Origin: Blastocladiella emersonii ATCC 22665
Taxonomy: Eukaryota; Fungi; Blastocladiomycota
Assembly: GCA_025594325.1 (NCBI GenBank)
Contig: JANHCV010000001.1
Span: 682,001 to 746,000 of the forward strand
Length of the DNA: 64,000 nucleotides
Direction: 5' to 3'
Both the position numbers and the translations under genes were made by a program. Numbering within the stretch: the first letter of the stretch is position 1; each line of letters starts with the position of its first letter. Positions 1 through 64,000 of this stretch are shown here, piece by piece. The notes under the pieces are model-generated. The model searched no databases. It worked only from the letters and a program-made list of their open reading frames with translations, and was not told the origin of the DNA.

Positions 1-3000
1 CAAGCTCGTCGCCACCACCATCGGCCGCTGGCTCGACAGCCGCGCCGCGCTGCAGCCGCCCGCGCCCTCGTCCATGTCGCAGCTCGACTTCCACGGGCCG
101 ACGCAGGCCCTGACCACCGCCGCGAACATGGACGACCTCGAGTTCCTCCTGCTCGTCGTGATCATGAGCACCGGCGCCGCCGCGCAAAAGGAAATGGCCC
201 GCATCGTGCGCCGCAACATCGCCTCGGGCCGCCTCTCGCCCGCCGTCGTCACGCGCGTCATGAAGCGGTCCTCGGTCGCCCTGCAGGGCTACCAGCCCGC
301 GCTCGAGGCCCTGTTCGAGTCGCTCCTGCGCCGCTCGTTCGCGGTCGGCCGGCCCGCGGGGAACGGCGCCGCGGCGACGAGCGCGGCGCTCACGAGCTAC
401 GGCGGTGTCTCGGTCATGTCCTCGCCCACGGCGTCGTCGCTCGCGCGCGCGCCGCCCGGTGTCGCCGTCGCCGCGCAGATCCTGTACGAGGCCGTGGTCC
501 GGTTCGACCTCGCGTCGCGCCAGAACTGGCTGTGCACGCTCGTGGCGCAGGTCGGCAGCGGGCAGGGCGTGCAGATCGAGGTCGCCCTGCGCGTGCTCAC
601 GGCGCTCGCGGTGCGCCACCGCGACCTCGTCACGCCCTTCGCCATGTTCGTCCGCAGCCTGCGCGATTACCTCGACAACCTCACGGTCGCGCACAAGCGC
701 GCCTACTTCCGCCTCCTCGCGCTGCTCACGCTGCCGAGCGGGCCCGGCGACGCGCAGGTCAGCCCGATGCTCGAAGACCTGTACATCATTTGCCATAAGA
801 TGATCGGGCGGACACAGCCGAGCGATAACGTCACGGGCGCTCTCGCGCTCCTCGCCATCATCGAGCGCCAGATGCACGCGCGCACGCTCGCCCCCTGGGA
901 CCCCGAGCATCGTCTGCAGCAGGTCGAGCACACGCGGACGGCCATCTACCAGGCGGTCGAGCCCGTGATGGGGAAGCCGCCCGTGCTCGCCTTTCTGCTC
1001 TGCTCGCTCGCCGACCTCGTCGCTTCGGGCGCGCTGCACGAGGACGTTATCGAGACGCTCAACATGCTCGCGACCGAGATGTTCAACACGGCCTTCACGC
1101 CGGATGTCGCCCAGCGCCTCTACGATGAACTGACCGGCGCGCCGGGATCGAGCGCAGCGGCGTCATCGTCCAAGGCGTCGGGCGACGACAGCGACACCGA
1201 GATCGCGTCGGCCTCCACGATGTGGCGGCTCAACGACCGCGGCGGCCTCGAGCTCTACCCAAAGGGCACGCCGCTCGGCCACCTGCACCCGCCCGACGCG
1301 TTCGGCCACCAGCGCATGGTGCTCCCGTTCCTGCACCCGTCGTGCGAGTTCCTGGTCCCCATCTTGCGCACGCTGCGCGCGCTGCTCGACCCGCTGCACT
1401 CGACGATCCAGGACCTGTTCGGCGCCGAGGTCGTCTTCACCCGCGGGTACGCCCCCGCGGTCCTCGCGTACCTGCGCGCCACCCTCAACTGGCTCGCCGA
1501 CCTGCGCTCCCACCCGCACGCCGCCTCGTCCATCGCCGAGATCGCCGGCGACGACCGCGTGTTCGGCGCGATCGCTCGCCTCGTCGAGTGCCAGCGCATG
1601 ACCATGGAGATCGACGCGTGCGGCGCCGCGGACGAGTTCGGGCCCGTCGTCGTCGGCGCCGCGCCCCCGTCCGCGGAAAGCGCCGCCGCCGCGGAGAAGG
1701 CGGCGGGCGCGTCCGAGAAAAAGAAACCCAGTCGGCCCGCCGGCCCGCCTAAACCGGCCGGCGCGCTCGGGTCGGGCATGGGCGCCGGGTTCGGCGCCGC
1801 GACCGTCGCCGCCGCCGCCGCGCACGCCGCGGGCCCCGTCCCCGACTGGCTCGCGGCCGTCCGCAAGCAGTGGCCGCTCTCGCCCGCCGTGTTCCTCTGG
1901 CTGCCCAAGATCAACGACCGCGTCCAGTTCCACCGCATCCTCGCCGATTTCTACTACTGGTTGTCGAACCCGCCCGCGACGACCGCGGCGGCGGCTGGTG
2001 GTGATGACGCGGGCGAGGAGACCGTGATCCGCCCGTCCGACACCGCCGGCGCGCTCACGCTCGAGCTCGGCGCCGTGATCGTCGAGGGCCTGTGCCGCCG
2101 CATGGTCGCGCTCGGCCAGCAGCGCGACGCGGGCGACGACGAGCTCGTGCCGGCGCCGCCCGCGCCGCCGAGCTTTGAGCTCGAGCTCGAGGACGACCAC
2201 GACGACGACGCGGACGCGAGCACCGAGGACGGCGACGACAAAAAGAAGAAGAAGAAGGGCAAGAAGCCCGCGGCAGCGGCCAAGAAGACCCCGCGCAGGC
2301 CGGCGCACAGCGGGCACGAGGACCCGAAGCCCGGCGACACCATGGACCTGATCCTGGTGGTCCTGCTGCACCTGTTCGGCCCGCAGACGGACCGCGCGCT
2401 CGCCGACGCGCTCCTGCGCACGCTCGCGCACACGGTGCTCGCGCTGCAGCGCGGCGACGGCGACGACGATGATGGCGAGGCGTTCCCCGCTGGGTTCGCG
2501 GACATGACCGACTACGCGGACCCCGCGCACCTCGACACGATCCTGCAGCACGTCACGGACCTGTTCTCGACGTTCATGACCATGTGGTCCCCGCAGACGG
2601 CCGTCCTCGTGTACCAGCTGATCGTCCGGCTCGTGTCGCTGCACGCGGCCGACGACGAGTCCGCCGCGGCCGGCGATGCGGGCGGTGGCGAATCCATGGC
2701 GACGTCGGCGGGCTCGACGTACGGCGGCGCGGGGTCGGTCCGCACGCGCGCGGGGACCACGACGACGGGCGCGACGGGGATCGCCGGCGCCACCGCAGCC
2801 GCCGCGGCGCAGGTCCCGCGCCGGTTCCACGGCCGCCTGTGCGAGGTGGCGCGCGAGTTCCTCGACTGCAAGAAGTGGACCGGCCTCGACAAGCGGCCCG
2901 AGCCGCTCGAGTATTTCGTCGCGCAGGAGATCGCCATGTCCGACACGCCCATGAACGTGCTGGGCCGGTACGCGGCGTACATGAAGGAGATCGTGCGGAC

Positions 3001-4663
3001 CGGGATGAGCGCCGAGGCGCTCGCCCAGATCGCGGCCAACGACGGCGACGACGAGACGCAGGGGCAGGACCGCGGCGAGGACGAGGCCGAGGACGAGGAG
3101 ACGCAGGTCCAGGGCGACGAGGAGGGCGACGACGAGGCCGCGGCGCGCCGGAGACGGCGCAAGAAGAAGCGGGAGGCTGCCGCGGCGGCCGCCGCCGAGG
3201 AAGACCTCATGTCGACGCAGGAGCTCGACAAGTGCACGCTGCTCAACGCCAACACGCTGCTGCCGTACTACCGCGTGTGCCTGCGCGGGCTCGCCGACCT
3301 GTTCAACGCGATCCCGCTGCGCAGCGAGCTCTCGGAATCCCAGGACTACCCGTTCCTGCTCCGCAACATGGCGATTAACTTTCGCCAGCTCATCGAGATC
3401 GTACGTGGTGTTGCGCGGCGAAGGGAGGGTGGACGATGACGGACTAACAGCGCGACCGCGCGCGCGTGCGTGCAGACCAAGTACCGCGACCAGAAACCGT
3501 TCCTGCGTGCGGCGCTCGCCGAGGGGACGCGGTACCTGCTGTCGTTCATGTCGCGGGCGATGCCGCTGATCGAGGCGCTGTTCGCCGAGAACCCGGTCGA
3601 GATCGCCGACGTGTTTTCGCGGGCGCAGCTCGCGACGCGCCAGCTCAACCAGGTGTGCGCACACACCAAGGTGCTCGGCGACCGCACGCTCATGACGCAC
3701 GTGCCCAAGTGCCGCCGCGCCCTGCAGCAGTACGTCGAGGGCGTGCGCCGCCTGTTCGCCGCGCACGGGTTCAACCGGGCCATCAAGACCCGCACCCTGC
3801 GCCACCGCGACCTCACGGGGAACACGGTCATGACCCAGGTCTACCGCGGCGGCGCCAGCGATGAGGATGACGAGGACGATGAGGAGGAGCGCGACGCCAT
3901 GGACACGGACGGCAGCGACTACGACGACAACCCGCGCCGCCGCCGCAGCAAGGCCAGCAAGAGCGGCAAGGGCAAGCGGCGCGACCTCAACGGCCGCACC
4001 GCGCGCAAGAACCCGGCCGCCGCTGCCGCGGGCAAGAAGGGCGCGGCGGGCGTGGGCGCACGACCCGCCGGCCGGCCCAGCACTCTGGCCGACCGCAAGA
4101 AGGCTCGGCCCCCGACGGTCTCGGTCAACGACGTCATGTACGGCGACGAGGGCGAGGTCGACGAGCTCGACGCCGACAAGGAGGAGGACCACGAGGAGGA
4201 GGAGTCCGCGCAATGCCATGATGACGACGAGGCGACGGAGGAGGAAGCGGAGGAGGAGGAGGAGGGCGCCATGGACGAGGACGCCGGCGAGGCGACCGAG
4301 ATCGACATTGCCGTCGACATTGACGAGCTCGAAGACGTCTTTTCTCAGGCGGTGGTGGCGCGCACGTCGTCGCCGCCGTCCTCGTCGTCGGCAGCAGCGG
4401 GGAAGAAGACGCGCACCCGCAAGCTCATCGACGTCGAGGACGAGGCCGCCGTCGCCATGGGCCCGCCGTCCAAGCGCAGCAAGCCCAACGAGGCGCCGGC
4501 CAAGGCCAAGGCGAACCGGAGCGTCGCCGCCAGCAGCAAGGGCAAGACCGCGGCGGCGGCGGCGGCGCCCGCAAAGGAGAAGCCGCGGGCCAGCAAGCCG
4601 TCGTCGGCGGGCGGGCCGCGGCCCAAGTCGGCCGAGTACATTGACAACAGCGACACCGAGTAG
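1..4663 (+). CDS. FANCD2: Fanconi anemia group D2 protein homolog, 5'-truncated by the window; exons <1..3400 and 3476..4663
   Basis: Frame is open from base 2. FANCD2-like segments: 'LVAQVGSG..IEVALRVL', 'FVRSLRDYLDNL', 'DLYIICHKMIG', and C-terminal 'VPKCRRALQQYV...TLRHRDLTGNTV'. Intron 3401..3475 (GTACGT...GACTAAC...TGCAG) joins ORFs 74..3439 and 3470..4663 in frame. Long acidic/basic low-complexity tail. Confidence 0.88.
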
Positions 4664-4722
4664 CGCGTGACGGAGAGACGGGTGATATATCAATAGCTTT
4701 CTCTGAGACACGGCGCGGCCTC

Positions 4723-5050
4723 CTACTTGCGCTGGATGTCGGACAGCCCGCGCACATCCTATGCCGCGAGCGAGTGAGCAAGCGAACTGGAGCCACTGCG
4801 AGTGATACAGACGCACCCACACGGGCCGGTCGCTCTGCGCGTTCTCCTTGATGACGGCCATGAGGCGCGCGCTCTCGTTCTTGAGGGCGTCGCCGTGCTC
4901 GAGGCGCTCGACCTGGCGCTGCAGGTCCTTGGACATGTTTTTGCGCAGCGACTCCTCGGTCGGCACCGTGTACTCGAGCAGCAGCACGCCGAGCCCGATG
5001 ATGCCGCCGCCCCACACGAGCGACTTGACGAGCTTGGACTGCGTCGACAT
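4723..5050 (-). CDS. CBP4: Mitochondrial complex III assembly factor Cbp4-like; exons 5050..4817 and 4758..4723
   Basis: MSTQSKLVKSLVWGGGIIGLGVLLLEYTVPTEESL...ENAQSDRPVW matches the Cbp4 pattern (GGxIIGxGxLLxxYTxPT...SxxPxW). Intron 4759..4816 is GTGCGT...CTCAC...ATAG; last exon reads DVRGLSDIQRK*. Confidence 0.82.
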
Positions 5051-5328
5051 GATGGATGAGATGCAAGAGGTTAGGGGTGTGCTGCGTCGCTGTGCTGCAT
5101 GGGGTGCGTGACGCGTCGTCGTCGTGTTGACTTGGCAGCAGGCGCGCGCGCCGATCGCGCGATGAACGGACGTGAGCGGCGTGAGCGCGGCGCACGCGTG
5201 GGATGCGACGGGTGGCTGAAGCACCGGTCCCTCAACGACGAGGATGGCCGTGCTCTCGCTCTCGCTCCCGCAACGACATCCACTGCAACGTAGACGTATC
5301 GCCCGAGCGAGAGGGCGCAACTGAAACC

Positions 5329-6367
5329 ATGCTATCGACGACCTACGCCATCCAGGGCCTGCTGTACTTCCTCGCGCACCCGTCACTGTGGATGGTGGCT
5401 CTGTGCCCGTTCCTGCTGGTCATCGTGTGCAGCATCGGCGCGACGCTGGCCATCTTCCTGCTGGCGTACCCGGCGCAGGCGCTGCTGCTCATCAAGTACG
5501 CCGGGTGGTCGCCGGGCGTCGCGTGGCCCGTCACCTTCATCTTCGCCATCCTCGAGACGGCGCTCGCCTCGCTCATCCTGTTCGCCGCGCTGCCGCCCGC
5601 CTACCTCGACGTCATCTTCCGCAAGACGCTGCTGATGCGCGGTGGGCGTGCCGCCGAGCTCATCCGCCGCCAGGCCGACGGCGAGGACGTCGGCGCCAGC
5701 TGCGCGTCCAACTGCGGCGCGTGCTTCCGTGTGTCTATCCTCCTGCGCATCTCCGTCGCTATCATCACCTTCCCGATCCACGCCGTCCCCGTCCTCGGCA
5801 CGCTCGCCTGGATCTACCTAAAGTACGCGTCCTTGTTTCGCGACTACGGGAGGAGCAACTGACCTCGAGCTCCCCCGTGTAGCGGCATCCTCCTGACGTG
5901 GGAGTACCAGCAGTCGTGGTTCGACCTGTACGGCGCGGGCTTCGCCGTGCAGAAGCGCTACATCAAGAGCCACTTTGGCTGGTACTCGGGTGCCGGCATG
6001 CTCGGTACGCGTGCTTCCCGAGCCGCAACAACACGTCGCTTACCCTCACCGCCCACTCACACTCACTATTCGCACGCACGCTAGCCCAAGCGCTCGAAAT
6101 GATCCCCATGGTCAACTGGATCTTCTGCTGGAGCAGTACGCTTCCTCCCGTGCCTCGGCTTGGTCCATCGTACTTCACCAACTCACCTCACGCTCGCTGA
6201 TACGTCTAGACGCTGTAGGAGCGGCGCTAATGGTGCACGACCTAGAAGAGGCCGGGCTGTTCCCGCAGGCCCTCGCGGACACCACGTCCAACGCGCACCT
6301 GTACGGCGCGACCGCCACGGCGCAGTCGTCGGCCGATTCGCTGCCCGCCCCGTCGAGCCGCGCCTGA
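5329..6367 (+). CDS. EI24-domain / Lds1-Rrt8-like multi-pass membrane protein, multi-exon
   Basis: 'YAIQGLLYFLAHPSLW', several hydrophobic helices, 'IPMVNWIF' and 'VGAALMVHDLE'. First intron 5823..5882 (GTACGC...GTAG) gives an in-frame WIYLN-GILLTWEY junction; further GTACGC introns lie near 6005 and 6136. Confidence 0.7.
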
Positions 6368-6448
6368 TTCGCAGCGTATCTCTCGCCGTCACACTCGCAA
6401 TTGTAACTAATGAATGTTGTATCGCACTCGGTCGATCCCACCACACTA

Positions 6449-8844
6449 TCACTTGTGTCGCGGTTTCTTGGCCAGCGGTTCTTGGAGACTTGGTCCCGCG
6501 GACACCCTATACACACGCGCGCGCAAGTGAGCCTTTTCGCTTCGCATCAACCTCGCGAACATGAGAAACGTACGGCCGGTTGCCCTCGGTCAGCAGAATA
6601 CCCGGCGCGCCGACCACCTTCTGTCGCTCGAGCATGGCCGTGGTGAGGTCCGCGAGCCGGTCGCCCGACGCCATCTGCTCCTGGCGCCGCCGCTCCTCGT
6701 CCTTGCGCGCAATCTTCTCCTGCTTGTTCTTGCCGCCCTTGCGCCCGTGGAACGGGTGCGACAGCTCCTTGTACGCCTACACACACATGCACGATCGTGT
6801 CAGTCCCTCGTCCACCATTTTGAGACAGCGCGCGAACGTACCTCCTTGGCCGTGAGCAACCGGCCCTGCGCGTTGTAGTGCTCGATGACGACGTTGGGCT
6901 TGTAGTTCTTGAGCCGCTCCGCCATGTCCTCGGGCTTGCGCTTGTTCGTTTTGGCCTTGCCGCCGCCAGCACCCGCCGTCGCGTTCTGCTCCCACTGCTG
7001 CCGCGCCTGGTACTCGCGCTCACGCGCCGCCCGGTCCGCATCCACCACGTCGAGCGCGCCGCGCTTGCGGAACAGCTCCATGGCCGCGCCCAGGCCCTTG
7101 TTGAGCACGGGCTCCTCCTCGAGCGGGTTGTGCTGGTCGTCAGCGTCGTCGGCTTCGTCGGTGTGCTCCTGCTTGATGGTGGTCGACGCGGGCTCCGTCT
7201 TGAGCAGGATCGCGTCGACCTCGTCGAGCTCCATGTCGTCGTCGACGGCAGCAGCAGCAGCTTGCGCAGCATCGTGCTCGCGCTTGATCTTGACCTCGGC
7301 CTCGTGCGCCGCGGCGTCGGCCGCCGCCGTGTCGATGCTGCGCACAAACTCGGTCGTCGCGTCGAACACGAGCGTCCCATCCTCGTCGGCCGCGTCGCCG
7401 TCCACGTCCATGTCGTTGGTCGGCGTGGCCGCGGCGTTGCGCTCGAGGTCCAGGGCAACCTCGTCGACGCTCGGCAGCGCCTTGGCGCGGCGGCGCACGG
7501 CGCGGGCGCGCGTCGCGGTCAGCATCGACTGCAGGTCGTCGTCGTCGACGAAGCTCGTGGTCGCCGACTCGCTGAAGTCGCGGTCGCGGTTCGTCACTAC
7601 GGCGTCGGTGATGGCGTCCGGGTCGAGCTTGGTGCGGCGCTGGTTCTTCTTGGACTTTTTCTAGCGGAGTCGGCGAGGGGGGCGGGGTGAGTGGTTGGAG
7701 GTGCGGGCGATGGGCGCGAGGGAGCGCGTACCTTCTTCTTGATGGTCATCTCGGACGCGGACTTGAAGTCGTCGATCTGCTTCTGCTCTACACTCGCACC
7801 ACACCTTGTCAGTTTGAGCTCGCCGATCCGCGCAGCATCCGCAAAACACGTACTTTCGTACTCGAGCGATAGCGCCTTGGCCTCGAGCATCTCCTCGGCG
7901 GTAGGCTGCTCACCCTTGACGATCTGGGCGCCGTCCTCGCCGAGCACGTAGCGGCGCGCGGGCGCCTTGGCCTTGCCGCTGACCTCGTCGATGAACTCGT
8001 CGTACTGCGCGAGCACGCCGCGGCGCGCGGGCGCGGCGGAGCCCATGGTCATGGTCTCGAGCTCGTCGTCGTCGTAGCCCGAGTAGCCCGGACGCTTCGA
8101 CTTGGCGGCCAGCGCCTCGCGCGCCTTCTCGACGTCGCGCAGAGTCGCGTTCTCGAGCTCGTCCTCGCCGTCTACACGCCCGAGGAGAGGTGAGCGTGGT
8201 CTGAGTCGGGATGGGTGAGGAATGCGTACCGTCCAGCACGCCCGTGTCCTTGAGCGTAAGAATCATCTCCTGCCCCTCGACGAGATCCGCCTCGAGATCG
8301 TGCGCGACCGAGAGCCCCGCGAGGTCGCGCGCCGTGTACTCCTCCTCATCTCCGCCGCTCACTGCTGCCGTCGCGCGCGCCTTCCACCTCCGCTTCGCCG
8401 CGGCGGCCGCGCTCTCAGAAACCGACTCGGCCTCCTCGATCGTCGCGCGCGTGCGCGCCGCCATCGCCTTCTGGCGGGCGACCCACGCGGCGGCGTCCTC
8501 GTCGGCCTCGCCGTCACCAAGCGTGGCGCCGACGAGCGTCTCGCGCAGCTTGCGGCGGTTGCGCGACCGCTCGAGCCGTTTCGCGACCTCGGCGGCCTCG
8601 CGCGTGCGCGCCGCGGTCGTCGACTGCGCGGCAAAGTTGGCGGCTGCGCGCACGTCTGCGTCCGAGCTCGTCAGGACCAGGGGTTTCAGGCCCAGGCTCG
8701 CGCGAAGCTTGTTGGTCTCCTCGACCGACAGGGAGATCTCGACTTGCGCTTCGGCGCCGTCTAGACGCGCGGATGGCGGTTGTCAGAGAAAGGGGCGGTT
8801 GGGCCGCGAGGGGCTGATGCATTACCGTGCTCGAGATGATCCAT
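6449..8844 (-). CDS. SART1: U4/U6.U5 tri-snRNP-associated protein 1 (SART1/Snu66), multi-exon
   Basis: HIND motif 'ISLSVEETNKLRASLGLKPL', 'LAGLSVAHDL..EGQEMILTLKDTGVLD', 'YKPNVVIEHY..GRLLTAKE|AYKELSHPFHG'. Start MDHLEH at 8844 and stop at 6449 inferred from GT-AG introns. Confidence 0.9.
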
Positions 8845-9328
8845 GGTGGGTGATTCAAAGACGTTGCTGCAAGTTGGACAACTTGGCAAGCGACGGGGTC
8901 AAGGATCGCGAGGAGGAGAGAGGTCGGATGACTTGGCGGGTCGGTGCCGGCTTGTTCGCCGAGCGCGCCGTCTGCGGCTCCTTCTCTCCCCGCGTGCAAG
9001 ATGATACATCATGTAACTTGGACGATTATTCCGGAACAACCTGATGCAGCTGTCGATCTCTATGCCATGTGCTACTTTGCTGTCGACGGGATGCCGCGAC
9101 GCACCGTCGCGCTCGAGGCGAAGGGCGTCGAGGGGAAGGACCTCGCTGTTGCCGCCTGAGCGCTCTCATGTGCTCCGCCTCGGCGCTTCCGATGTTCACC
9201 ATGTTAGCTTCATGTTGGTCTCTCAGAATGACATGAGGGGACCCGGTGTCGCGCCCGTCAACGCGGTTGACTCGCCGTTGAACGCTCAGACCTGAGGTTC
9301 CACGCCATTTCTCAATCGAATCCGTACA

Positions 9329-10510
9329 TCATCGACCGAGCGCACCGCCAACCATCGTAATCGCGCCCGTATACGGCGACCGGGCCATGAACCGGAGCCC
9401 CGACCGCGCCCACCACTCGAACGCCTCGGGGCACCGGCCATCGAGCCGCCCGGGCATCTCGGGCGCGTACTTGAGCTCGAGCCCCGAGTGCAGCCACCAG
9501 TCGAGCACCGCGATCTGCCCGTTGCGCGATGCGAGGTCGAGCGCCGACTCGTCGTACTCGAACTTGAGGTCCGCTTGCGCGCGCCACCACTCGAGCACGT
9601 CGACGCTGCCGTACCGCGACGCGAGAGTGAGGATCCGCGCCGGCTTGTACTCGATCGTGATCCCGCTCGCGCGCCACCACTCGAGGATGCGGACCTGGTT
9701 GAGCTGCGCCGCGTTCTCGAGAATCTGCCGGCGCCACGCCGTGCACGTTTCCGTGCGCAGCAGCCAGTCGAGGACGTGCACATGGCCGCGCAACGCCGCT
9801 TCCTCGGCTCCCTCGGCCACCACGTCGTTCCGCGGATACGACCCGGCGTCCATCCACCACTGCAGCACGCCGACGTGCCCGTTCACGCACGCGCCGCGGA
9901 ACGCTGCGCTTGGGTACCGCAGCTGCCGCGCGCCCGCGTACTCGCGCCACCACTCGAGCACCGCGATCTGCCCCGCGGACGACGCCTGGACGAGCGCCTC
10001 GGCCGTGAAAGTGAACGGGAGCCCGCTTCGCTGCCACCACTCGAGCACCGCGGTATGCCCCTGCGCGCTCGCGATGCTGAGCACGTCGTCCGAGTGCGCG
10101 ACCGCGAGCCCCGAGCCCATCCACCAGTCGAGCACGTGCGTGCGGCCCGCGAAACACGCGCGGTCGATGGCGCGCGCGCCGTACTTGAGCTCGAGCCCCG
10201 AGCACAGCCACCAGTCGAGGACGTGCGTGTGCCCGTGCTCGCACGCGAGATCGATGGGCTCCTCGTCGTAATGCAGCGGCAGCTTGGCGTCAAACCGCCA
10301 CCAGCACAGCGCCGCGAGGTTGCCGCGGCCCGACGCCTGGTGCAGCGAGCACCACGGCAGCTGTGGGATCACGGCGCGCTGGACGACAACCGACGTCTTG
10401 GGCAGCACGTAGAGGTAGTTGAGCAGGTGCGCGAACGGCTGCGGTGAACGCGCCGCGAAGACGAGGATGCGCTCGAGGATGCTGGTCGGGAAATCGGCTG
10501 GGCTGGTCAT
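9329..10510 (-). CDS. Ankyrin-repeat protein of the 'GHxxVLxWW' type with F-box-like N-terminus
   Basis: About 10-11 repeats such as ACEHGHTHVLDWW, ASAQGHTAVLEWW, ASRNGQIAVLDWW. N-terminus DFPTSILERILVFA. ATG at 10510 chosen inside the longer 9329..10807 ORF. Confidence 0.8.
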   Translation of the reverse strand: MTSPADFPTSILERILVFAARSPQPFAHLLNYLYVLPKTSVVVQRAVIPQLPWCSLHQASGRGNLAALCWWRFDAKLPLHYDEEPIDLACEHGHTHVLDWWLCSGLELKYGARAIDRACFAGRTHVLDWWMGSGLAVAHSDDVLSIASAQGHTAVLEWWQRSGLPFTFTAEALVQASSAGQIAVLEWWREYAGARQLRYPSAAFRGACVNGHVGVLQWWMDAGSYPRNDVVAEGAEEAALRGHVHVLDWLLRTETCTAWRRQILENAAQLNQVRILEWWRASGITIEYKPARILTLASRYGSVDVLEWWRAQADLKFEYDESALDLASRNGQIAVLDWWLHSGLELKYAPEMPGRLDGRCPEAFEWWARSGLRFMARSPYTGAITMVGGALGR

Positions 10511-10897
10511 TTTGGTTGAACTGCTTGCATTCGTACGGCGTCGCGGGGTGCTTGGATCGACTGGCGGCGGTTGGCCCTCATTTGTACGCGCCCTGAACGT
10601 TACTGTTCGCGCGCGTGCGATCCAAGTCACTGCCCCTCGTGTGCTGCGCGCCGTGGGAAATGGGAGATAAGCCGCACCGTAAACCGCAGTCAACCGCGAA
10701 ACCAGGGGTTCTGGCGGAACTGGCTCCGTGTTTCGAAAGCATGTGATCACGCGTCGTTCAATTTCCCTCAAGGTTCGCAACGCGGGAAAACGAGCGCGCC
10801 GCATCATCGAAAACCTTCATCTATTGTCTTAACCGGACATACACGCTTCTACCATTCCAGTCTTAACTCGGCGAGGACCTCTGCGGCGCCAGGCAGA

Positions 10898-11893
10898 CTA
10901 CGCGGTGACCATACCCACGAGCTCGTGGGCAGTAAATCCGAGGCCGAACAGCCAGCGAAGCATTTCGGGAACAACGCGCGTCGCGTCGTGTTGGTATGAC
11001 ATGGAGCAAAGAAATACCTCGGCCAAATCGTAATTGGAGATCAGTTTGATGAACTGGACTCGGTCGACGCCGTAAGGACCGTCCAAGATCCGCTGCACAG
11101 CGTCCATGTTCCAGCAGTTGAGCGCTGCGAGCGCAAGTGAGATCGCGAACGGTACTCGAAGCTCGCCATGATTTTCGAGGTAAACGCAAAGGGCGCCGCG
11201 CGTTTGCGCGTGCTTGGTGAGCCAAGCTCTCGACCACAACTGAAGCGGGACTTGCTCGTCGATGATGGTAGGAATTAGACGAACAAGTCGGTCGAGACAC
11301 GCAAGCATTCCGTCAACGTCGCCTAGATGGAGGAAAAAGCACGGCAGGAGAAATCTCTCCGGGACGGCGCTCCATCTCGGACGGGAGAGCAGCTGGTCCG
11401 AAGCATCGTCCGAGAGAAGATCTGAGAGAGGGATGCCCAAATCGGCGGGCAGCAGGCGGTACACGTCGTCAAGAACGGATTCCGTGAATGGGTGCGACTG
11501 GCGAGCGCGCACGACGTTGGGATGGTCGCCACCGCACAGCCCACCGGTTCCGCTGCGCAGCGTACCGGGGAACCGCGTTTTGAGGTACCAAGCAAAGGGA
11601 AACTGCCACTGGCGTGACGAGTAGTAGTAGTTATCGAGTTCCGGCCCAGTCATATCGACGGGCTTGCCCGTTGCATCGCGGAAAGAGTCAGTCAAGTGCT
11701 GATACGAGTCATAGCTGACACTGCGGACGACCCGGTGCGCCCAGGGGCGGAGAAAGATCGGTGAGCAAGCGGAATCACGGGTCGCACGAGAGGCAATGGC
11801 AAGGTTGCGAGACGGGCGGGCTAACACAAGGACTTGTTCGAGAAGCTCTTGAGGCATTGCATCAAGTGCGAGATGCTTTTCATTCGTTTCCAT
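10898..11893 (-). pseudogene. METNE-family copy 1, 3'-truncated (no exon 2 seen)
   Basis: METNEKHLALDAMPQELLEQVL, QWQFPFAWYLKTRFPGTL and MSYQHDATRVVPEMLRWL align with the paralogs. The ORF stops after 331 aa, against about 430 aa for exon 1 of intact copies. Confidence 0.75.
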
Positions 11894-12006
11894 GGCGAAA
11901 GCGTGCGAGGGCCGAGAGCGGGAACGGGGCAGTCGGTGGCGTCACTTGGCCTCCGCGGTGGCGCTCGCCTGAGATGCGGTTAGGTGACTAAACAGCTGAC
12001 CACGCG

Positions 12007-12489
12007 TTGAACATCTCGGCGACACTTCAAGATCGGATCGGTCACCACGAATGGGGCCCAAACGAGAAGATTTCGGCCATCCACCACCTTTCGCCCTCGC
12101 TTGCTGAGCTTTCGATTTGCAGTGGCAACGCCGACGTTGCTGTCATTCGAGCGCTCGTAGCACGCCTGCCCCCGAACCTTACCAAGTTGCGACTTGAAAA
12201 CGTTCGGCTTGATGATGCAGGTGTTGCCAAGCTGCTGCCCGCGCCTCCCTTGTCGCTCAAGCATTTGAGTCTCATGGATAACTATGAAATCACCGATCGT
12301 TCAGTGCACGCTCTCGTTGCTCGCTTCCCACCCGCCCTGACCGATTTGAACCTCGTGTCCACGAAGATCACTGGCGCTGGATTCCGAGCGATCAAAAGGG
12401 ATGCGCTTGACTCGCTCCAACTCCGTGTTTCCATGGCCGTGTACCGGGAAGGGAAGAATTATGCTTTGCAAACCCTTGATAAAATGTGA
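12007..12489 (+). pseudogene. RNI-like LRR fragment related to the 45-50 kb LRR family
   Basis: LPPNLTKLRLENVRLDDAGVAKL..LKHLSLMDNYEITDRSVHALVARFPPALTDLNL: 3-4 repeats only, no family N-terminus, TTG start. Confidence 0.6.
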
Positions 12490-13204
12490 AGGTGGAAGGG
12501 CGAATGGCGATGCACGTGAAGCTAAGAAGCAATGCATGGATTTGGAAAATCGGACGCTCAATACGGAGCCGGAATTGAAGAGTGCTAGAGGCGAAGAGGG
12601 AGGCCGGAGCGGTCGTCAGTTTGTTGTTGGTCAGTGACGCGTCCCCCACTCTTGCGCGCGCCCTCACCCTGGCTGCGCCACCACCTCCACCGCACCTCCA
12701 CCGCAGACCAGAGTGCGGAGAAGAGACTCGGATTTCTTTGCGCGATAGATCTTCGTTGGGGGGCAGCAGCACTAGGCTCTTGCCGGGACTGAGCGTATGC
12801 CTGCAGATTAGCGAGGGTGTCGGACGGCGCGGTATGGGGTTGTTATGTGTGGGGCCGAGTTCGATTCCTATTCCTTGGCTCCTTGACGACGACTCCTGTG
12901 TGGTAAGAAGCAGCGCGCAATCCGACTTAGCCCTCCGAAATGCGGCCAATTCCTTCCCTTTTTTTTTCTTCCCGCCCCCTCTTGTATTCGCTCGCCCATT
13001 GTACGATTTGTGTCGCGAGAATTATGATTTCATTCCTGCCTCGGCCCCGCAGTGGGCCTTTTCAACTCGATCCGGAAACTTGAGCTTGACGCCAGGTGGC
13101 TGCCCGCTGCACTCGGCGAGTTGGTCGTGGCCATCCCAGCGGCTTGGTAAAGTTCAAATTTTATGATGAACAACATTTCATTGGCGAGCGTGAAAGAGTT
13201 CAGG

Positions 13205-14138
13205 CTAATTGAGCGACAGCAATCGCACCGCGACAGCTGGTTCCATCAGTTCCGCTGGAATCCTGAGGTATCTACAGGCATCAGGAACGGCGCGGAGGAC
13301 AAGTTCAGCACACTCAAGCTCGTTTTGGGCGATGAGGTCGAGCACGATTGATTGAGCGCGTTTCACGTCCATCCGCACTACAAAAAAATGCGGGAGGAGT
13401 TGTGCCCAGCCTTCCGTGCCGAGCGGGCACTTTTCTGCAAACCGAGGGACCATGCTGTACAGCTGAGAATTCCTGACGACAGATTGGACAAGCTTCCTGG
13501 CGCTCGTCAAGGATCGAGGGAAGTACGCGAACAAGCCGGTCGAGGCACGCAATCATGCTGTCAACGTCGTTGGCATGCAAGAAAAAGTGCGGGAGGATCA
13601 GACCCTCGGGGATGGCGCTCCAGCCGGAGCGATTGACAAGTGTGTCCGAGTTGCTGTCAATATCCGCAAAGATGCTCGTGATCGACTTGCCCTTGTGAGG
13701 TGAGGTCAAGCGTTACAAGTCATCAAGGACTGGAGGCGAGAACGGATGGGTCGCACGTGCAAAAAGCACGCCTAGATGCTCGCCGCCACAGAAACCGGGG
13801 GTCCCGTCGCAAAGGGTCCCCGGGAAGCGCGTCTTGAGATACCAAGTAAACGGGAACTGCCACTGCCGCACCTCGGGAAACCGCTCGCCGAGTTTGGGTC
13901 CGGTATCGTGGCTGGGTGAACCGGCGGAATCCTCGGAAGAGGCCTGGTATATCGCGAACATGACACCTTTTGTAACGCGCCGCGCCCACGGGATCAGGAC
14001 GTCGGGCGAGCGAGCCGCGTCGCACGCCACGCGGGAAGCACAGACAGGCTGAATTCGCGGGCGGGTCAAAGCAAGGACCTGCTCGAGGAGCTCGAAAGGC
14101 ATTGCGGCAGGTGTGAATAAATTTTCATTGGTTTCCAT
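13205..14138 (-). pseudogene. METNE-family copy 2, with nonsense codon and large internal deletions
   Basis: In-frame TAA at 13713..13715, then ORF 13314..13709 continues in the same frame. After 'ILDER' it shifts to late exon-1 sequence (YSMVPRFAE..WAQLL) fused to late exon-2 sequence (RAQSIV). Confidence 0.8.
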
Positions 14139-14352
14139 GTTGTGGGTTCTTGCTGCTCGGGAGAGACGGCGAACTCGCGGGTGTGATCAAGGTGACTGAG
14201 GTCAGCCAGCCCTTCGGCCCGCGCGTTCTGTCAGTCATTCGCCGCCCTCTCGTCTCCCACTGTTATCAAGCTCAGATCCGGACGCAAACAGGACAAAGAG
14301 AACAATACAGAATAGTTTTGAACTATTTGACTGGGTCTTGGGTTAAAATCAA

Positions 14353-16640
14353 TCAAATGAGGCCGGACGGCTCAAGGATCGCGCCCTTCACATGCGCGAG
14401 CTGGAAGACGCTGGCCATGTCCACCAGCTCGCGCCGGAAGTCATTCTCCTCCAAGACGGCCGGGATCGCCTTGAGAATAATGACCGGAATCTCGATGTCG
14501 CCGTCGAACAGATGCTTGCGAACAATCGACTGCGCGCGGATCACGTCCATGGACTCGGCGAGGGCCGCAGGCCCACCTTCCGCGTTCGCGACGACTTTCC
14601 AAATCCAAGGCTGGGTCGAAGTGCACCAGAACACAATGTGTTTGGCAAAGAAACACGGGTCGTACGTGGCCAGCATCTCGCAGAGATCCTGGAGCGCACG
14701 CCGGGTGGTTTCGGCGCGGATGTCAGCGTCAGCGAGCAAGTGGGGACCACGACGAAGTATGGTCGCGAAACGGCGCGCAGGCGGGCTCACGTCAGGGTCG
14801 AAGCGACAGCGGAACCGTAAAAGCAGACGTTCGAGGACGCGAAGCGCTTGCGCAACGTATGGTTCAGGACCGTCGTAGCTGGGCAAAAAGCGATTAATAC
14901 GCGCAAAGCAATGTTCTGCGACTGCAAGGATCACCAGGAGTCGCGTGGAGCGCGAAACGAGATCCTCGCCGTCCATTTCGTCCAGCACAGCGTCAAATGC
15001 GCCGTGAGCTGCGGATGGGACCAGCAGCCCAGCGAGGTACTCTGTAAGCACGCCCGGGCAATTGGCCCCGGCAAGGTTTGGGTCCTGGAGTTTGCCATAT
15101 AGAAGCTTGCGGAACTGGGCCTGGTCGATTGGCGACTCGTCACTCAGAAAGAAAGCGAGCGCGCTTCGGGAGTGAGCTGCAAAGTTAGCGCCAATGATGC
15201 CGACAGGGTCAAGTCCCAACGATCTGGCAGCGGCACAGATGCTGGTGCGGAGCGAGTTTGTCACGGAGTTCGACTCGGTTGGGAATAAAGCTACATTGTG
15301 TCGAGTGGTATGAGTGCGCTGAGCGCCAAGTAAGCTGCAAGGTTCGTACCAGAAGCCAGGAGAGAGGAATGATCCGCGCCTGGGACGAATCGGCGCAGCA
15401 CATCCACAATATCGTCGTGCCGCTCGCCACCGAGAAAATGCTGGAGAAGCTTTGCCCAGTGGAATTGGGCTAGCAGTGAGCGCTCGGCAAATTGAGAGAC
15501 AAGGTGATACAAGCGCGGCTTGCGCACCACGTAATTGACCATGTTTGTCGCCAGGTGGGCTTGGGTGACCACGTCAAGTTCCTGGATCCAATGTGCGTCA
15601 AACTCTTGGAACAAGACCGCGAAAAGCTCACCGTGCCCTTCCTCAACATAATTCGCGAAGCAAATCGGCCACATCTGGCGAGGCGGGGGACAGTTGGCAA
15701 GTAGCCAGCGAAGCATGGCCGAAACCACCTGGACTGCGTTGTGCTGGTGGCGCATAGTGGAGAGGAAAATTTCGGCAAAGTTGTGTCTGAACAGGAGGGC
15801 AAGGAACTCGGCTCGATTCACCTCGTACGGACCATCCAAAATCCGTTGCAGCGCGTTGAGATTCCAGCAATTGAGTGCCGCAAGTGCCAACGAGGACGTG
15901 AAGGAAAACTTCACGGAGAGATCTTGGCAAATGCCGTTGAGTGCAATACGGGTCGCCAAGTGCTCGCTGAGCCAAGCGCGAGACCACAGAGAGAGCGGAA
16001 CGCGCTCGTCAAGAATTGAGGGCAATACGTGAACAATTCGGTCGAGGCACGCTATCATGCTGTCAATGTCGTTGACATGCAGGAAAAAGCAAGGGAGGAT
16101 CAACCCTTCGGGTACGGCAGCAAAAGCGGTGCGGGTACGCAATGCTTGCAAGTCGCTGTCAAGGTCCAAGAGCAGACGTTCGATCAATTCGACTTGACGA
16201 ATCGACGGCGTGTGGTACACGGCATCCAAGACGGGTGGCGAGAAAGGATGCGCAGGGCGTGCAAGGATCACGTCGGGATGCTCGCCGCCGCAGAGTCCGG
16301 GAGTCCCGTCGCGAAGCGTACCTGGGAAGCGCGTCTTGAGATACCACGTGAGCGGGATCTGCCACTGGCGCACCTCTGGAAACCATCCGTCAAGTACGGG
16401 CCCCGAGCTGTAGGTGCCGTTATCCACGTCGTAGCCATTTGAAGCTTCGTAGGTTTTAAAGGTGACGCCGGTCATAACGCGCTTGACCCAGGGAATCATG
16501 ACGACTGGCGGGCCAGCCGCTTGGCGGGCAAGTCGAGTCGCAGAAGCGAGCTCACTCCGCGGACAGGCCAGCACGTGGACCTGTTCAACTAGTTCGAAAG
16601 GCAATGCATCAAGTTGAAGCGGAGTTTCATTCGTTTCCAT
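14353..16640 (-). CDS. METNE-family copy 3, intact, 742 aa; exons 16640..15350 and 15290..14353
   Basis: Phase-1 intron 15291..15349 (GTACGA...ATGTAG) joins ORF 15291..16640 to ORF 14353..15264 in frame (LAS-A-LFPTESNSVTNSLRTS). Confidence 0.8.
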
Positions 16641-16828
16641 TGTGGATTAGTGCGCTCGCGGGAGAGCGGGTGCGACAAGGCAGCGTGTGGCGTCTCGACC
16701 CCTGGTCCAGGGGCCCTGGATCGCACTCATCGCGCCTGGAGCAAGTTACCTGAGATACAGTCGGTAAGTGAAACTAAACCTATCATATTTGACGATATCA
16801 AAAATCAATCCGACAAAGCGTAAACGCG

Positions 16829-19135
16829 TCAAAGGAGCCCAAACGGCACGAGGATCGCGTCCTTGACGTGAGCGAGCCCGCCCACGTTGACCATGTCAAC
16901 GAGCTCGCGTTGGAACTGCTCGGCCTCCAAGACGGCCGGGATCGCGCGGATGATGATATGATGGTAGGAATCTCAATCTCGCCAACGAGGAGATGATCGC
17001 AAATAATTGACTGCGCGCGATCAACGCTCACTGCCGCGGCGAGGGCCGCGGAGCCGCCATTCGCTTCCGCCACGATTTTCCATACCCAAAGCGCGGTGTC
17101 AACGGAGCAGGGTCCGCCACGAGCGGCAAAAAGGCAAGGATCGTACATGGCCAGCGTCTCGTAATATTCATGAAGCGCACGCTTGGCCGCCTCGTTGGAG
17201 CCTTCAAGGCCCTCCCTCGTGTACAGAGCGCGGCTGTACAAATTGGTGAACCTGCGAACAGCCTGGCTTTCCGCGGAAACGACGCGGCAGCCGTAGCGCG
17301 AGACCAGACGTCTGAGAACGCCAAGCGAAAGCCAAACGAGGGGATCAAGGTCGCGTTGTGAGTAGAGTGAGAGCAAGCTTTGTTGATTGCAGTAGTTTCC
17401 AACCGCGGTGATGACTAGGAGCTGGAGTTTGCGCGATTTGGCGTCCTCGCCGTCCAGTTCAAGTAGCACGGGCTCGAGTGCAGCAGTGGGAAAAAACGGT
17501 GAGCCAAGGTGATGAGGTGATGAGGTGTTGAGCAAACGCATCGTCATAAACACCCGCGCCTTTTTTCCGGCCCTCGAGGCACGGGTAGAGTAGCTCGCGA
17601 AGCTTCGCATGGTCCAGTGGTGACTCGGGGCTCAGAAAGTACACGAGCGTCTCATGCGAGAGAGCCCAAAAGTCATGAGCAACAATCAGGTTCGGGTCGA
17701 ACCCAAGCGCCTCAGTGGCGGTGCAAACGCTACGGCGGAGCGTATCGGTCAGCTTGGGCTCATCCTTAGCCGTCAAGGCTACCAGTGGAGGGAAAGCGTG
17801 CTATTCAGCCAAGGTTCCTTGCGTTACGTGTGAGTGAGGCGAGAGGAAAACACAAAGGGAATCAGCAAATGGTGGACATGCTGACGCACATCCCCAATGA
17901 CGCGGTCGTGTCGCTCGCCGCCAAGAAGATAACGAAGCAAACGCGACCAGTAAGCGGTGTTGAGGAGATAAAGCTCGATGCACAAGGTAGTGGATCCGCG
18001 GCTCGCGCGCTACGAACGCAATCATGTTGGCGGTCAACTGACCCTTGGTCTGCGGGCTGAATTCATGGACGCGATGAGAGTCGCACTCCTCGAAGACTGA
18101 AGCAAAGAGCTCCCCGTTGAAATCTTCCTCCACTTTGAGGGCGAAGCAGAGATCGCGAGAAGGGTCGTCCGATCGGATCGTGAACCCACGATCAAGCAGC
18201 CAGCGTAACATTCTGGGGACCGTGCGGGCCCCGTCGTGCTGGTGGCTCATGGTCTCGAAGAAAAGACTGGAGAGCTCGTCGTGCGAAACCGCGTCGAGGA
18301 GTTTAGCTTGGCCCGCCTTGTACGGACCGTCAAGGATCCGCTGTAGCGCGCCGAGGTTTCACGAGTTGAATGCCGCAAGCGCGAGCGCTTCGGGGTACGT
18401 CATCGAAGGCGGCTCGTAATGGTAGTGGTACATGATTTGGCGAGTGTTGAAGTGCCCAGTGAGCCAGGTTCGCGACCAGATAGAAAACGGGAGGTGTTCG
18501 TCAAGGATCGACGGTAGGACGCGAATAAGCCAGTCAAGGCAAGCAATCAGGTTGTCGACATCGTTGACGTGCAAGAAAAAGTAGGGGAGGAGGAGACCTT
18601 CGGGTATCGCGCTGAAACGGTTGCGGTTCCAGAGCGCCCTTGAGGTCGCGTCCATGGTCGCGATAATATCTGCAATCGACTGAGTCGTTGCGCTCGGCGG
18701 CATACGGCAGATGGCGTTGAGCACATTTGGCGAAAACGGGTGAGTCGTGTGGGCGAGGACCACGTCGGGATGATTACCGCCACTGAGAGCTGCAGTTTCG
18801 TCGCGAAGCGCGCCCGTGAACCGCGTCTTGAGGTACCAGGCGAAGGGGAACTGCCACTGGCGCACGGACGGGAAGACCTGGTCGAGTTTGGACCCGAAGA
18901 CGTGATCCCGCTTTCCGTCGCTGACAGGGCCGCAAGCGGTTTCATAGTCGTTCCAGTTCACGCCTGTGACAGTGCGTCGCACCCACGGAAGCAGAACCGA
19001 GGGCGAGCGCGCGGCGTCGTGGGCAAGCCGACTCGAGGCGACGAGCTCCGTGTGCGGGCAGGCCAACACGAGGACATGCTCGAGTAGCTTGGGTGGCAAT
19101 GTATCAAGTCGGAAAGGTATTTCATTCGTTTCCAT
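16829..19135 (-). pseudogene. METNE-family copy 4, full-length but disrupted
   Basis: TGA at 18359..18361 where paralogs have Trp (NxWN). Frameshifts near 17960, near 17560 and near 16955 (ATCAT duplication). Paralog-like C-terminus 'AILVPFGLL*' ends at 16829. Confidence 0.82.
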
Positions 19136-19179
19136 TGTGTTTTAGTGTCGGTGGACGGGGAGAAGAAGCCCTGATCGCG

Positions 19180-19368
19180 TAGTCTCGGTGCCAGACTCTA
19201 CGGCCACATGGTAGGCGTGGGTGGCCTCGGGCATTCAGAGAAATGACCTCGGCCGGCCGACCGTGGGTAGACGTACGTCGCGGGTCAGCAGGCGCTGGGT
19301 AGGGCCGCCTCGGCCCACTGCAGGCATCCCGCCGCTCCCCGCGACAATACGGTCTGGCAACGAGACTA
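19180..19368. mobile_element. 189-bp non-autonomous DNA transposon (MITE) with 17-bp TIRs and a 9-bp TSD
   Basis: Left end TAGTCTCGGTGCCAGAC (19180..19196); right end GTCTGGCAACGAGACTA (19352..19368), a 16/17 inverted match. Flanked by CTGATCGCG at 19171..19179 and 19369..19377. Confidence 0.85.
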
Positions 19369-19527
19369 CTGATCGCGACGAGGTGTGTGATCACAGATTT
19401 ATCACCGCCGTTTCAAGTTGTCGCACGCGTCCTTTGCCCGCGCGCGGGGCGAGAGTCCGCGACCATCATCACTCGAGCGGGAAGCAAAAGAGATACATGA
19501 ATGAACAAATATGTGAAACGAAATCAA

Positions 19528-21831
19528 TCAAATGAGGCCAAACGGCACGAGGATCGTGTCCGTGACATGAGCGAGACCTGGAACCATGGCCATCTCGACG
19601 AGCTCGCGTCGAAACTTCTCGGAATGAAGCACGTTCAGCATCGCGCGAAGAATGGTGACGGGAATCTCGGTCTCGCCATTCCGCAGATGCTCGCGGACCA
19701 TGCCCCGCGCTCGGCTCACGTACATTGCCGCGTTGAGGGCCGCGGGCCCGCGGTCCGCTTCCGCGACCAACTTCCACGCCCAAAGCGGGGTGTAGATGGA
19801 CCAGAACTCGCCATTCACGGCGAAGAAGCACGGATCGTACGAGGCCAGAGTCCGGTGAAAGTCATCAAGCGTGCGCTTGGTTGCCTCGGACGGGATATCG
19901 ACGTCATGATACGTGTGCAGACCGCGGCCAAGCATGTCCATGAGCAGCCGGATCGACGGACGCTCTACGGCAACGAGTCGGCAGCGGTAACGCGCGACGA
20001 AAATCTTGAGCAAGCGAAGCGCATCGTAAACTTTACGCTCAGGGCCTTCGACCGAGTACAGCGAGCCCAAGATCCGCTTGCTGCAGAAGCACGCGAGCGC
20101 AATGATGACCTCAAGCTGAGTTCGGCGCGGCTGCGCGCTTTCGCCGTCCAGTTCGCGGAAAACAGGACCAAGGGCGGCATCGGACGAGGGCGGAGCAGTA
20201 AGCATCATAAAATGCTCAACGAGTGCGTCCGCATGCTGTTCAACGAGAGTAGTTGTGCCCTCGATCCGCGGGTAGAGCAGTTTGCAAAGCTGCGCGTGGT
20301 CCACTGGCGACTTGAGACTCAAAAGGTGAACGAGCATGTTGCGGGACAGCGCGTCAAAGTTGAGAGCAACCACCTGAACAGGATCGATTCCAAGAGTTTT
20401 GGCGGTGGAGCACACACCACTAACAAGCCTTTCCAATGGATTACTGTCGATGAGGACTAAAAACATGAGGAGCATGAGCGAGTTAGTTCAGATCATGCCT
20501 CCCGTGGCTCGAACGCGTGAAAAAGTACCATTGGCCAAAACCGTGGGATGTTCAGTGCGAGGGATATAGCGCCGCACAAGTTCAACAACGTCGTTGCGCC
20601 ACTCGCTGCAAAGAAGGATGCCAAGCAAGTCCGACCAACGCGATATAGTCAAAAGTTTCTGCTCTGCGAACGTGTGCACGAGGGAGTAGACTTGCGGTAC
20701 GTCGGCCACGTACTCAAACATCTTCTCAACCAGCTGGCTTTTGGTCTCCGCATCAAACGCTTGGACGCGGTGTGAGTCAAACTCCTCGAAGACGGCAGCG
20801 AACAGCTCGCCGTAATGTTCGTCCTCCACGTGCAGAGAAAAGCAGAGAGGATCGGAAGGGTCGTGAGAGCGGATCGTGAGCCCACGGCCAAACAGCCAGC
20901 GCAACATTTCCGGGACCACGCGCGGCGCGTCGTGCTGGTGGCTCATGGCGCAGAGGAAGAGTTTGGCCACCTGGTAATCAGAGTTAGCGGCAAAAATTTT
21001 GGTCTGGTCCACTTGGTAAGGGCCGTCGAGAAGCCGTTGAAGCGCATGGAGGTTCCACGAGTTGAGTGCCGCGAGCGTGAGCGATTCGGAAAACGTCATG
21101 AGCGGCAGCTTGTCATGAACGCCGTGCAGGTGCTCGCGAGTGGGAGAATGCTCCGTGAGCCAAGCTCGCGTCCAAAGGTGGAAAGGGATTTGCTCGTCCA
21201 CAATTGCGGGCAGACAGTTGACGAGTTTGGCAAGGCACACAAACATGTTATCGACGTCGTTGGCGTGAAGGAAAAAGAAGGGGAGGGCTAGACCTTCTGG
21301 GACGGCGGCCCAAAAGTTCCGGATCAGCGGCGGGCGGGCCGTGGTCAAGTCCAGCTCCGCAACGTGGTTCATGATGTCCGCGATTGACTCGTTGGCGAGG
21401 TCCGGCGGCAAGCGGTAGATGGCATCGAGAACACCCGACGAAAACGGGTGCGTCGTGCGGGCGACGACCACATCGGGATCATCTCCGCCAGCGAGTCCGG
21501 ATATGTTGTCGCGAAGTGTACCTTCGAAGCGCGTCTTGAGGTACCACATGAACGGCGACTGGCACTGCCGCACGCGGGGGAACCGCATGTCAAGTTTGGG
21601 TCCCGTGTAAAAGTGGCCGTAAGATCCAAAAGAAGACTCGTAATCTTTGTACGTGACGCCAGTGACGGTGCGCCTCACCCACGGAAGCAGAAGAGAGGGT
21701 GAGCGCGCAGCGTCGCGGATTGCTCGAGTGGCTGCAACGAGCACGGGGTGCGGGGAGGCCAGCACAAGGGCGTGTTCGAGTAGCTCGGGTGGCAATGCAC
21801 CAAGTCGTAAAAGTTTTCCATTCGTTTCCAT
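19528..21831 (-). CDS. METNE-family copy 5, intact, 743 aa; exons 21831..20529 and 20456..19528
   Basis: METNGKLL start at 21831. Phase-1 intron 20457..20528 (GTACTT...ACTAAC...TTTAG) gives an in-frame join LAN-V-LIDSNPLERLVSGVC. Confidence 0.8.
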
Positions 21832-21927
21832 GGTGAAAGGGGTGGGCGAGCGAGGAGAAAGGACTGTGGCGGCGGCGATGCGCTTGATCACGCCGACCCT
21901 TCATCACCGTTTCAAATCACTCGGCCG

Positions 21928-22371
21928 ACGCGTTCGCTCATCCCACGCAAAACCTCACGGTCCCCGTTAGAAACGGTCGAGATGGAAACCTCGGGCCACG
22001 CAACGAACGATCTCAAGGGAAAGAATTCGGAGTGGCGAGCTCGGGTGATGCGGCGTGACGCGAAGCGGACTGCTCGAGTCACGGCCGCGCCGGCCATGGT
22101 CACAACGGGCTTGATGGCCGTCTATGGGCTTCGTAGCGAGTTGAAGAAGCAGCGCGGGCTGGATATTGTGCGTGGCCAGCGCGGGCAGTGCGGGTAGCAA
22201 CTTTGGGTTGATTGTGGTCGGTGGGGAGTTCGCGAGTGCCTACGGCTGGGTGCAACAACAAGCGCAGAGAGTGGTCGAAAGGTGGGTCTGAGAGCCTGCT
22301 GCGCGGCTCGAAAGCGAGTGCAGCTTGCCAATCGCTCAACGCGTTCGCTCATCCCGCGCGGAACCCCACGG
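21928..22371 (+). repeat. 33-bp imperfect direct repeat (21928..21960 and 22339..22371)
   Basis: ACGCGTTCGCTCATCCCACGCAAAACCTCACGG versus ACGCGTTCGCTCATCCCGCGCGGAACCCCACGG: 29/33 identical, all four differences are transitions. Confidence 0.8.
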
Positions 22372-22474
22372 CTCGACTCCATTGCGGCGTTTTGAGCTAC
22401 GAATCAAGACTTTATGTATTGAGCAAGAACAATAAAAACAAATCAAAATCAGCCGACCGGGCCAAGGGTCGCGC

Positions 22475-24744
22475 CTACAAGACGCCAGGACGTTCCATCG
22501 CGTACTTGTTGGTGAACATGAGATCGCGCCGGAACCTGGGGCAAGCGAGCACGTCTGGGAAAGCGCGAATGATAAGAGCGGGAACCATGGTCGCGCCTTC
22601 TTCGATATGAATTTGGACAATGAACCGCGCGGAGGCTACTGGCACGAGTTGGGCGAGGGTCTCTGGACCGTCTTCCGCGTCAATCACAAGCCTCCATGCC
22701 CACAGCGGGGTCTCGGTCGACCAAAACATTCCGTGAAAAGCAAAGAAGCAGGGATCGCAGATGGCCAGTGTCTCGGTGAGCTCGTACAGGTCAAGCATCG
22801 CAGCAACGGTGGGAACCTGCCCGTTGAGAATGGTACGGCCGCAGTGTTTGAGCAGCGCCGCAATCTGGCGGGCACCTGGGCGTTTTTTAGTATCCCAAGC
22901 GTAGATGCGATGACGGAAACGCAAGGTCATGCGCTTCAGGCGAGAAAGGGCGTGAGTAAATTCCGGCTCGAGATCCTTGTTTGGCAGCAGAAAGTGAGAA
23001 TGAAGCTCGAAGCAACTTTCACCAATTGCGACAATGACCTGGAGCTGAATCTTGCGCGCTTCGTCGTCGTCGCCGTCCAGCTCACAAAGCGCCGCGTCAA
23101 ACGCGTCGTCAGAGAGCGCAATGAGATGATACGCAAGGACGCCATCACAATCGGCCGCATGAAATTTTGAGTCGTAAAGCTTGCGGCAAAGCAGTTGGCG
23201 GAAACAAGCTTGATCGAGCGGCGATTCGGGGCTCAAGGAAAATACAAGTGCTTCTCGAGTATGCACTGCAAAGTTGATCCCAACGACTTGGATCGGATCA
23301 ACACCAAGTGATTTGGCGGCAGCACACACGCCAATGCGAAGCGAGTTGGTTATCTCGCTAGGTCGTTTCTCGGCTAACGCTAAAGATGATGAAGGTGGAG
23401 GACGTTAGCTAGGGCAAGAAACGCGAGCAGCATGAAAGTACCTGAAGCCAAGCTTGTAAGGAGCTCCGCGGCAGGGACATATTGGCGCAAGTCGTTGACG
23501 AGCTCGTCGTGACGCTCGCCTCCAAGCAGGTGGGACAGCAGTCGCGACCAGTGTCGTGCGGTGAGCCATGAGAGCGCGGCGAAGCGTGGAACCAAGTGGT
23601 ACACTTGCGGCTCACGCGTAACGTGATCGACCATTTTCGCGGCCATTTCCTGTTGACGGTGTTTCTTGAACTCCAGGACTCGATGAGAGTCAAACGCGTC
23701 GAACAAGGCAGCGAACAGGTCGGCACTGGATCCAGCTTTCACGTACGAGGTGTACCTGATCGGCTCGCATGAAGGGATCGCGAGCCCGCGTTCAAGCAGC
23801 CAGTGCAGCATTTCGGGCACCACCCGCGCCGCGTCATGCTGGTGGCTCATGGAATTGAGAAAGATATTAGCAAAGCCCTCCTTGGAAAGCATGGTGATGA
23901 AGTCAGCTCGATTCACCTTGTAGGGTCCGTCCAAGATGCGCTGCAGCGCGTTGAGGTTCCAGCAGTTGAGCGCCGCAAGTGCCAGCGAGGCCGGAAAGGG
24001 GAAAGAAGCTTCGTAATGAGTGTAATGAGTGTAGGAGAGCGCGCAGCGCGTGAGCGGGTGTTCGGTAATCCAAGTACGCGTCCAAAGGGTAAGTGGGACG
24101 ACATCGTTGGTCGTGGATGGAAGTACGCGGACAAGACGGTCGAGACAGGCAATCATGTTGTCAACGTCGTTTGCGTGCAGGAAAAAGTAGGGTAAGACGA
24201 GGCCTTCGGCAACAGCACTCCAGCCGCGGCAGTATCGCGGCGGCGTAAACCAGTCTTCGTCTCCACACGAGTTGATCAGGAGGCTTCCGATCTGCCGGTG
24301 ACAGTAATGGGGAAGCTGGTACACGGCATCTAAGACTGGCGGTGTGAACGGATGCGTCGTGCGCGCGGTGATGACGTCGGGATGCTCGCCTCCACCAAGG
24401 CCAGGGGTCCCGTCACGGAGCGTGCCCGGGAAGCGCGTCTTGAGGTACCAAGCGAACGGGAATTGCCACTGCCGCACCGCGCTGCGCCAGTGGTCAAGGT
24501 CGGGTCCTGTATGGTAATAGTTGCGTCCCACGTCGCAGCTATTGGGAGCTACGTAAGCCTCGAAAGTGACGGCGTTGACCACGCGTTTGACCCACGGAAG
24601 CAGGACGACCGGCGAGCGGCTCGCGTCACACACGAGGCGAGCTGCAGAAACGAGCTCGCTGCGCGGACAAGCCTGGACGAGGACCTGTTTGACGAGTCCA
24701 AGTGGCAATGCATCAAATCTAAGCGTTTTTTCATTCGTTTCCAT
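22475..24744 (-). CDS. METNE-family copy 6, intact, 735 aa; exons 24744..23442 and 23379..22475
   Basis: Phase-1 intron 23380..23441 (GTACTT...GCTAAC...TTTAG) gives an in-frame join LAS-A-LAEKRPSEITNSLRIGVC. Confidence 0.8.
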
Positions 24745-24891
24745 CGTGTGCGAGTGGGTGAGAGGGGGGGAGAGAGCGTTCGAGGTCTCTCACACGTCAA
24801 GATCCGACCTGACCGCTTGCCTGCCCCTGTCTGACCTCTGCTTGCTTGCCCCTGTCCGACCACTGTCCGACATCCTCAAACTCCTCGCTAT

Positions 24892-26133
24892 CTATTCCAC
24901 ACCACCGCCGCCCGTCGCCGAATCACCCAACACGCCCGCATTCCACGCGATCGACCGCCCGCCCTGCGCCGAGACGCTGGCGACGACAACGGTCCGCCCG
25001 TTGGGCGCGACGACGCTTGTATGCACCGTGGCGTGGGGCGGGTGCCGTTCTCTCGTCGGCGACTGGCGCATGATCCCCGAGAAGGCGCGCAGGGTGCGCG
25101 ACGAGGCCATGAGCTTGCTGATGTTGCCCGCGAGGTTGAGGTTGGTGGCCTCGGGCGACGCGGGCCGGCGCGGGGTGGCGGACGGCGGCGGCGCGAAGGT
25201 GATGCGCTGGACGAGGTGCGCGCGCGGCGACGTCGACGGGCTCGGCTTGCGCGGAGGTAGGGCGGCGCGGAATAGGGCGATAGGCGACGAGCTGCGTGCC
25301 GGGCTGGTCGGAGTCGCGGTGGGCGAGCGGTCGTAGCGCGGCGACGTCGCGACGGCCGAATCGACGGCGAAGTGCGGCTCGACGACGGCGGCCATGGCAT
25401 CGGCAAGCGGTAGCGTGCGCGGGACGGGGACGGCGGGGCAGCCGCTGCGTCGGCGCTCGGGCGAGACGGCGGCGGGTGGGCTGATGGTAGCGGTGGGCCG
25501 ACCCGCGGGCGAGAGCGGGATGCGCGGCAGCCCCGGCGGCGGCGACGAGAAGGCGCGCGGTGCGGCCCACGACGGGCGGCGGGCCGTGTCGAGGGTCAGC
25601 GGGGTGCCCGATGCGCGGCGCGACGGTGGCGCCGAGGGCGGCGTGATGGGCGGGCTGCGCGCACGGCCGAGCGAGGCGAAGGTCGGCGGCGGGGTGAGCG
25701 GTGGTGGTGGCGCAGCAGCCGCGGGCTCCTCGAGGGCGCACTCATCGTCCTCGACCTCGATCGCGTCCTCGGCGAGCGTCGTCAGCGACGGCGCCGCGGA
25801 CCGCGCGGGGTCGTTGAGCGCGACGGCCGAGTCGACCGACTCCTCATCCCTCGCGACCGCGGCGGGAGCCGGAACTGCCGCCACCACCACCGTGTTGATA
25901 GCCGCGCCGCGGCGGAGCGCCTGATCGGCCCTGCGCTGCCACGCGGCGGCTGCGGCGGCGTGCTGCTCGCGCTTGGCAGCAGCCACGGCGGGGAGCTGAT
26001 CGAGGAGGTGCATGAGGCGGGCGCCCGATTCGGGGTGGGCGATGGCGAGGAGGCCAAGGAAGAGGGCGCCGGTGACGGAGAAGAGTGTCCACGCGAGACT
26101 AGGCCGTGCTTCGTGTTGCTGCGAGTGATCCAT
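24892..26133 (-). CDS. Hypothetical protein: N-terminal transmembrane helix followed by a Pro/Ser/Ala-rich disordered region
   Basis: Long GC3-rich ORF with hydrophobic 'LAWTLFSVTGALFLGLLAIA'. Start uncertain (26133 or 26235). No family recognised. Confidence 0.55.
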   Translation of the reverse strand: MDHSQQHEARPSLAWTLFSVTGALFLGLLAIAHPESGARLMHLLDQLPAVAAAKREQHAAAAAAWQRRADQALRRGAAINTVVVAAVPAPAAVARDEESVDSAVALNDPARSAAPSLTTLAEDAIEVEDDECALEEPAAAAPPPPLTPPPTFASLGRARSPPITPPSAPPSRRASGTPLTLDTARRPSWAAPRAFSSPPPGLPRIPLSPAGRPTATISPPAAVSPERRRSGCPAVPVPRTLPLADAMAAVVEPHFAVDSAVATSPRYDRSPTATPTSPARSSSPIALFRAALPPRKPSPSTSPRAHLVQRITFAPPPSATPRRPASPEATNLNLAGNISKLMASSRTLRAFSGIMRQSPTRERHPPHATVHTSVVAPNGRTVVVASVSAQGGRSIAWNAGVLGDSATGGGGVE

Positions 26134-26466
26134 GGCAGGGGCCCGCGGGCGGGGAGAGAAGGGGTAGAGGAGGAAGGGGGAGCGCTCGCCGCCGCGATCC
26201 AAGCGCGTGGTGGCGGCGGGCGGCGGCGGTGGCATTCTTGTTCCCGATTCGGCGGCTGGTTCATGCGGACAGCGAGGAACGGCGGCGGTGGTGGGGGAAA
26301 CTCTGCAGACACAGCATGAAGATTGGGCGGTGGCTTGGCTTGCGAGACGTTTCCATCTCGCGGCGAGAGACGCGTCGGTCAACCCGCGTGAGCGTGGGCG
26401 AGGTTCGTTGCGCCACGTGTGCGCCGCGCCGCCGCCTTCCTTCGCCTCTCCCCATCACTGCGCACC

Positions 26467-28937
26467 ATGGCCGCGACGATCAATGGAACTGAACCGCTAC
26501 TCGATGCAACGGGCGGCGCCGACGCCAAGCTGAGCGCCGCGGGCCCCGGCACTGCCCCCGGCGCCGACGACGACGCCTTCCTCGCGCCGTTCCTCGCCGA
26601 CGACTTTGACCCGGTCGCCTATGCGCGCGAGCTGCTCGGCAGCCCCGACGACGGCGAGGGGTATTCCGCCGATTCCGACGCCGATGCCGATACGGGAGCC
26701 GGGCCGTCGTCCCCGAAAGACAAGGCCAGCGACGACGAGGTCGAGCTGCGTCTCGCGCGGCTCGCCTTCACGTCGAGCGACCTGACGCGGCAGATCGAGC
26801 AGCTCGTCATCGACCACTTTGACGAGCTCGCGCGCTCCGTCGACGGCTACCTCGCCGCCGGCCACCGCGTCGCCGGCGTGCAGGCCGAGCTCGAGGCGCT
26901 CGCCAAGGACGCCCAGGCGTACGGCTGTTCTGACGCCTCTTGCATTTCAACGACTAACTCTGCCTGGTGTATAGATGGCGCGCCTCAGTCGCCGAACCGC
27001 GCGACGAACTCCGCGCCGTCCTCGCCGCGACGCGCGCGCACCGGGACCTGGCCTCGCTCGCGCGGGCGCTCGAGGCATACCTCGCCGCGTCCGAGATCCT
27101 CCCCGCGGTCGAACTCATCTCCTCGCCCACCACCGTCCCCGACGCCGACCTCCCGGCCCTCGCCGCGTCCGTCGCCGCGCTCCACGTCCTCGCCGCCGAA
27201 TCGGACCTGGCCGGCGTCGACGCGTTCGACGCGGCACACGCGAAAGCGACTGCCGCGCGGTCGGCCTTGCTGGCGCGGTGCAACGGGATGATCCACCCGC
27301 GCGACCCGCCGCGCGCGCGCACCGCGCTGGCGGGGCTCGCGGCGCTCGGGGTTTTGGGCGAGTGGCACGTCCTGCGCCGCGCCAAGGTCGCGTCGCGCAT
27401 CGATAACGAGGCGCGCGAGTTTCTCGAGGCGCTGGCGAGTGCCGAGCACCGGCACGCGCAGCTGCAGCAGGCGGCGGCCGCCGCCTCGGGCGGTGGGGTG
27501 AGCGCGTCAGGCTCGCGCGGCGACCTCCGCTCCGCGGGGCAGCAGCGGCGCGACTCGAACCCAGCCGCCGCGGCCGCGTGGACGCGCCTCGAGACGTGCC
27601 TGGACGTGGTCGCGACCGAAGCCAAGTTCCTGCGCGTGCTGCTGGGCTTCCACCCCGTCGACGGCGCGTGGGACGAGTTCTGGGCCGGCGTCACGACGAC
27701 CCTCGCCAAGCTGTTTACCGCGCCCGCTGCGACCCGCAGCAACATCCTCGGCGCCAACTACCCGCGGATCGTGCGCCTGCTGCGCGCGACCGAGTCGCGC
27801 TTTTCGGACGCCGGCGACCTAAACCTGGCGTCCGCCGCGGCCCCGCTCGCCGCTCCGTACCTCGCGCGCGTCGAGTCCGCGATCACGGACGCCGTTAACC
27901 TCGCGTTCCCGGCGCGCAACCCAGGGACCGCGCCGTCATCCCCGCACTACGCGCAGCTCGGCGCGACGCTCGCGTCGCACCTCTCCGCCGCGCGCGAGTC
28001 CGGCCTGCTGGACCCGACCGCGCGCCTCGTCGCGGCCGCGCTCGACACGCTAAGGCTGCGGTCGGCCGCGCACGTTGCGGACACGCTGGCGGTCGCGGGG
28101 GTCCCGAGCTCCGCCCCCACCGCGACGCCCGCGCAGGCCGCGGTGGCCGCGTCCGCGTCCGCCGTGTACGCCGCGTACGACGCGGTCGCGTCGACGGTCG
28201 ACGAGTCGGACCCCGCCCTGGCCCCCGTCGTCGCCGCGCTCGACGCGGTCCACGCGACGGCCGCGGCGCTCGCGGACGCGCTGATGCAAGCGGGCGTGGC
28301 GGCGGCGGACGCCGCGATCCTGTCCCCGCGGACCGCGGGCGACTGGGCGGGCGAGTTGGGGGTGCGGCTCAAGGCGACGCGCGACGTCGTGGCGCGGCTC
28401 CACTGCGGCGCCGACGGGGACGCGTGGCGCCGCGTGCTCGTCGAGACGCTCGCGGAGCATGTGGCGGCGTCGCTCGCGGTCGTCGTCGGGACGCAGATTG
28501 TGAAAGGAGGGAGTGGGGCCAAGGTGCGCTGGGTCAACGAGCTCGCGGGGATCGAGGCGCTCCTCGCGTCGCTCCTCCCGACCTCGGACGCCGAGGAATC
28601 GGGCCTGTGGACGCTGCCCGCATTCCGGCACATCGAGTCGCTCCGCGGCGCGGTGCTCGTCGACTGGCCCGCGCCGGGCGCCGCGGGGTCCGACGACGCG
28701 CGCGCGAGTTTCCGCGCGAGCCCCGTGGTCGCGGCCGTCGTGCTCGCCGGGATCGCAGCTCGTGGAACCCCGCTGTGGAAGCAGCGCCGCGAAACGCCGC
28801 GCGAGACGCTGGATTTCGTCCTGGACATGATCGATCTCGCTCAGGACGGCGGCGAGCTGCCGCGCGAAGTCGCCGAGTGGGTGCGCGGCGTGGGCGGCGG
28901 GGCGGGGGAGTGGTTGGACGCGGTCCAGGGCGAGTAG
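26467..28937 (+). CDS. COG5: Conserved oligomeric Golgi complex subunit 5; exons 26467..26918 and 26975..28937
   Basis: 'FLADDFDPVAYARELL', 'LARLAF..SDLTRQIEQLVIDHFDEL' and 'GANYPRIVRLL'. Intron 26919..26974 (GTACGG...GACTAAC...ATAG) is in frame. Confidence 0.75.
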
Positions 28938-29039
28938 TGATGGTTTTGATATCTAAACGGGTTTCTCTTGTTGAAGTGTGAAGGGTAGCGAGAGGCGCGC
29001 GCGCGGGGAGGGAGAGGGTAACCTGATGATAAATATATC

Positions 29040-29110
29040 GCGTGAGGGGGAGGGAGGGAGGAGCAAAAACGGGAGAGAGGAGAGGGAGAGGGAGAGGGAG
29101 AGGAGGGTGT
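29040..29110 (+). repeat. Polypurine (GGGAGA)n-like tract between the convergent COG5 and wc-1 3' ends
   Basis: GAGGGAGAGGGAGAGGGAGAGGAGGG and GGGGGAGGGAGGGAGG are visible directly. Confidence 0.6.
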
Positions 29111-29135
29111 AGTGTAGAAGACTCGAGGCCGGGCA

Positions 29136-32100
29136 TCAGTCGCCGCCTCTTGCGAGTGTAGACGACGACGACGCCTCGCCAGCGGCCCCGCCATCATTCG
29201 CCGACCCCGACGCGGCCGCCGCGGCCGCCGCCGCCGCCGCCGCTTGCGCGTTGCGCCCGCCGGTCCTGCGCTTCTTCCCGCGGCTTGCGGCGTCGAGCTC
29301 CTCGATCTCGGACCGGAGGCGACGGTTCTGGAGTCGTAGCTGGTGGAGCTCGTACTGCCACGACGTGCAGCGGACGGGCGAGAGGACGTCAAACAGGTCG
29401 TCGCTGTCGTCGACGACGGGGGTCGCGGGGAACGCCTGGATCTCTCCCGCCCCCGCGCCGAGGGCGGCCGCGTCGACAACGTCCGTGCACCGGTGCAGTG
29501 CGAACCGGACGTCGCCGGGGGTCGCGGCGTTGCCGGGGACAAACGACGACTGGACGAGCAGGTACTCGCCCTTCTTGTTCTTGATGCGGTGGGCGAGGGC
29601 GACGACGTTGGCGGCGCGGACGAGGTCGAGCGCGCGGCGGAGGCGCGGGAGGTCGTCGATGTGGACGAGGTCGAGGAGCGATTTCCCGACGAGCTCGGCG
29701 GCCGTGAACCCGACGAGCTGGTGCGCGTCCGTCGACACGTGCAGGAACAGGCCCTCAAGGGCGAGTTTCGCCCACATGTCGACGTCGTGGACGCCGCCGG
29801 CGCGGACCACGTCCTGGCGGTGCACGCGGACGACAGGCTTCTCGCGGCCCGTCAGGACCACGAACTTCTTCCCCTTGGACTTTTCGCCCTGCGTGCACTT
29901 GCCCGACACCTCCATCCACATGTACCCGGAGTGCTTGCGGCGGATCCGGTACACCATGTTGACCGGGTGCACGCCGTTGGACGACTCCTTGAGCTCGCGC
30001 ATCACCGACACGAGGTCGCCCGGGTGGCAGAACTCGGACAGCGACCGCCCGATCAGCTCGTCCTCGGCGTACTCGAGCACCCGCTGGCAGTCGCTCGACA
30101 CGTACAGGAGCACGCCGCGCAGGGACAGCACGTGCACAAAGTCCATCTGGTCGACCAGCGCGCGGTAGAACAGGTGCGCCGCGTACACGGGGTCGCGCTC
30201 GCCGACTAAATCGGTCACGTCCATGGCGAAATGGCCCGTCAGCGGCACACCGCCGACCGCCGTCGACACGGCGGTGCCCGACCCCGCGGGGCCTGCGGGG
30301 ATCACCGCACCCGACGCAACGGCCGCCGATGCGGGCCCGCTCGGCACCACGAGCGTCGCGGCGGGCGGGATCACGAGCGCGGGCGCCTCGTCGTACGGGC
30401 GGCGCGCCACTGGGTGCTGCTGCGCGTTGACAAACCGCGCCGACTGGTGCGCGGCGAGTGGTGGTCCGGCGAGCGGGCGCGCGCCGGCGGCGGCGGCAGC
30501 GGCAGATGCGGCACCGCCGAACGCGGACGTGGGGGCCGACGAGTTGATGGACCCGCCCGACACGTCACCGCCGCCCGCGGGGTACTCGGCGGCGTCGGGC
30601 GCGTACCCGCCAAACTCGTCGGTGCGCGCGGCCGCGTACTCGTCGCCGGCGCCGCCCTCGACACCGTCGACGTCCATGCCGGAGGCCGGCGGGAGGTACC
30701 CGGTGGCGCCACCGGCAGGGAGGTACCCCGCCGCAGCCCCTCCACCGCCGCCGGGATCGTTATCGGTGACGACGCGCGGGACGTGGACGGGCGCGTCAGC
30801 GATCTGGTAGTTGACGACGTAGGTCCCGTCGCGCATGCGCTGCATGATGGCGTTGGGCTGCTCGACGAGGTCGACCTGGAACCCGACAAAGTAGGCAATC
30901 TCGTCGTCGCGGTCCCACGCGATCGGGATGATGGTGATCAGGTTGATGAACGGCTCGCCGCCCTTGCGGTAGTTGATGAGCGTGAACTGGCACTCGCGGC
31001 GCGCGTCGAGCGCCGATTTCAGGCTGGCCACGGTCGCGTTGTCCGTGTACCGGCGGTGCGACTTTTCGTTGACGAGCCCGTCGGGCGACTGCAGGAACCG
31101 GCAGTTGCGCCCGATGCAGTCGACGGCCGAGTACCCCGTCAGCCGCTCGAACGTCTCCGAGACGTAGAGGATCGGCTGGTCCGGTTTCCGCGCGTCGCTC
31201 ACGACAAACGAGCACGACATGTCGACGGGGCCAATCGACACTTGCGGGTTCGGCCGCGTCGCGACGCGCGCGAGGACGCCCATGATGTCGAACCCCGTCG
31301 CCGAGTAGAGACCGGGCACGGAGGTCCGCGGGTTCGGCGGAGGCGGAGGCGGCGGCGGTGGGGCGGGCTGCGCGGCACCGGCTCTGCGCCGTGTCGCAGC
31401 AGCAGAAGTCGCAGCGGGCGCCGGCGCACTCCGCGGCGCGAGCGCGTCGACGGGCCGCACGCCGAACGGCGCCGCGGTCGTGACGGCGCCGAGGTCGGGC
31501 CGCGCGCCGCCCGCAGCCGATGACGAGGACGGCGGTGGCGGAGCAGGCCGTGCGCGCATGACGGCGGCGGAAGATTCGAGGCCGACGGGCGCGGCCCAGG
31601 TCGGGTCGACGCCGCGCAGGGCCGGGTTGGCAGCGGGCGCCGCGGCGGCCGCGACGCCGGACCGGACGTGGCGCGCGAACGCGGACGCGGCGGCGGCAGC
31701 CGCGGTTGTCGGCGGCGCGCCGAGGTCGAGCGGGTACGTCGCCGCTGAAGGCATGGAGTAGGGCGGCGACGTAGTTGTTGGCGGGTGTTGTGGCGCCGTC
31801 GGCGGGAACGCGGGTCCGACGGGCGAGATCCCCTCAGTCCCAAGCTCGCCCGCCTGCTGGAGCTGCTGCTGCTGCTGCTGTTGCTGGAGCAGGAGCTGGC
31901 GCTGGGCAATGACGGCCTGGCGCGACACGGACGCGGGCGGGAGCGAGGTGAAGATGGGGATGGCGGCGCGGGGCGCCGTGTTGCGGGTGCCGAGCGGGAG
32001 CACGGCGGCGAGGTCGGCTGCCGCATCCCCAGACGCCGCGGGCACGGTGGAGGTGGCGGGTGGCGGCGGGGTGGCCATGAAGTCGAGGTCCCACGGCTCG

Positions 32101-32574
32101 ACGTCGAGGTCGGCGTTGGCGGCGAGCAGGACCGACGGGTCGTACGCGGCGGCGAGCGACGCGGCGGTTGCAGCGGCCTGGGCGGCGGAGGCCGGGTTGG
32201 GCACGCGCGGGGCGGGGCTACAAAGTCGTAAAGAGTCAGCCGCAAGCCGAACGCGCGAACACGAGAAGGTGAGCGTACCCCGGCGCAGATCCCGGCGGGA
32301 CGCGGTAGTACCCGGCCGCAGCAGCCGCCGCCGCCGCCGCCGCCGCCGCCGCGGCCGAGGCGTGCGGGTCGACGTCAGCGGCGGCGCCGGCGGGGCCGTA
32401 GCCGGGCGGTGGCGGTGGGGGCGGTGGGGCCATGGCGGGGCGGTGGTGCAGCGCGGCGGCGGCGGGATTCCGCGCGGCCGTGGGCGACGCGAGTTGTGAC
32501 GACGATGTTGTCGAGGCGGCGGCAGCAGCAGGGTCGTCGCGGTAGACGAGGTGCGGTTGCATGGTGCGTTGCAT
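29136..32574 (-). CDS. wc-1: White collar-1-like blue-light photoreceptor (LOV-PAS-PAS, polyQ, no GATA zinc finger); exons 32574..32279 and 32217..29136
   Basis: 'YSATGFDIMGVLARVATRPNPQV.IGPVDMSCSFVV', 'GRNCRFLQ' (31089..31112), 'INYRKGGEPFINL', 'YFVGFQVDLVEQP', two further PAS domains and 'SWQYELHQL'. Intron 32218..32278 (GTACGC...CTGAC...TGTAG) is in frame. Confidence 0.92.
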
Positions 32575-33242
32575 GCAGTGCGGGCGGGGGTGGGCGCCGA
32601 GTGCGAGTCGCGTACGAGGGTTGCAGCGAAGCGGAGAGGCGAGGGGAGAGGGGCCAGGTGGGGCAGACTGAGGGGGAGGGTTGGGAGTTGAAGGGGAGGA
32701 GCGCCCCGTGGAGCGGCGGCGGGCGCGCAGGCGAACGAGCGAACGGGCGGGCGCGGGCGGAGTGATCGCTGCCGGCCGACGAGTTTGCTCGGCTCGCAGC
32801 ACTCAACAGGCGTCCGCGTGGCCGGAGCGCCGAATTAGAACGCAATCGCGATACGCGGGGCGGTCGGGGCAGCGGGAGAGGGCGAGGCGAGGGGCGGTGC
32901 GTAACAATCGAGGGCGCGGCGCTGGCACAATCTTCTTTCCCACGGGCGCAGGAGGAGCGAATTAGGTGCACCGGCTGGCGGAAAACAAGCTCGCGAGCAA
33001 GGGGAGGGAAACGCGAGCAGCAGCGGAAGCCGAGCCGGCCCGCGCCCGCGCTCACCTGACCGCGTGTGTGCGCCGCCCCACACGTGGGCGCGCCCTGTCT
33101 CCTGCGCGAGACGCGTCGCGCGCGTTTGCCGGCAAGCGCTTGCCCTTGCCTCGCTTCGCGTCGATGTGATGCATGCCCTGATCCCTTCCACACCGCCCAC
33201 TTCGTTAGAAGCGCTACTATATATATCCATCTCGCCAACAAC

Positions 33243-36200
33243 TCACTTGGTCCGGTACACGCTCAAAATCTTCTGCACATGCGGGGGCGCGACGACGCCA
33301 TACACCGCCCCCTTCGCGCTCCCCATCCCTGGGTGCTCGGCCTCCCACCGCTCGCGGTTCGCCTGCACCGCCTCGCGCGCGCGCTGCACGACCGCCGCCG
33401 GCGCGCCCGCCTGCCCGTACTGCTTGGCGATCCCGGGCACCTCGAGCACGCTGCCGCCGCGCGCGACGGCGTCGACGACCGCCACGATGCCCGCGGGCCC
33501 GATCCCGCAGTTGGTCAGGTTGAGCACGCGCAGGGTTTTCGAGTGTGCGACGGCGGACGCGATCGACACGGCGCCCGCATCGCCCAGCGCGTTGCCGACG
33601 CCGCCCATGACCAGCGTCCCGCGGTAGTACCCGAGGTGCAGCATCGCGAGCGCCGGGTGCGCGCGCACCGCGTCGCCGAGCGCGGCGGCGCCCGCGGGGC
33701 CGATCCCGTTGGACGCGAGCACGAGCCGCTGCAGCTTCGTATCCTTGGCCACGCCGCGCGCGAGCGCCGCCGTGCCCGCGTCGCCGAACCGGTTGCACGA
33801 CATGGACAGCGACTCGAGCGCCGCGCCGCCCGACGCGAGGAGGTCGCCGAACGCCTCGGCCGCGACGGGCGTGAGGTGGTTGGCGTCGAGGTACAGGTGC
33901 CGGAGCCCGGATCCCGAACCCGCGGCCGTCAGCGCGCGCGCGAGGGCGACGGCGCCCGCGTCCTGGATCCCCGTGTTGACGAGGTCGAGCACCGCGAGCG
34001 TCGTGTTAACACACAAAACGCGCGCGAGGTGGGCCGCGCCGTCGGCCAAAATCGGGTTGCGCTTGAGCCACACGGCCGAGATCTGCTGCGCCTGCGGGTC
34101 GAGCAGCGCGTCGGCGAGCACGCCCGCGTCGTCGGCGTCAAAGTCGTTGCCGCCAATGTACCACGTGCGGATCGCCGACCGCGGGTCGCGCATCGCCGCC
34201 GCGATCCGCCGCGCGCCCGCGGAACCCGTGATGTTGTTCCCGATCATGAGCGTATCGATGGCCGCCGCCGCCGACGTGTCGTGCGAGACCGCCATGGCAT
34301 CGAGCAGCGGGCCGATCCCCATGGGACCGACCACGTTCTTGCACAGGTCGAGCCGCGTCCCGTCGATCACGGTGCCGCGCGGGAACGCCACCTCCTTCTT
34401 CTCCCCACCCAAAACGTCGCTGCGCTGCAGGTACGTCAGGAGATCATCGAGCTCGTCGAGCGCACACGGGACGACCGGCTCAGGCTCGGGGTGCACGACC
34501 GCGCGGGACGCCGGCGCCGCGAGCATCGCCGCGCGCTCGACGTCGCCCGCGACCGCCGCCGTCCGCGGCTGCTTGGCCGCGCGGAAGTACGTCTCGGCCG
34601 AATGCGCCTCGTGCGCGCGCGCGAGCCGCGCCACGAGCCGCTGGTACGCCGCGTGCGACCGCTGCCGCTGGTACTCGGCGCGTTTCGGGTCCGCGTCCGC
34701 GGAAACGGGGAACAGGGCGAGCGCAATGGACTCGGCGAGACGCGACCCGCGGTTCACCGCGCTCTGCAGCCGCGGCGCGCGCACCGCGCACATGCTCGGG
34801 ACCGCGGGCTCGGCGGCGTCGTTCGTCTCCTCGGAGTCCTCGAGCTCGGCGTCGCCCGACGCGACCGCGGGCAGCCCGCGCGCGTCCTCGCGCAGCTGGT
34901 TGACGAACGCGTGCGTGACCGCGCGCTTGACGTCGGCCGCGACCTCGTCCTCCGACCCGCGCGCCGCGGCAGCGACCGCGGCCAGGACTACGAGCGGGCG
35001 CCACGAGTGCGCGAACTTGGGCACCACGGCCACGAGGTCGGCGAGGTGCGCCGCGCGCGCCTGCGAGTGCGCGAGCGCAGTCACAGCGACCGCGGCAAAC
35101 GCCTCGCCTGGGACATCCGCCTCGGACGCGGGCGCGCGCGCGTGAAGGAGCGTCAGCGCGACAAGGAGCAGGCCGCGGACCGTGAGCTCGCCGCCGCCCG
35201 GCGAGGACGAGAGGAGGGCCGAGGTCTCGGCGGCCCAGTCGACGGTCAGGTTGGTCAGGTCGAGCTTGGGCGGATACGCGACGAGGGCGCCGAGGACCGG
35301 GTGTGCCTTGATCGCGGCGCGGAGGTCACCGGGCAGCCCGACGGGGGCCGGGACCAGCGCGTCGCCGCGGCGCGCGACGAGGCCCGCGCCTGTCGACGCC
35401 CCGCGGGTGCGGTTCGCCGCGAGGATGCGGTGGTACAGCGCCGTGGTCGCGTCGGCCATCTCGGCGAGCGACGCGTCGCCCGGCAGCGAAGCCGCGACCG
35501 CGGCGTCGAAGTCGGCGGCGACCGTGTTCTTGACCGCGAACCGGCGCGCGAACTCCGCGACCGCGTCGAGCGGCCAGTGCTGCGGTGTGAAGTGGCCGCC
35601 GGGGTGCTCGAGGACCTCGGGCGCGTCCGCGTAAAGCGACGCAAGCGCGCGCGTGTTGGCCTCCATGACGGCGGGCGGGCCGAGGTGCTCGTCGTGTTTC
35701 CCGTAGATGTGGAGCGACGCGACGCCCGTGACGCTGCCCGGCGTGACGAGCGCAGCGTGCGCGGCAGCGCGCGACGGAAAGCCCGAGATGCACACGGCGA
35801 ACCGGTGCGGGAACCGCGCTTTGAGCGCCGACAGGAGCCCAATGAGCGTGGCGCCTTGCGAAAACCCGAGCAGCCCGTCGAACGGACCCTGCTCGGCAAA
35901 CACCGTGTCGAGGTACGTCAGCGTCGTGTCGGCGCCGTCGTACACGGTCTCGCCAGTCTCGGCGGATTTGCGAGCGTTCCACCACGCGCGCTGGTGCGGG
36001 ACCGCATGCGCCGGGCCCGCGACGCCCGTGCCGGCGTCAGCCGACGCGAGGTACGCGCGCGGCCCGTTGACGTGCACGAGCTCGAGGTGGCACGTGTCGC
36101 CCAGCAGCGACGTCAGCTTGCGCACGGCGCGGCGCAGCGTGTGCGAGTTCTGCCGGTACCCGTGCAGTACGAGCACGCGCATCGGGAGGTACTCGAGCGG

Positions 36201-37010
36201 CGCAGCCGCAGCCGAGGTGGTGGTGCTGGCCGTCTCGGCAGGAGCAGCGGCGACGGGCTCGCGCTTCTCGACCGACTTCATGAACAGCCGCTTGCGGCCC
36301 GACATGAACACGGCCTCGTCGGGCGTCAAGTCACGCCCGAGCACCGTGTTGCGGTACGGGTACCGGCCGAACTGGTCGACAATCTCCTGGTGACGGACCG
36401 CCGACGTCGCGTTGCTGCGGAACGTAGCCGGGTGGGCGAACCCCTTGGCCTCGACCTCGTCCGCGAGCGCCGCCATGAGCTCGGCGCCGCGCTTGACGGC
36501 CGTGCGGTCCTCGACGTGAACGAGCGGCATGTACAGGAACAGCCGCTCAGCGGGCGCGAACACGGTCGTGTACCCCGGGTCGCGCAGGACCGACTCGGTG
36601 AGCTGCACCGCGAGCGCGTCGGCCGCGAACATGCGCGGGTCGCCGCGGTACACGTGGCGCGAGAACTGGTCGGCGACCACGATCAGCGCGAGCGTGCCGC
36701 GCGGCGTGCGCGACCAGCGCGCGACGATCGAGTCGGCGGCGGGCGACGCCAGGTGCGCGTGCACCGCCTCGACGTGCGCGCCGAAGTGGCGCGTGATGTG
36801 CGCGTCGACGGCCGCGTCGTTGTGGAACCACAGCTTGGCCGGCGGGCGGTACGACAGCGCGTGCGCGTCGTCGGTGCCGAACCAGTACGCGAGCACGGCG
36901 CGGACCGCCTTGGCGTCGGCGCCGGACAGCTGCGACGCGCCGGGCGAGGCGCCGGTGATGATCTCGACCGTAGTGTCGGCGGTAGAATCGGCGTGCGTCG
37001 TGAGAGTCAT
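33243..37010 (-). CDS. Intronless 1255-aa fusion: DUF924 + FSH1-type serine hydrolase + unknown helical region + RNI-like LRR
   Basis: DUF924 motifs (VLAYWF, ALIVVADQFSRHVYRG, FLYMPLVHVE, HQEIVDQFGRYPYRNTVLGR). FSH1 motifs (RVLVLHGYRQN, GPFDGLLGFSQG, HIYGKHD, HPGGHFTP). LRR motifs (LDLCKNVVGP, VWLKRNPI, LDLVNTGI). ATG at 37010 preferred over the GTG at 37076. Confidence 0.85.
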   Translation of the reverse strand: MTLTTHADSTADTTVEIITGASPGASQLSGADAKAVRAVLAYWFGTDDAHALSYRPPAKLWFHNDAAVDAHITRHFGAHVEAVHAHLASPAADSIVARWSRTPRGTLALIVVADQFSRHVYRGDPRMFAADALAVQLTESVLRDPGYTTVFAPAERLFLYMPLVHVEDRTAVKRGAELMAALADEVEAKGFAHPATFRSNATSAVRHQEIVDQFGRYPYRNTVLGRDLTPDEAVFMSGRKRLFMKSVEKREPVAAAPAETASTTTSAAAAPLEYLPMRVLVLHGYRQNSHTLRRAVRKLTSLLGDTCHLELVHVNGPRAYLASADAGTGVAGPAHAVPHQRAWWNARKSAETGETVYDGADTTLTYLDTVFAEQGPFDGLLGFSQGATLIGLLSALKARFPHRFAVCISGFPSRAAAHAALVTPGSVTGVASLHIYGKHDEHLGPPAVMEANTRALASLYADAPEVLEHPGGHFTPQHWPLDAVAEFARRFAVKNTVAADFDAAVAASLPGDASLAEMADATTALYHRILAANRTRGASTGAGLVARRGDALVPAPVGLPGDLRAAIKAHPVLGALVAYPPKLDLTNLTVDWAAETSALLSSSPGGGELTVRGLLLVALTLLHARAPASEADVPGEAFAAVAVTALAHSQARAAHLADLVAVVPKFAHSWRPLVVLAAVAAAARGSEDEVAADVKRAVTHAFVNQLREDARGLPAVASGDAELEDSEETNDAAEPAVPSMCAVRAPRLQSAVNRGSRLAESIALALFPVSADADPKRAEYQRQRSHAAYQRLVARLARAHEAHSAETYFRAAKQPRTAAVAGDVERAAMLAAPASRAVVHPEPEPVVPCALDELDDLLTYLQRSDVLGGEKKEVAFPRGTVIDGTRLDLCKNVVGPMGIGPLLDAMAVSHDTSAAAAIDTLMIGNNITGSAGARRIAAAMRDPRSAIRTWYIGGNDFDADDAGVLADALLDPQAQQISAVWLKRNPILADGAAHLARVLCVNTTLAVLDLVNTGIQDAGAVALARALTAAGSGSGLRHLYLDANHLTPVAAEAFGDLLASGGAALESLSMSCNRFGDAGTAALARGVAKDTKLQRLVLASNGIGPAGAAALGDAVRAHPALAMLHLGYYRGTLVMGGVGNALGDAGAVSIASAVAHSKTLRVLNLTNCGIGPAGIVAVVDAVARGGSVLEVPGIAKQYGQAGAPAAVVQRAREAVQANRERWEAEHPGMGSAKGAVYGVVAPPHVQKILSVYRTK

Positions 37011-39579
37011 GCTACATCGGCGTGAGGCGTCAGACCGTGTATCGCGTGTCAGCGCGGAGGGTGTGACGGAACTCACGTTGTGGTTTTGGGCAGGAACGCT
37101 TCGTCCTCGATATGGGAAGGCTTCACGTTGATCAATTCATTCGAATGCAGGAGGTTCTGTCGGTCTTTTGAACGATTTCGTGTCCATGGCGAAGGGGAGG
37201 AGGAAGCGAGGGTCGGCAGCGACCAGCCGTGGGAATCGAGTCACTTCGCCACCGCGCTGAGCCCATCGACTCGATTCGCCGTCGCTCGCGAGCAACAACA
37301 TTGAAAGTTCGCAGAAGAAGCTAGAAGCTTAGTTGTGGCTAGCGAGATGGTTGTAAGTCGTCATGGCTTGGGTTCAAGTTCGCCTGGCTCGGACCCCAAG
37401 TCGACTCGACAGTGAGGACTGCGGAGTGGGTTCACCAACCATGGAAGCTTCCATCAAAGTCCTTCGGAAACCTGTTACACGTCCGGATCCACCATGGTTT
37501 ACATGGCGGCAAAGGCGGCAACGCGACCGGGCGGCAGGACGCGTCTGTCGGTCACGTGGTAACGTGGTGTGGCGCAGCGCGTCCGCGCCACGCCTGATCG
37601 CGACCTTCGCCTGCCCGGCGCTCAAGAGGATCTGCCCCTCCGAGCTTTCCTGCAATAGCTTGAGCACGAACGTGTCGGTCAGTGCGATTGCAGCCGCGAT
37701 CAACGCCGATCCAGTCTCCCGCGGTGACCAGCGTGGCGCGACGCGTCTCCCGCTCCCTTGCGCGGCAACGACGTGTGTCTCACACCGCGACCAAATAAGA
37801 AAGCTCTAAATCCCACAAAAAAGAACGCTGAAACTGAGTTACGCTCCAGTACACCGCTCGTACGGATCCAGGGAATACAAAAGGTAAAAGTCGTCTTGGT
37901 GCCCGCCTGCAAGCTGTCGCGTTCCATCACAGTAGCCAGAAGCCATCCCCAACCGGTGGGGGGTATCGAACACTGTCATTCGCACCCGCCCACGCCCAAA
38001 GTTGGTGGTCTCCGAGACCCTCCGGCCCACGCTGCAGGCAATCCTATAGCGATCGACCGCGACCGTGACGCGTGCGGCCGCTTCCCCCCTGCGCCGCTAC
38101 TTGCTGCGTCCCGCGGCTTCGTGCTCTGCCACCCTCCGCTAATGAGAAAGTTTACATGGAAGTAAACGAACCTCGTCACGGGTGTGGACGGGTCAATTCA
38201 TGCTCAGCCTCGTCCTGGCGGACGACCGCGCTCCCGCCCCTCGCCCCACGCCCCTTGCCCCTCGCCGCTGCCACTGGGCGAGGCGCACGTGCATATCGTT
38301 GACGTGATCGACATCAAGGACGGGCCCTGCGTCAAGATCCCCTTGGGCCCGGTCATAATCGCTGGTCAGACACCAGCAGCGTGTGACAAGATTCTCACGG
38401 CGACGCTCGTTGCGTTCCGCTCGATCGGCATCGGTCAGCGCGCGAGTCAAGGTGACAGCCAGCCCATCATCCTCTTGGGCGCTGCGGCGCTCAGCAAGGT
38501 GCTCAGCAACGATGTGTACACGTCCAATCGGAAGGTCCAGTTCATGCACTTCGGCGCTTCACGGCGTCGTCCAGATGATCCAAGTTCTCAACAACCTTTC
38601 TGCTCACCGCGGCGCACCGCTTGTGATCCTCAAGGCGCGCGTCAGCAACCTAGCGACCATCGCCACTGCGCACCTGACCTTGGCCTTCGCGACCGCAGCG
38701 TCCTCGGTCGTGAACGGTCCCAGCGATGCAACCTCAAACCGATTTGACGACGTGGACCGCAAAAAAATGGTATTGCGCCGACCAAGATGCCGTACGACCC
38801 GCGCCACTCGCTGCACTGACATCGCAGCGGGACGGGCGCGTGAGTCGACTGGTTCTTTGACTGAGTCCCATGAACCGACACCATGGCCGGGTGCTTGAAA
38901 ACCTGACGCTGCGGGCAAGCTGCGCTTGGGAATAAGACGGCGTGGGCGGCCCGCAACCTCGGCCGCAAGGGTCGCTCCCGCTGATCGATTTCGCCAACTC
39001 CACCGATCGATGACCTCTAGGCTCGCGTCGATGGAACACGACAATGTATCAGTCAACACCCTTTTGCCCTCCCGCGTTGCGTCGCGTGTCCCCGTGTTTC
39101 GTGTCCGAGTTAGGTGCGCACATTCTTATTGCAAATTGAATCGATAAATCTGGCCAGGGGCCTGTTTTGCCCGCGTTGCCGGCGCGTCCGTGTGTGCGAG
39201 ACACGGGTGCGAGACGTGTCGAACAATCACTGATCGAGGCCGGCCAATCAGCGCTTGCGGTTGGGCGCCTCGGGCGCCACCGCCGCCGCGGTCGTCGCCG
39301 TCTCGATCTACCCGCCGTTAGTTCCGCTGCCCCGAACTTGATGAGGACACTTGGCTCTCCATGCATTGCGCTTGAATCGCCCGACAGAACAGGTCCCCGC
39401 CGCGGATTGTCACTATGCTTACGCGCAGCCAGCCGCCATCCCGGACCCAGCCGCCGGCGCCCGCGGTTTCCCATCAACCCTCGTCCTCCAGCAGTGTTGC
39501 ACCTCCTCTCCATCAACTGCCCGCACCACCTACGCAGCCCACGCTTCCACTTCCAGCGCGGCAGCCCACCAAGTTTGAT

Positions 39580-39948
39580 ATGCGTGCCTTGGCTGCTGCC
39601 GGCTACGTCTTGGTCGCCGGCACTCGAGTCGCTGACCACGATCGCTCATGCTACATTCACTCCGGATGCGGGCAGTACACGGACGAGGGCGACTACCTCC
39701 GGTTTGACCCAGAGCCTCACGAACCGTATCCTCGTGTGCGCGTTTTCCGCTGGTCGCAGGAGGACGGCGTGTGCATGATTGGATGGATTGCGGACGAGCT
39801 CCTCGGCGCTTTCCATGAAGCATGCGGCCCCGCGGGCCCACACCGTATGGCTGGGATCGCCCTCGACCCTGAATGGAAGCCTCCTGGGTCGGTCAAGCTC
39901 AGGAGGCAGATGGACGGGTTCCTTATCATCAAGCTGCAGCCCGAGTAA
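39580..39948 (+). CDS. Small hypothetical protein (122 aa), unsupported by homology
   Basis: Protein-like composition (MRALAAAGYVLVAG...DPEWKPPGSVKLRRQMDGFLIIKLQPE). No family recognised. Confidence 0.3.
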   Translation: MRALAAAGYVLVAGTRVADHDRSCYIHSGCGQYTDEGDYLRFDPEPHEPYPRVRVFRWSQEDGVCMIGWIADELLGAFHEACGPAGPHRMAGIALDPEWKPPGSVKLRRQMDGFLIIKLQPE

Positions 39949-40201
39949 TGTTTGCGCAGCAGGCGCGAATATACCGCTATGCTCGTGGCTTTGTCATCAC
40001 CATTCTTAAGGTTTTTTTTTCCGGCCGGGTCGGCTTTGAGGTCCGATGTCAGTCAAACGCGTTGCGCCACTCTCGTGATAGCGGCGAGCACGATATCGGA
40101 GATGATCGCGGACGCGATCACAGGCGGGTTTCGGCGACGAGGTTAAAGAACTAAATGACGACATTTATGAACAGTAGCACAGCGCATACCAACCATGACC
40201 A

Positions 40202-42333
40202 TTACAGGTTAGCGGTGCCGGGCTTATACTTGTAGAAATAGGCGTTGAGCGTAAGCCAGAGGATCGCGACGCCGCACAGCGCCGAGTAGAAGTAGTACTT
40301 TCCAGCACGCGTGTCGTGGTTCGGGTAGGACGCCCACGACGCGGCCTCGAGCGTGCCCTCGAGCGCGACGACCAGGAAGTTGCCGATGGCGACGAGCAGG
40401 AGCCAGAACGAAGACGTCATGGCCTTTAGCGAGTCTGGCGACTGCGAGTAGGCAAACTCGTTGCCCGTCGGTGAGAACATGGCCTCGCCGATCGACAGGA
40501 TGATCCACTGCGGGAACTGCCATGCCGCGTGCACGCAGTTCTTGCACGAGCGCGGCACCTGGAACCCCTTGGCGTCGGTCTCGCCGTCAAACGAGTCGAT
40601 GACCTTGGTCTGCAGGAAACCCGACAGCAGGAAGGCGACGGCGACGAGCAGGGACCCGATGATCATGCGGCGCAGCGCCGTCACGGGGAGGCCGACCTTC
40701 TCGAGCGCCGGGTAGATGAAGGTCGCGAGGAGCCACAGCACCAGGACGATGAGGACCGGGTTGACGACAGCCGTGAACGTCTCAGCCGAGACGTACATGC
40801 CGAAGAAAACCTGGTCCATGCGATCATACTGCCCTTGCCACTCGGTCGACTGCTGGTCGTACACTACGGAGGGCGGCGGGGTCGGAGTCAGTGTCAGTTA
40901 GTGCGACCGGCCACGATGCAATGTCGCGAAGTTGGACGTACCCATCCAGACAAAGGAAATCGGGAAGATGACCCAAAGGACGCGCATGAACTCGCCCGTC
41001 TCCTCGGCGAACTGCGCGCCGTAGCGGTCGGACCCGAGCGAGAAGAAACTGGCGCCCTCGGCCGGGCGCTTGCCCGCAAAGTAGGCCTTGATCGAGTCAG
41101 CGATCACGAGCACGACCTTGAGCGGGACGAACTCGCCGACGGGCGGGACGATGCGGTAGTGGCGCTCGCCGTAGACGAACACGACAAAGGCGAGGAAGAA
41201 GACGACGGTCGGCAGGATGAAGCCGGCCATGTAGCAGAAGTGGGTCACCGTGCCGTCCTTGGCCACGATGCTGTCGCCCCAGCAGCGCGTGTTGTCCTTG
41301 ACGGCGGGCGTCACGAAGCCGGTGAGGAGCGAGCCGCAGTTGATGGCGATGTAGCTGTGCGAGGAAGTGGCGATGCGATGCGATGCGTCAGTTCCACGGA
41401 CCTCGAGCGAGCGATTCGGCGACAGGACGTACAAGTAGGAGAAGAACCGACGGATGGCATCGGCCTGCGACTTGAGGAACTGGTCACCACCGTGAGGGCC
41501 TGTAGGGAGGGAACGTGAAGGCGGGGCGAGTAAGTCTACGCGTCCGTCGTCTTCGTCAGAGCGGCGAGAGAGAGACGACCGTACCGACACACGGCTTGAT
41601 ACCGCCAGTACCAAAGGCCACGAGGTAAAGACCAATCGACACCGTGCCCACGGACCGCATCACCGGGATTGACGTGATCACGAGCACGATGTTGCCGATG
41701 AGGTAGATGACAGAGAGGTAGACGATCGTCTTGTACTTTCCGAGGAAGGAATCGGACACTGCAGCACCGATGAGACTACGTGGTGCGTGAGACGAGTGAG
41801 ACGAGGTCAGCTACTGCCATCACACGTCCACGTTCGAGGACAGGGATTGCACGTACGGGCAGAAATACGTGATCTGAGTCGAAGGTGTCGCGATGAGCGG
41901 ATCACGATCGAGCCAGGCAAGCGCTGCGGTTAGTCCCCGTCTGTTCGCAGTGAACCGCTCTGCGCATCGTCGCGATCAAAAAGGACACGCACCATCTTCC
42001 ACGCGTGGACCATGACCTTGGCGCTCTCGGCCGAGGCGCCGATGAACTGTAAATAGCGATTAATAAAGGCTGAAAGGGCGTAGTACGTAAAGCGCTCGCC
42101 GAACTCGTTTGGCAAGATGTAGTAGACGGCGCGCGGGAAGGCGTTGGGGTTCTTGGCGAGCCGCGCCTCGACGTCGGCGTTGATGCGCTGCTCCTTCTCG
42201 GAGAGCTACACGCGCGAGCACGGAGAGTCGCGTCGGATCCATGGTCGATCAGGGACGAGGTGACGCGGCGGCCGTGACAGCGTACCATGGACGCGCTCAC
42301 GCTGACCTGCGTGTCGATCTTCTCGAGGCCCAT
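40202..42333 (-). CDS. PTR2: POT/PTR2-family proton-dependent oligopeptide transporter, multi-exon
   Basis: ExxERFxYY motif 'NEFGERFTYY', 'SDSFLGKYKTI', 'GLYLVAFGTGGIKPC', 'YIAINCGSLL', 'QWIILSIGEAMFSPTGNEFAYSQSPDSLK'. Several GT-AG introns. Confidence 0.92.
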
Positions 42334-43389
42334 GGTGATGATGATGCGAGGATGTTGCTGGTGCAGTCAAAGCGTGTGTGGTCGAAGAAGACGAGGATCA
42401 GAGTCGGATCAACCGGCGATGCGATGTACGAGGAGCGAGGTCGGCACGAGCGCGCGGGAGCCGGAGGGGCATCGCGCCCTTTTGTACACTCACACGCCAG
42501 TCTGCCGTGCTTCGTCTCAAATCCGTTGTTAAGCCGGGATCCGAGACGCTGCAGTGAGTTGCGCGACCAAGCCACGGAGCTGCTGCGCTTCTCGGCTCTG
42601 CCACCGGGCCGAGGAGGCGCGTATTTCAAGGGCTCAGCTGCGGGGGCCGAGACCTCGGACCCAGCGTATCAATGAGTCCTCCAATCATCTGCCCGCGAGC
42701 GGCGGTCATGGGGCCGTGCGCCGCGACCGCGTTTGGAGGTGTGGCTGGGTCAACGACCACAAGTTGGCCGCGCTGTCGTTCGCGCTACGCCGACTGATGC
42801 AACTGCGGGCCTTGATTAGTTCATCATTGCCGAGGCCAAGCCGCCTAGGATGGCCTTCGCCAGAGCTCTAGCTCGAGTTTCTTCCAGCCATGGCCATCGC
42901 GCATGGCCATGGCCGCGACCCGAGGCGGCCGTGACGCGTGATGGCCAGCATGATCAGCTCCGCGGGGCCGGCGGGACCGGCGGGGCCGGCCGCTAAGATT
43001 ACCGAGTAAAATTGATCGTCGAATTCTGCCGGGATGTGCCGCGTCGCGTCCAACCTTCCGGAGCGCGGACACCTGCGTCGAAGGTCGCGTCGCCGTCGAC
43101 CCGTCGGTTGGGGTCGCTGCTGACTGACCGACCAGCGACCGTGCCGGCGATCCCGTCGTCGCGCCGTCGGTGTTCAGAACCACTCGCAAAGTTGAAGCAA
43201 GTCTCAGCGACGACCGTGGTTCAGCAAATAACTTGATATTACATAGATGATACTGCAATGGGGCGGAACGGGCTAGGAGGGCCACGGGCATCGCCGCGTG
43301 CCCTCGCCGGGAAATGAAGCAAGATGGTACAATGTGCGAGCGAAACGAGAGGAAGAGAAACACACCCGCGGGCGACCGAACCGCGTCGC

Positions 43390-44604
43390 TTAGGCGAGGA
43401 GGGCGAGAGCCGCGGCGGCACCGGCCAGGGTGACCAGACCCGAGGCGGGGACCGAGCCGGCGGCGCCGGCGCTCGTCGAGGCGGCGGCGTTGACGGTGGT
43501 CTGGGGCTTGTCGGTGCCGAGGATGAGCGAGCCCGACGACTTGACGAAGTCGGCGCCGCAGTAGGCGTTGATGTCGGCGACGTACTTGTCGACCATGGCG
43601 CCGAGCTTGTCGGCCTCGGCCTTGTCGAAGGTGGTGGCGACGGGGACGAGCTTCTGCTTGACGTAGATGGCCGTCTGCGAGACCGAGGTGGCGGTGCAGG
43701 CCGTGCACAGCTCCTCCTTGGGCACCGACTTCATGGCGGTCGTGTTGAAGGCCGGGAGGACCGCGGCCATGATGGCGTTGGTCGACTGCATCGACGGCAG
43801 CGACACGGCGCCCATGGGCGTGTTGGTGGTCGCGCCGGGCGCGCCCGTGGTCGCGGGGGCCGTCGGGATCGCCGAGATGAACTTGTACTTCTTGGCCAGC
43901 TCAATCGACGAGATGGAGCACAGCTTGTTGCCGTTCTTGGTGTCGCGCAGGCATACGAGGTCCTTGGCGAACCACGCGAGCTCGGTCGCCACGTTCTTGA
44001 TGATGCCGTCGGTACCGGCGGGGAGCGTGGCGTTGGAGCCCTTGGCCACCTCGCTGGCGACGACGCCGGCGCAGTTGCCTGTGGGGGTGCGTGCGGTGAG
44101 CATCAAGTCCATCACGCGAGTTATCACGGCCGTGGGGCCGTACCGATGAGCGACGAGGTGGTGTTGCGGTACGTGGCGGTGCAGGTGTCGCCGCACAGGT
44201 TGTTGACGAGGGTCGTCATGCCCGAGTACAGCTAGAGCGGGGTCGAGTCGAAGGCGGTGAGCGGTTCGCTTGTGTACACGACCTGCCGACGCACGCGACG
44301 GCGCTGCCGAGCTAAACGGGCGCATGCATACCTGGTCGGGGGTTGTGACGCTGCCGAGCGCCGACGAGTCGAGCAGGAGCTGCGACACGCACTTGTCCGA
44401 GGCGGCGGCGACAAAGGCGCCGGTGCACTGGATGGCGGCGGGCGACATGGCGATGTCGCCGCCGGCCGAGCTGGTCGCGGTCGGCTTGGCGGGGCTGCCG
44501 GCGGTCACGGCGGTCGGGGTTGCCGACACGGCCTGCGGCATCGGGTTGGCGGCGGCGAGCTGCGCCAGGGCGAGCAGCACGAGGGCGAGGATGGGGGACT
44601 TCAT
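43390..44604 (-). CDS. Secreted, probably GPI-anchored Cys- and Ser/Thr/Ala-rich cell-surface protein, 3 exons
   Basis: Signal peptide MKSPILALVLLALAQLAAA, about 10 Cys, C-terminal small-residue stretch plus hydrophobic tail (ASGLVTLAGAAAALALLA*). Introns begin GTATGC (~44330) and GTACGG (~44143). Confidence 0.75.
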   Translation of the reverse strand: MKSPILALVLLALAQLAAANPMPQAVSATPTAVTAGSPAKPTATSSAGGDIAMSPAAIQCTGAFVAAASDKCVSQLLLDSSALGSVTTPDQVCMRPFSSAAPSRASAGRVHKRTAHRLRLDPALAVLGHDDPRQQPVRRHLHRHVPQHHLVAHRYGPTAVITRVMDLMLTARTPTGNCAGVVASEVAKGSNATLPAGTDGIIKNVATELAWFAKDLVCLRDTKNGNKLCSISSIELAKKYKFISAIPTAPATTGAPGATTNTPMGAVSLPSMQSTNAIMAAVLPAFNTTAMKSVPKEELCTACTATSVSQTAIYVKQKLVPVATTFDKAEADKLGAMVDKYVADINAYCGADFVKSSGSLILGTDKPQTTVNAAASTSAGAAGSVPASGLVTLAGAAAALALLA

Positions 44605-45256
44605 GGTGGGACGGTGCGGTGCGTTGCAGCAAGCGCGGGTGATGTGCAAGATGGGAGCGCTGCGACGATGCGTTGGATGAAGAGCAGGGAGAGAAGAAGA
44701 GAAGTGCGGCGTGCGGCGTTCGGGGACCGAGGCGCCAAGGGGGGCGGGAACAAGAATGGCCCAGCCAGCCAATCAGCGAGGCTGAGCCGTGCGCCACCCG
44801 GCGCCGCAGCAAGCAGCCGCACACGTGCTCGCCGACGCGACCGGCAGGCCGACGCGACGCGCCCGGGCACGCTGGGATGGACACTTGAACGACTCTCTCC
44901 GTTGAAGCGCTCAATCGTTGAGGGTGAAGGTCGTCGGGCGGAGCCGAGCACTGGGTGGGTTGACTTCGGAGTCTCTGTCCCCGCCAGCCAGCCGTGCAAG
45001 TGGATCCGCCCTTCGACTCGCCGAGGCACCGCGACCAGCTTGTGGTGGGTGGAGAAGGTTGCAACAACCGAATTGATCGGGCGAGGGACACCGAGGGAGA
45101 CACGGCTGTCTCGCGCTGGGAGTCCCGCTCACCGCGTTCCCACGTGCGCGCGAGTAAATTTTTCGCGATCGGTCCAGCTTCGTCGCTTCTCTCCCCGACC
45201 GTGCTATGCATCACACCACCACCACCCTCCATGGAACACTTTAACTACTTGCAATT

Positions 45257-46220
45257 ATGAGCAGCCGCAAAATCAAGCTAAGGGTCCCGGACGTCGTCGA
45301 CAAGATTTTGTGCATGGCAGTCCGGCTCCATGGACCCGACGACCTGGCCGGCATGCAACAACAACTGGTTTACCGAGGCCCAAATCTGCGTGCTCGCCGA
45401 AAATTTGCCTCAGTCGCTGATCCGCCTATCTCTTCGGTCATTTGAACTGACCACGCCCGCCATGGAGGCCCTTGCGCCTCGACTCCCATCTACTCTCGAG
45501 GATCTCCTACTTGGCAATACCGCATTTAACGACAACCACGCGGCCATCCTTGCGCCGCATCTCCCGCCCCATCTCTTTTCCCTTGACCTGGAAACGGCTG
45601 CTCTCAGCGAGACTGGAATGGCCAAACTCGCTGCCGCGCTGCCCAAATCGATTCGCATGTTGTTTGTCCAAGAAAACGACGACCCGGAAGAGGACGGCAG
45701 TGCCTTCGCTGCGCTATTTGAGGCCCTTCCGCCGAACTTGGCGCAGCTCGACCTGAGCGATAACTTCTTCTCCCTCGCGGGAGCTGACCCGGAGGACGTC
45801 AAAGTCCCCTGCGGCCTCTTGCGTCTCAAGTTGAACGGTTGTGATTGACCGTACGAGGACATGACCCTGATTCTTGCACGTCTTTCCCAGCAGCTGAACT
45901 TGCTCGATCTCAGCAGCAATTTTCTCGGCGACGAGGGCGCCAAACTCCTGGTCAAACGGACGCCGCAGACGCTTCAAGAGCTTTACCTCAACTCGGTTGG
46001 TCTCACCGACGAAGGCGCGCGCACAATCATGAATGCCCTGCCCCAGAGTCTTCGAGTGCTTCAGTTGGACGAGAACGACGTGCCGTGGGGGACAATCGAG
46101 GAACTCACCGCGCTGCTTGAGAGCCGCGTCCGTGGGGACGCGAGTCAGATCGAGCACTTGCTCCGGATGCTCAACAACAACCCTCACGGAATTTCCGAGC
46201 TTCCGTTTCTTGATATTTGA
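45257..46220 (+). pseudogene. Ankyrin-LRR family copy 1, with internal deletion/frameshift and in-frame stop
   Basis: N-terminus MSSRKIKLRVPDVVDKILCMAVRLH is fused out of frame (~45360) directly to mid-LRR sequence (NNWFTEAQICVLAENLP). In-frame TGA at 45846..45848, after which LRRs resume. Confidence 0.78.
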
Positions 46221-46632
46221 CAGCAATATACGTGATCTTCTGTTTGACGCGCGTCCGAGCTGCGCCGAGAGAAAGTACCTGATCCGCAACGGGGATCAAG
46301 ACGCGTCCTCCAAAGTCACGCGCGACTCTCAGCAGACGAAGGACTCCTGCGTGAACCGTTGCTCCAACGTGGCGGAGGTCTTAAGCCCTTGATTGAAGCC
46401 CAGAAGTGGTGAAGGCGTCGAGGTGGTTCAGGTAAAATGTGATGTGCGTCCGATCGGTGCCTCGCGACGGACGCGTCTCGCGCCTGTCGGTTCGTGCGCA
46501 CGGGAGGCTTAAAATTCGCGGAGACGTGCTGATGGCTGCTCTCACGCTCCTTCTCCCTGCTTTGCAGCTCCCACAACCAGGCAGCCCTCAAGCGCCCTCA
46601 CACTTCATGCAACGTTTAATATTCTTGCAAAT

Positions 46633-48321
46633 ATGACCGAAACGAGAGTCAAACTGAATGTGCCAGATATCGTCGACACGATCCTGTGCAAGGCGATCAG
46701 GCTGCACAACCTGCACGACTTGAAGGCTATGCTGCCCTACGCTGCCGTATGTCGCCGCGTCGACTGTCCGAATGTGCTTCCGACCCTCTTTCAACACGCG
46801 TGGAAGTTGTCCACGGAAGGCGCAACGCTCGGCGACCGCCCCATTTACCTTCAAATGCGTGCCGATCTCAAGCTTCCCCTCGACGTTCCTGCGGTGGCTC
46901 TGTCGTTTGCTTCATCGAGCGGAGCTCTTGGGGTTATGATGTGGTGGAAAAATTCCGGCATCGCGCTCCCAGTTCCCATGGACATGTGTGAGCGCGGTCG
47001 CGCCTTTTTCAACCTGGACAGCGAGGTGCGTCGACGAGTGTACCGCTGATCTGCAGCGTCCAAAACTGACGCATTACCCTCGATCGTGTAGGGCTTCCCG
47101 CTTGCTGTTGATGCAGTGGGCGACGAAACCGTTCACCGCCTTGCCGAGTCGATTGATACGGATCCGCTTGAGCCCACTCTGGCGCTCGACCTGTCTCGGC
47201 TGACCATCCGCGGGACCGAAACGCTGGCGAAACTCTTACAACTCGCGCCGCAGTGGACCAGCAAGCTGTCGCTCGTTGCATGCAATCTCGATTTCGAGAC
47301 CGTGTCGCAGCTGCGCGAGGTCGACATGGTGACGGAGCTCGACTTGACTTGTAACTTTGTCGGCGTTGGCGCGCCCAAGACAATCACGGAGCGGTGGCTC
47401 CCGTGTAACCTGCGGGTGCTTAAATTGACCCACAACTTCCTCGGCAAACTGGCGCCCGAAACGATTCTCGCGCATCTCCCGCCGCTTCTCACGCACCTCG
47501 ACGTCGGCGAAAACCGGCTAGAGGGTCCTCAAGTCTGTGCGCTCGCTGCCTACCTGCCCGCGTCGGTCGTGCGCCTGTCTCTCCGAGATGCCAACACCGA
47601 CGCACCCACGATGCAGGCGCTCGCACCACGGCTCCCGCGCATGTTGCAGGAGCTCGACCTAGCCGGCGCCTATATCACGGAGGATTGCGCACTTGCGCTT
47701 GCACCCCACCTGCCGCCATATCTCGTTACTCTCGACCTTTCCAACACGTACATGGACGGGGATTCTGTGCGTGCGCTCGCATTTGCCTTTCCTAAAACGC
47801 TTCGCTCGCTCGCATTCAACAATCATACCAGGTGTGGCTTCAGTCATTCAGTTTGCGCATTCGCCAGAGCGCTTCCACCGAACCTCGTGCACCTCGAGCT
47901 GACCCGTGTGGATATCAACTCATACGATGCCAAAGTCCTCGCGTATGAGTTCCCAAAGGGCCTCAAACGCCTTTCAGTGCACGACTGTAAGCTCACTCCG
48001 CAACTCGTTAGCACGCTTGCCGCCGGCCTTCCGAACCGGCTTGAATCGCTTGATCTCAGCAAAAACAATCTCGGCGACGAGGGCACCGAGGCGCTGGCCA
48101 AGCACTTGCCGTCGAGGCTCGTTCACTTGGACTTGGCCCACACCAAGCTCTCGGACGCGAACGCGCGCACCATTCTCGGCGCTTCGCCACAGACTATTCG
48201 CAGTTTCAAGCTTGACGGCAACGACCAAGTCTCGGCCGCGTTGCACGAGGAGATTCGAGCGATGCTCTTTGAGCGCCGCCTCGCGGACGCAACCAACATG
48301 ATGCACCAGCAGCAAGGTTAA
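46633..48321 (+). CDS. Ankyrin-LRR family copy 2, 540 aa; exons 46633..47025 and 47092..48321
   Basis: Intron 47026..47091 (GTGCGT...CTGAC...GTGTAG) is in frame. About 12 RNI-like LRRs (LPxxLxxLDLxxNxL). Confidence 0.8.
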
Positions 48322-48629
48322 CGGTTCTTCCCGTTGTTGACTCGTTGAATATAAATACTCCAGAGTTTGCTTTGGACTGCGCTCGATCTGCGCTGGGAGA
48401 CAATCGCGTCTCGCACCTCCACGTGCCGCGCCACACCCGGCTCACGTGCGAGGTCATCGGTCGCCATCGGTCGCCGGCGCGCGTTGCGTTCGACTCGCCT
48501 CGGCCTTCCCTTCTCCCCTTCCCCTCCCCTCTCTCCCCTCTCTCCCCCCGCCCGCCACCGCACAACCTAGACCCCGCATTCCATGTAACACTGCCCGCAA
48601 CGCGCGCACACCGTACCACACACACCGCC

Positions 48630-50356
48630 ATGGAACCCGCCGTAAAACTCAACGTGCCCGACCTCATCGACACGATCCTGTGCAAGGCCGTGGTGCTGCA
48701 CGACCCGGACGACCTCGACGGCATGCTGGCGTGCGCCGCCGTGTTCCGCCGCGCCGACTGCCCCAACGTGCTGCGCACCATCTTCAACCACGCGTGGATC
48801 CTGTCCATGGACGGCGCCAGCGAGTGCGGCCGCGTCGACTACCTCAAGATGCGCGTCGCACTCCGCTTCCCGCTCCGGTACACGGGCGCCGCCATGGCGA
48901 AAGCCGCCGAGGCCGGCTGGATCGAGGTCCTGCACTGGTGGCGCGCGTCCGGGCTCTCCCTGCCCACGCCCGTCAAGATGGAGAAGCGCGGCCGCGTGTT
49001 CTTTGACCTGGACCAGCATGTACGGGTCTACCCCTCCCCCAACAGCGTGCACTCACGATCCCTTCCTCCCTGCAGGGTAACGCCACGACGCCGGCGGCGG
49101 GCGACGCAGTCGTTGACGGGCTGCGCGAGCGCATCCAGGAGGCGCCACTGCGCGGCGAGATCTTCATCGGCGCGCGGCGCATGACGGCGCGTGGGACACA
49201 GGTCTTTGCCGAGCTGCTGCAGCGGCCGCCGCAGTGGACGACCAAGCTGACGCTCGAGACGTGCGACCTCGACTTTGCGAGCGCGTCGGCGTTCCGCAAC
49301 GCCGATATGATCACGGAGCTCAATCTGACGGGCAACTTTGCCGGGTACGGCGCGCCCGACGAGATCGCGGAGCCGTGGCTGCCGCGCAACCTGCACACGC
49401 TGTCGCTGCACGACAACTTCCTCGGCAAGACGGCGCCCGCGGCGATCCTCGCGCACCTCCCGCCGCACCTCACGTCGCTCAACCTCAGCGAAAATGACCT
49501 CACCGAGGACCAGGTCCTCGTCCTCGCCGACAACCTGCCCGCGTCGCTCCTCCACCTCTACCTGTCCGACACGGTGCTCACGCCCGACGGCATGGCCGCG
49601 CTCGCGCCGCGGCTCCCGCCGCGCCTCGAGACGCTCCACCTCAACCAGACCGACTTTGATGACGACTGCGCCGCGCTCCTCGCGCCCCACCTGCCCCGCC
49701 GCCTCCGCGTGCTCGCTCTCTCGAACTCGCTCCTGACCGACGTCGGCATGAGCGCACTCGCCGCCGCGTTCCCCACGACTCTGCGCGAGCTCGGTTTGTC
49801 GGACAACGAGGAGCACGGCGACAAGGCCGTGGCGGCGCTCGCGGCCGCGATGCCGCCGAACCTGACGCGGCTCGACGTCAGCGGTACGCCGCTTGGCGAC
49901 GCTGGCGCGGCGGCGCTCGCGGCGGCGCCTCTGCCGTGCGGGCTGCGGCACCTCAAGCTGCAGTCGTGCGACCTGACGTCGGCCGGGGTCACGGCGCTGG
50001 CGCCGGCGCTCCCGCGGTCGCTGCAGACGCTGCACCTCGGGTCGAACGCGATCGGCGCGGACTGGGTGGGCGCGCTCGTCGCGAACACGCCGCCGGGGCT
50101 CAGCGAGCTGCACCTGCCCGAGACGGGCATGAACGACGACGACGCGGTGCGCGAGCTCCTCGGCGCGCTACCGAACTCGATCATGCTGTTCGACCTCAAC
50201 GACAACGACGTGTCCGACGACATGATCGCCGAGGTCCAGACCGAGCTCATGCGCCGCCGGATCCAGGTCGCCGCCCAGGCGTTCCTCAACGTCGGGCCCG
50301 AGGCGCTCAACGTCAACCTTGGCCAGCTGCCGTTCCCGTTCCCGTTCCCGCTCTGA
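48630..50356 (+). CDS. Ankyrin-LRR family copy 3, 556 aa; exons 48630..49019 and 49076..50356
   Basis: MEPAVKLNVPDLIDTILCKA and AMAKAAEAGWIEVLHWWRASGL. Intron 49020..49075 (GTACGG...CTCAC...TGCAG) is in frame and at the same position as in copy 2. Confidence 0.82.
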
Positions 50357-51531
50357 GCCGTCGAGTGGCGGTACCTGATGAAGCCGTTTGTGATACATAT
50401 ATCTGCCCCCGCTGACCGAACATTATACGCCGTGAGATGTGAGGTGTTGCGAGTGGCGCAACGCGCGCGCGTGCTCCAGCGAGCTGGCCTCTGCGCCGCG
50501 CGTCCCGGGAACGATCTCCGCTCCCCACCCACTCTTCTGTTCGACATCGAAATCGCAAACAACTCCATGCAACGCACTATCTACACCCTCTTGCACCTAT
50601 TTCGCTGGCCCTCCCGCCCGGTCTATGAAGCGAGTTCTCCGCGTTGGGGCTTTGGTAACCAAGTCTGCTGCCGCAAGTTTTGACCGTGTTCACTCGACTC
50701 CGTGGGGATCTCTCGTTGATCAACACTCAATCGTGGCTCTCTCACAACCGAGGAATCCCTCTTCTCATGTCCGAGGGCGTGCTCACCACTTCTCAGCGGC
50801 CCTACGAATCAAGGAATGCGTAGCGACAAGTTGTGGCCTCTATATGAACTCGTGAACATGTGGCGGAGTTGTTCTTTCTCGGGGCACCCTACCTTCGCGA
50901 TACGCCAAGGTTTAGCGAGAAGGTTGGTTGGAATGGCGAGTCGCCCAACGTGACCGATGCCCTCTCGAGCACGGCAATGAACTCGCTCTCTGCTTCCTCG
51001 ACCACGGATTCGCTCCCGAGTGACTATATCAGCAAGGCGCTTACTGGTCCAGGAAAGTCAATTTTGTGCGACCACCGCCATCGTCTGGGCCGACGACTCG
51101 AAATGTTTGACCGGGAACAAAGTACGCCCCTTTGAGCAGACCCTGGCACCAGACGAGACAACCCGAATGGCATATGGGCGCGTGTACGAGGTCGCGGACC
51201 GCTCTGACCTTCCGGTTCATTCAATGGTTGACGTGCGTGATCAAGCTCGCTGGAAGTGCGCCGCGGCTCTCCGCAGTGAGCATCTTTCGAATAGATGCAT
51301 TGTTGCTCTGATCTGCCTCTTCTTAATCGCATCAAGACGGATGACGCAGATTCGGCCACAGACATGACCGCCTTCTCGCGCGAGGGACATCCTCACGTGT
51401 GTGGCGCATCGCGTCTCGCAGCGTGTCACACACCAGCGCGGCATCATCCACAGGCGCATTGTGTGAAGCGGAACCCCAAAAAGAAGTTCGTTCAGAACGC
51501 ATACTATTCAACCACGCAACAGTACGACCAT

Positions 51532-51715
51532 GAGGCCCTGACCGTGAACATTGGGCAGCTTCCTCCTGTTCCCGCTCTCAGCCGCCGAACGGCGGTGCCT
51601 GATGAAGCCGTTTGCGATACATGTATCAGAGTTCGCTAAATGACTTGTACGCAGCGAGGTGAGGTTTTGGGAGTGGCGAACGCGCGCGCGTGTGTTCCAG
51701 CGAGCGACCTCCGCG
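51532..51715 (+). repeat. Diverged duplicate of the 3' end and downstream flank of LRR copy 3 (50300..50490); relic of a fourth copy
   Basis: EALTVNIGQLPP versus EALNVNLGQLPF. Exact 17-mer CCTGATGAAGCCGTTTG at 50374 and 51598. Shared GAGTGGCG..CGCGCGCGCGTG..CCAGCGAGC. Confidence 0.8.
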
Positions 51716-51781
51716 GCCGACTTCCTCAAGCTTCAGCTGACCAAAATCACAAAACCCATCAGACACAAAACAGCTGTTCTA

Positions 51782-54207
51782 TTAATCACTCTGCTCGCCA
51801 CCCTCGACCGCCTCGCGCATCGCCCTCGCGAGCCCTGGCACCTTGAGCACCACATTCTTATCAAACCAGTCGCGGTTGTTGGTCCCCTCGGCCACGGCGC
51901 GCAGACACGCCGGGTCGCGGGCCGTGGCCGGACACACGCGGAACACCTGCAGGATCACATTCGCGTTTGCCTTTCCGCTCCGGCCCGCCTCCCACACGAT
52001 CGCCTCGGCACACGCATCCGGCGGCACGAACGCGTCGAGCGCGCCCGCGGGAAAGTGCCGCGCGATCAGCGGGAGGAGCCAGGTGCCGATCTCACCCTCG
52101 CTCGACCCCCACAGTCCGCCCACGGTCGCGGGACTGTGGCCAATGAGCAGCTGGAGAAACCGGTGCGCCGCAGCAACCTCGCGCCCGCGGTGCTTGGCCA
52201 GGAGCCCCGTCGCGTCGTGGCCCGGGTCCGCGGCGCGCGCGATGCTGACGAGGTCCTGCGCGACGCGCGGCGCGAGCGCGGGCGTCACAACCGAGGTCGG
52301 GCACAGCGCGAGAAAGTGCTCAAACGCGGGCAAAAACTCGGGCGAAACGGGGAACCGCGGGCCCGCGACGGCCGTCCCCCATTGCACCAGCTCGTGCCGG
52401 GCGCCCGCCATGGCCGAGATGAACGACGCGTACACCTCGGTCCAGTCGCGCTCCCCCTCTTGCTCGCGTTTCCCCGCGAGGTGGTGCATCGCGGCGCGCG
52501 CCGAGCTGGGTGTCGCGAGGAGCGGGACCAGGATCCCGACCAGTGCGTGTGCGCAGTTGGGCTCCCGGAGCGCCGGGAACGGGTACGCGAGGAGTGTGCG
52601 GGCGAGCGCCAGGCGCTCGTCTCGGCTGCCAAGACCCAGTGTGCCGAGGTCGGGGCCGAGCGCGCCGTCGGCAAAGGTGACGATCTCGGGGCCGAGAAAG
52701 GCGTCCGAGCGCGCCACGAGCACGGGCGCCAGGAGCTGCGAGAGGGGTGTCGAGGTGCACGCGCGCGCGAGGGTGCAGATCTGCGATACGGCGGATTTGG
52801 ATGTGCGGTAGGTGCCCTTGACGTGCGCGAACACTACATTCGGCAGTTAGTGTTAGCGCTATTCCCAGCACAGTGAGTGAGAGTAGATAGCGTACGCTCG
52901 GTGACCAGCGCGTCGCGCTGCTCCTTGACCACGACATTGACCATGCGGCGCAGCTGCTCCATGGGCCGGTGCGCGTGGATCGCCGCCGCGACGAGCACCG
53001 CCCACGGCCGCACGTCCGTCGTGCCCGGCCACGCGCGGAGCAGCTGCGCGAGCTCGCGGTCGTACCCCTGCTCGACCCACGGCGCGAGCCGCTCCATGAC
53101 GTGCCGCGTGGTCGCCCACATTTCCGGGTCGAGCGGGCGCGCCTTGTCGTACTTGGTAAACACGGCGCGGAGCACGTCGGGCCCGAAATTGAGCGGGCTC
53201 AGGTAGCACGACACGTACGCGTCCGGGCCGGTCGCCGCGGGCATCGAGAAGCCGTGCTTGAAGAGCCACTCGAGCACGGGCAGGACGCGGTCGGCCGGGT
53301 ACTCGTTGACGAGGCCGAGGAACGCGTTGGCGACGCGGTGGTGCGAGAGGAACGCGACGACACCCGTGAAATCCGGGTGCAGCGCGGCGACGGCCTTGAG
53401 CGCGGGCAGGTTCCAGTGGCACGCGGCCGAGAAGGCGACGAGCGTGAAGAAATCGATCAGGATCGGCTCGACCTCTTCATCCTCTTCCTCCGAGTCCTCC
53501 GAGTCCTCGTCGCCCTCGCCGCCCAGCTCGCCCGCCAGCGCCGCCACGCGCTCGTACACGGCGGGCGCGCAGTCGGGCAGCATCGCGAGCATGCGGTGCG
53601 CGGGGAGCGCGCGGTGGAACGCGATCACGGGCACGCGTTTCGCCATGAGCGTAAGCGCGGCCGTGAGCTCGTCGTCGCTCTCGGCGGCTTCAAAGTACAG
53701 CGCGAGCACGAGGCCGTCCGACACGAGGCCCTGCAGCGAGACGCGGCGGAAAAAGCACTCCAGCTGCGCGGCCCGCGCGAGCTTGGCGACGTGCTCGAGC
53801 TGCCGCTCCCGCGACACAGCGACGTCGTCGAACGAGCAGCTTGGGTCGCAGCGCAGCGACAAAGAGAACAGCGCGCGGAACAGGTCGAGGTCGAGGGTGG
53901 GTCCCGCGGGCAGATTGAGGCGGTGCCGCATCGCGAGCCGGAGCCGCACGTAGCGCGCAAAGTCGGTCTGCCACGGCAGCATGGACCCGTCGGTGCCGAA
54001 CGCCGGGGCGTCTTCATCCAGATCGTCGAGGAGATCCGGCAGCGTGTGGCCGAACCATTGCACGAGCGCCGAGGTCGGCTGGCGCACGGTGTCGGCGAGC
54101 AGCCGCGTCGAGGCGAGGACCGCGACCCGTGGAGTGGCGAGGGCGGCGACCGCGATGGCGAGCTCGAACGGCAGGTCGGTGGAAGGGTGCGTCGCATCGA
54201 GTGACAT
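51782..54207 (-). CDS. Diverged METNE-like family gene, 787 aa; exons 54207..52896 and 52833..51782
   Basis: MSLDATHPSTDLPFELA start. Phase-1 intron 52834..52895 (GTACGC...CTAAC...ATGTAG) joins ORFs 52834..54381 and 51782..52834 in frame. Confidence 0.8.
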
Positions 54208-54526
54208 GGTGTGTGGGTCTAGTGTGCAAGGGATTGTTGAGAGGAAAGAAAGCGGGGGAGCAGGTCCTTCTTGAAGAGTGCCTCGCAGGATGCGCCTCAG
54301 TTGATTGCGGTGCGAGACGCCGCCCAACAAGGCACGCGGCGCGCCACCACCGCTCCCAAGCTCCAAAAATCGACCCTCCAAGGCTTCGAGTCAAATCAGC
54401 GCGAATGAAGTCCTCGACTGGGATCCTCTTGCGCCGGGCCGGCCGAGGTCACGCTCGTCTCCCTTGTGCCGCAACAGCATCAGCTGACCGAGATCACAGA
54501 ACCGATCACACACACGAGCGCGCCTT

Positions 54527-56883
54527 CTATTCTTCACTCCCTTGCTTCTTCGACTCGACCGCCTCGCGCATCGCCCTCGCGAGCCCGGGCACCCGCTGGA
54601 CGACGTGCCGGTCAAACTTATCATTCTCACCGACCGCCTTGGCCACGATCCGCAGACACTCCGGGTCGCGGGCCGTGGCCGGACACGCGCGGATGATCTG
54701 CAGGATCAACTTCCCGTGCACCTTCCCGTCGCGCCGCGCCTCCCAGACGATGGCCTCGGCGCACGCGCGCGGGGCGACAAACGCGTCAAGGGCGCCGGGC
54801 GGAAAGTACCGCGCGATGAGCGGGAGGAGCGACTCGCCGACCTCGAACCACAGCCCGCCGACGGCCACGGGCGCATGGGCCACTAGGAGGTGCAGGAACC
54901 GCTGCCCCGCGCTCACCTCGCGCCCGCGGAACTCGGCCGCCGCGAAACTCAGCGCGTGGTACCGCGGGTCCGCGAGGCGCGCGATATCAATCAGGTCCTG
55001 CGTGACGCGCGGGCGGAGCGCGGGCGTGACGATCGCGGCCGGGCACACCGCGAGGAAGTTGGCGAACGCGGCGAAGAAGTCGGGCGTCACGAGGAACAGC
55101 GGCGCGGCGACCTGCACCACCCAGTCGGTCACCTCGTACCGGCTGCCCGCCATGGCGGAGATGAACGACGCGTACAGCTCGGTCCAGTCGCGCTCGCGCT
55201 TGCCCGCGAGGTGGTGCAGCGCCGCGCGCGCCGAGGACGGGGAGGTGAGCAGCGGGACCAGGATCCCGATCAGCGCGTGCGCGCAGTTGGGCTCGTGCAG
55301 GACCGGGAACGCGTGCCCGAGCAGCGAGCGGGCGAGCGCGAGGCGTTCCTCGCGGCTGCCGAGGCCGAGGGAACCGAGGTCGGGGCCGAACGTGCCGTCG
55401 CCGATGGAGACGAGGGCAGTGGCCAGGAGCTGCGACAGCGGCGTCTTGGTGCACGCGCGCGCGAGGAGGCATAGCCGCGCGACGTGCGACTTGTTCTCGT
55501 TGTACCGCTCGGGCTCGTGCGTGAAGACTAGAGAGTAAACGCCAAACTGGTCAGTTTTCCGCGTAGATGGTGACAGCTCACTAAAAACGTACGCTCGGTG
55601 AGCAACGCGTCGCGCTGCTCCTTGGCCACAACGTGCACCATTCGCCGCAGCTGCTCGATCGGGCAGTGCGCGTGGATCGCCGCCATGACAAGGACCGCCC
55701 ACACCCGCGCGTCGGTGACGCCAGGCCACGCGCGCAGGAGCTGCGCGAGCTCGCGGTCGTACCCCTGCTCGACCCACGGCGCGAGCCGCCCGAGAACCCG
55801 CTTCGTGGTGCCCCACTTGTCCACGTCGAGCGGCCGCGCCTCGTCGTACTTGCGGAACACGGTGCGCAGCACGTCGGGACCGAAGCTGAGCGGGCTCAGG
55901 TAGCTCGAGATGTGGATGGGCCACCACTCGGGCCCGGGTTCCGCAAGCAGGGAGAAGCCGTGCGCGAACAACCAGTCGAGGACGGACAGGACGCGGTCGG
56001 CCGGGTACTCGTTGATGAGGCCGAGGAACGCGTTGGCGACACGGTGGTGCGAGAGGAAGGCCATGACGGAGGACAGGTCCGGGTGCAGCGCGGCGGCCGC
56101 CTTGAGCGCGGGCAGGTTCCAGTGGCACGCGGCCGAAAACGCGACGAGCGTGAAGAAGTCGACGCGGCGCGGCTCGCGCTCCTCGCGCAGCTCGCCCGCC
56201 AGCATCGACACGCGCTCGTACATGCACGGCGAGCAGTCGGGCAGGAGCTCGAGCAGCCTGGACGCCGGCAGCGCGCGATTGAACGAGACGGCTGGGAAGT
56301 GTCTCGCCATGAGCGTGAGCGCAGCCGCGAGCTCGTCGGTGCACTCGGCCGCTTCAAAGTACAGCGCGAGCACGAGGCCGTCCGACATGAATCCCTGCAG
56401 GTGGATGGGGCGGACTTGGTGGAAGAAGCTGTCCGACTTGACGACGACGTCGTGCGAGAGCGCGTCGAGATGCTCTTGCTGCCGCGCCCGCGGGACCGCG
56501 GCGAGCGACGCCGGGTCGCTGCGCAAGTACGCGAACAGAAAGGCGTGGAACAGCGCGAGGTCGAGCTTGGGCTCCACGGGCAGGTCGGTGCGGTGGCGCG
56601 CGGCGAAGCGCAGGCGTACGTAGGAAGCGAACCCGGACTGCCACGGCCGCATCCAGCCGTGGCCGACGAGCTTGGTCGGGCCGCCGCGCTCCAACTGGGC
56701 CAGCAGGAACGGTAAGGTGCGGTCGATCCAGTGCAAGAGCGCCGAGGTCGAGAGGCGCGCGGTGTCGGCGAGAATTCGCGTTGACGCGAGCACGGCCACG
56801 CGCGGCGCGGCGAGGGCGGCAATTGAGATGGCGAGCTCGAACGGCAGATCGTGGAAGCGACAGCGTGTTGCATTGGGTATCAT
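54527..56883 (-). CDS. Diverged METNE-like family gene, 763 aa; exons 56883..55593 and 55527..54527
   Basis: Tandem paralog of the previous gene, with long near-identical stretches. Phase-1 intron 55528..55592 (GTACGT...CTGAC...CTAG) is in frame. Confidence 0.8.
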
Positions 56884-57102
56884 GGTGTGGTCACGGCCGA
56901 GGGCGTTGTGGGAAGAGAGAGGGTGAGGGAGCAGGTCCTTCTTGAGGGCTCCGAGGAGAACCCCTGCTTCGAGGTCGCGTTCCCCAGTCGACTCATTTCT
57001 CGACCCGCCAAGTCACTCACGCGGCGCGAGCCGTTCGACGCGATGCGCCACTCACGGGCATGAAACCAACCGAGTCGAAACTCCGCAAGAAGGGTCCATT
57101 CA

Positions 57103-57938
57103 CTACGAGCCATTCGCCGGCGCCGCTACTGCCGCAGCAACCGGTGGTGCGGCAGGCAGGGTGATGAGGTCGACGTCGAACAGCTCGATGAGCTGCTCGG
57201 TGGCGTAGCGGGCCTTGTTGTCGGCAAACGAGCGGTACTCGACGGCGATCGAGTTAAAGTTCCACCGCTGCAGGCGGCGCAGGCACCCGACCACGGCGCC
57301 CGTCTCGTGGATGCCCGACGTGCACGCGATGAGCACGGGCTGGTTCTTGGGCTGCAGCAGGAACTCGAGCGCCTCCTTGATCAGCTCCTCGGGGATCGGC
57401 CGCCAGCCCGGCGCGGACGACCGCCACGAGCGCTGGCCGAGGTGGACCTATGCGCGTCGGAGGGTGGGTGAGTTGAGGTACTGGCGTGAGCCGAAGAGAC
57501 GGAGAGTAGTACCAGCTCGATCGCGTTCTCGTCCAGGAACGCGAGGACATGCCGATTCGGCGCCTCGGGCGCGAGCACGAGCATCGAGCGCAGGCCGAGG
57601 GTGCGGATGAACGGCAGGTTGGCGGGCGCGAGCATGCTCGAGCGGTAGATGCCGGGCTCCACGAGGGCGAAGGCGTCGGGCACGACGAACAGCGGCGGTG
57701 GCGCGCCGAGCGACGCGGTCGCCGTCGTGCCGGGCGGCAGGGCGCTGCTGTCGGACGATCCGCTGGTGGGAGCCGCGGAAACGCTAGATGCTGTCTGCGG
57801 GGTTCCCAGCAGCGCCGAGAAGGGGAGCGGCGCGCTCGGGACCGGCCCGCCCGACCCGAGCATGTACAGCGACGGGTTGCTCCCGCCCGCGATGCTGCTC
57901 CGCCTCCGCGGCACGTTGGCGGTCTGCGACAGCGACAT
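57103..57938 (-). CDS. Siw14/OCA-family (plant and fungal atypical dual-specificity) phosphatase-like protein, probably inactive; exons 57938..57513 and 57447..57103
   Basis: 'FALVEPGIYRS', 'FIRTLGLRS', 'IKEALEFLL', 'TGAVVGCLRRLQRWNFNSI..EYRSFA', 'EQLIELFD'. P-loop reads ACTSGIHETG. Intron 57448..57512. Confidence 0.85.
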
Positions 57939-58176
57939 GGTGGCGGCTGCGTTGCGCCAAGTCAGATGCATGGGCTGCCCGGCAGGGAGGGCAGAGGTTG
58001 GAGGAGAGGCTGGGTGGTGATCGGCGGCGTCAGCTGACGGGCCCGAGTGGCGAAACGCGTCGCGTCGGCCGCTTCGTCCGTCCGCTCTCAGGCCGCCCTC
58101 GCTCGCGCCCCTCGTCGCTCAACCGAAGTCGCATGCATCCCGGCAACGACTTGCCGCAACCCGCCTGACCCCCGCC

Positions 58177-60035
58177 ATGCTCTCCATGGGTGCCGGCGAC
58201 GCGCACCCGTCGTCGCGCTACGCGCCCGCTCCCTACACGCACGCCGCCTCCTCGGAGGCCGCCGCCAGCCCGTCGCCGCACGCCACCAACAAGGCCGCCC
58301 CGCCCACCACCACCTACTGGGCATCTGCGCGCCTGCCCTCGCTTGACGCGAGCGACGACGACGACGGCACCACCATGCAGGACGCGCGCCCGCGCCTCGC
58401 GTCGGCCGTTCCGCTCGAGCCCGCGGCCGCCTCGAGCACGCCGCAGTACCGCGAGCAGCCCGCCGCGCTGCCGCGCTCGGCCAACGAGATCCACCAGGAG
58501 GCGCTCCGTGGCGCGCTGCTCGACGTCTACGCCGACCGTGATCGCGAGGAGCGGCTCGCTCGCCGGTTTGCACTACTCTCATTCTGCTACCGTGAGAACG
58601 ATCAACTAACGCTCAACCTCAAACGTGTAGCCTCTTCGCGTCGAACAAACCGCGCATCGACGACCTGTTCGCCGCCTTCCTCGAGAACCACCGCGCCGAC
58701 CCGTACTTTGTAACGCGGTCGCTCGCCCTGCTCGCGCGCTTCGACACGCCGTACAAGCGCCAGCGCCTGCTCCTCGCGCTCGACGAGCTCGACCTCGACG
58801 TGACCCAGGAGGAGGACCAGATGCTCCTCGCCGAGGGATCGCGCCTGCACGGCCGGTTTGCCCCGAGCGAGGACGAGGCGACGGCGCCCGCCGCGTTTGT
58901 TGCTCCGCCGGCGGTTACCGCGCCGCAGCATCACCCCGCCCCGCACAACGACCTCCTCGATCTCTCGGCCCCGCTGCAGCCCCGGCACGCGAGACCCGCT
59001 GCCGTGCTCCCGCCGTCCCCCGCCGCGCAGCAGGAGTACCGCGAGCGCGCCGCGGTGGTGGCTGCCAACCACACGGTGCGCAGCCCCGTCCAGGCGCAGC
59101 AGCAACGGCAGGCGCCGTCGCACAGCGCAAGCCCGGTTCGCCGGCTCCCGCCGCCGCAGCGGGAGGAGGCAGACCCGTTCTTCGACTGGCACGACTACGA
59201 GGACTTTGCGCAGCTGCTCAAGGACGCCGAGTCGGGGGCGACGGGGGACCGCGTCGCGCTCGATCTCAGCACTCCGGCCCGCGTCAACCTCGAGGACCCG
59301 TTTGCCGGGTTTGACGTGGTCCGCATCCCGCCGGTCAACTCGACGACGGTCAAGTCGGTTCCGACGACCACGACTACGACGACTACCGCGAGCACCACTA
59401 CGGCGGCGGCGCGCCGCTCGCCCACCCCGTCCGCGAACGCGAACGCGCCGTCGTCTTCGTCGTCCATCACCGGGTACCTGCAGCAGCACTTTTACCTGGA
59501 GCGCGAGCGGCTGCTCCGCGAGCGCACCAGCCTGCGCAATATGCTCGACGAGCTGCACGGCGATATCGAGGAGATCGAGGCGCTGCGCGGCGGCGGCGCG
59601 AGTCCCCCGGGCACCAGCGGTGGTGGCGAGGAGTCGTCAGCGAGCGCCAAGCTCGACCAGCTGGCCGCGATGCTCGACGCGCACGAGGTCTTCGAGGACG
59701 AGGAGGACGACCTCGACAACGACGGCGACGACCGGTTCACGTCTGCGGACCACGATCCCGCTGCCACCCCGCCCCGCGGCCGCGGCTCGCGCCGCGCATC
59801 GCGGTCCTCGGTCTCGACGTCGCCGCTCCTCTCCGCGTCGACGTTCGGCCGCAGCACGCCCGCCGGGCAGTACATGGCGCTCGCGTCGGACACCGAGGGC
59901 GACGCGTCGCACCGCTCGGCGCACCTCACACTCACGGCCGCGGGCAGCGATGCGGCAGGGATCGACGGCCACGACGATGACACGGACGTGGACTCGGACC
60001 GCGACGTCGATGCCGCGGAAGCCGAGGATGACTAG
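58177..60035 (+). CDS. Hypothetical protein with a PCM1-like helical motif and a coiled coil; exons 58177..58565 and 58631..60035
   Basis: Intron 58566..58630 (GTTTGC...CTAAC...GTGTAG) joins ORFs 58177 and 58800 in frame. Mostly low-complexity sequence; coiled-coil-like 'ERERLLRERTSLRNMLDELHGDIEEIE'. Confidence 0.65.
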
Positions 60036-61887
60036 TTGGTGCGCGATAGGCGATCTCTGGTGTGCTGATGCATTGTCAAACGTTGTTCATCAATCTCATT
60101 TCAGTGTGCGACTCGTCTCGGCTCGAGCTCGGCTCGCCGCGTCTCACCTCTAGCCTGGCTCAGGTGGGACGGCAGCCAATCACGGCTACGGAGGCCAGCA
60201 GCACCAGAGAGTTCCGTTGGGAAGAGTCGACGCGTTGCAAAGTGATGCTTGCTTGCAACATCAGTGCGCGCCATCAATCGTCGCGAAACTGGTTCCAGGA
60301 TGGACGCGCGCGCGGCACCACTCGCCGCGCCGTGTTGCTGTCGCGACTAATTTGATGCAGCAACAGCGGGAGCGGAGGTGGCGGGCGTGTGATCCCTGCC
60401 CACACGCTGTGTGAGGGTTGACGTGGCGGAGTGACGCAGAGCGACGTGGCTACGCCACCACGGCCGCCCCGAACAATGGAGCTCGGGCCGCCCCGCGCTG
60501 CGAGCCAAGCCACCACGGGCTCGGGGCGAGTTCTCCCGCCGCCACGCCGAGGCCCGAGGGCGCCGCTGCGGCTGCGCCTTTGTGTACGTTGTGCGCCGCG
60601 GGGCGCGGGCGAGCGTCGCGTCGCGTCGTGCTGGTGATGGAGCGACGATGGCCGCGGACAAGGCCGTGGCCACCACCGCCGCCGAGATGATGGAAATTGC
60701 AATGATGAAACCGGGCGCGACGCACGCCCATGACTCTGGCGACGGCTGAAAGTTGAGCCGTGCTTCGCGTCCTAGGTCGCGCTTCGCCTCGCTGAAGCCG
60801 AGGCGGACAAATCTCCGCCGGCGGCCGTGGCCGACCTCCATCTCCAACACCGACAACGCCGCGCCCATCACACAGCAGCCGCATGATTCTTGATCGCGAT
60901 CGAGCAGGGAGGTGGCACGCCGGCCGCTGCGACACGGTGGCCGCCGTGGGCTGGGTGCAGGAAGGAAGGAGGAAGGGGGGACCCGGCGGCCGGCCTTGTC
61001 CTGGTCCGCTGGTCCGACGGCACTCGTTGCGATGCAACTCGAGCAGGTCCGGTCCCACCTTCCCGGTCCATGCTCCGCGTCCTATTCTCTCTCCCCGCGC
61101 CCTGTCTGCCTCCAACATCCGCACTCCCGCGTAGCCGCGTCGAAGTCAAGGGTTTCCATCCCCGCCTTCGCCCCGGCCATCACGCCTCCGCACCCGCCGC
61201 CCCCGCCCCCGCACACGGCGCACCTCGATCATCACTGCGCCCTGACGCTTGCCACGCGCGCGGCCCTCGCCCTCGCCGTTGGCCTCCCCTCGCTTCGCAA
61301 CGCGTTTCGGGCAACCCATTCACCCGTGCCGTACGTTCATTCCTCGCCCGCTTTCCAACTGCTCGGGCAACCCCCTGGCGCCGCCCAGATCCGCCCCCGA
61401 CCCCTCCTTCATTCATTATCGTTCTCGGCCCGCTCGGTCCCGCGCTCGGTGTGGCGATGGCCACCGTCCTGGTGACACCGCTCGAGGGAACGGTGGCCGC
61501 GGCCGTCGCTGGCCGCCGCCGTGTTCCGATATTCGGCGCCACCCACGGGAAGCGTGTGGCCAGCGTGGAATGGGGGAAGGGCGAGCGGGCCGCGCGCGCT
61601 GCGCCATGGCTCGCTCGCTCGCTCCCCGAAGAGCAGCATCCATATTTGCCGCGGCGGAACGTCCTTCTCCCTCCCTCTCTCTCCGACCACGCGCGCGCAC
61701 CGTGGGTGGACGACTTCCGCCCGATATCCCTCCCTCCAACCCTGTCCAGATCGCGCTCGCTGACCACCCGTTCACGGATGCCCGCCAGTGGCGCGCTGCT
61801 CATTCTTCCGTCGTGACCACCCGCCTCATCGCCGTCAAGATCATCACCACCGGCGCTCGCGCCCTCCCTCTCGCGACCACCGCGACC

Positions 61888-64000
61888 ATGTCGTTCCGCC
61901 GCGTCCCCATCGCATCGCTGCTCAACGACGACAGCGACCCGCTGTCGCTCTCCTTGTCGCCCGAGGAGGACCGCGACACTGCCGTCGCGGCTCCCGCAGC
62001 CGAGCCTGGCCACGGCCACCACCACCTCCACCACCACTCGCACCATCATCAACAACATCATTCTCCACACCTCGGCTTCGCGCCTTCCTCACGGCCCACG
62101 CCGCCTCCACCACCACCACTACCGCCCCCGTACCACGTCCCTGTCGCCGGCGGCCACGGCCACGGCGGCGCGCCTCCGATCACCGCGCCGGCCTCGCCAT
62201 TCGCCGCCTTCACCACGACCACGGGCGAGCCGCGACGTCGGCCGGCCGACCCTCACCGTGCCGTGAGCAGTACGGCGGCGGGTATGACGTTCTCGACGCG
62301 TCCGCCGCTCCCGCCGCGGTCGTGGCCTTCCTCTGCCGCCGTCGGCGCTGCGCCGCCCGCGTCGTACCACGGATTCTGGGCGCGGCAGCCCTCGACGGCC
62401 GCCCCCGGCGCCGCGTCGCCGCCCGTCGCGGGTCCATCTTCTTCGGCGTCGGCGCCGATGCAGACATTTGCAGGTTCGCTGTCCGTCCATTGTTCGCGTC
62501 CCCGAAGCTATTGTTGCTCCTGCAACTCGCGGGGCGGAGGGCGGGGTGAGACGAGACGCGACGCCCTGGGGGCTGGCTTCCCCTTCTCGAACGCATCTCG
62601 GCGGGCGGGCCCGCAGCCATCGCTGCGGTCCAGCAAACCGACCGCGCCACCGTGAGCTCTTCATGCTCGCGCACGAGCTCGTCGATCGCAGAAGCGGGGC
62701 CTGGCTGGCCGCCGTGGTCCACGCTGGCCCCCGGCCCGGCCGCCCTGGCCGCCCCGGCCCCCGCCTCGCCCTATTCCCTTTCATTTGGGCCAACCTGCTC
62801 TGCTCGTCCTGCACCACTTGCTGACTTGTCTTCATTCATTTCCACGTCGTCTAGCGCCCGACACGCGAGGCTGGCCCGCCGCACAGCATCACCCGCGGCC
62901 GCGCGCGCCGTTCCACCGCCACGCGCGGCCGGATCACCTCCCGCATCACGATGCGGCACCCCTGCGGGCTCCGCAGCCGCCTGGCCGTGCATCGCTCGAG
63001 ACGCGGTTCCATCTCCCGCCGCTCCCGCCGCCGCCTCCGCTGATCCCGACGCCCGCGCAGACGCCGCCGACGGCGGGCGGTGACGCAGTGGCGCGCGATC
63101 ACGGCGTGGGCGTTCCGGCACCGCGGTCCCCTCCGCCGCCGCGACCGATCCACCACCCCATCCCCGTACTCCCGGCGAACCTGATTGCGGCCGCTGCGGC
63201 TGCCGCGGCCAAAGAGTCCTCATCCTCCTCATCCTCCCTCCCCGCTCTCCCGCCGCTCCCCTTACCACGCTCCTCGCCGCCCGCCGCGCCGAGCTCCCGC
63301 TCCGCGTCGCCCGCCGACGCCCCTTCCACCGCCGCACACCCTGGTGAGCCCTTCTGCACGCCGCGGTCGTACCACCTATTCAACAGGGCCTCGTACGCGC
63401 TGATGGTGCACTGCGTAGCGGCATCGCGGTCGCCGAAGACGGCCGCGATCGACGCGGCGGACCGCGACCGGCCCGTGTCGTTCAAGCGGTGGAAGCGGCT
63501 GCAGGGGAACCTGCGGGTTGTCGCGGTGCGGCGGGTCGCGGGGGAGGTGTGGTTTGGGGCCGACGCGGCGAGTGTAAGGCAGGCGGCGGGGGGTGAGGAG
63601 GCGGTGCAGTTGCCTGAGCCGGAGGATGATGGGGACGGGGTGGGGGAGGTCGAGTACCGGCTCGTGTGGCGGACGTGTTCCAAGAACTTGTGGATCGTGC
63701 CCGTCGAGGTGCGTTTACTCATTCACCTTCGAGTTCCGACGACTGGAGATTAACTCGTTCGCGATCGGCGTGTACTGTAGCACTGGCCAGAAGTCTTCCG
63801 TTCGATCCACGTCGTGCCGGCGACCACGGGCGAGTGGCCCGTTCACCTGCGCCTGCAGGAAACGGTTCGCGCGGTACGCTCTAATTCATCATTCCCCTTA
63901 CAACCCCCGCTAACTCACGTCCCGAATAGCTCTCGCTGCGGTACCAAACGCGCCGCTCGCGGTCCGGCATCACGACGGACGCGGTGCGCGAGCACATTCT
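61888..64000 (+). CDS. Multi-exon hypothetical His/Pro-rich protein, 3'-truncated by the window; exon structure unresolved
   Basis: MSFRRVPIASLLN start and poly-His tract. Later globular segment 'YHLFNRASYALMVHC...FKRWKRLQGNLRVV...EYRLVWRTCSKNLWIVPVE' is followed by GTGCGT and GTACGC donors. Confidence 0.5.

Follow-up and report, generated by a model that had tools for sequence, protein, structure and literature searches.

The F-box links substrate adaptors to a ubiquitin ligase, and this domain (PF00646 or PF12937) is found in SCF substrate adaptors such as Skp2, Grr1 and Cdc4. In the zoosporic fungus Blastocladiella emersonii ATCC 22665 (Blastocladiomycota), a 64,000-nt window of genomic DNA (that is, the whole stretch analyzed here) contains a series of repeat protein genes whose N-termini were taken in an earlier note for one F-box-like module heading four differently built expanded families. 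This raises the question of how many modules these N-termini represent and which of them, if any, is an F-box. Current results place the twelve heads in two separate, massively expanded superfamilies. We consider it rather probable that the head of the first (type 1) is a strongly diverged F-box, which would dock on Skp1, and that the second (type 2) carries a different three-helix module.

The six frames of the window were searched with HMMs of the two head alignments (A4 for type 1 or METNE-type heads, A5 for type 2 or ankyrin/LRR heads), and for spliced gene models each exon was searched separately. Eight type 1 and four type 2 heads were identified (Table 1), with none further at E<0.1. 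These 12 N-terminal heads agree with the previous count of '12 genes or pseudogenes', and all quoted N-termini could be located in the window at the positions given for them. The four families were reduced to two. First, the heads of the 52-57 kb pair matched the METNE-head HMM (E 2e-5 and 3e-3; 5e-18 and 2e-15 with a fuller HMM) and its whole exon 1 aligned with other members (alignment A1); thus, the pair belongs to the METNE family. Second, the ankyrin gene and the LRR genes have the same head and the same first VLxWW ankyrin-like repeat, and therefore form one superfamily. Ankyrin-type and LRR-type heads aligned over 49 columns (hhalign 96.6%, P 6e-10) and, judged by their profiles, are clearly one module. 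The claim of one module for all heads did not hold, as the alignment of A4 with A5 was limited to the first helix (16-17 columns, hhalign probability 14-29%).

Table 1. Positions of N-terminal heads and related gene features in the window (A4 and A5, HMMs of type 1 and type 2 heads).
Feature	Position	Strand	Evidence and associated ORFs
Type 2 head, ankyrin subtype	10352..10507	-	A5 HMM E 1e-14; VLxWW ankyrin gene 9332-10510
Type 1 head, truncated copy at array edge	11711..11893	-	A4 HMM E 3e-26; ORF 10898-11893, 331 aa
Type 1 head, collapsed or broken copy	13956..14138	-	A4 HMM E 3e-27
Type 1 head, apparently intact copy	16455..16640	-	A4 HMM E 8e-27; exon 1 ORF 15291-16640, exon 2 ORF 14353-15264
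Type 1 head, broken copy	18953..19135	-	A4 HMM E 1.6e-27; remains ~16798-19135
Type 1 head	21649..21831	-	A4 HMM E 3.5e-25; exon 1 20488-21831, exon 2 ORF 19528-20475
Type 1 head	24559..24744	-	A4 HMM E 1e-24; exon 1 ORF 23380-24744, exon 2 ORF 22475-23329
Truncated type 2 head (30 aa), dead copy	45272..45361	+	A5 HMM E 6e-12, limited to profile positions 3-32
Type 2 head, LRR gene 1 (~46633-48321)	46645..46806	+	A5 HMM E 2e-21
Type 2 head, LRR gene 2	48642..48797	+	A5 HMM E 1.5e-24; head + ankyrin-like ORF to 49184
Type 1 head, diverged pair copy A	54034..54180	-	A4 HMM E 2e-15; exon 1 52837-54207, exon 2 ORF 51782-52834
Type 1 head, diverged pair copy B, annotated H9P43_000264 (763 aa)	56704..56883	-	P0002 100% identical over exon 1
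H9P43_000264 gene model	exon 1 55593-56883, intron 55528-55592 (65 nt, phase-1), exon 2 54530-55527	-	splice sites

The condition of the copies was variable. In the METNE array, one in-frame TGA lies inside the exon 1 match of the broken copy, and one TAA inside the collapsed or broken copy, whose match reaches residues 1-214 only. Copy A of the diverged pair was 62-64% identical to P0002 over both exons (tblastn), and the phase-1 intron was confirmed for the annotated copy only. Among type 2 genes, the ankyrin gene encodes an ankyrin repeat protein by Pfam (Ank_4, E 7e-14; Ank_2 and Ank_3 above cut-offs), and LRR_6 was over its cut-off in the LRR ORFs of gene 1 (47116-48321, E 5e-14) and gene 2 (49181-50356, E 1e-21). 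LRR gene 1 either has an intron or is broken, because its head ORF and its LRR ORF are parted by an in-frame stop shortly before 47116; a single tblastn HSP (46654-48174) spans this boundary. The LRR ORF of gene 2 lies in a different frame from its head/ankyrin-like ORF, and LRR remnants were found downstream of the truncated head (45384-46079, tblastn).

The plan of both superfamilies is a constant three-helix N-terminal head of ~55 aa followed by a variable repeat body. Members of the METNE superfamily combine the type 1 head with a homologous helical body (A1), a Pfam-dark alpha-solenoid of ~700 aa encoded by two exons, which is the same in all type 1 genes; the phase-1 intron of the annotated copy is probably common to them as well. 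Foldseek and VIA searches with this body retrieved generic helical repeats only (Z<=7.6); it is a sequence-novel alpha-solenoid, generic at fold level. The type 2 head runs directly into VLxWW ankyrin repeats, followed in most members by RI-type LRRs; the VLxWW ankyrin repeats also occur in chytrids, Allomyces, Catenaria and megaviruses. It had been suggested that the heads carry interchangeable binding domains. For the METNE head this was not supported by its whole-exon-1 profile, which matched all 14 further type 1-headed proteins fetched, 12 of them over the body too. Each head stays with its own kind of body, and thus no shuffling between type 1 and type 2 could be observed.

The type 1 head begins with Leu-Pro, continues into an acidic amphipathic helix and ends at an invariant Trp ~38 residues on. 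When compared with 20 bona fide F-boxes of the same genome, it gave hhalign probabilities of 86-87% (P 4-5e-6). With 82 type 1 sequences against a merged set (the 20 F-boxes plus five heads of a third local family) the probability was 87.9%, and with 96 sequences it reached 93.4% (P 2.4e-7), the 43 aligned columns taking in helices 1-2 and the beginning of helix 3; thus, the support grew as sequence diversity was added. The controls were clean: the observed score of 30.2 was above the maximum of 200 column shuffles (20.7), and of 25 windows along exon 1, the N-terminal one alone scored (85% vs <=0.8%). Of the type 1 heads, 85% exceeded the 95th percentile of shuffled decoys with the own-genome F-box HMM. 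The third local family has clear F-boxes (one member above Pfam cut-offs; 96.6% against the own-genome F-box set) and resembled the type 1 head at 71% similarity, both starting ~12 residues before Leu-Pro. In P0069, the type 1 head coincides exactly with a Pfam F-box-like match (E 0.037). For the 75-aa head, the ten closest named neighbours by protein language model (scores from 0.84 downwards) were all F-box clusters, which should be considered as a lead only. On the basis of these profile comparisons, the type 1 head is probably a very diverged F-box.

One alternative is that neither type of head functions as an F-box: the Leu-Pro and acidic helix would be a motif that is common at N-termini and convergent, and the heads would be family-specific caps, oligomerisation or localisation elements of SCF-independent repeat proteins, for example scaffolds or receptors. 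Pfam results would agree with such an explanation throughout. No F-box or F-box-like match at E<=1 was found by hmmscan among the 12 genes of the window; six-frame genome scans with Pfam F-box models found 70 and 51 places, none of them inside the window, in which the own-genome F-box HMM gave nothing significant in six frames either. Among 32 public METNE relatives, hmmscan detected one weak F-box-like match (E 0.037), and 10 further superfamily members had no usable Pfam F-box match. A search of PDB sequences with the type 1 profile retrieved designed LRR proteins rather than an F-box protein; since these match via a generic Leu-x-x-Leu-Pro, part of the type 1 signal is a common motif, but that signal extends over 43 columns, increases with alignment depth and is unique to the N-terminal window. 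In the alignments, the core Trp of the F-box 'CKxW' is replaced and the hhalign match ends before the end of helix 3, whereas the invariant Trp, at +38 from the Leu of Leu-Pro, keeps the F-box spacing (+37 for the terminal Leu-Trp). The AF2 model for exon 1 of the apparently intact copy placed three helices in the head (15-25, 29-42 and 45-58) at low confidence (pLDDT 32-51 for the head, 32-63 for the helices), and VLxWW ankyrin proteins of other fungi matched the own-genome F-box HMM mostly at the Leu-Pro first helix. On the other hand, the local F-box family with a Pfam-positive member links to type 1. We regard this alternative as unlikely. METNE exon 1 retrieved nothing in a word-indexed protein search. 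For the type 1 head, a degenerate LRR was rejected, because the head is predicted to be helical and occurs once per protein.

For type 2 heads, the situation is different. Their hhalign probabilities against the F-box were 34% (P 4e-4) and 21%, and by subtype 20.7% for ankyrin and 5.6% for LRR heads. On the basis of these values, compared with 86-93% for type 1, the F-box reading is probable for METNE heads and unproven for ankyrin/LRR heads. The earlier F-box interpretation was supported for the METNE type and not for the ankyrin/LRR type; its HMM check gave no Pfam similarity for any of the 12 heads and profile-level similarity for 8 of them. AF2 predicted helices at 9-23, 29-36 and 45-54 of the type 2 head in LRR gene 2 (pLDDT above 90 for the helices, 90.8 for the model). 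Fold searches (Foldseek, VIA) with this confident model retrieved generic helical repeats only and no F-box (best Z 4.9), such a small fold being hard to retrieve. The type 2 profile matched no F-box among PDB sequences, the ESM Atlas gave no usable match and a word-indexed protein search returned one paralog only. By eye, the spacing in the type 2 head did not agree with a BC/SOCS-box.

These results also bear on the explanation that all twelve heads derive from one F-box module shuffled onto helical, ankyrin and LRR bodies as one SCF adaptor repertoire. F-box + LRR (FBXL-type) and F-box + ankyrin architectures are known in other organisms; Legionella AnkB has an N-terminal F-box, and poxvirus ANK/PRANC proteins have a C-terminal F-box-like domain. 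Such precedents favor a common module, and type 2 proteins resemble them in having a short helical head beside ankyrin and RI-type LRR repeats, but it is unusual for a head to be followed first by 2-3 ankyrin repeats and then by LRRs, and this head cannot be demonstrated to be an F-box. In every head an acidic amphipathic helix comes after an N-terminal Leu/Val-Pro, and yet types 1 and 2 can be aligned with each other over the first helix only. Against the F-box, type 2 heads scored above all 200 column shuffles (20.5 vs a maximum of 14.4), with helices 1 and 2 in register and the ankyrin-subtype heads as top scorers against the F-box HMM, whereas LRR-subtype heads hardly scored, no Pfam F-box was found in 41 type 2 members (E<=1) or in 120 ankyrin relatives, and the confident model lacked an F-box fold match. 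Extra Skp1 paralogs in the genome would suit a shared module, but each head is confined to its own kind of body. Taken together, a single shuffled module appears improbable. The likeness of type 2 to the F-box is confined to the first helix and only faintly visible in the second; we consider it a family-specific head, which could have arisen from an F-box or from another source.

Both heads share with the F-box (PF00646/PF12937) the N-terminal location, a size of ~45-55 aa, Leu-Pro with an amphipathic helix, three predicted helices and a protein-binding repeat body after the head, and the terminal Trp is an additional likeness of type 1. They differ from it in falling below every Pfam threshold, type 1 also in the replaced 'CKxW' Trp, and type 2 in a first helix extended by ~4-5 residues and in a longer loop between helices 2 and 3.

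If the type 1 head is a diverged F-box, it would dock on Skp1, and the solenoid would bring substrates to an SCF-type ligase. The B. emersonii genome has three Skp1-like genes, a canonical one and two divergent intronless paralogs, and either the canonical protein or one of the divergent paralogs could be the partner. We infer both Skp1 docking and adaptor function for type 1. It is also conceivable, though doubtful, that both heads dock Skp1-type proteins, perhaps with the two divergent paralogs as their partners. At least 300 places (~3% of ~10,000 B. emersonii genes) would then represent two previously invisible SCF-like adaptor classes with new recognition scaffolds. Our analysis cleanly separates the part for which an F-box can be claimed (type 1) from the part for which it cannot (the ankyrin/LRR head). 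Should the METNE head work as an F-box, the F-box repertoire of B. emersonii would exceed that seen in domain censuses several times over, and plants, nematodes and mushrooms would not be the only groups with large adaptor expansions. The METNE body would then represent a new scaffold for substrate recognition.

Lineage-specific F-box expansions are known in nematodes, plants and mushroom-forming fungi. According to a preprint (10.1101/349894), Agaricomycetes have 67-1,199 F-box genes, which mostly arose by recent tandem duplications, compared with 60-90 in filamentous fungi and ~20 in yeasts. The B. emersonii families show similar features, including tandem arrays, many pseudogenes, hundreds of copies and a constant head with a more variable body; the differences are that B. 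emersonii is a zoosporic early-diverging fungus, that its heads escape Pfam and that the type 1 body is novel in sequence. Genome-wide, type 1 heads occupy at least 150 significant places (E<=1e-5 for all 150 scored of 460 candidates) and type 2 heads at least 150 (E<=1e-13 for all 150 scored of 475 candidates), which supports the expansion proposed previously. Both families are large tandem birth-and-death expansions. The PF12937 cut-off was passed at ~40 genome places, compared with at least 150 type 1 heads; since both heads escape Pfam, standard domain censuses would miss them. The words 'ankyrin', 'leucine-rich' and 'ubiquitin' are absent from the genome paper (PMC9730499). Within exon 1, the type 1 head holds two of the five invariant and two of the five near-invariant columns, and its identity is 38% vs 21% in the C-terminal part. 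Eighty-six public relatives of type 1 were found, and the 10 whose source was checked were all from Blastocladiomycota.

We ran HMMs built from both kinds of N-terminus across the six frames of the window and identified eight METNE-type (type 1) heads and four heads of the kind found in the ankyrin and LRR genes (type 2), with no further head at E<0.1. Thus, the count of 12 genes or pseudogenes in the earlier note was correct; among the eight METNE copies, three or more are broken or truncated. The idea of one module shared by four families had to be revised. The 52-57 kb pair belonged to the METNE family, as its heads matched the METNE HMM and its whole exon 1 could be aligned with that of the other members. 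The heads of the ankyrin gene and the LRR genes were the same module (hhalign 96.6%, P 6e-10, 49 columns), and both led directly into a VLxWW ankyrin-like repeat. Types 1 and 2 were aligned with each other in the first helix only (16-17 columns, hhalign probability 14-29%). Therefore, the window contains two superfamilies with separate heads.

Heads in the window, and third-family and Skp1-like loci elsewhere in the genome (G000, whole genome; C, contig; L, fetched stretch)
Feature	Position	Strand	Remark
Type 1 head	11711-11893	-	head HMM
Type 1 head	13956-14138	-	head HMM
Type 1 head	16455-16640	-	head HMM
Type 1 head	18953-19135	-	head HMM
Type 1 head	21649-21831	-	head HMM
Type 1 head	24559-24744	-	head HMM
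Type 1 head	54034-54180	-	head HMM; 52-57 kb pair
Type 1 head	56704-56883	-	head HMM; 52-57 kb pair
Type 2 head	10352-10507	-	head HMM; ankyrin gene
Type 2 head	45272-45361	+	head HMM; truncated, LRR remnants then follow
Type 2 head	46645-46806	+	head HMM; LRR gene 1
Type 2 head	48642-48797	+	head HMM; LRR gene 2
Third family	G000:C1:4802700-4806500		
Third family	G000:C20:1171850-1174100		
Third family	G000:C5:347000-349300		
Third family	G000:C19:559150-561250		
Skp1-like, canonical	G000:C15:2012492-2013093		with introns (L086)
Skp1-like, divergent	G000:C1:792480-793028	-	intronless (L084:480-1028); ~46 kb past window end
Skp1-like, divergent	G000:C1:3199240-3199834	+	intronless (L085:41-634)

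Pfam F-box models had no match in the window and one weak match only among 32 METNE relatives. No F-box was found among PDB sequences with the type 1 head profile, a search in which the Leu-x-x-Leu-Pro-x-x-Leu motif alone could draw LRR proteins. Comparison with 20 bona fide F-boxes of the same genome gave hhalign values of 86-87% (P 4-5e-6); the maximum of 200 column-shuffled controls was 20.7 vs 30.2 observed, and when 25 windows were slid along exon 1, the N-terminal one alone scored against F-boxes. The type 1 alignments were then deepened with heads of other species and distant paralogs: 82 sequences gave 82.6% against the 20 F-boxes and 87.9% against these merged with five third-family heads, and 96 sequences gave 93.4% against F-boxes (P 2.4e-7, 43 columns). 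A match that strengthens as heads are added is what true remote homologues generally show. An HMM of own-genome F-boxes placed 85% of type 1 heads above the 95th percentile of shuffled decoys, and the nearest named clusters in protein-language-model space were all F-box families, although these scores are a lead only. METNE exon 1 has five invariant columns, of which two, the Pro and a Trp, lie in the head; this Trp is at +38 from the Leu of Leu-Pro, and the terminal Leu-Trp of local F-boxes is at +37. The AF2 model of the head had three helices at low confidence. The type 1 head probably descended from an F-box; working Skp1 docking is a candidate function, for which our confidence is somewhat lower.

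The type 2 head was modelled by AF2 with a pLDDT of 90.8 (helices 9-23, 29-36 and 45-54, then an ankyrin-like pair). With this model, fold searches gave nothing beyond generic matches to helical structures (Foldseek E>5; Z<=4.9 in VIA) and, in BFVD, no match. Its alignment with F-boxes was in register across helices 1-2 and beat 200 of 200 shuffles (20.5 vs 14.4), with hhalign values of 21-34%; LRR-subtype heads alone gave 5.6%. We regard the type 2 head as a possible remote F-box relative. The observation in the earlier note is real and its interpretation half right: an F-box is probable for the type 1 head, from profile-level similarity, and no more than possible for the type 2 head.

A third family of Pfam-dark helical proteins (500-650 aa; L087-L091) had a clear F-box head. 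These heads matched the reference F-boxes at 96.6%, one member exceeding both Pfam cut-offs, and the type 1 head at 71%; a protein start ~12 residues before Leu-Pro was common to both. This family may be an evolutionary intermediate.

METNE exon 1 was predicted as an alpha-solenoid (mean pLDDT 77.6), for which fold searches found no specific structural relative, and the exon 2 ORFs had no Pfam match. Across 17 members, conservation was best in residues 91-150 (40%) and the head (38% identity) and lowest in residues 301-449 (21%), a pattern that fits a constant head and a variable surface.

Genome-wide, the type 1 and type 2 head profiles identified 460 first-look and 475 candidates, respectively (150 of 150 scored had E<=1e-5 for type 1, and 150 of 150 E<=1e-13 for type 2), both counts being lower bounds that include pseudogenes. 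At 14 more distant type 1 places, the METNE whole-exon-1 profile matched all 14 proteins, 12 of them over the body as well, so this head keeps to one body kind. Full-length intronless type 2 members have the head, two to three VLxWW ankyrin repeats and then RI-type LRRs. Searched against 1.84 billion proteins, the full-length METNE profile had 86 representatives; every one of the ten looked up belonged to B. emersonii, B. britannica or Catenaria anguillulae and was named 'hypothetical'. VLxWW ankyrin relatives were broadly spread in chytrids, Allomyces, Catenaria and megaviruses with no Pfam F-box found among them, and the whole type 2 head was detectable in several proteins of Allomyces, Catenaria and B. 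emersonii. Many fungal VLxWW relatives also start with a Leu-Pro-acidic helix. Close VLxWW relatives of the ankyrin gene (9332-10510, -) occur in Megavirinae giant viruses (E 1e-40 to 1e-53), and also in chytrids and Blastocladiomycota.

Skp1 is single in most fungi and often present in several copies in lineages with F-box expansions. Three Skp1-like genes were identified here, the two divergent paralogs encoding 182 and 197 aa; this is circumstantial evidence only. Plants, nematodes and mushroom-forming fungi are known for tandem F-box expansions on a large scale. [quoted passage not shown] We found no literature tying F-box expansion to Blastocladiomycota, and 'ankyrin', 'leucine-rich' and 'ubiquitin' are all absent from the text of the B. 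emersonii genome paper (PMC9730499).

In the Blastocladiella emersonii ATCC 22665 genome (32.65 Mb, 21 contigs), the window corresponds to G000:C1:682001-746000. GC content was 57-59% in the METNE array (trough at 12001-24000) vs 70-73% in the flanks with housekeeping-like neighbour genes; it was also lowered in the LRR cluster (61-64%). LRR gene 1 (46633-48321, +) could be aligned with an intronless paralog from its head through its LRRs with no change of frame. The stop codon that interrupts this frame shortly upstream of 47116 reflects either a short in-frame intron or a nonsense mutation of recent date. Spliced gene models were treated by reference and searched exon by exon. The annotated two-exon gene H9P43_000264 (54530-56883, -; 763 aa, 'hypothetical protein') has a 65-nt phase-1 intron at 55528-55592. 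KAI9173056.1 (H9P43_007187, 1425 aa, contig C21) carries two METNE-type heads (residues 3-64 and 685-746); it is a tandem fusion, or else two gene models have been merged. The diverged METNE pair (52837-56883, -) has a second, inverted copy ~22 kb off, just outside the window (G000:C1:761124-763976, +), whose HMM scores and open-frame lengths are the same; this inverted duplication accounts for the near identity of the annotated proteins H9P43_000257, _000263 and _000264. Several further identical inverted pairs were present in the genome-wide head lists.

Follow-up and report, generated by a model that had tools for sequence, protein, structure and literature searches.

A tandem array of paralogous two-exon genes, three intact and three decayed, in Blastocladiella emersonii

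What do the alternating open reading frames on the minus strand of this region encode, and do they still amount to genes? Within the window, by which we mean the whole 64,000-nucleotide stretch of Blastocladiella emersonii ATCC 22665 that was analysed, positions 10898-24744 hold six paralogous units in tandem on the minus strand, three of them intact and three truncated or decayed according to the list of open reading frames (ORFs). The units and related features are:

9329..10807, minus strand: true ankyrin-repeat gene (Ank_4, 'VLxWW' repeats; Pfam Ank_4 E 3.9e-13), not a family member
10898..11893, minus strand: copy 1 (c1), truncated METNE copy at the array edge; 331-aa ORF equal to family residues 1 to ~320 (ORF list, alignment A1)
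13205..14138, minus strand: copy 2 (c2), decayed; residues 1-214, then a ~364-403 fragment in a different frame (ORF list, tblastn)
14353..15290, minus strand: copy 3 (c3) exon 2, stop codon included; spliced protein 742 aa
15291..15349, minus strand: c3 intron, 59 nt, GTACGA...TAG, phase 1
15350..16640, minus strand: c3 exon 1, 430 codons plus 1 nt
16798..19135, minus strand: copy 4 (c4), full-length pseudogene split among several frames and ORFs (ORF list, tblastn)
19528..20456, minus strand: copy 5 (c5) exon 2; spliced protein 743 aa
20457..20528, minus strand: c5 intron, 72 nt, GTACTT..CTAAC..TAG, phase 1
20529..21831, minus strand: c5 exon 1, METNG start
22475..23379, minus strand: copy 6 (c6) exon 2; spliced protein 735 aa
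23380..23441, minus strand: c6 intron, 62 nt, GTACTT..GCTAAC..TAG, phase 1
23442..24744, minus strand: c6 exon 1 (ORF list, splicing)
51791..56883, minus strand: tandem pair from the same superfamily, distant from the array; one of the two is the annotated KAI9188842/H9P43_000264 (P0025) at 54530-56883

The first-pass annotation had proposed a six-copy tandem array of one gene whose exons appear as alternating ORFs, and both parts of this proposal hold. All six units were found on the minus strand where it had placed them, and splicing at its three introns reproduced the products of 742, 743 and 735 aa, the coding sequences of c3, c5 and c6 (2229, 2232 and 2208 nt, respectively) all being divisible by 3 with one stop codon each, in terminal position. 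The frame is held across these three diverged copies, and the spliced proteins are collinear from end to end with P0001 and P0003, paralogues that are each annotated as a single protein. Every one of the three introns lies in phase 1 and ends in TAG, and two of them (c5 and c6) carry a CTAAC branch site. The conserved blocks quoted in the first-pass annotation can be seen in alignments A1 and A2, and the start context ATGGAAACGAATGAA, together with a CT-rich tract upstream, is retained in all copies.

The array copies are one clade that arose by local duplication and is eroding copy by copy. In the family tree they are monophyletic (SH-aLRT 99), with P0002, encoded on the same contig, as their sister, and they nest within a B. 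emersonii clade. Given that c3, c5 and c6 share 44-50% amino-acid identity over their full length, with dS of 1.2-1.4, the copies are old duplicates. Among the decayed units, c1 is reached by tblastn with c3 and c5 queries at residues 1-315/319 only, and the lesions of c4 are not assembly noise, since contigs of three DNA runs from the same sample cross the whole copy with 0 differences. A seventh, eroded copy was sought in the spacer at 21900-22470, where tblastn gave no match at E<1e-4. The decay of three of the six copies and the fact that clades are mostly dominated by one species agree with the copy turnover suggested earlier, and another array in decay is found around P0007, P0015 and P0009.

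The alternation of conserved blocks with variable patches had also been taken as a sign of recognition or defence, with dN/dS proposed as a check. Among the intact copies dN/dS is 0.32-0.37, a rough estimate because dS is saturated, and the divergence of c3, c5 and c6 appears from this comparison to have accrued mostly under constraint. In sliding windows of 40 codons the maximum is 0.86, and positive selection in the variable patches was set aside as no window rises above 1, though here too dS is saturated. The check thus lends no support to a recognition or defence role and reveals no diversifying selection, and because dN/dS is low overall and below 1 in all windows, the patches look like segments under relaxed constraint.

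We assign the array to an orphan family of Blastocladiales (the P0001-P0045 set) on the basis of profile match, end-to-end collinearity and a common intron position. At 50% identity the family falls into at least 45 clusters; 45 representatives match at E<=1e-3, with hmmsearch E-values down to 2.7e-92. The spliced products align end to end with annotated paralogues of 734-781 aa, including, by blastp, c3 4-741 with P0001 11-778 and c3 1-741 with P0003 3-733, and the intron falls at the same column (827 of alignment A3) and in the same phase in c3, c5, c6, P0001 (KAI9168299) and P0025 (KAI9188842), bearing in mind that for the paralogues, too, the gene models were predicted ab initio. P0025, a B. 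emersonii protein, is 100% identical to window positions 55594-56883, and its phase-1 intron lies at ~55526-55593. The closest counterparts of the array are three uncharacterised proteins, KAI9190415 (H9P43_001849, P0002), KAI9168299 (H9P43_007671, P0001) and KAI9168272 (H9P43_007644, P0003). Their full-length alignments with the array copies show 25-38% identity, the N-terminal LPxELL module is common to all, and so are the core motifs (HPF, PEGLxLPxFFL and LALxA..W); P0001, the one of these three proteins that was checked for it, also shares the position of the phase-1 intron. In contrast to these three, the array copies are missing from the public protein set, begin with METNE and have a much lower GC3, and the P0007 subclade differs from the array in having no intron. 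Apparent fusion partners, namely a helicase (P0005), TPR/p23 (P0010) and a class-3 GPCR (P0043), were discarded as hints to function, as they resemble merged gene models, and P0028 looks like a low-complexity artefact. Family members adjoin Helitron- and Fanzor-type elements.

All 30 of the 30 representatives whose species of origin was looked up come from B. emersonii, B. britannica or Catenaria anguillulae, in line with the lineage-specific distribution that had been anticipated, and searches of prokaryote genomes, viral contigs and metagenome contigs returned pattern matches only, none of them confirmed as a relative. As far as seen, the array family is restricted to Blastocladiella and Catenaria. 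Since it also has no Pfam model, it could merit a family entry of its own and lends itself to studies of expansion and decay in orphan repeat proteins.

The array had been described as unannotated. A collection of 15 billion proteins that includes this genome's own protein set contains none at least 50% identical to the array products, so the array indeed appears to be unannotated, and the closest match in a representative library is a paralogue at ~34% identity. A word-indexed protein search found no matches with c6 exon 1 as the query, and with profile A3 it returned only five paralogues, all already known. The published annotation of the genome relied on ab initio predictors run through funannotate (PMC9730499), and the codon usage of the array is atypical for this genome: GC3 is 0.65-0.69, against 0.84-0.93 in other genes and 0.86 and 0.92 in P0001 and P0025, paralogues outside the array. 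The low GC3 is probably the reason why gene finders missed the array. Decay through RIP or methylation was rejected as the source of the low GC, as TpA/ApT is 0.5 and the CpG observed/expected ratio is 1.21, similar to the flanks. The annotation of this model zoosporic fungus thereby gains at least three probably functional, predicted genes and a family-level description, and ab initio annotation of the high-GC B. emersonii genome is seen to miss genes of atypical codon usage.

Pfam detects no domain in the family proteins of the window or in any of 42 family rows, which bears out the earlier impression that no domain is recognisable, and searches of PDB sequences with full-family and N-terminal profiles gave chance-level matches only (Npl4 E 0.16, TrfB E 0.5). 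A model of c6 exon 1 built from 6 sequences was poor (pLDDT 55) and was left out of the fold search. The AF2 model that we used (42 rows; pLDDT 86.2, pTM 0.76) consists entirely of helices and represents the paralogue P0001, which is 28-34% identical to the window copies. Its fold matches are generic alpha-solenoids only (PPR/TPR/HEAT/ANK-like), the top Foldseek matches being PPR10 (4m57) and Arabidopsis PPR proteins (E 5e-5 to 1e-3; TM 0.13-0.25). The model thus resembles PPR, TPR and HEAT/ARM proteins in its all-helical, superhelical architecture, but the TM-scores are low, true family members have no PPR, TPR or HEAT match in Pfam, and the helices are irregular in length, lacking the 34/35-residue periodicity of PPR and TPR proteins.

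Taken as a whole, the reading that we moderately favour is one of locally duplicated, paralogous two-exon protein-coding genes in tandem, with a product predicted to be a non-catalytic solenoid scaffold or adaptor. We would expect a soluble product of ~740 aa, folded into an all-alpha solenoid and devoid of any enzymatic motif that the whole family conserves. Its fold class and conservation pattern suggest, as its most likely role, that of a protein-binding, non-catalytic scaffold or adaptor, the default reading for any solenoid lacking catalytic motifs. Such a protein may consist of a conserved helical framework, made up mostly of hydrophobic core residues, that carries less constrained surface segments, and a conserved, short N-terminal three-helix module (LPxELLxxVLxLAxP...W) could serve as its docking piece. 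For now we regard the family as a real but ordinary case of orphan genes in tandem that gain and lose copies.

A more specific version of this reading, which we consider unlikely, holds that the proteins are substrate receptors of the SCF type, in which the N-terminal LPxELL module would be a divergent F-box docking on Skp1, with substrate binding left to the solenoid. The consensus of A4 is LPxELLxxVLxLAxP...W, with LP at >=90% and an invariant W, and the P0001 model places three helices (18-28, 32-46 and 49-62) right behind the LP motif. A comparison of 27 family N-termini with 24,736 Pfam models (E<=10) brought up five families, of which three are of the F-box group, with four sub-threshold matches: F-box-like in two members (best E 0.012), F-box at 0.21 and F-box-like_2 at 0.18. 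Of these matches, two (in P0042 and P0036) extend over the LP motif, and both begin at profile position 2. However, every one of these matches falls under the gathering score (the best of those to PF00646, PF12937 and PF13013 reaching 15.9 bits against a cut-off of 24.3), and none occurs in a window copy. Moreover, the A4 profile retrieved no F-box protein from PDB sequences, phmmer found nothing with the P0042 N-terminus as the query, and, judged by the Pfam consensus, the spacing from LP to the conserved W is probably ~9-10 residues longer than in canonical F-boxes. F-box proteins with C-terminal repeat domains share with the family an N-terminal LPxE(L/I)L motif, three helices, a long repeat domain, and a mostly species-specific tandem expansion with many pseudogenes, and such an expansion would mirror those of plant and nematode F-box genes, but the family differs from known F-box proteins in that its matches to F-box models stay sub-threshold. 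The F-box likeness of the N-terminus is thus a sub-threshold lead. Were it true, ubiquitin-ligase receptors would seem to have undergone a lineage-specific expansion among early-diverging fungi. Further still, and very unlikely in our view, the proteins might be Blastocladiales-specific, F-box-like solenoid receptors that dock on an SCF ubiquitin ligase and use their variable surfaces against a shifting set of targets, for instance proteins of viruses or mobile elements, in an immune-like system of copy turnover in an early-diverging fungus.

We also find it unlikely that the family is a highly degenerate ankyrin-repeat family, derived from adjacent Ank_4-type proteins with 'VLxWW' repeats and with most repeats eroded beyond HMM recognition. 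The first-pass annotation had likened two segments to degenerate ankyrin helices. Protein-language-model features of c6 exon 1 and P0001 point to Ank_4/Ank_2 clusters (0.93-0.95), the ten best named matches all belonging to the ANK clan, although the shared features number 159-162, under the guide value of 170, with low recognition scores. The array is separated by 90 bp from a true Ank_4 gene, for whose ORF an exact look-up returned no record. A repeat HMM derived from this neighbour gives weak matches in some eight members, at the homologous LALAAxxxW segment, and the sole hhalign match pairs P0001 319-337 (ETIPPILDWLVGEGW), a motif flagged in the first-pass annotation, with the repeat core HGHTHVLDWWLCSGL. 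There is also a weak resemblance between FPTSILERILVFA, an N-terminal motif of the neighbour, and LPxELLxxVLxLA of the family (hhalign P 0.028 over 17 columns). Profile comparisons do not bear out the ankyrin likeness. The family proteins of the window and the 42 family rows have no Pfam ANK match (Ank, Ank_2, Ank_3, Ank_4 or Ank_5) at E<=1 in the same test that detects Ank_4 in the neighbour, and hhalign scores A3 at Prob 0.4% against the neighbouring protein and at Prob 0.2% (E 0.38) against its 9-repeat profile. In the whole-model fold search, ANK chains come out at Z 6.1-6.6, a range that counts as noise when the model is helical, and the P0001 helices are irregular in spacing as well as length. 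Hence one or two segments (LALAALNCWNLNALQRILDGPYxVN and VVPEMLxWLLxRG) read like degenerate ANK helices, but unlike Ank_4-type proteins most of the family protein lacks a 33-residue repeat and fails all sequence-profile tests, so the likeness stays a sub-threshold lead.

The array could be dying and silent, with the open frames of c3, c5 and c6 being leftovers of genes that are no longer expressed or functional, a reading that we judge quite unlikely. Half of the copies are decayed, GC3 is far under that of other genes and of the outside paralogues, the spacers are likewise lower in GC (0.53-0.61), the gene predictors called none of the copies, and the sequencing runs listed for the source sample are four of DNA and none of RNA; the lower GC3 and the dead copies would be expected if the array as a whole were weakly expressed or on its way to being lost. 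Against silence, three frames of 2205-2229 nt remain open with intact splice signals despite synonymous divergence above 1.2, the dN/dS values suggest that most of this divergence built up under constraint, and the start context and CT-rich tract have been kept in all copies.

That the array is cargo of a mobile element or an integrated giant virus, and not a host gene family, is extremely unlikely. The array is a low-GC island (0.58 versus ~0.70), Helitron-like genes lie beside P0001 and a TnpB/Fanzor-like gene beside P0002, and Nucleocytoviricota clusters are among the top language-model feature matches, but the units have no transposase, integrase or viral hallmark gene, 2.9 million viral contigs hold no relative, BFVD fold matches are generic (E>=0.008), a RIP or CpG-depletion signature is absent, and the copies form one local clade in a vertically structured family tree in which the position of the spliceosomal intron is common across the family.

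We show by sequence comparison that the METNE units on the minus strand form an array of real, locally duplicated genes, each predicted to have two exons, from a Blastocladiales-restricted family that is gaining and losing copies. The list of minus-strand ORFs in 9-27 kb bears out the two alternating ORF families described in the first-pass annotation, a 'METNE...' type and a '...LGxDP...YDPCFFA...' type. In each of the three intact units (c3, c5 and c6), reading of the junction places a GT a few codons before the first ORF closes; the introns open with GTACGA or GTACTT, end with TAG and, in two of the three, carry a CTAAC branch site. Scripted joining of the exons gave coding sequences of 2229, 2232 and 2208 nt for c3, c5 and c6, with one terminal stop each and therefore proteins of 742, 743 and 735 aa, exactly the lengths first proposed, as are the phase-1 introns of 59-72 nt. 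The remaining units are decayed.

Decayed units of the array and introns of the intact units (introns from junction reading)
10898-11893, minus: c1, at the array edge, ending at about family residue 320
13205-14138, minus: c2, residues 1-214 kept, plus a short out-of-frame piece
15291-15349, minus: intron of c3, 59 nt, phase 1
16798-19135, minus: c4, full length, broken over several frames
20457-20528, minus: intron of c5, 72 nt, phase 1
23380-23441, minus: intron of c6, 62 nt, phase 1

Contigs of three source-sample DNA runs span c4 with 0 differences. To judge from their divergence, the array copies are old, with 44-50% amino-acid identity over full length and a dS of 1.2-1.4. The first 15 nt of each copy, ATGGAAACGAATGAA (in c6, window 24730-24744), are near-invariant in all six, pseudogenes included, with dS above 1 elsewhere; upstream of this start lie a CT-rich tract and the start context CAC(A/C)ATGG.

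Three observations support the earlier proposal that the alternating ORFs are exons of one gene. First, frame and splice signals are retained in three copies (c3, c5 and c6) that have diverged beyond synonymous saturation. Second, the spliced c3 protein is collinear from end to end with paralogues annotated as single proteins, its residues 4-741 aligning with 11-778 of P0001 (KAI9168299) and its residues 1-741 with 3-733 of P0003 (KAI9168272). Third, phase-1 introns are found in the genes of P0001, on another contig (64 nt, GTACGC...TAG), and of P0025, in the window and on the deepest family branch (66 nt, GTACGT...TAG), both at the same column (827) of the family alignment as the exon-1 ends of c3, c5 and c6. 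The subclade of P0007 is without the intron.

A HMMER profile built from exon 1 of all six units matched 45 proteins among 1.84 billion representatives; every one of the 30 checked is recorded as a 'hypothetical protein' of B. emersonii ATCC 22665, B. britannica or Catenaria anguillulae. KAI9188842 (H9P43_000264, P0025) matches window 55594-56883 at 100% identity, which places the window on contig JANHCV010000001 of the B. emersonii assembly. The array copies find their closest match in a paralogue of just ~34% identity, and no protein at least 50% identical to them was found in a collection that includes this genome's own protein set; the six units therefore appear to be absent from public annotation, as had been supposed. 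The gene models of B. emersonii come from ab initio predictors run via funannotate (PMC9730499). Since GC3 is 0.65-0.69 in the array copies versus 0.84-0.93 in neighbouring genes and in paralogues elsewhere, it is plausible that gene finders missed the copies because of their low GC3. The flanking core genes have a GC of ~0.72-0.76.

Flanking core genes
74-3436, plus: FancD2-like
26967-28934, plus: COG5-like
29139-32204, minus: multi-PAS-domain

RIP or CpG loss was rejected as the source of the array's low GC, given a TpA/ApT of 0.5 and a CpG observed/expected of 1.21. Two existing gene models also drew attention. That of P0002 (H9P43_001849, 600 aa) is seemingly truncated at the N-terminus, as residues 1-418 of c3 align from position 9584 of its locus (L002) and the called start is at 10001. 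P0047 (H9P43_000257, 991 aa) shows 95-100% identity to both the P0048 region (57106-57938) and exon 1 of P0025, which together span window 55594-57938, and would be either a near-identical duplicate locus beyond the window or two genes merged into one model.

Maximum-likelihood analysis of 44 rows groups the array copies that could be used, five in number, as one clade (SH-aLRT 99). Its sister is P0002, which lies 4.87 Mb along the array's own contig. Of the sequences assigned to a species, the ten from B. britannica all share one clade, seven of eight from Catenaria sit in another, and the majority of those from B. emersonii in a third. Because the clades follow species for the most part, expansion appears largely species-specific, which, together with damage to three of the six units, agrees with the copy turnover suggested at first reading. 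A second tandem array (L003:9008-17377, JANHCV010000014) is intronless and holds P0007, P0015, P0009 and two unannotated fragments. Pairwise dN/dS among intact copies is 0.32-0.37 and reaches at most 0.86 over 40-codon windows, with dS saturated in both cases, and neither measure gives a sign of diversifying selection among these copies that would support the recognition or defence role put forward at first reading. Constraint is strongest in the RQWQFPFxWYLKTRFPG...HPF block (dN/dS 0.19-0.27).

An origin of the array from a mobile element or a virus is unlikely, as its units are without mobile-element or viral hallmark genes, a search for viral relatives found none, a spliceosomal intron is common to the family and the family tree is vertically structured. 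Elsewhere in the genome, a gene (446 aa) that encodes a Cas12f1-like_TNB (TnpB/Fanzor-type) domain (L002:12334-13674, ~4.887 Mb on JANHCV010000001) adjoins the METNE sister gene P0002, and two Helitron-like / PIF1 helicase genes (L001:1-6240, JANHCV010000010) lie 4 kb from P0001 and P0006.

In line with the initial failure to recognise a known domain, Pfam gave zero matches for the window proteins and for 42 of 42 family rows, and profile searches of PDB sequences returned chance-level matches only; exons of the window copies were searched one by one. An AlphaFold2 model of the 781-aa paralogue P0001, built on the 42-row alignment (pLDDT 86.2, pTM 0.76), is an all-helical solenoid of ~48 helices. 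Searched with Foldseek and VIA-align against PDB, AFDB clusters, Swiss-Prot, BFVD and ESM Atlas, it matched generic alpha-solenoids only (PPR, TPR, HEAT/ARM, ANK), with TM by query no higher than 0.37 and Z, for short pieces, no higher than 9.2. The top three AFDB cluster matches are unnamed 'Uncharacterized protein' entries whose accessions are similar to those of the family's Catenaria members. Conserved residues are mostly hydrophobic or proline family-wide, and the HQHD and NDVD motifs are METNE-specific. By extension from this paralogue model, the array product would be a soluble alpha-solenoid. It would most likely act as a non-catalytic protein-binding adaptor, possibly docking via an F-box-like N-terminus, a reading drawn from fold class and conservation.

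The suggestion of degenerate ankyrin helices stands as a sub-threshold lead. Both c6 exon 1 and P0001 are placed on Ank_4-type clusters by their language-model features (0.93-0.95, with only 159-162 shared features), and the one hhalign match to the repeat profile of the neighbouring ankyrin gene is the previously flagged segment 'ILDWLVGEG'; however, its E value is 0.38, and the remaining ankyrin tests, including Pfam on the 42 family rows and hhalign against the neighbouring ankyrin protein, were negative. A likeness of the N-terminus to F-boxes is likewise a sub-threshold lead. The consensus of the N-terminal family alignment, LPxELLxxVLxLAxP...W, is followed by three helices in the P0001 model. 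When 27 N-termini were compared with Pfam at E<=10, the F-box group supplied the sole recurring families, with matches of P0042 and P0036 beginning at profile position 2; the best E was 0.012 and every score lay under the cut-off. PDB profile searches did not find an F-box protein. A motif resembling this N-terminal one, FPTSILERILVFA, is also present in the neighbouring ankyrin protein (hhalign P 0.028 over 17 columns).

Another lower-GC stretch of the window holds a paralogous pair of RNI-type leucine-rich-repeat (LRR_6) genes on the plus strand (47116-48321 and 49181-50356), and a related LRR fragment (12007-12489) falls between units c1 and c2 of the METNE array.

Follow-up and report, generated by a model that had tools for sequence, protein, structure and literature searches.

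The minus-strand gene at 33243..37010 of the window from the zoosporic fungus Blastocladiella emersonii (the whole stretch of DNA analysed, 64,000 nt) is a genuine single gene, in which a DUF924 domain, an FSH1-family serine hydrolase, a helical middle region and a leucine-rich repeat (LRR) module are fused into one protein. The four-module family is uncharacterised and is shared by myxobacteria, scattered eukaryotes and giant-virus-like contigs; the protein is thus not an isolated fusion, and it is not an immune receptor either. Taken as a whole, we consider it probable that the B. emersonii protein is a cytosolic member of this conserved and so far undescribed family and, as the most likely function proposed from sequence comparisons, that it acts as a scaffolded esterase or thioesterase whose LRR module would bind a conserved partner. 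DUF924, FSH1/OVCA2 and DUF2828, a fragment of which resembles the middle region, are all widespread and poorly understood, and a fixed fusion conserved in myxobacteria, fungi, rotifers and algae as well as on giant-virus-sized contigs offers a guilt-by-association handle on the three of them.

A single resident gene and its relatives

The ORF (33243..37076, minus strand) stays open over 1277 codons, 1255 of them counted from the first ATG at 37010 to the stop at 33243-33245, and this main coding exon (33243..37010) holds every domain. The public annotation (H9P43_000252, 1261 aa) is 100% identical over the ORF and adds only a predicted first coding exon of 17 nt (37479..37495, minus strand; MVDPD plus two nucleotides of a Val codon) and a predicted intron of 467 nt (37012-37478; 5' GTAACA, 3' TGTAG), so that a single uninterrupted exon carries all the domains; the N-terminus encoded by the short exon is not conserved among relatives. 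DUF924, FSH1, a helical part and ribonuclease-inhibitor (RNI)-type LRRs in a single polypeptide, as put forward by the sequence-only reading, are thus borne out by the ORF and the Pfam matches, and the domain ranges given there fit as well (DUF924 at 36300-36896, FSH1 at 35577-36182 and the LRRs from about 34490 to 33250). The one argument for a misassembly, or for neighbouring genes merged in the model, is the unusual domain combination. Such an artefact is excluded for all practical purposes, since the ORF is uninterrupted and one ORF encodes the colinear protein, with the identical order of modules, in each of more than 40 independent genomes, among them those of intron-free bacteria. In the trees, the B. 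emersonii protein falls within a Blastocladiomycota clade (SH-aLRT 98-100) that is nested in a fungal/amoebozoan/rotifer clade with a support of 100. This placement, together with a GC content equal to that of the gene's neighbours, indicates that the fusion is an ordinary resident gene in B. emersonii.

The architecture had been taken as unusual and possibly unique, an impression that the databases correct. An exhaustive profile search retrieved about 46 representatives (clusters at 50% identity) that cover both N-terminal domains end to end, most of them of 880-1370 aa, along with about 25 further partial cluster representatives, and the architecture is therefore already common in databases. 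The names of the 46 are hypothetical or domain-level and nothing else, NCBIfam contains no family for the fusion, and we found no paper on the fusion family in the literature. The same full-length protein is present at 16 of 16 Myxococcota loci (at least 16 genomes of this phylum). The full-length fusion is also present in six named eukaryotes from one protein comparison, and the colinear form spans several eukaryotic supergroups, with members in Blastocladiomycota, Jimgerdemannia, Exidia, Planoprotostelium, Heterostelium, the bdelloid rotifers Adineta and Rotaria, Rhodomonas and Chromera; one relative, L015, was confirmed as full length beyond its DUF924-FSH1 part. Two IMG/VR viral contigs of giant-virus size (439 and 154 kb) also encode the fusion. 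The N-terminus varies: an AlkB-like 2OG-Fe(II) oxygenase occurs throughout a sub-clade (Chromera P0130, P0159, P0162, P0170 and P0153/P0280) and ankyrin repeats precede the fusion in some relatives. Besides these AlkB-like and ankyrin N-termini, the points that are new here are the DUF2828-like solenoid, the specific LRR module and its conservation rank, and the replacement of the nucleophilic Ser by Ala.

The LRR-SVYR module and its free-standing homologues

The C-terminal part of the protein is referred to as the LRR-SVYR module, an informal family defined within this analysis. It begins with an N-cap (34314..34493, minus strand; PxPxPVxP...LxPLL...FxxGT...GRLDLCKQVVGP), continues with RNI-type repeats that include an invariant WLKRNP repeat (33429..34313, minus strand; Pfam LRR_6, PF13516, E 2.2e-17 and 62.1 bits, with a gathering score of 23.4) and ends with an SVYRT motif (33249..33263, minus strand) one residue short of the protein end. 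This last motif lies within the final 40 residues of 73 of the 85 relatives and is also present in stand-alone bacterial homologues; the relatives that lack it are mostly truncated or extended models, and three keep a diverged tail. Three marks, the FxxGT..GRLDLCKQ N-cap, the WLKRNP repeat and SV[YH]R near the C-terminus, are common to the B. emersonii protein, the fusions and the stand-alone bacterial proteins, and the module also carries invariant Lys and Arg residues. Against the PDB, the LRR profile matched ribonuclease inhibitor with E 4e-66, and ribonuclease inhibitor and NLRP LRRs overall with E 1e-44 to 1e-66; a language-model atlas search with the LRR part returned generic RNI LRR clusters alone. 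Mean identity between eukaryotes and bacteria is 0.55 for the N-cap and 0.44 for the LRRs, followed by 0.39 for FSH1, 0.33 for DUF924 and 0.23 for the middle region, and columns conserved at 90% or more make up 45% of the N-cap and 22% of the LRRs. No other part of the protein is as well conserved between bacteria and eukaryotes as the LRR module with its N-cap.

This conservation bears on the proposal, made in the sequence-only reading, of an NLR-like or anti-pathogen defence protein in which an LRR sensor triggers an enzymatic effector. A C-terminal LRR behind an N-terminal enzyme does recall sensor-effector layouts, and Myxococcota and the giant-virus-sized contigs are among the carriers of the family. 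Such a role is nevertheless very unlikely. Pfam detected no STAND NTPase, NACHT and NB-ARC included, at the centre of the protein, the other modules filling the whole length, and a Walker A motif is absent; the B. emersonii protein and two bacterial homologues gave 0 matches in PADLOC-DB, NCBIfam gave none, and two methods found no conserved neighbour genes around the bacterial fusions, so that the defence proposal lacks support. The idea of a diversifying immune sensor is contradicted by an LRR part that is highly conserved, and copy number also speaks against it, most named eukaryotes yielding a single copy (Heterostelium has two, and Rotaria sordida several near-identical entries). The 28-29-residue RNI-type repeats are shared with NLR/STAND immune receptors and with LRR proteins of the ribonuclease-inhibitor type; the fusion differs in having no NACHT or NB-ARC NTPase and in LRR surface residues that bacteria and fungi alike have kept, and its N-cap and tail are missing from every matched solved LRR structure.

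Bacteria also commonly encode the LRR-SVYR module as a protein in its own right. Free-standing proteins of 375-400 aa that retain the signature motifs occur in Actinomycetota and Bacteroidota; annotated as 'gala protein' or 'ribonuclease inhibitor' in Streptomyces, Actinomadura, Bacteroidia and others, they show 33-42% identity over the entire C-terminal module and have in common with the fusions the FxxGT..DGRxDLCKQ N-cap, WLKRNP, LDLVxT and the C-terminal SV[YH]R. Unlike the fusions they stand free, and most often they are coupled translationally to an SDR of about 452 aa, an arrangement seen at four of five distinct loci examined, and an ankyrin protein often adjoins these LRR/SDR loci. FabG-type reductases are the best PDB and NCBIfam matches of the partner SDR. 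When the LRR tree was rooted on the stand-alone proteins, the fusion LRRs formed one clade with a support of 100, whose basal branching gave no sign of whether transfer ran from bacteria to eukaryotes or the reverse.

The DUF924 domain and the helical middle region

The DUF924 domain (36300..36896, minus strand; ORF residues 61-259) was matched by Pfam PF06041 with E 1.1e-47 and 163 bits (gathering score 27). Its AlphaFold2 (AF2) model (pLDDT 95) has an all-helical TPR-like fold and superimposes on PDB 2i6h with a VIA Z of 22.4 and an rmsd of 1.7 Å over 173 residues. The two proteins have in common both the fold and the conserved FGR[YF]PxRNxxLGR motif, but typical DUF924 proteins such as Atu0120 (2i6h) are stand-alone and of about 200 aa, whereas in the B. 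emersonii family FSH1 is its permanent fusion partner. The pairing is constant across the whole family, which points to a functional partnership and upholds an earlier suggestion that DUF924 works with an esterase. In other contexts DUF924 is joined to an enoyl-CoA hydratase (P0271), an adenylosuccinate-lyase-like enzyme or DUF6687; we found no functional account of it in the literature (PF06041, COG3803, 2i6h).

The middle region (34494..35516, minus strand; protein residues about 505-845) is modelled by AF2 as all helices, with a pLDDT of 83 and a pTM of 0.77. Its initial 140 or so residues are weakly conserved and the remainder is predicted to form an alpha-solenoid. Within the latter, a DUF2828-like core (34641..34949, minus strand) that includes an SxCAxxAPR...LFP motif matched Pfam PF11443 with E 0.001-0.005, below the gathering score (16-18.5 bits against 29); the same model was matched by 20 of 26 relatives, with a best E of 6.3e-9, and the match is confined to about positions 194-280 of the 405 in the profile. 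The best ESM-Atlas fold matches are DUF2828+DUF7788 proteins (TM 0.46 over 221 residues). Foldseek against the PDB gave no match at E ≤0.001, VIA-align against the PDB gave Z ≤6.6, within helical-repeat noise, a language-model atlas search returned nothing usable, and hhalign found no relation between the partner SDR and the middle region. In these models the region resembles a DUF2828-like alpha-solenoid spacer. Proteins with DUF2828 (+DUF7788/vWA) occur in eukaryotes and Nucleocytoviricota, and the fusion family matches part of their profile; it differs from them in matching a fragment of DUF2828 alone and in lacking a vWA-like domain. No functional account of DUF2828 was found in the literature.

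The DUF2828 resemblance, taken with a weak fold match to phage Ro60 (Z 5.0), could fit a role in demodification or alkylation-damage repair on nucleic acid or protein, in which the esterase would remove an ester-type mark alongside AlkB demethylation where that domain is present, and the sub-clade with an N-terminal AlkB-like oxygenase throughout is in agreement with it. We regard this as unlikely, given that Pfam finds no 2OG-FeII_Oxy_2 (AlkB-like) domain in the B. emersonii protein and that the match to Ro60 does not rise above the noise level of helical repeats.

The hydrolase domain and proposed function

The FSH1-family alpha/beta serine hydrolase (35577..36182, minus strand; ORF residues 299-500) was matched by Pfam PF03959 with E 4.1e-35 and 121.8 bits (gathering score 21). 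The family profile matched yeast Fsh1 (1ycd) with E 1.2e-23; the single B. emersonii sequence as the query gave no match at all. The triad is complete at the family positions, and the coordinates first proposed for it were all verified: Ser390 (1261-aa numbering; codon 35859-35861) in the nucleophile elbow GFSQG (35853..35867), Asp446 (35691..35693) and His479 (35592..35594), all on the minus strand. The Asp is invariant in the first 11 relatives and present in 84 of 85, and the His in 85 of 85. The GxSxG elbow, Asp and His correspond to those of the stand-alone FSH1/OVCA2 family (yeast Fsh1-3, human OVCA2 and fungal LovG-type enzymes), but known members stand alone with about 220-270 aa, while here the domain sits between DUF924 and some 760 residues of solenoid and LRRs. 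Straight-chain alkyl esters are substrates of FSH1-family esterases, long-chain ones in the case of OVCA2 (PMC7077851), and LovG-type thioesterases share the FSH1 fold, as stated in a passage of PMC10512364 citing Xu et al. (2013). In other bacteria, no DUF924 or LRR gene lies next to the stand-alone FSH1 genes.

A further difference from FSH1/OVCA2 is that the nucleophile is replaced by Ala in 17 of the 85 relatives (20%), through at least six changes on the tree. It follows that hydrolysis is not the function that all members of the family have conserved, and a catalytic Ser that is lost in a fifth of relatives sits poorly with the 'effector' role once suggested for the hydrolase. The plant alpha/beta-hydrolase receptors D14, KAI2 and GID1 signal via LRR F-box proteins, and by analogy the protein might be a ligand receptor or pseudoenzyme, with FSH1 mainly a pocket for a small ester-like ligand, turnover optional, and the solenoid and LRRs as the output scaffold. 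The recurrent Ser to Ala change within an intact Asp, His and GFxQG context is consistent with this, as are the conservation of the LRR module above that of the hydrolase and, from an alignment of two operon-partner SDRs, a HTNMAK sequence apparently at the classical SDR YxxxK position. Retention of the full triad in 66 of the 85 relatives, B. emersonii among them, makes a receptor rather unlikely.

Processing of acyl thioesters (acyl-CoA, or acyl chains on an acyl carrier protein), in which the LRR module would bind a carrier protein while the enzymes joined to it edit the acyl chain, has some appeal because LovG-type FSH1, the FabG-like SDR and the DUF924-enoyl-CoA hydratase fusion are all folds of acyl-thioester metabolism, and the invariant Lys and Arg of the LRR module would suit it. 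The enzyme matches are, however, generic and at the level of fold, no conserved PKS, FAS or carrier-protein genes adjoin the fusions, and the AlkB and ankyrin additions fit poorly; we consider this quite unlikely.

An LRR module that is the most constrained part and stands free beside an SDR, together with repeated loss of the nucleophile, argues for recognition of a conserved target rather than for a simple metabolic esterase. For the scaffolded (thio)esterase that we favour, the LRR module would be a portable adaptor that binds one conserved partner or ligand found in both bacteria and eukaryotes and brings enzyme-fold domains to it, in B. emersonii the FSH1 (thio)esterase together with DUF924. 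Elsewhere among bacteria the operon-coupled SDR may take the enzyme role beside the module, and in some relatives an AlkB-like dioxygenase may be added. The B. emersonii hydrolase is predicted to act on an ester or thioester of the partner or ligand, and in lineages with Ala the FSH1 domain probably binds without hydrolysis. Weighing against the favoured explanation are these Ala variants with Asp and His kept, the lack of a conserved neighbour of the bacterial fusions that might hint at the LRR partner, the restriction of the SDR operon to four of the five loci sampled, and a DUF924 with a TPR-like fold of no known activity.

More tentatively, and with clear doubt, LRR-SVYR might be a previously unrecognised portable adaptor that targets a single cellular partner or ligand of deep conservation and recruits interchangeable catalytic or binding domains to it, the whole DUF924-FSH1-solenoid-LRR cassette having moved among Myxococcota, giant viruses and four or more eukaryotic supergroups; if true, it would constitute a new signalling or repair module. 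The domains concerned would be FSH1 with Ser or Ala, the atypical SDR, the AlkB-like dioxygenase and the ankyrin partners.

The gene and its predicted product

The gene lies on the minus strand, in an open reading frame of 1277 codons that runs from 37076 to the stop codon at 33243-33245 and whose first ATG, at 37010, yields 1255 residues. Its GC content (about 0.73) is the same as that of the flanking genes. Pfam profiles matched DUF924 (ORF residues 61-259, E 1.1e-47), FSH1 (residues 299-500, E 4.1e-35) and LRR_6 (E 2.2e-17) within this one frame, confirming the multidomain organization described in the sequence-only reading, whose motif positions were exact: GFSQG of the FSH1 domain at 35853-35867 and the triad Asp and His codons at 35691-35693 and 35592-35594, all on the minus strand. 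The full Ser-Asp-His triad is kept, and the B. emersonii hydrolase is predicted to be active. A word search matched the product to H9P43_000252, a hypothetical protein of B. emersonii ATCC 22665 (1261 aa, 100% identity). Searches with the window frame treated it as a single exon, and the 1261-aa protein was taken in its deposited form. In this public model the predicted first coding exon comprises 17 nt (37479-37495, minus strand) and is followed by a 467-nt intron (GTAACA...TGTAG). The N-terminus derived from this exon shows no conservation among the homologues compared, so that either start is possible, and the choice leaves every domain of the predicted protein intact. A second candidate intron signal, GTGAGT...TGTAG, was observed at 37012-37076 (minus strand), in the open stretch upstream of the ATG.

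The AF2 model of DUF924 (pLDDT 95) superposes on Atu0120 (2i6h) with a Z of 22.4 and an rmsd of 1.7 Å over 173 residues, the closest matches after it being UpxZ (Z 8.6) and, further down, generic TPR-like proteins. The domain carries an Arg-rich conserved motif and has a helical fold that probably binds a ligand or peptide. The FSH1 family profile matches yeast Fsh1 (1ycd, E 1.2e-23), which, like OVCA2, is an esterase preferring straight-chain alkyl esters, long-chain ones in the case of OVCA2 (PMC7077851). The helical region already noticed between hydrolase and repeats (residues ~505-845 of H9P43_000252) is modelled confidently as an alpha-solenoid (pLDDT 83, pTM 0.77). It matches part of Pfam DUF2828 in 20 of 26 relatives (best 6.3e-9), the match in the ORF of the window, at residues 710-812, being sub-threshold; among predicted structures it is best matched by DUF2828+DUF7788 proteins (TM 0.46, 221 residues), and matches in the PDB are no better than helical-repeat noise.

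Distribution and phylogeny of the fusion

A first search returned colinear full-length relatives, with 31-42% identity across 97-100% of the query, from Catenaria anguillulae, Blastocladiella britannica, Sorochytrium milnesiophthora, Jimgerdemannia flammicorona and Planoprotostelium fungivorum, together with metagenomic proteins. Adineta ricciae, Rotaria socialis, Rotaria sordida, Exidia glandulosa and Chromera velia were added by a profile word search, and Heterostelium album (two paralogues) and Rhodomonas by cluster look-ups. When one genome per prokaryotic species was scanned, the complete protein was found in 16 Myxococcota genomes, among them Pyxidicoccus fallax DSM 14698, Nannocystis, Polyangia and Bradymonadia, each copy being encoded by one ORF, about 910-1240 aa long except at one locus (L006), where read-through extends it to 1502 aa. 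An exhaustive HMM search with a DUF924+FSH1 didomain profile against 1.84 billion representatives yielded about 46 proteins whose match extends over the whole of both domains, plus about 25 partial ones. Most measure 880-1370 aa, and further down the ranking come the usual stand-alone proteins, DUF924 of ~200 aa and FSH1 of ~220 aa. Given these many colinear relatives, the architecture, first thought to be unusual, is already common in databases; a misassembly joining separate genes is excluded by the recurrence of the colinear protein across genomes and by the single ORF in all 16 Myxococcota. Every named member bears only a hypothetical or domain-level name, and we found no literature on the fusion family. 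The outcome is a solid, uncharacterised protein family of wide but patchy distribution, several unexpected features of which merit bench work. At L006, a Myxococcales MAG locus, about 400 codons extend beyond the SVYRT tail (L006:11090-12299) and include a metallophosphoesterase-like GDxHG motif; this extension could be a further fusion or reflect a stop codon missing in a GC-rich MAG.

The main groups are the same whether the tree is built from 26, 47 or 85 full-length proteins. B. emersonii clusters with Catenaria and B. britannica (SH-aLRT 100), joined next by Sorochytrium (98-99), and this Blastocladiomycota group is nested in a clade (100) that unites fungi with Planoprotostelium, Heterostelium and bdelloids. 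Chromera, Rhodomonas, the viral contigs and the AlkB fusions make up a second clade (100), and Myxococcota form two more. The order within the first clade departs from the species tree, Planoprotostelium grouping with Exidia (99-100), which argues that the patchy distribution stems from loss, from transfer between eukaryotes, or from both. In an LRR tree rooted on stand-alone bacterial proteins the fusions form one clade (100) with an unresolved base. The fusion has a single origin, and its LRR has bacterial relatives.

Constraint on the LRR-SVYR module and proposed function

The LRR module begins at about residue 846 with a Pro-rich lead-in and an N-cap bearing FxxGT...GRLDLCKQVVGP, continues with RNI-type repeats in which WLKRNP is invariant, and closes with an SVYRT tail; among the solved structures matched, none spans the N-cap or the tail. 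This module, signature motifs included, is also very common in bacteria as a stand-alone protein of 375-400 aa (LRR-SVYR); examples are Streptomyces and Actinomadura entries named 'gala protein' or 'ribonuclease inhibitor' and Bacteroidia proteins. Measured as mean eukaryote-bacterium identity in 45 full-length proteins, conservation falls from the N-cap (0.55) and LRR (0.44) through FSH1 (0.39) and DUF924 (0.33) to the middle core (0.23) and the segment after FSH1 (0.13). The most constrained part is the LRR module, rather than the enzyme. Since the stand-alone proteins lack DUF924 and FSH1 yet retain the invariant residues, the conserved LRR surface most likely recognises an external target shared by Actinomycetota, Bacteroidota, Myxococcota and eukaryotes, and not its own N-terminal domains.

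The best-supported reading is a predicted scaffolded FSH1 (thio)esterase, in which the LRR-SVYR module would be the adaptor that links it to a conserved partner or ligand and DUF924 and the solenoid would provide additional binding surfaces. The 85-sequence alignment has Ser at the nucleophile position in 67 proteins, of which 66 retain the complete triad, and Ala in 17, where Asp and His are kept. To explain this pattern the tree needs at least six changes; Ala is found in a Myxococcota sub-clade that includes P. fallax, in bdelloid rotifers and in other lineages. Such recurrent Ser-to-Ala replacement leaves a small but real chance that the protein has a receptor-like, binding-only role. The NLR-like or defence function suggested in the sequence-only reading fails: there is no NTPase, diversifying LRR, defence-island context or PADLOC match.

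Neighbouring genes and accessory domains

Two ORF-clustering approaches revealed no conserved neighbour of the bacterial fusions, which belong to no PADLOC or NCBIfam family, and in other bacteria neither DUF924 nor LRR genes lie next to stand-alone FSH1 genes. At four of five distinct loci examined, a stand-alone LRR-SVYR gene lies immediately downstream of an SDR gene (~452 aa, N-terminal CxxC..CxxC), overlapping its end or within 16 nt of it, as a conserved, translationally coupled two-gene unit (L034:5652-8185, L035:5638-8179, L037:4650-7185 and L039:4603-7197, representing Bacteroidia, Actinacidiphila and two contigs of metagenomic origin). The SDRs of Bacteroidia and Actinacidiphila share 45% identity, and in their alignment HTNMAK appears to stand at the place of the classical YxxxK motif. 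Elsewhere, DUF924 is fused to an enoyl-CoA hydratase (ECH_1), an adenylosuccinate-lyase-like enzyme (Lyase_1+ADSL_C) or DUF6687 (P0271, P0132, P0257), and these proteins are further leads on its function. The SDR, ECH and thioesterase associations would fit acyl-thioester chemistry, which we consider very unlikely as the family's role. A fusion sub-clade with an added N-terminal AlkB-like 2OG-Fe(II) oxygenase (Chromera, P0159, P0162, P0170 and P0153/P0280) is consistent with demodification or repair, a role that nevertheless seems distinctly unlikely.

Ankyrin-repeat proteins of 550-611 aa are encoded directly beside the stand-alone LRR-SVYR gene in three of the loci retrieved (L032:8131-9966, L037:7176-8900 and L038:2585-4237), two of which stem from one protein. 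Ankyrin repeats are also N-terminal in one Heterostelium album fusion paralogue (P0139, residues ~70-220), so the association recurs both as operon and as fusion.

Full-length copies of the fusion were found on two IMG/VR viral contigs of 439 and 154 kb, where the flanks have 25% GC and carry glycosyltransferase, collagen-repeat and ankyrin genes. P0280, an AlkB-DUF924-FSH1-LRR protein (L040:8001-12203), lies on a 50-kb unclassified metagenome contig, its annotated neighbours being an eIF-5/eIF-2B-domain gene, RNA_pol_N, NADAR, a protein kinase and a metallophosphatase. The gene context on all three contigs looks giant-virus-like. On the 439-kb contig, the interval containing most of the fusion gene (L041:8001-12000) has 37% GC, compared with about 25% in the upstream 8 kb and 28-31% downstream, a step that hints at fairly recent acquisition by the virus. 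The genes around P0280 are densely packed and mostly orphan, and on the 439-kb contig an ankyrin-repeat gene (L041:7752-9839) lies directly upstream of the fusion, on the same strand.
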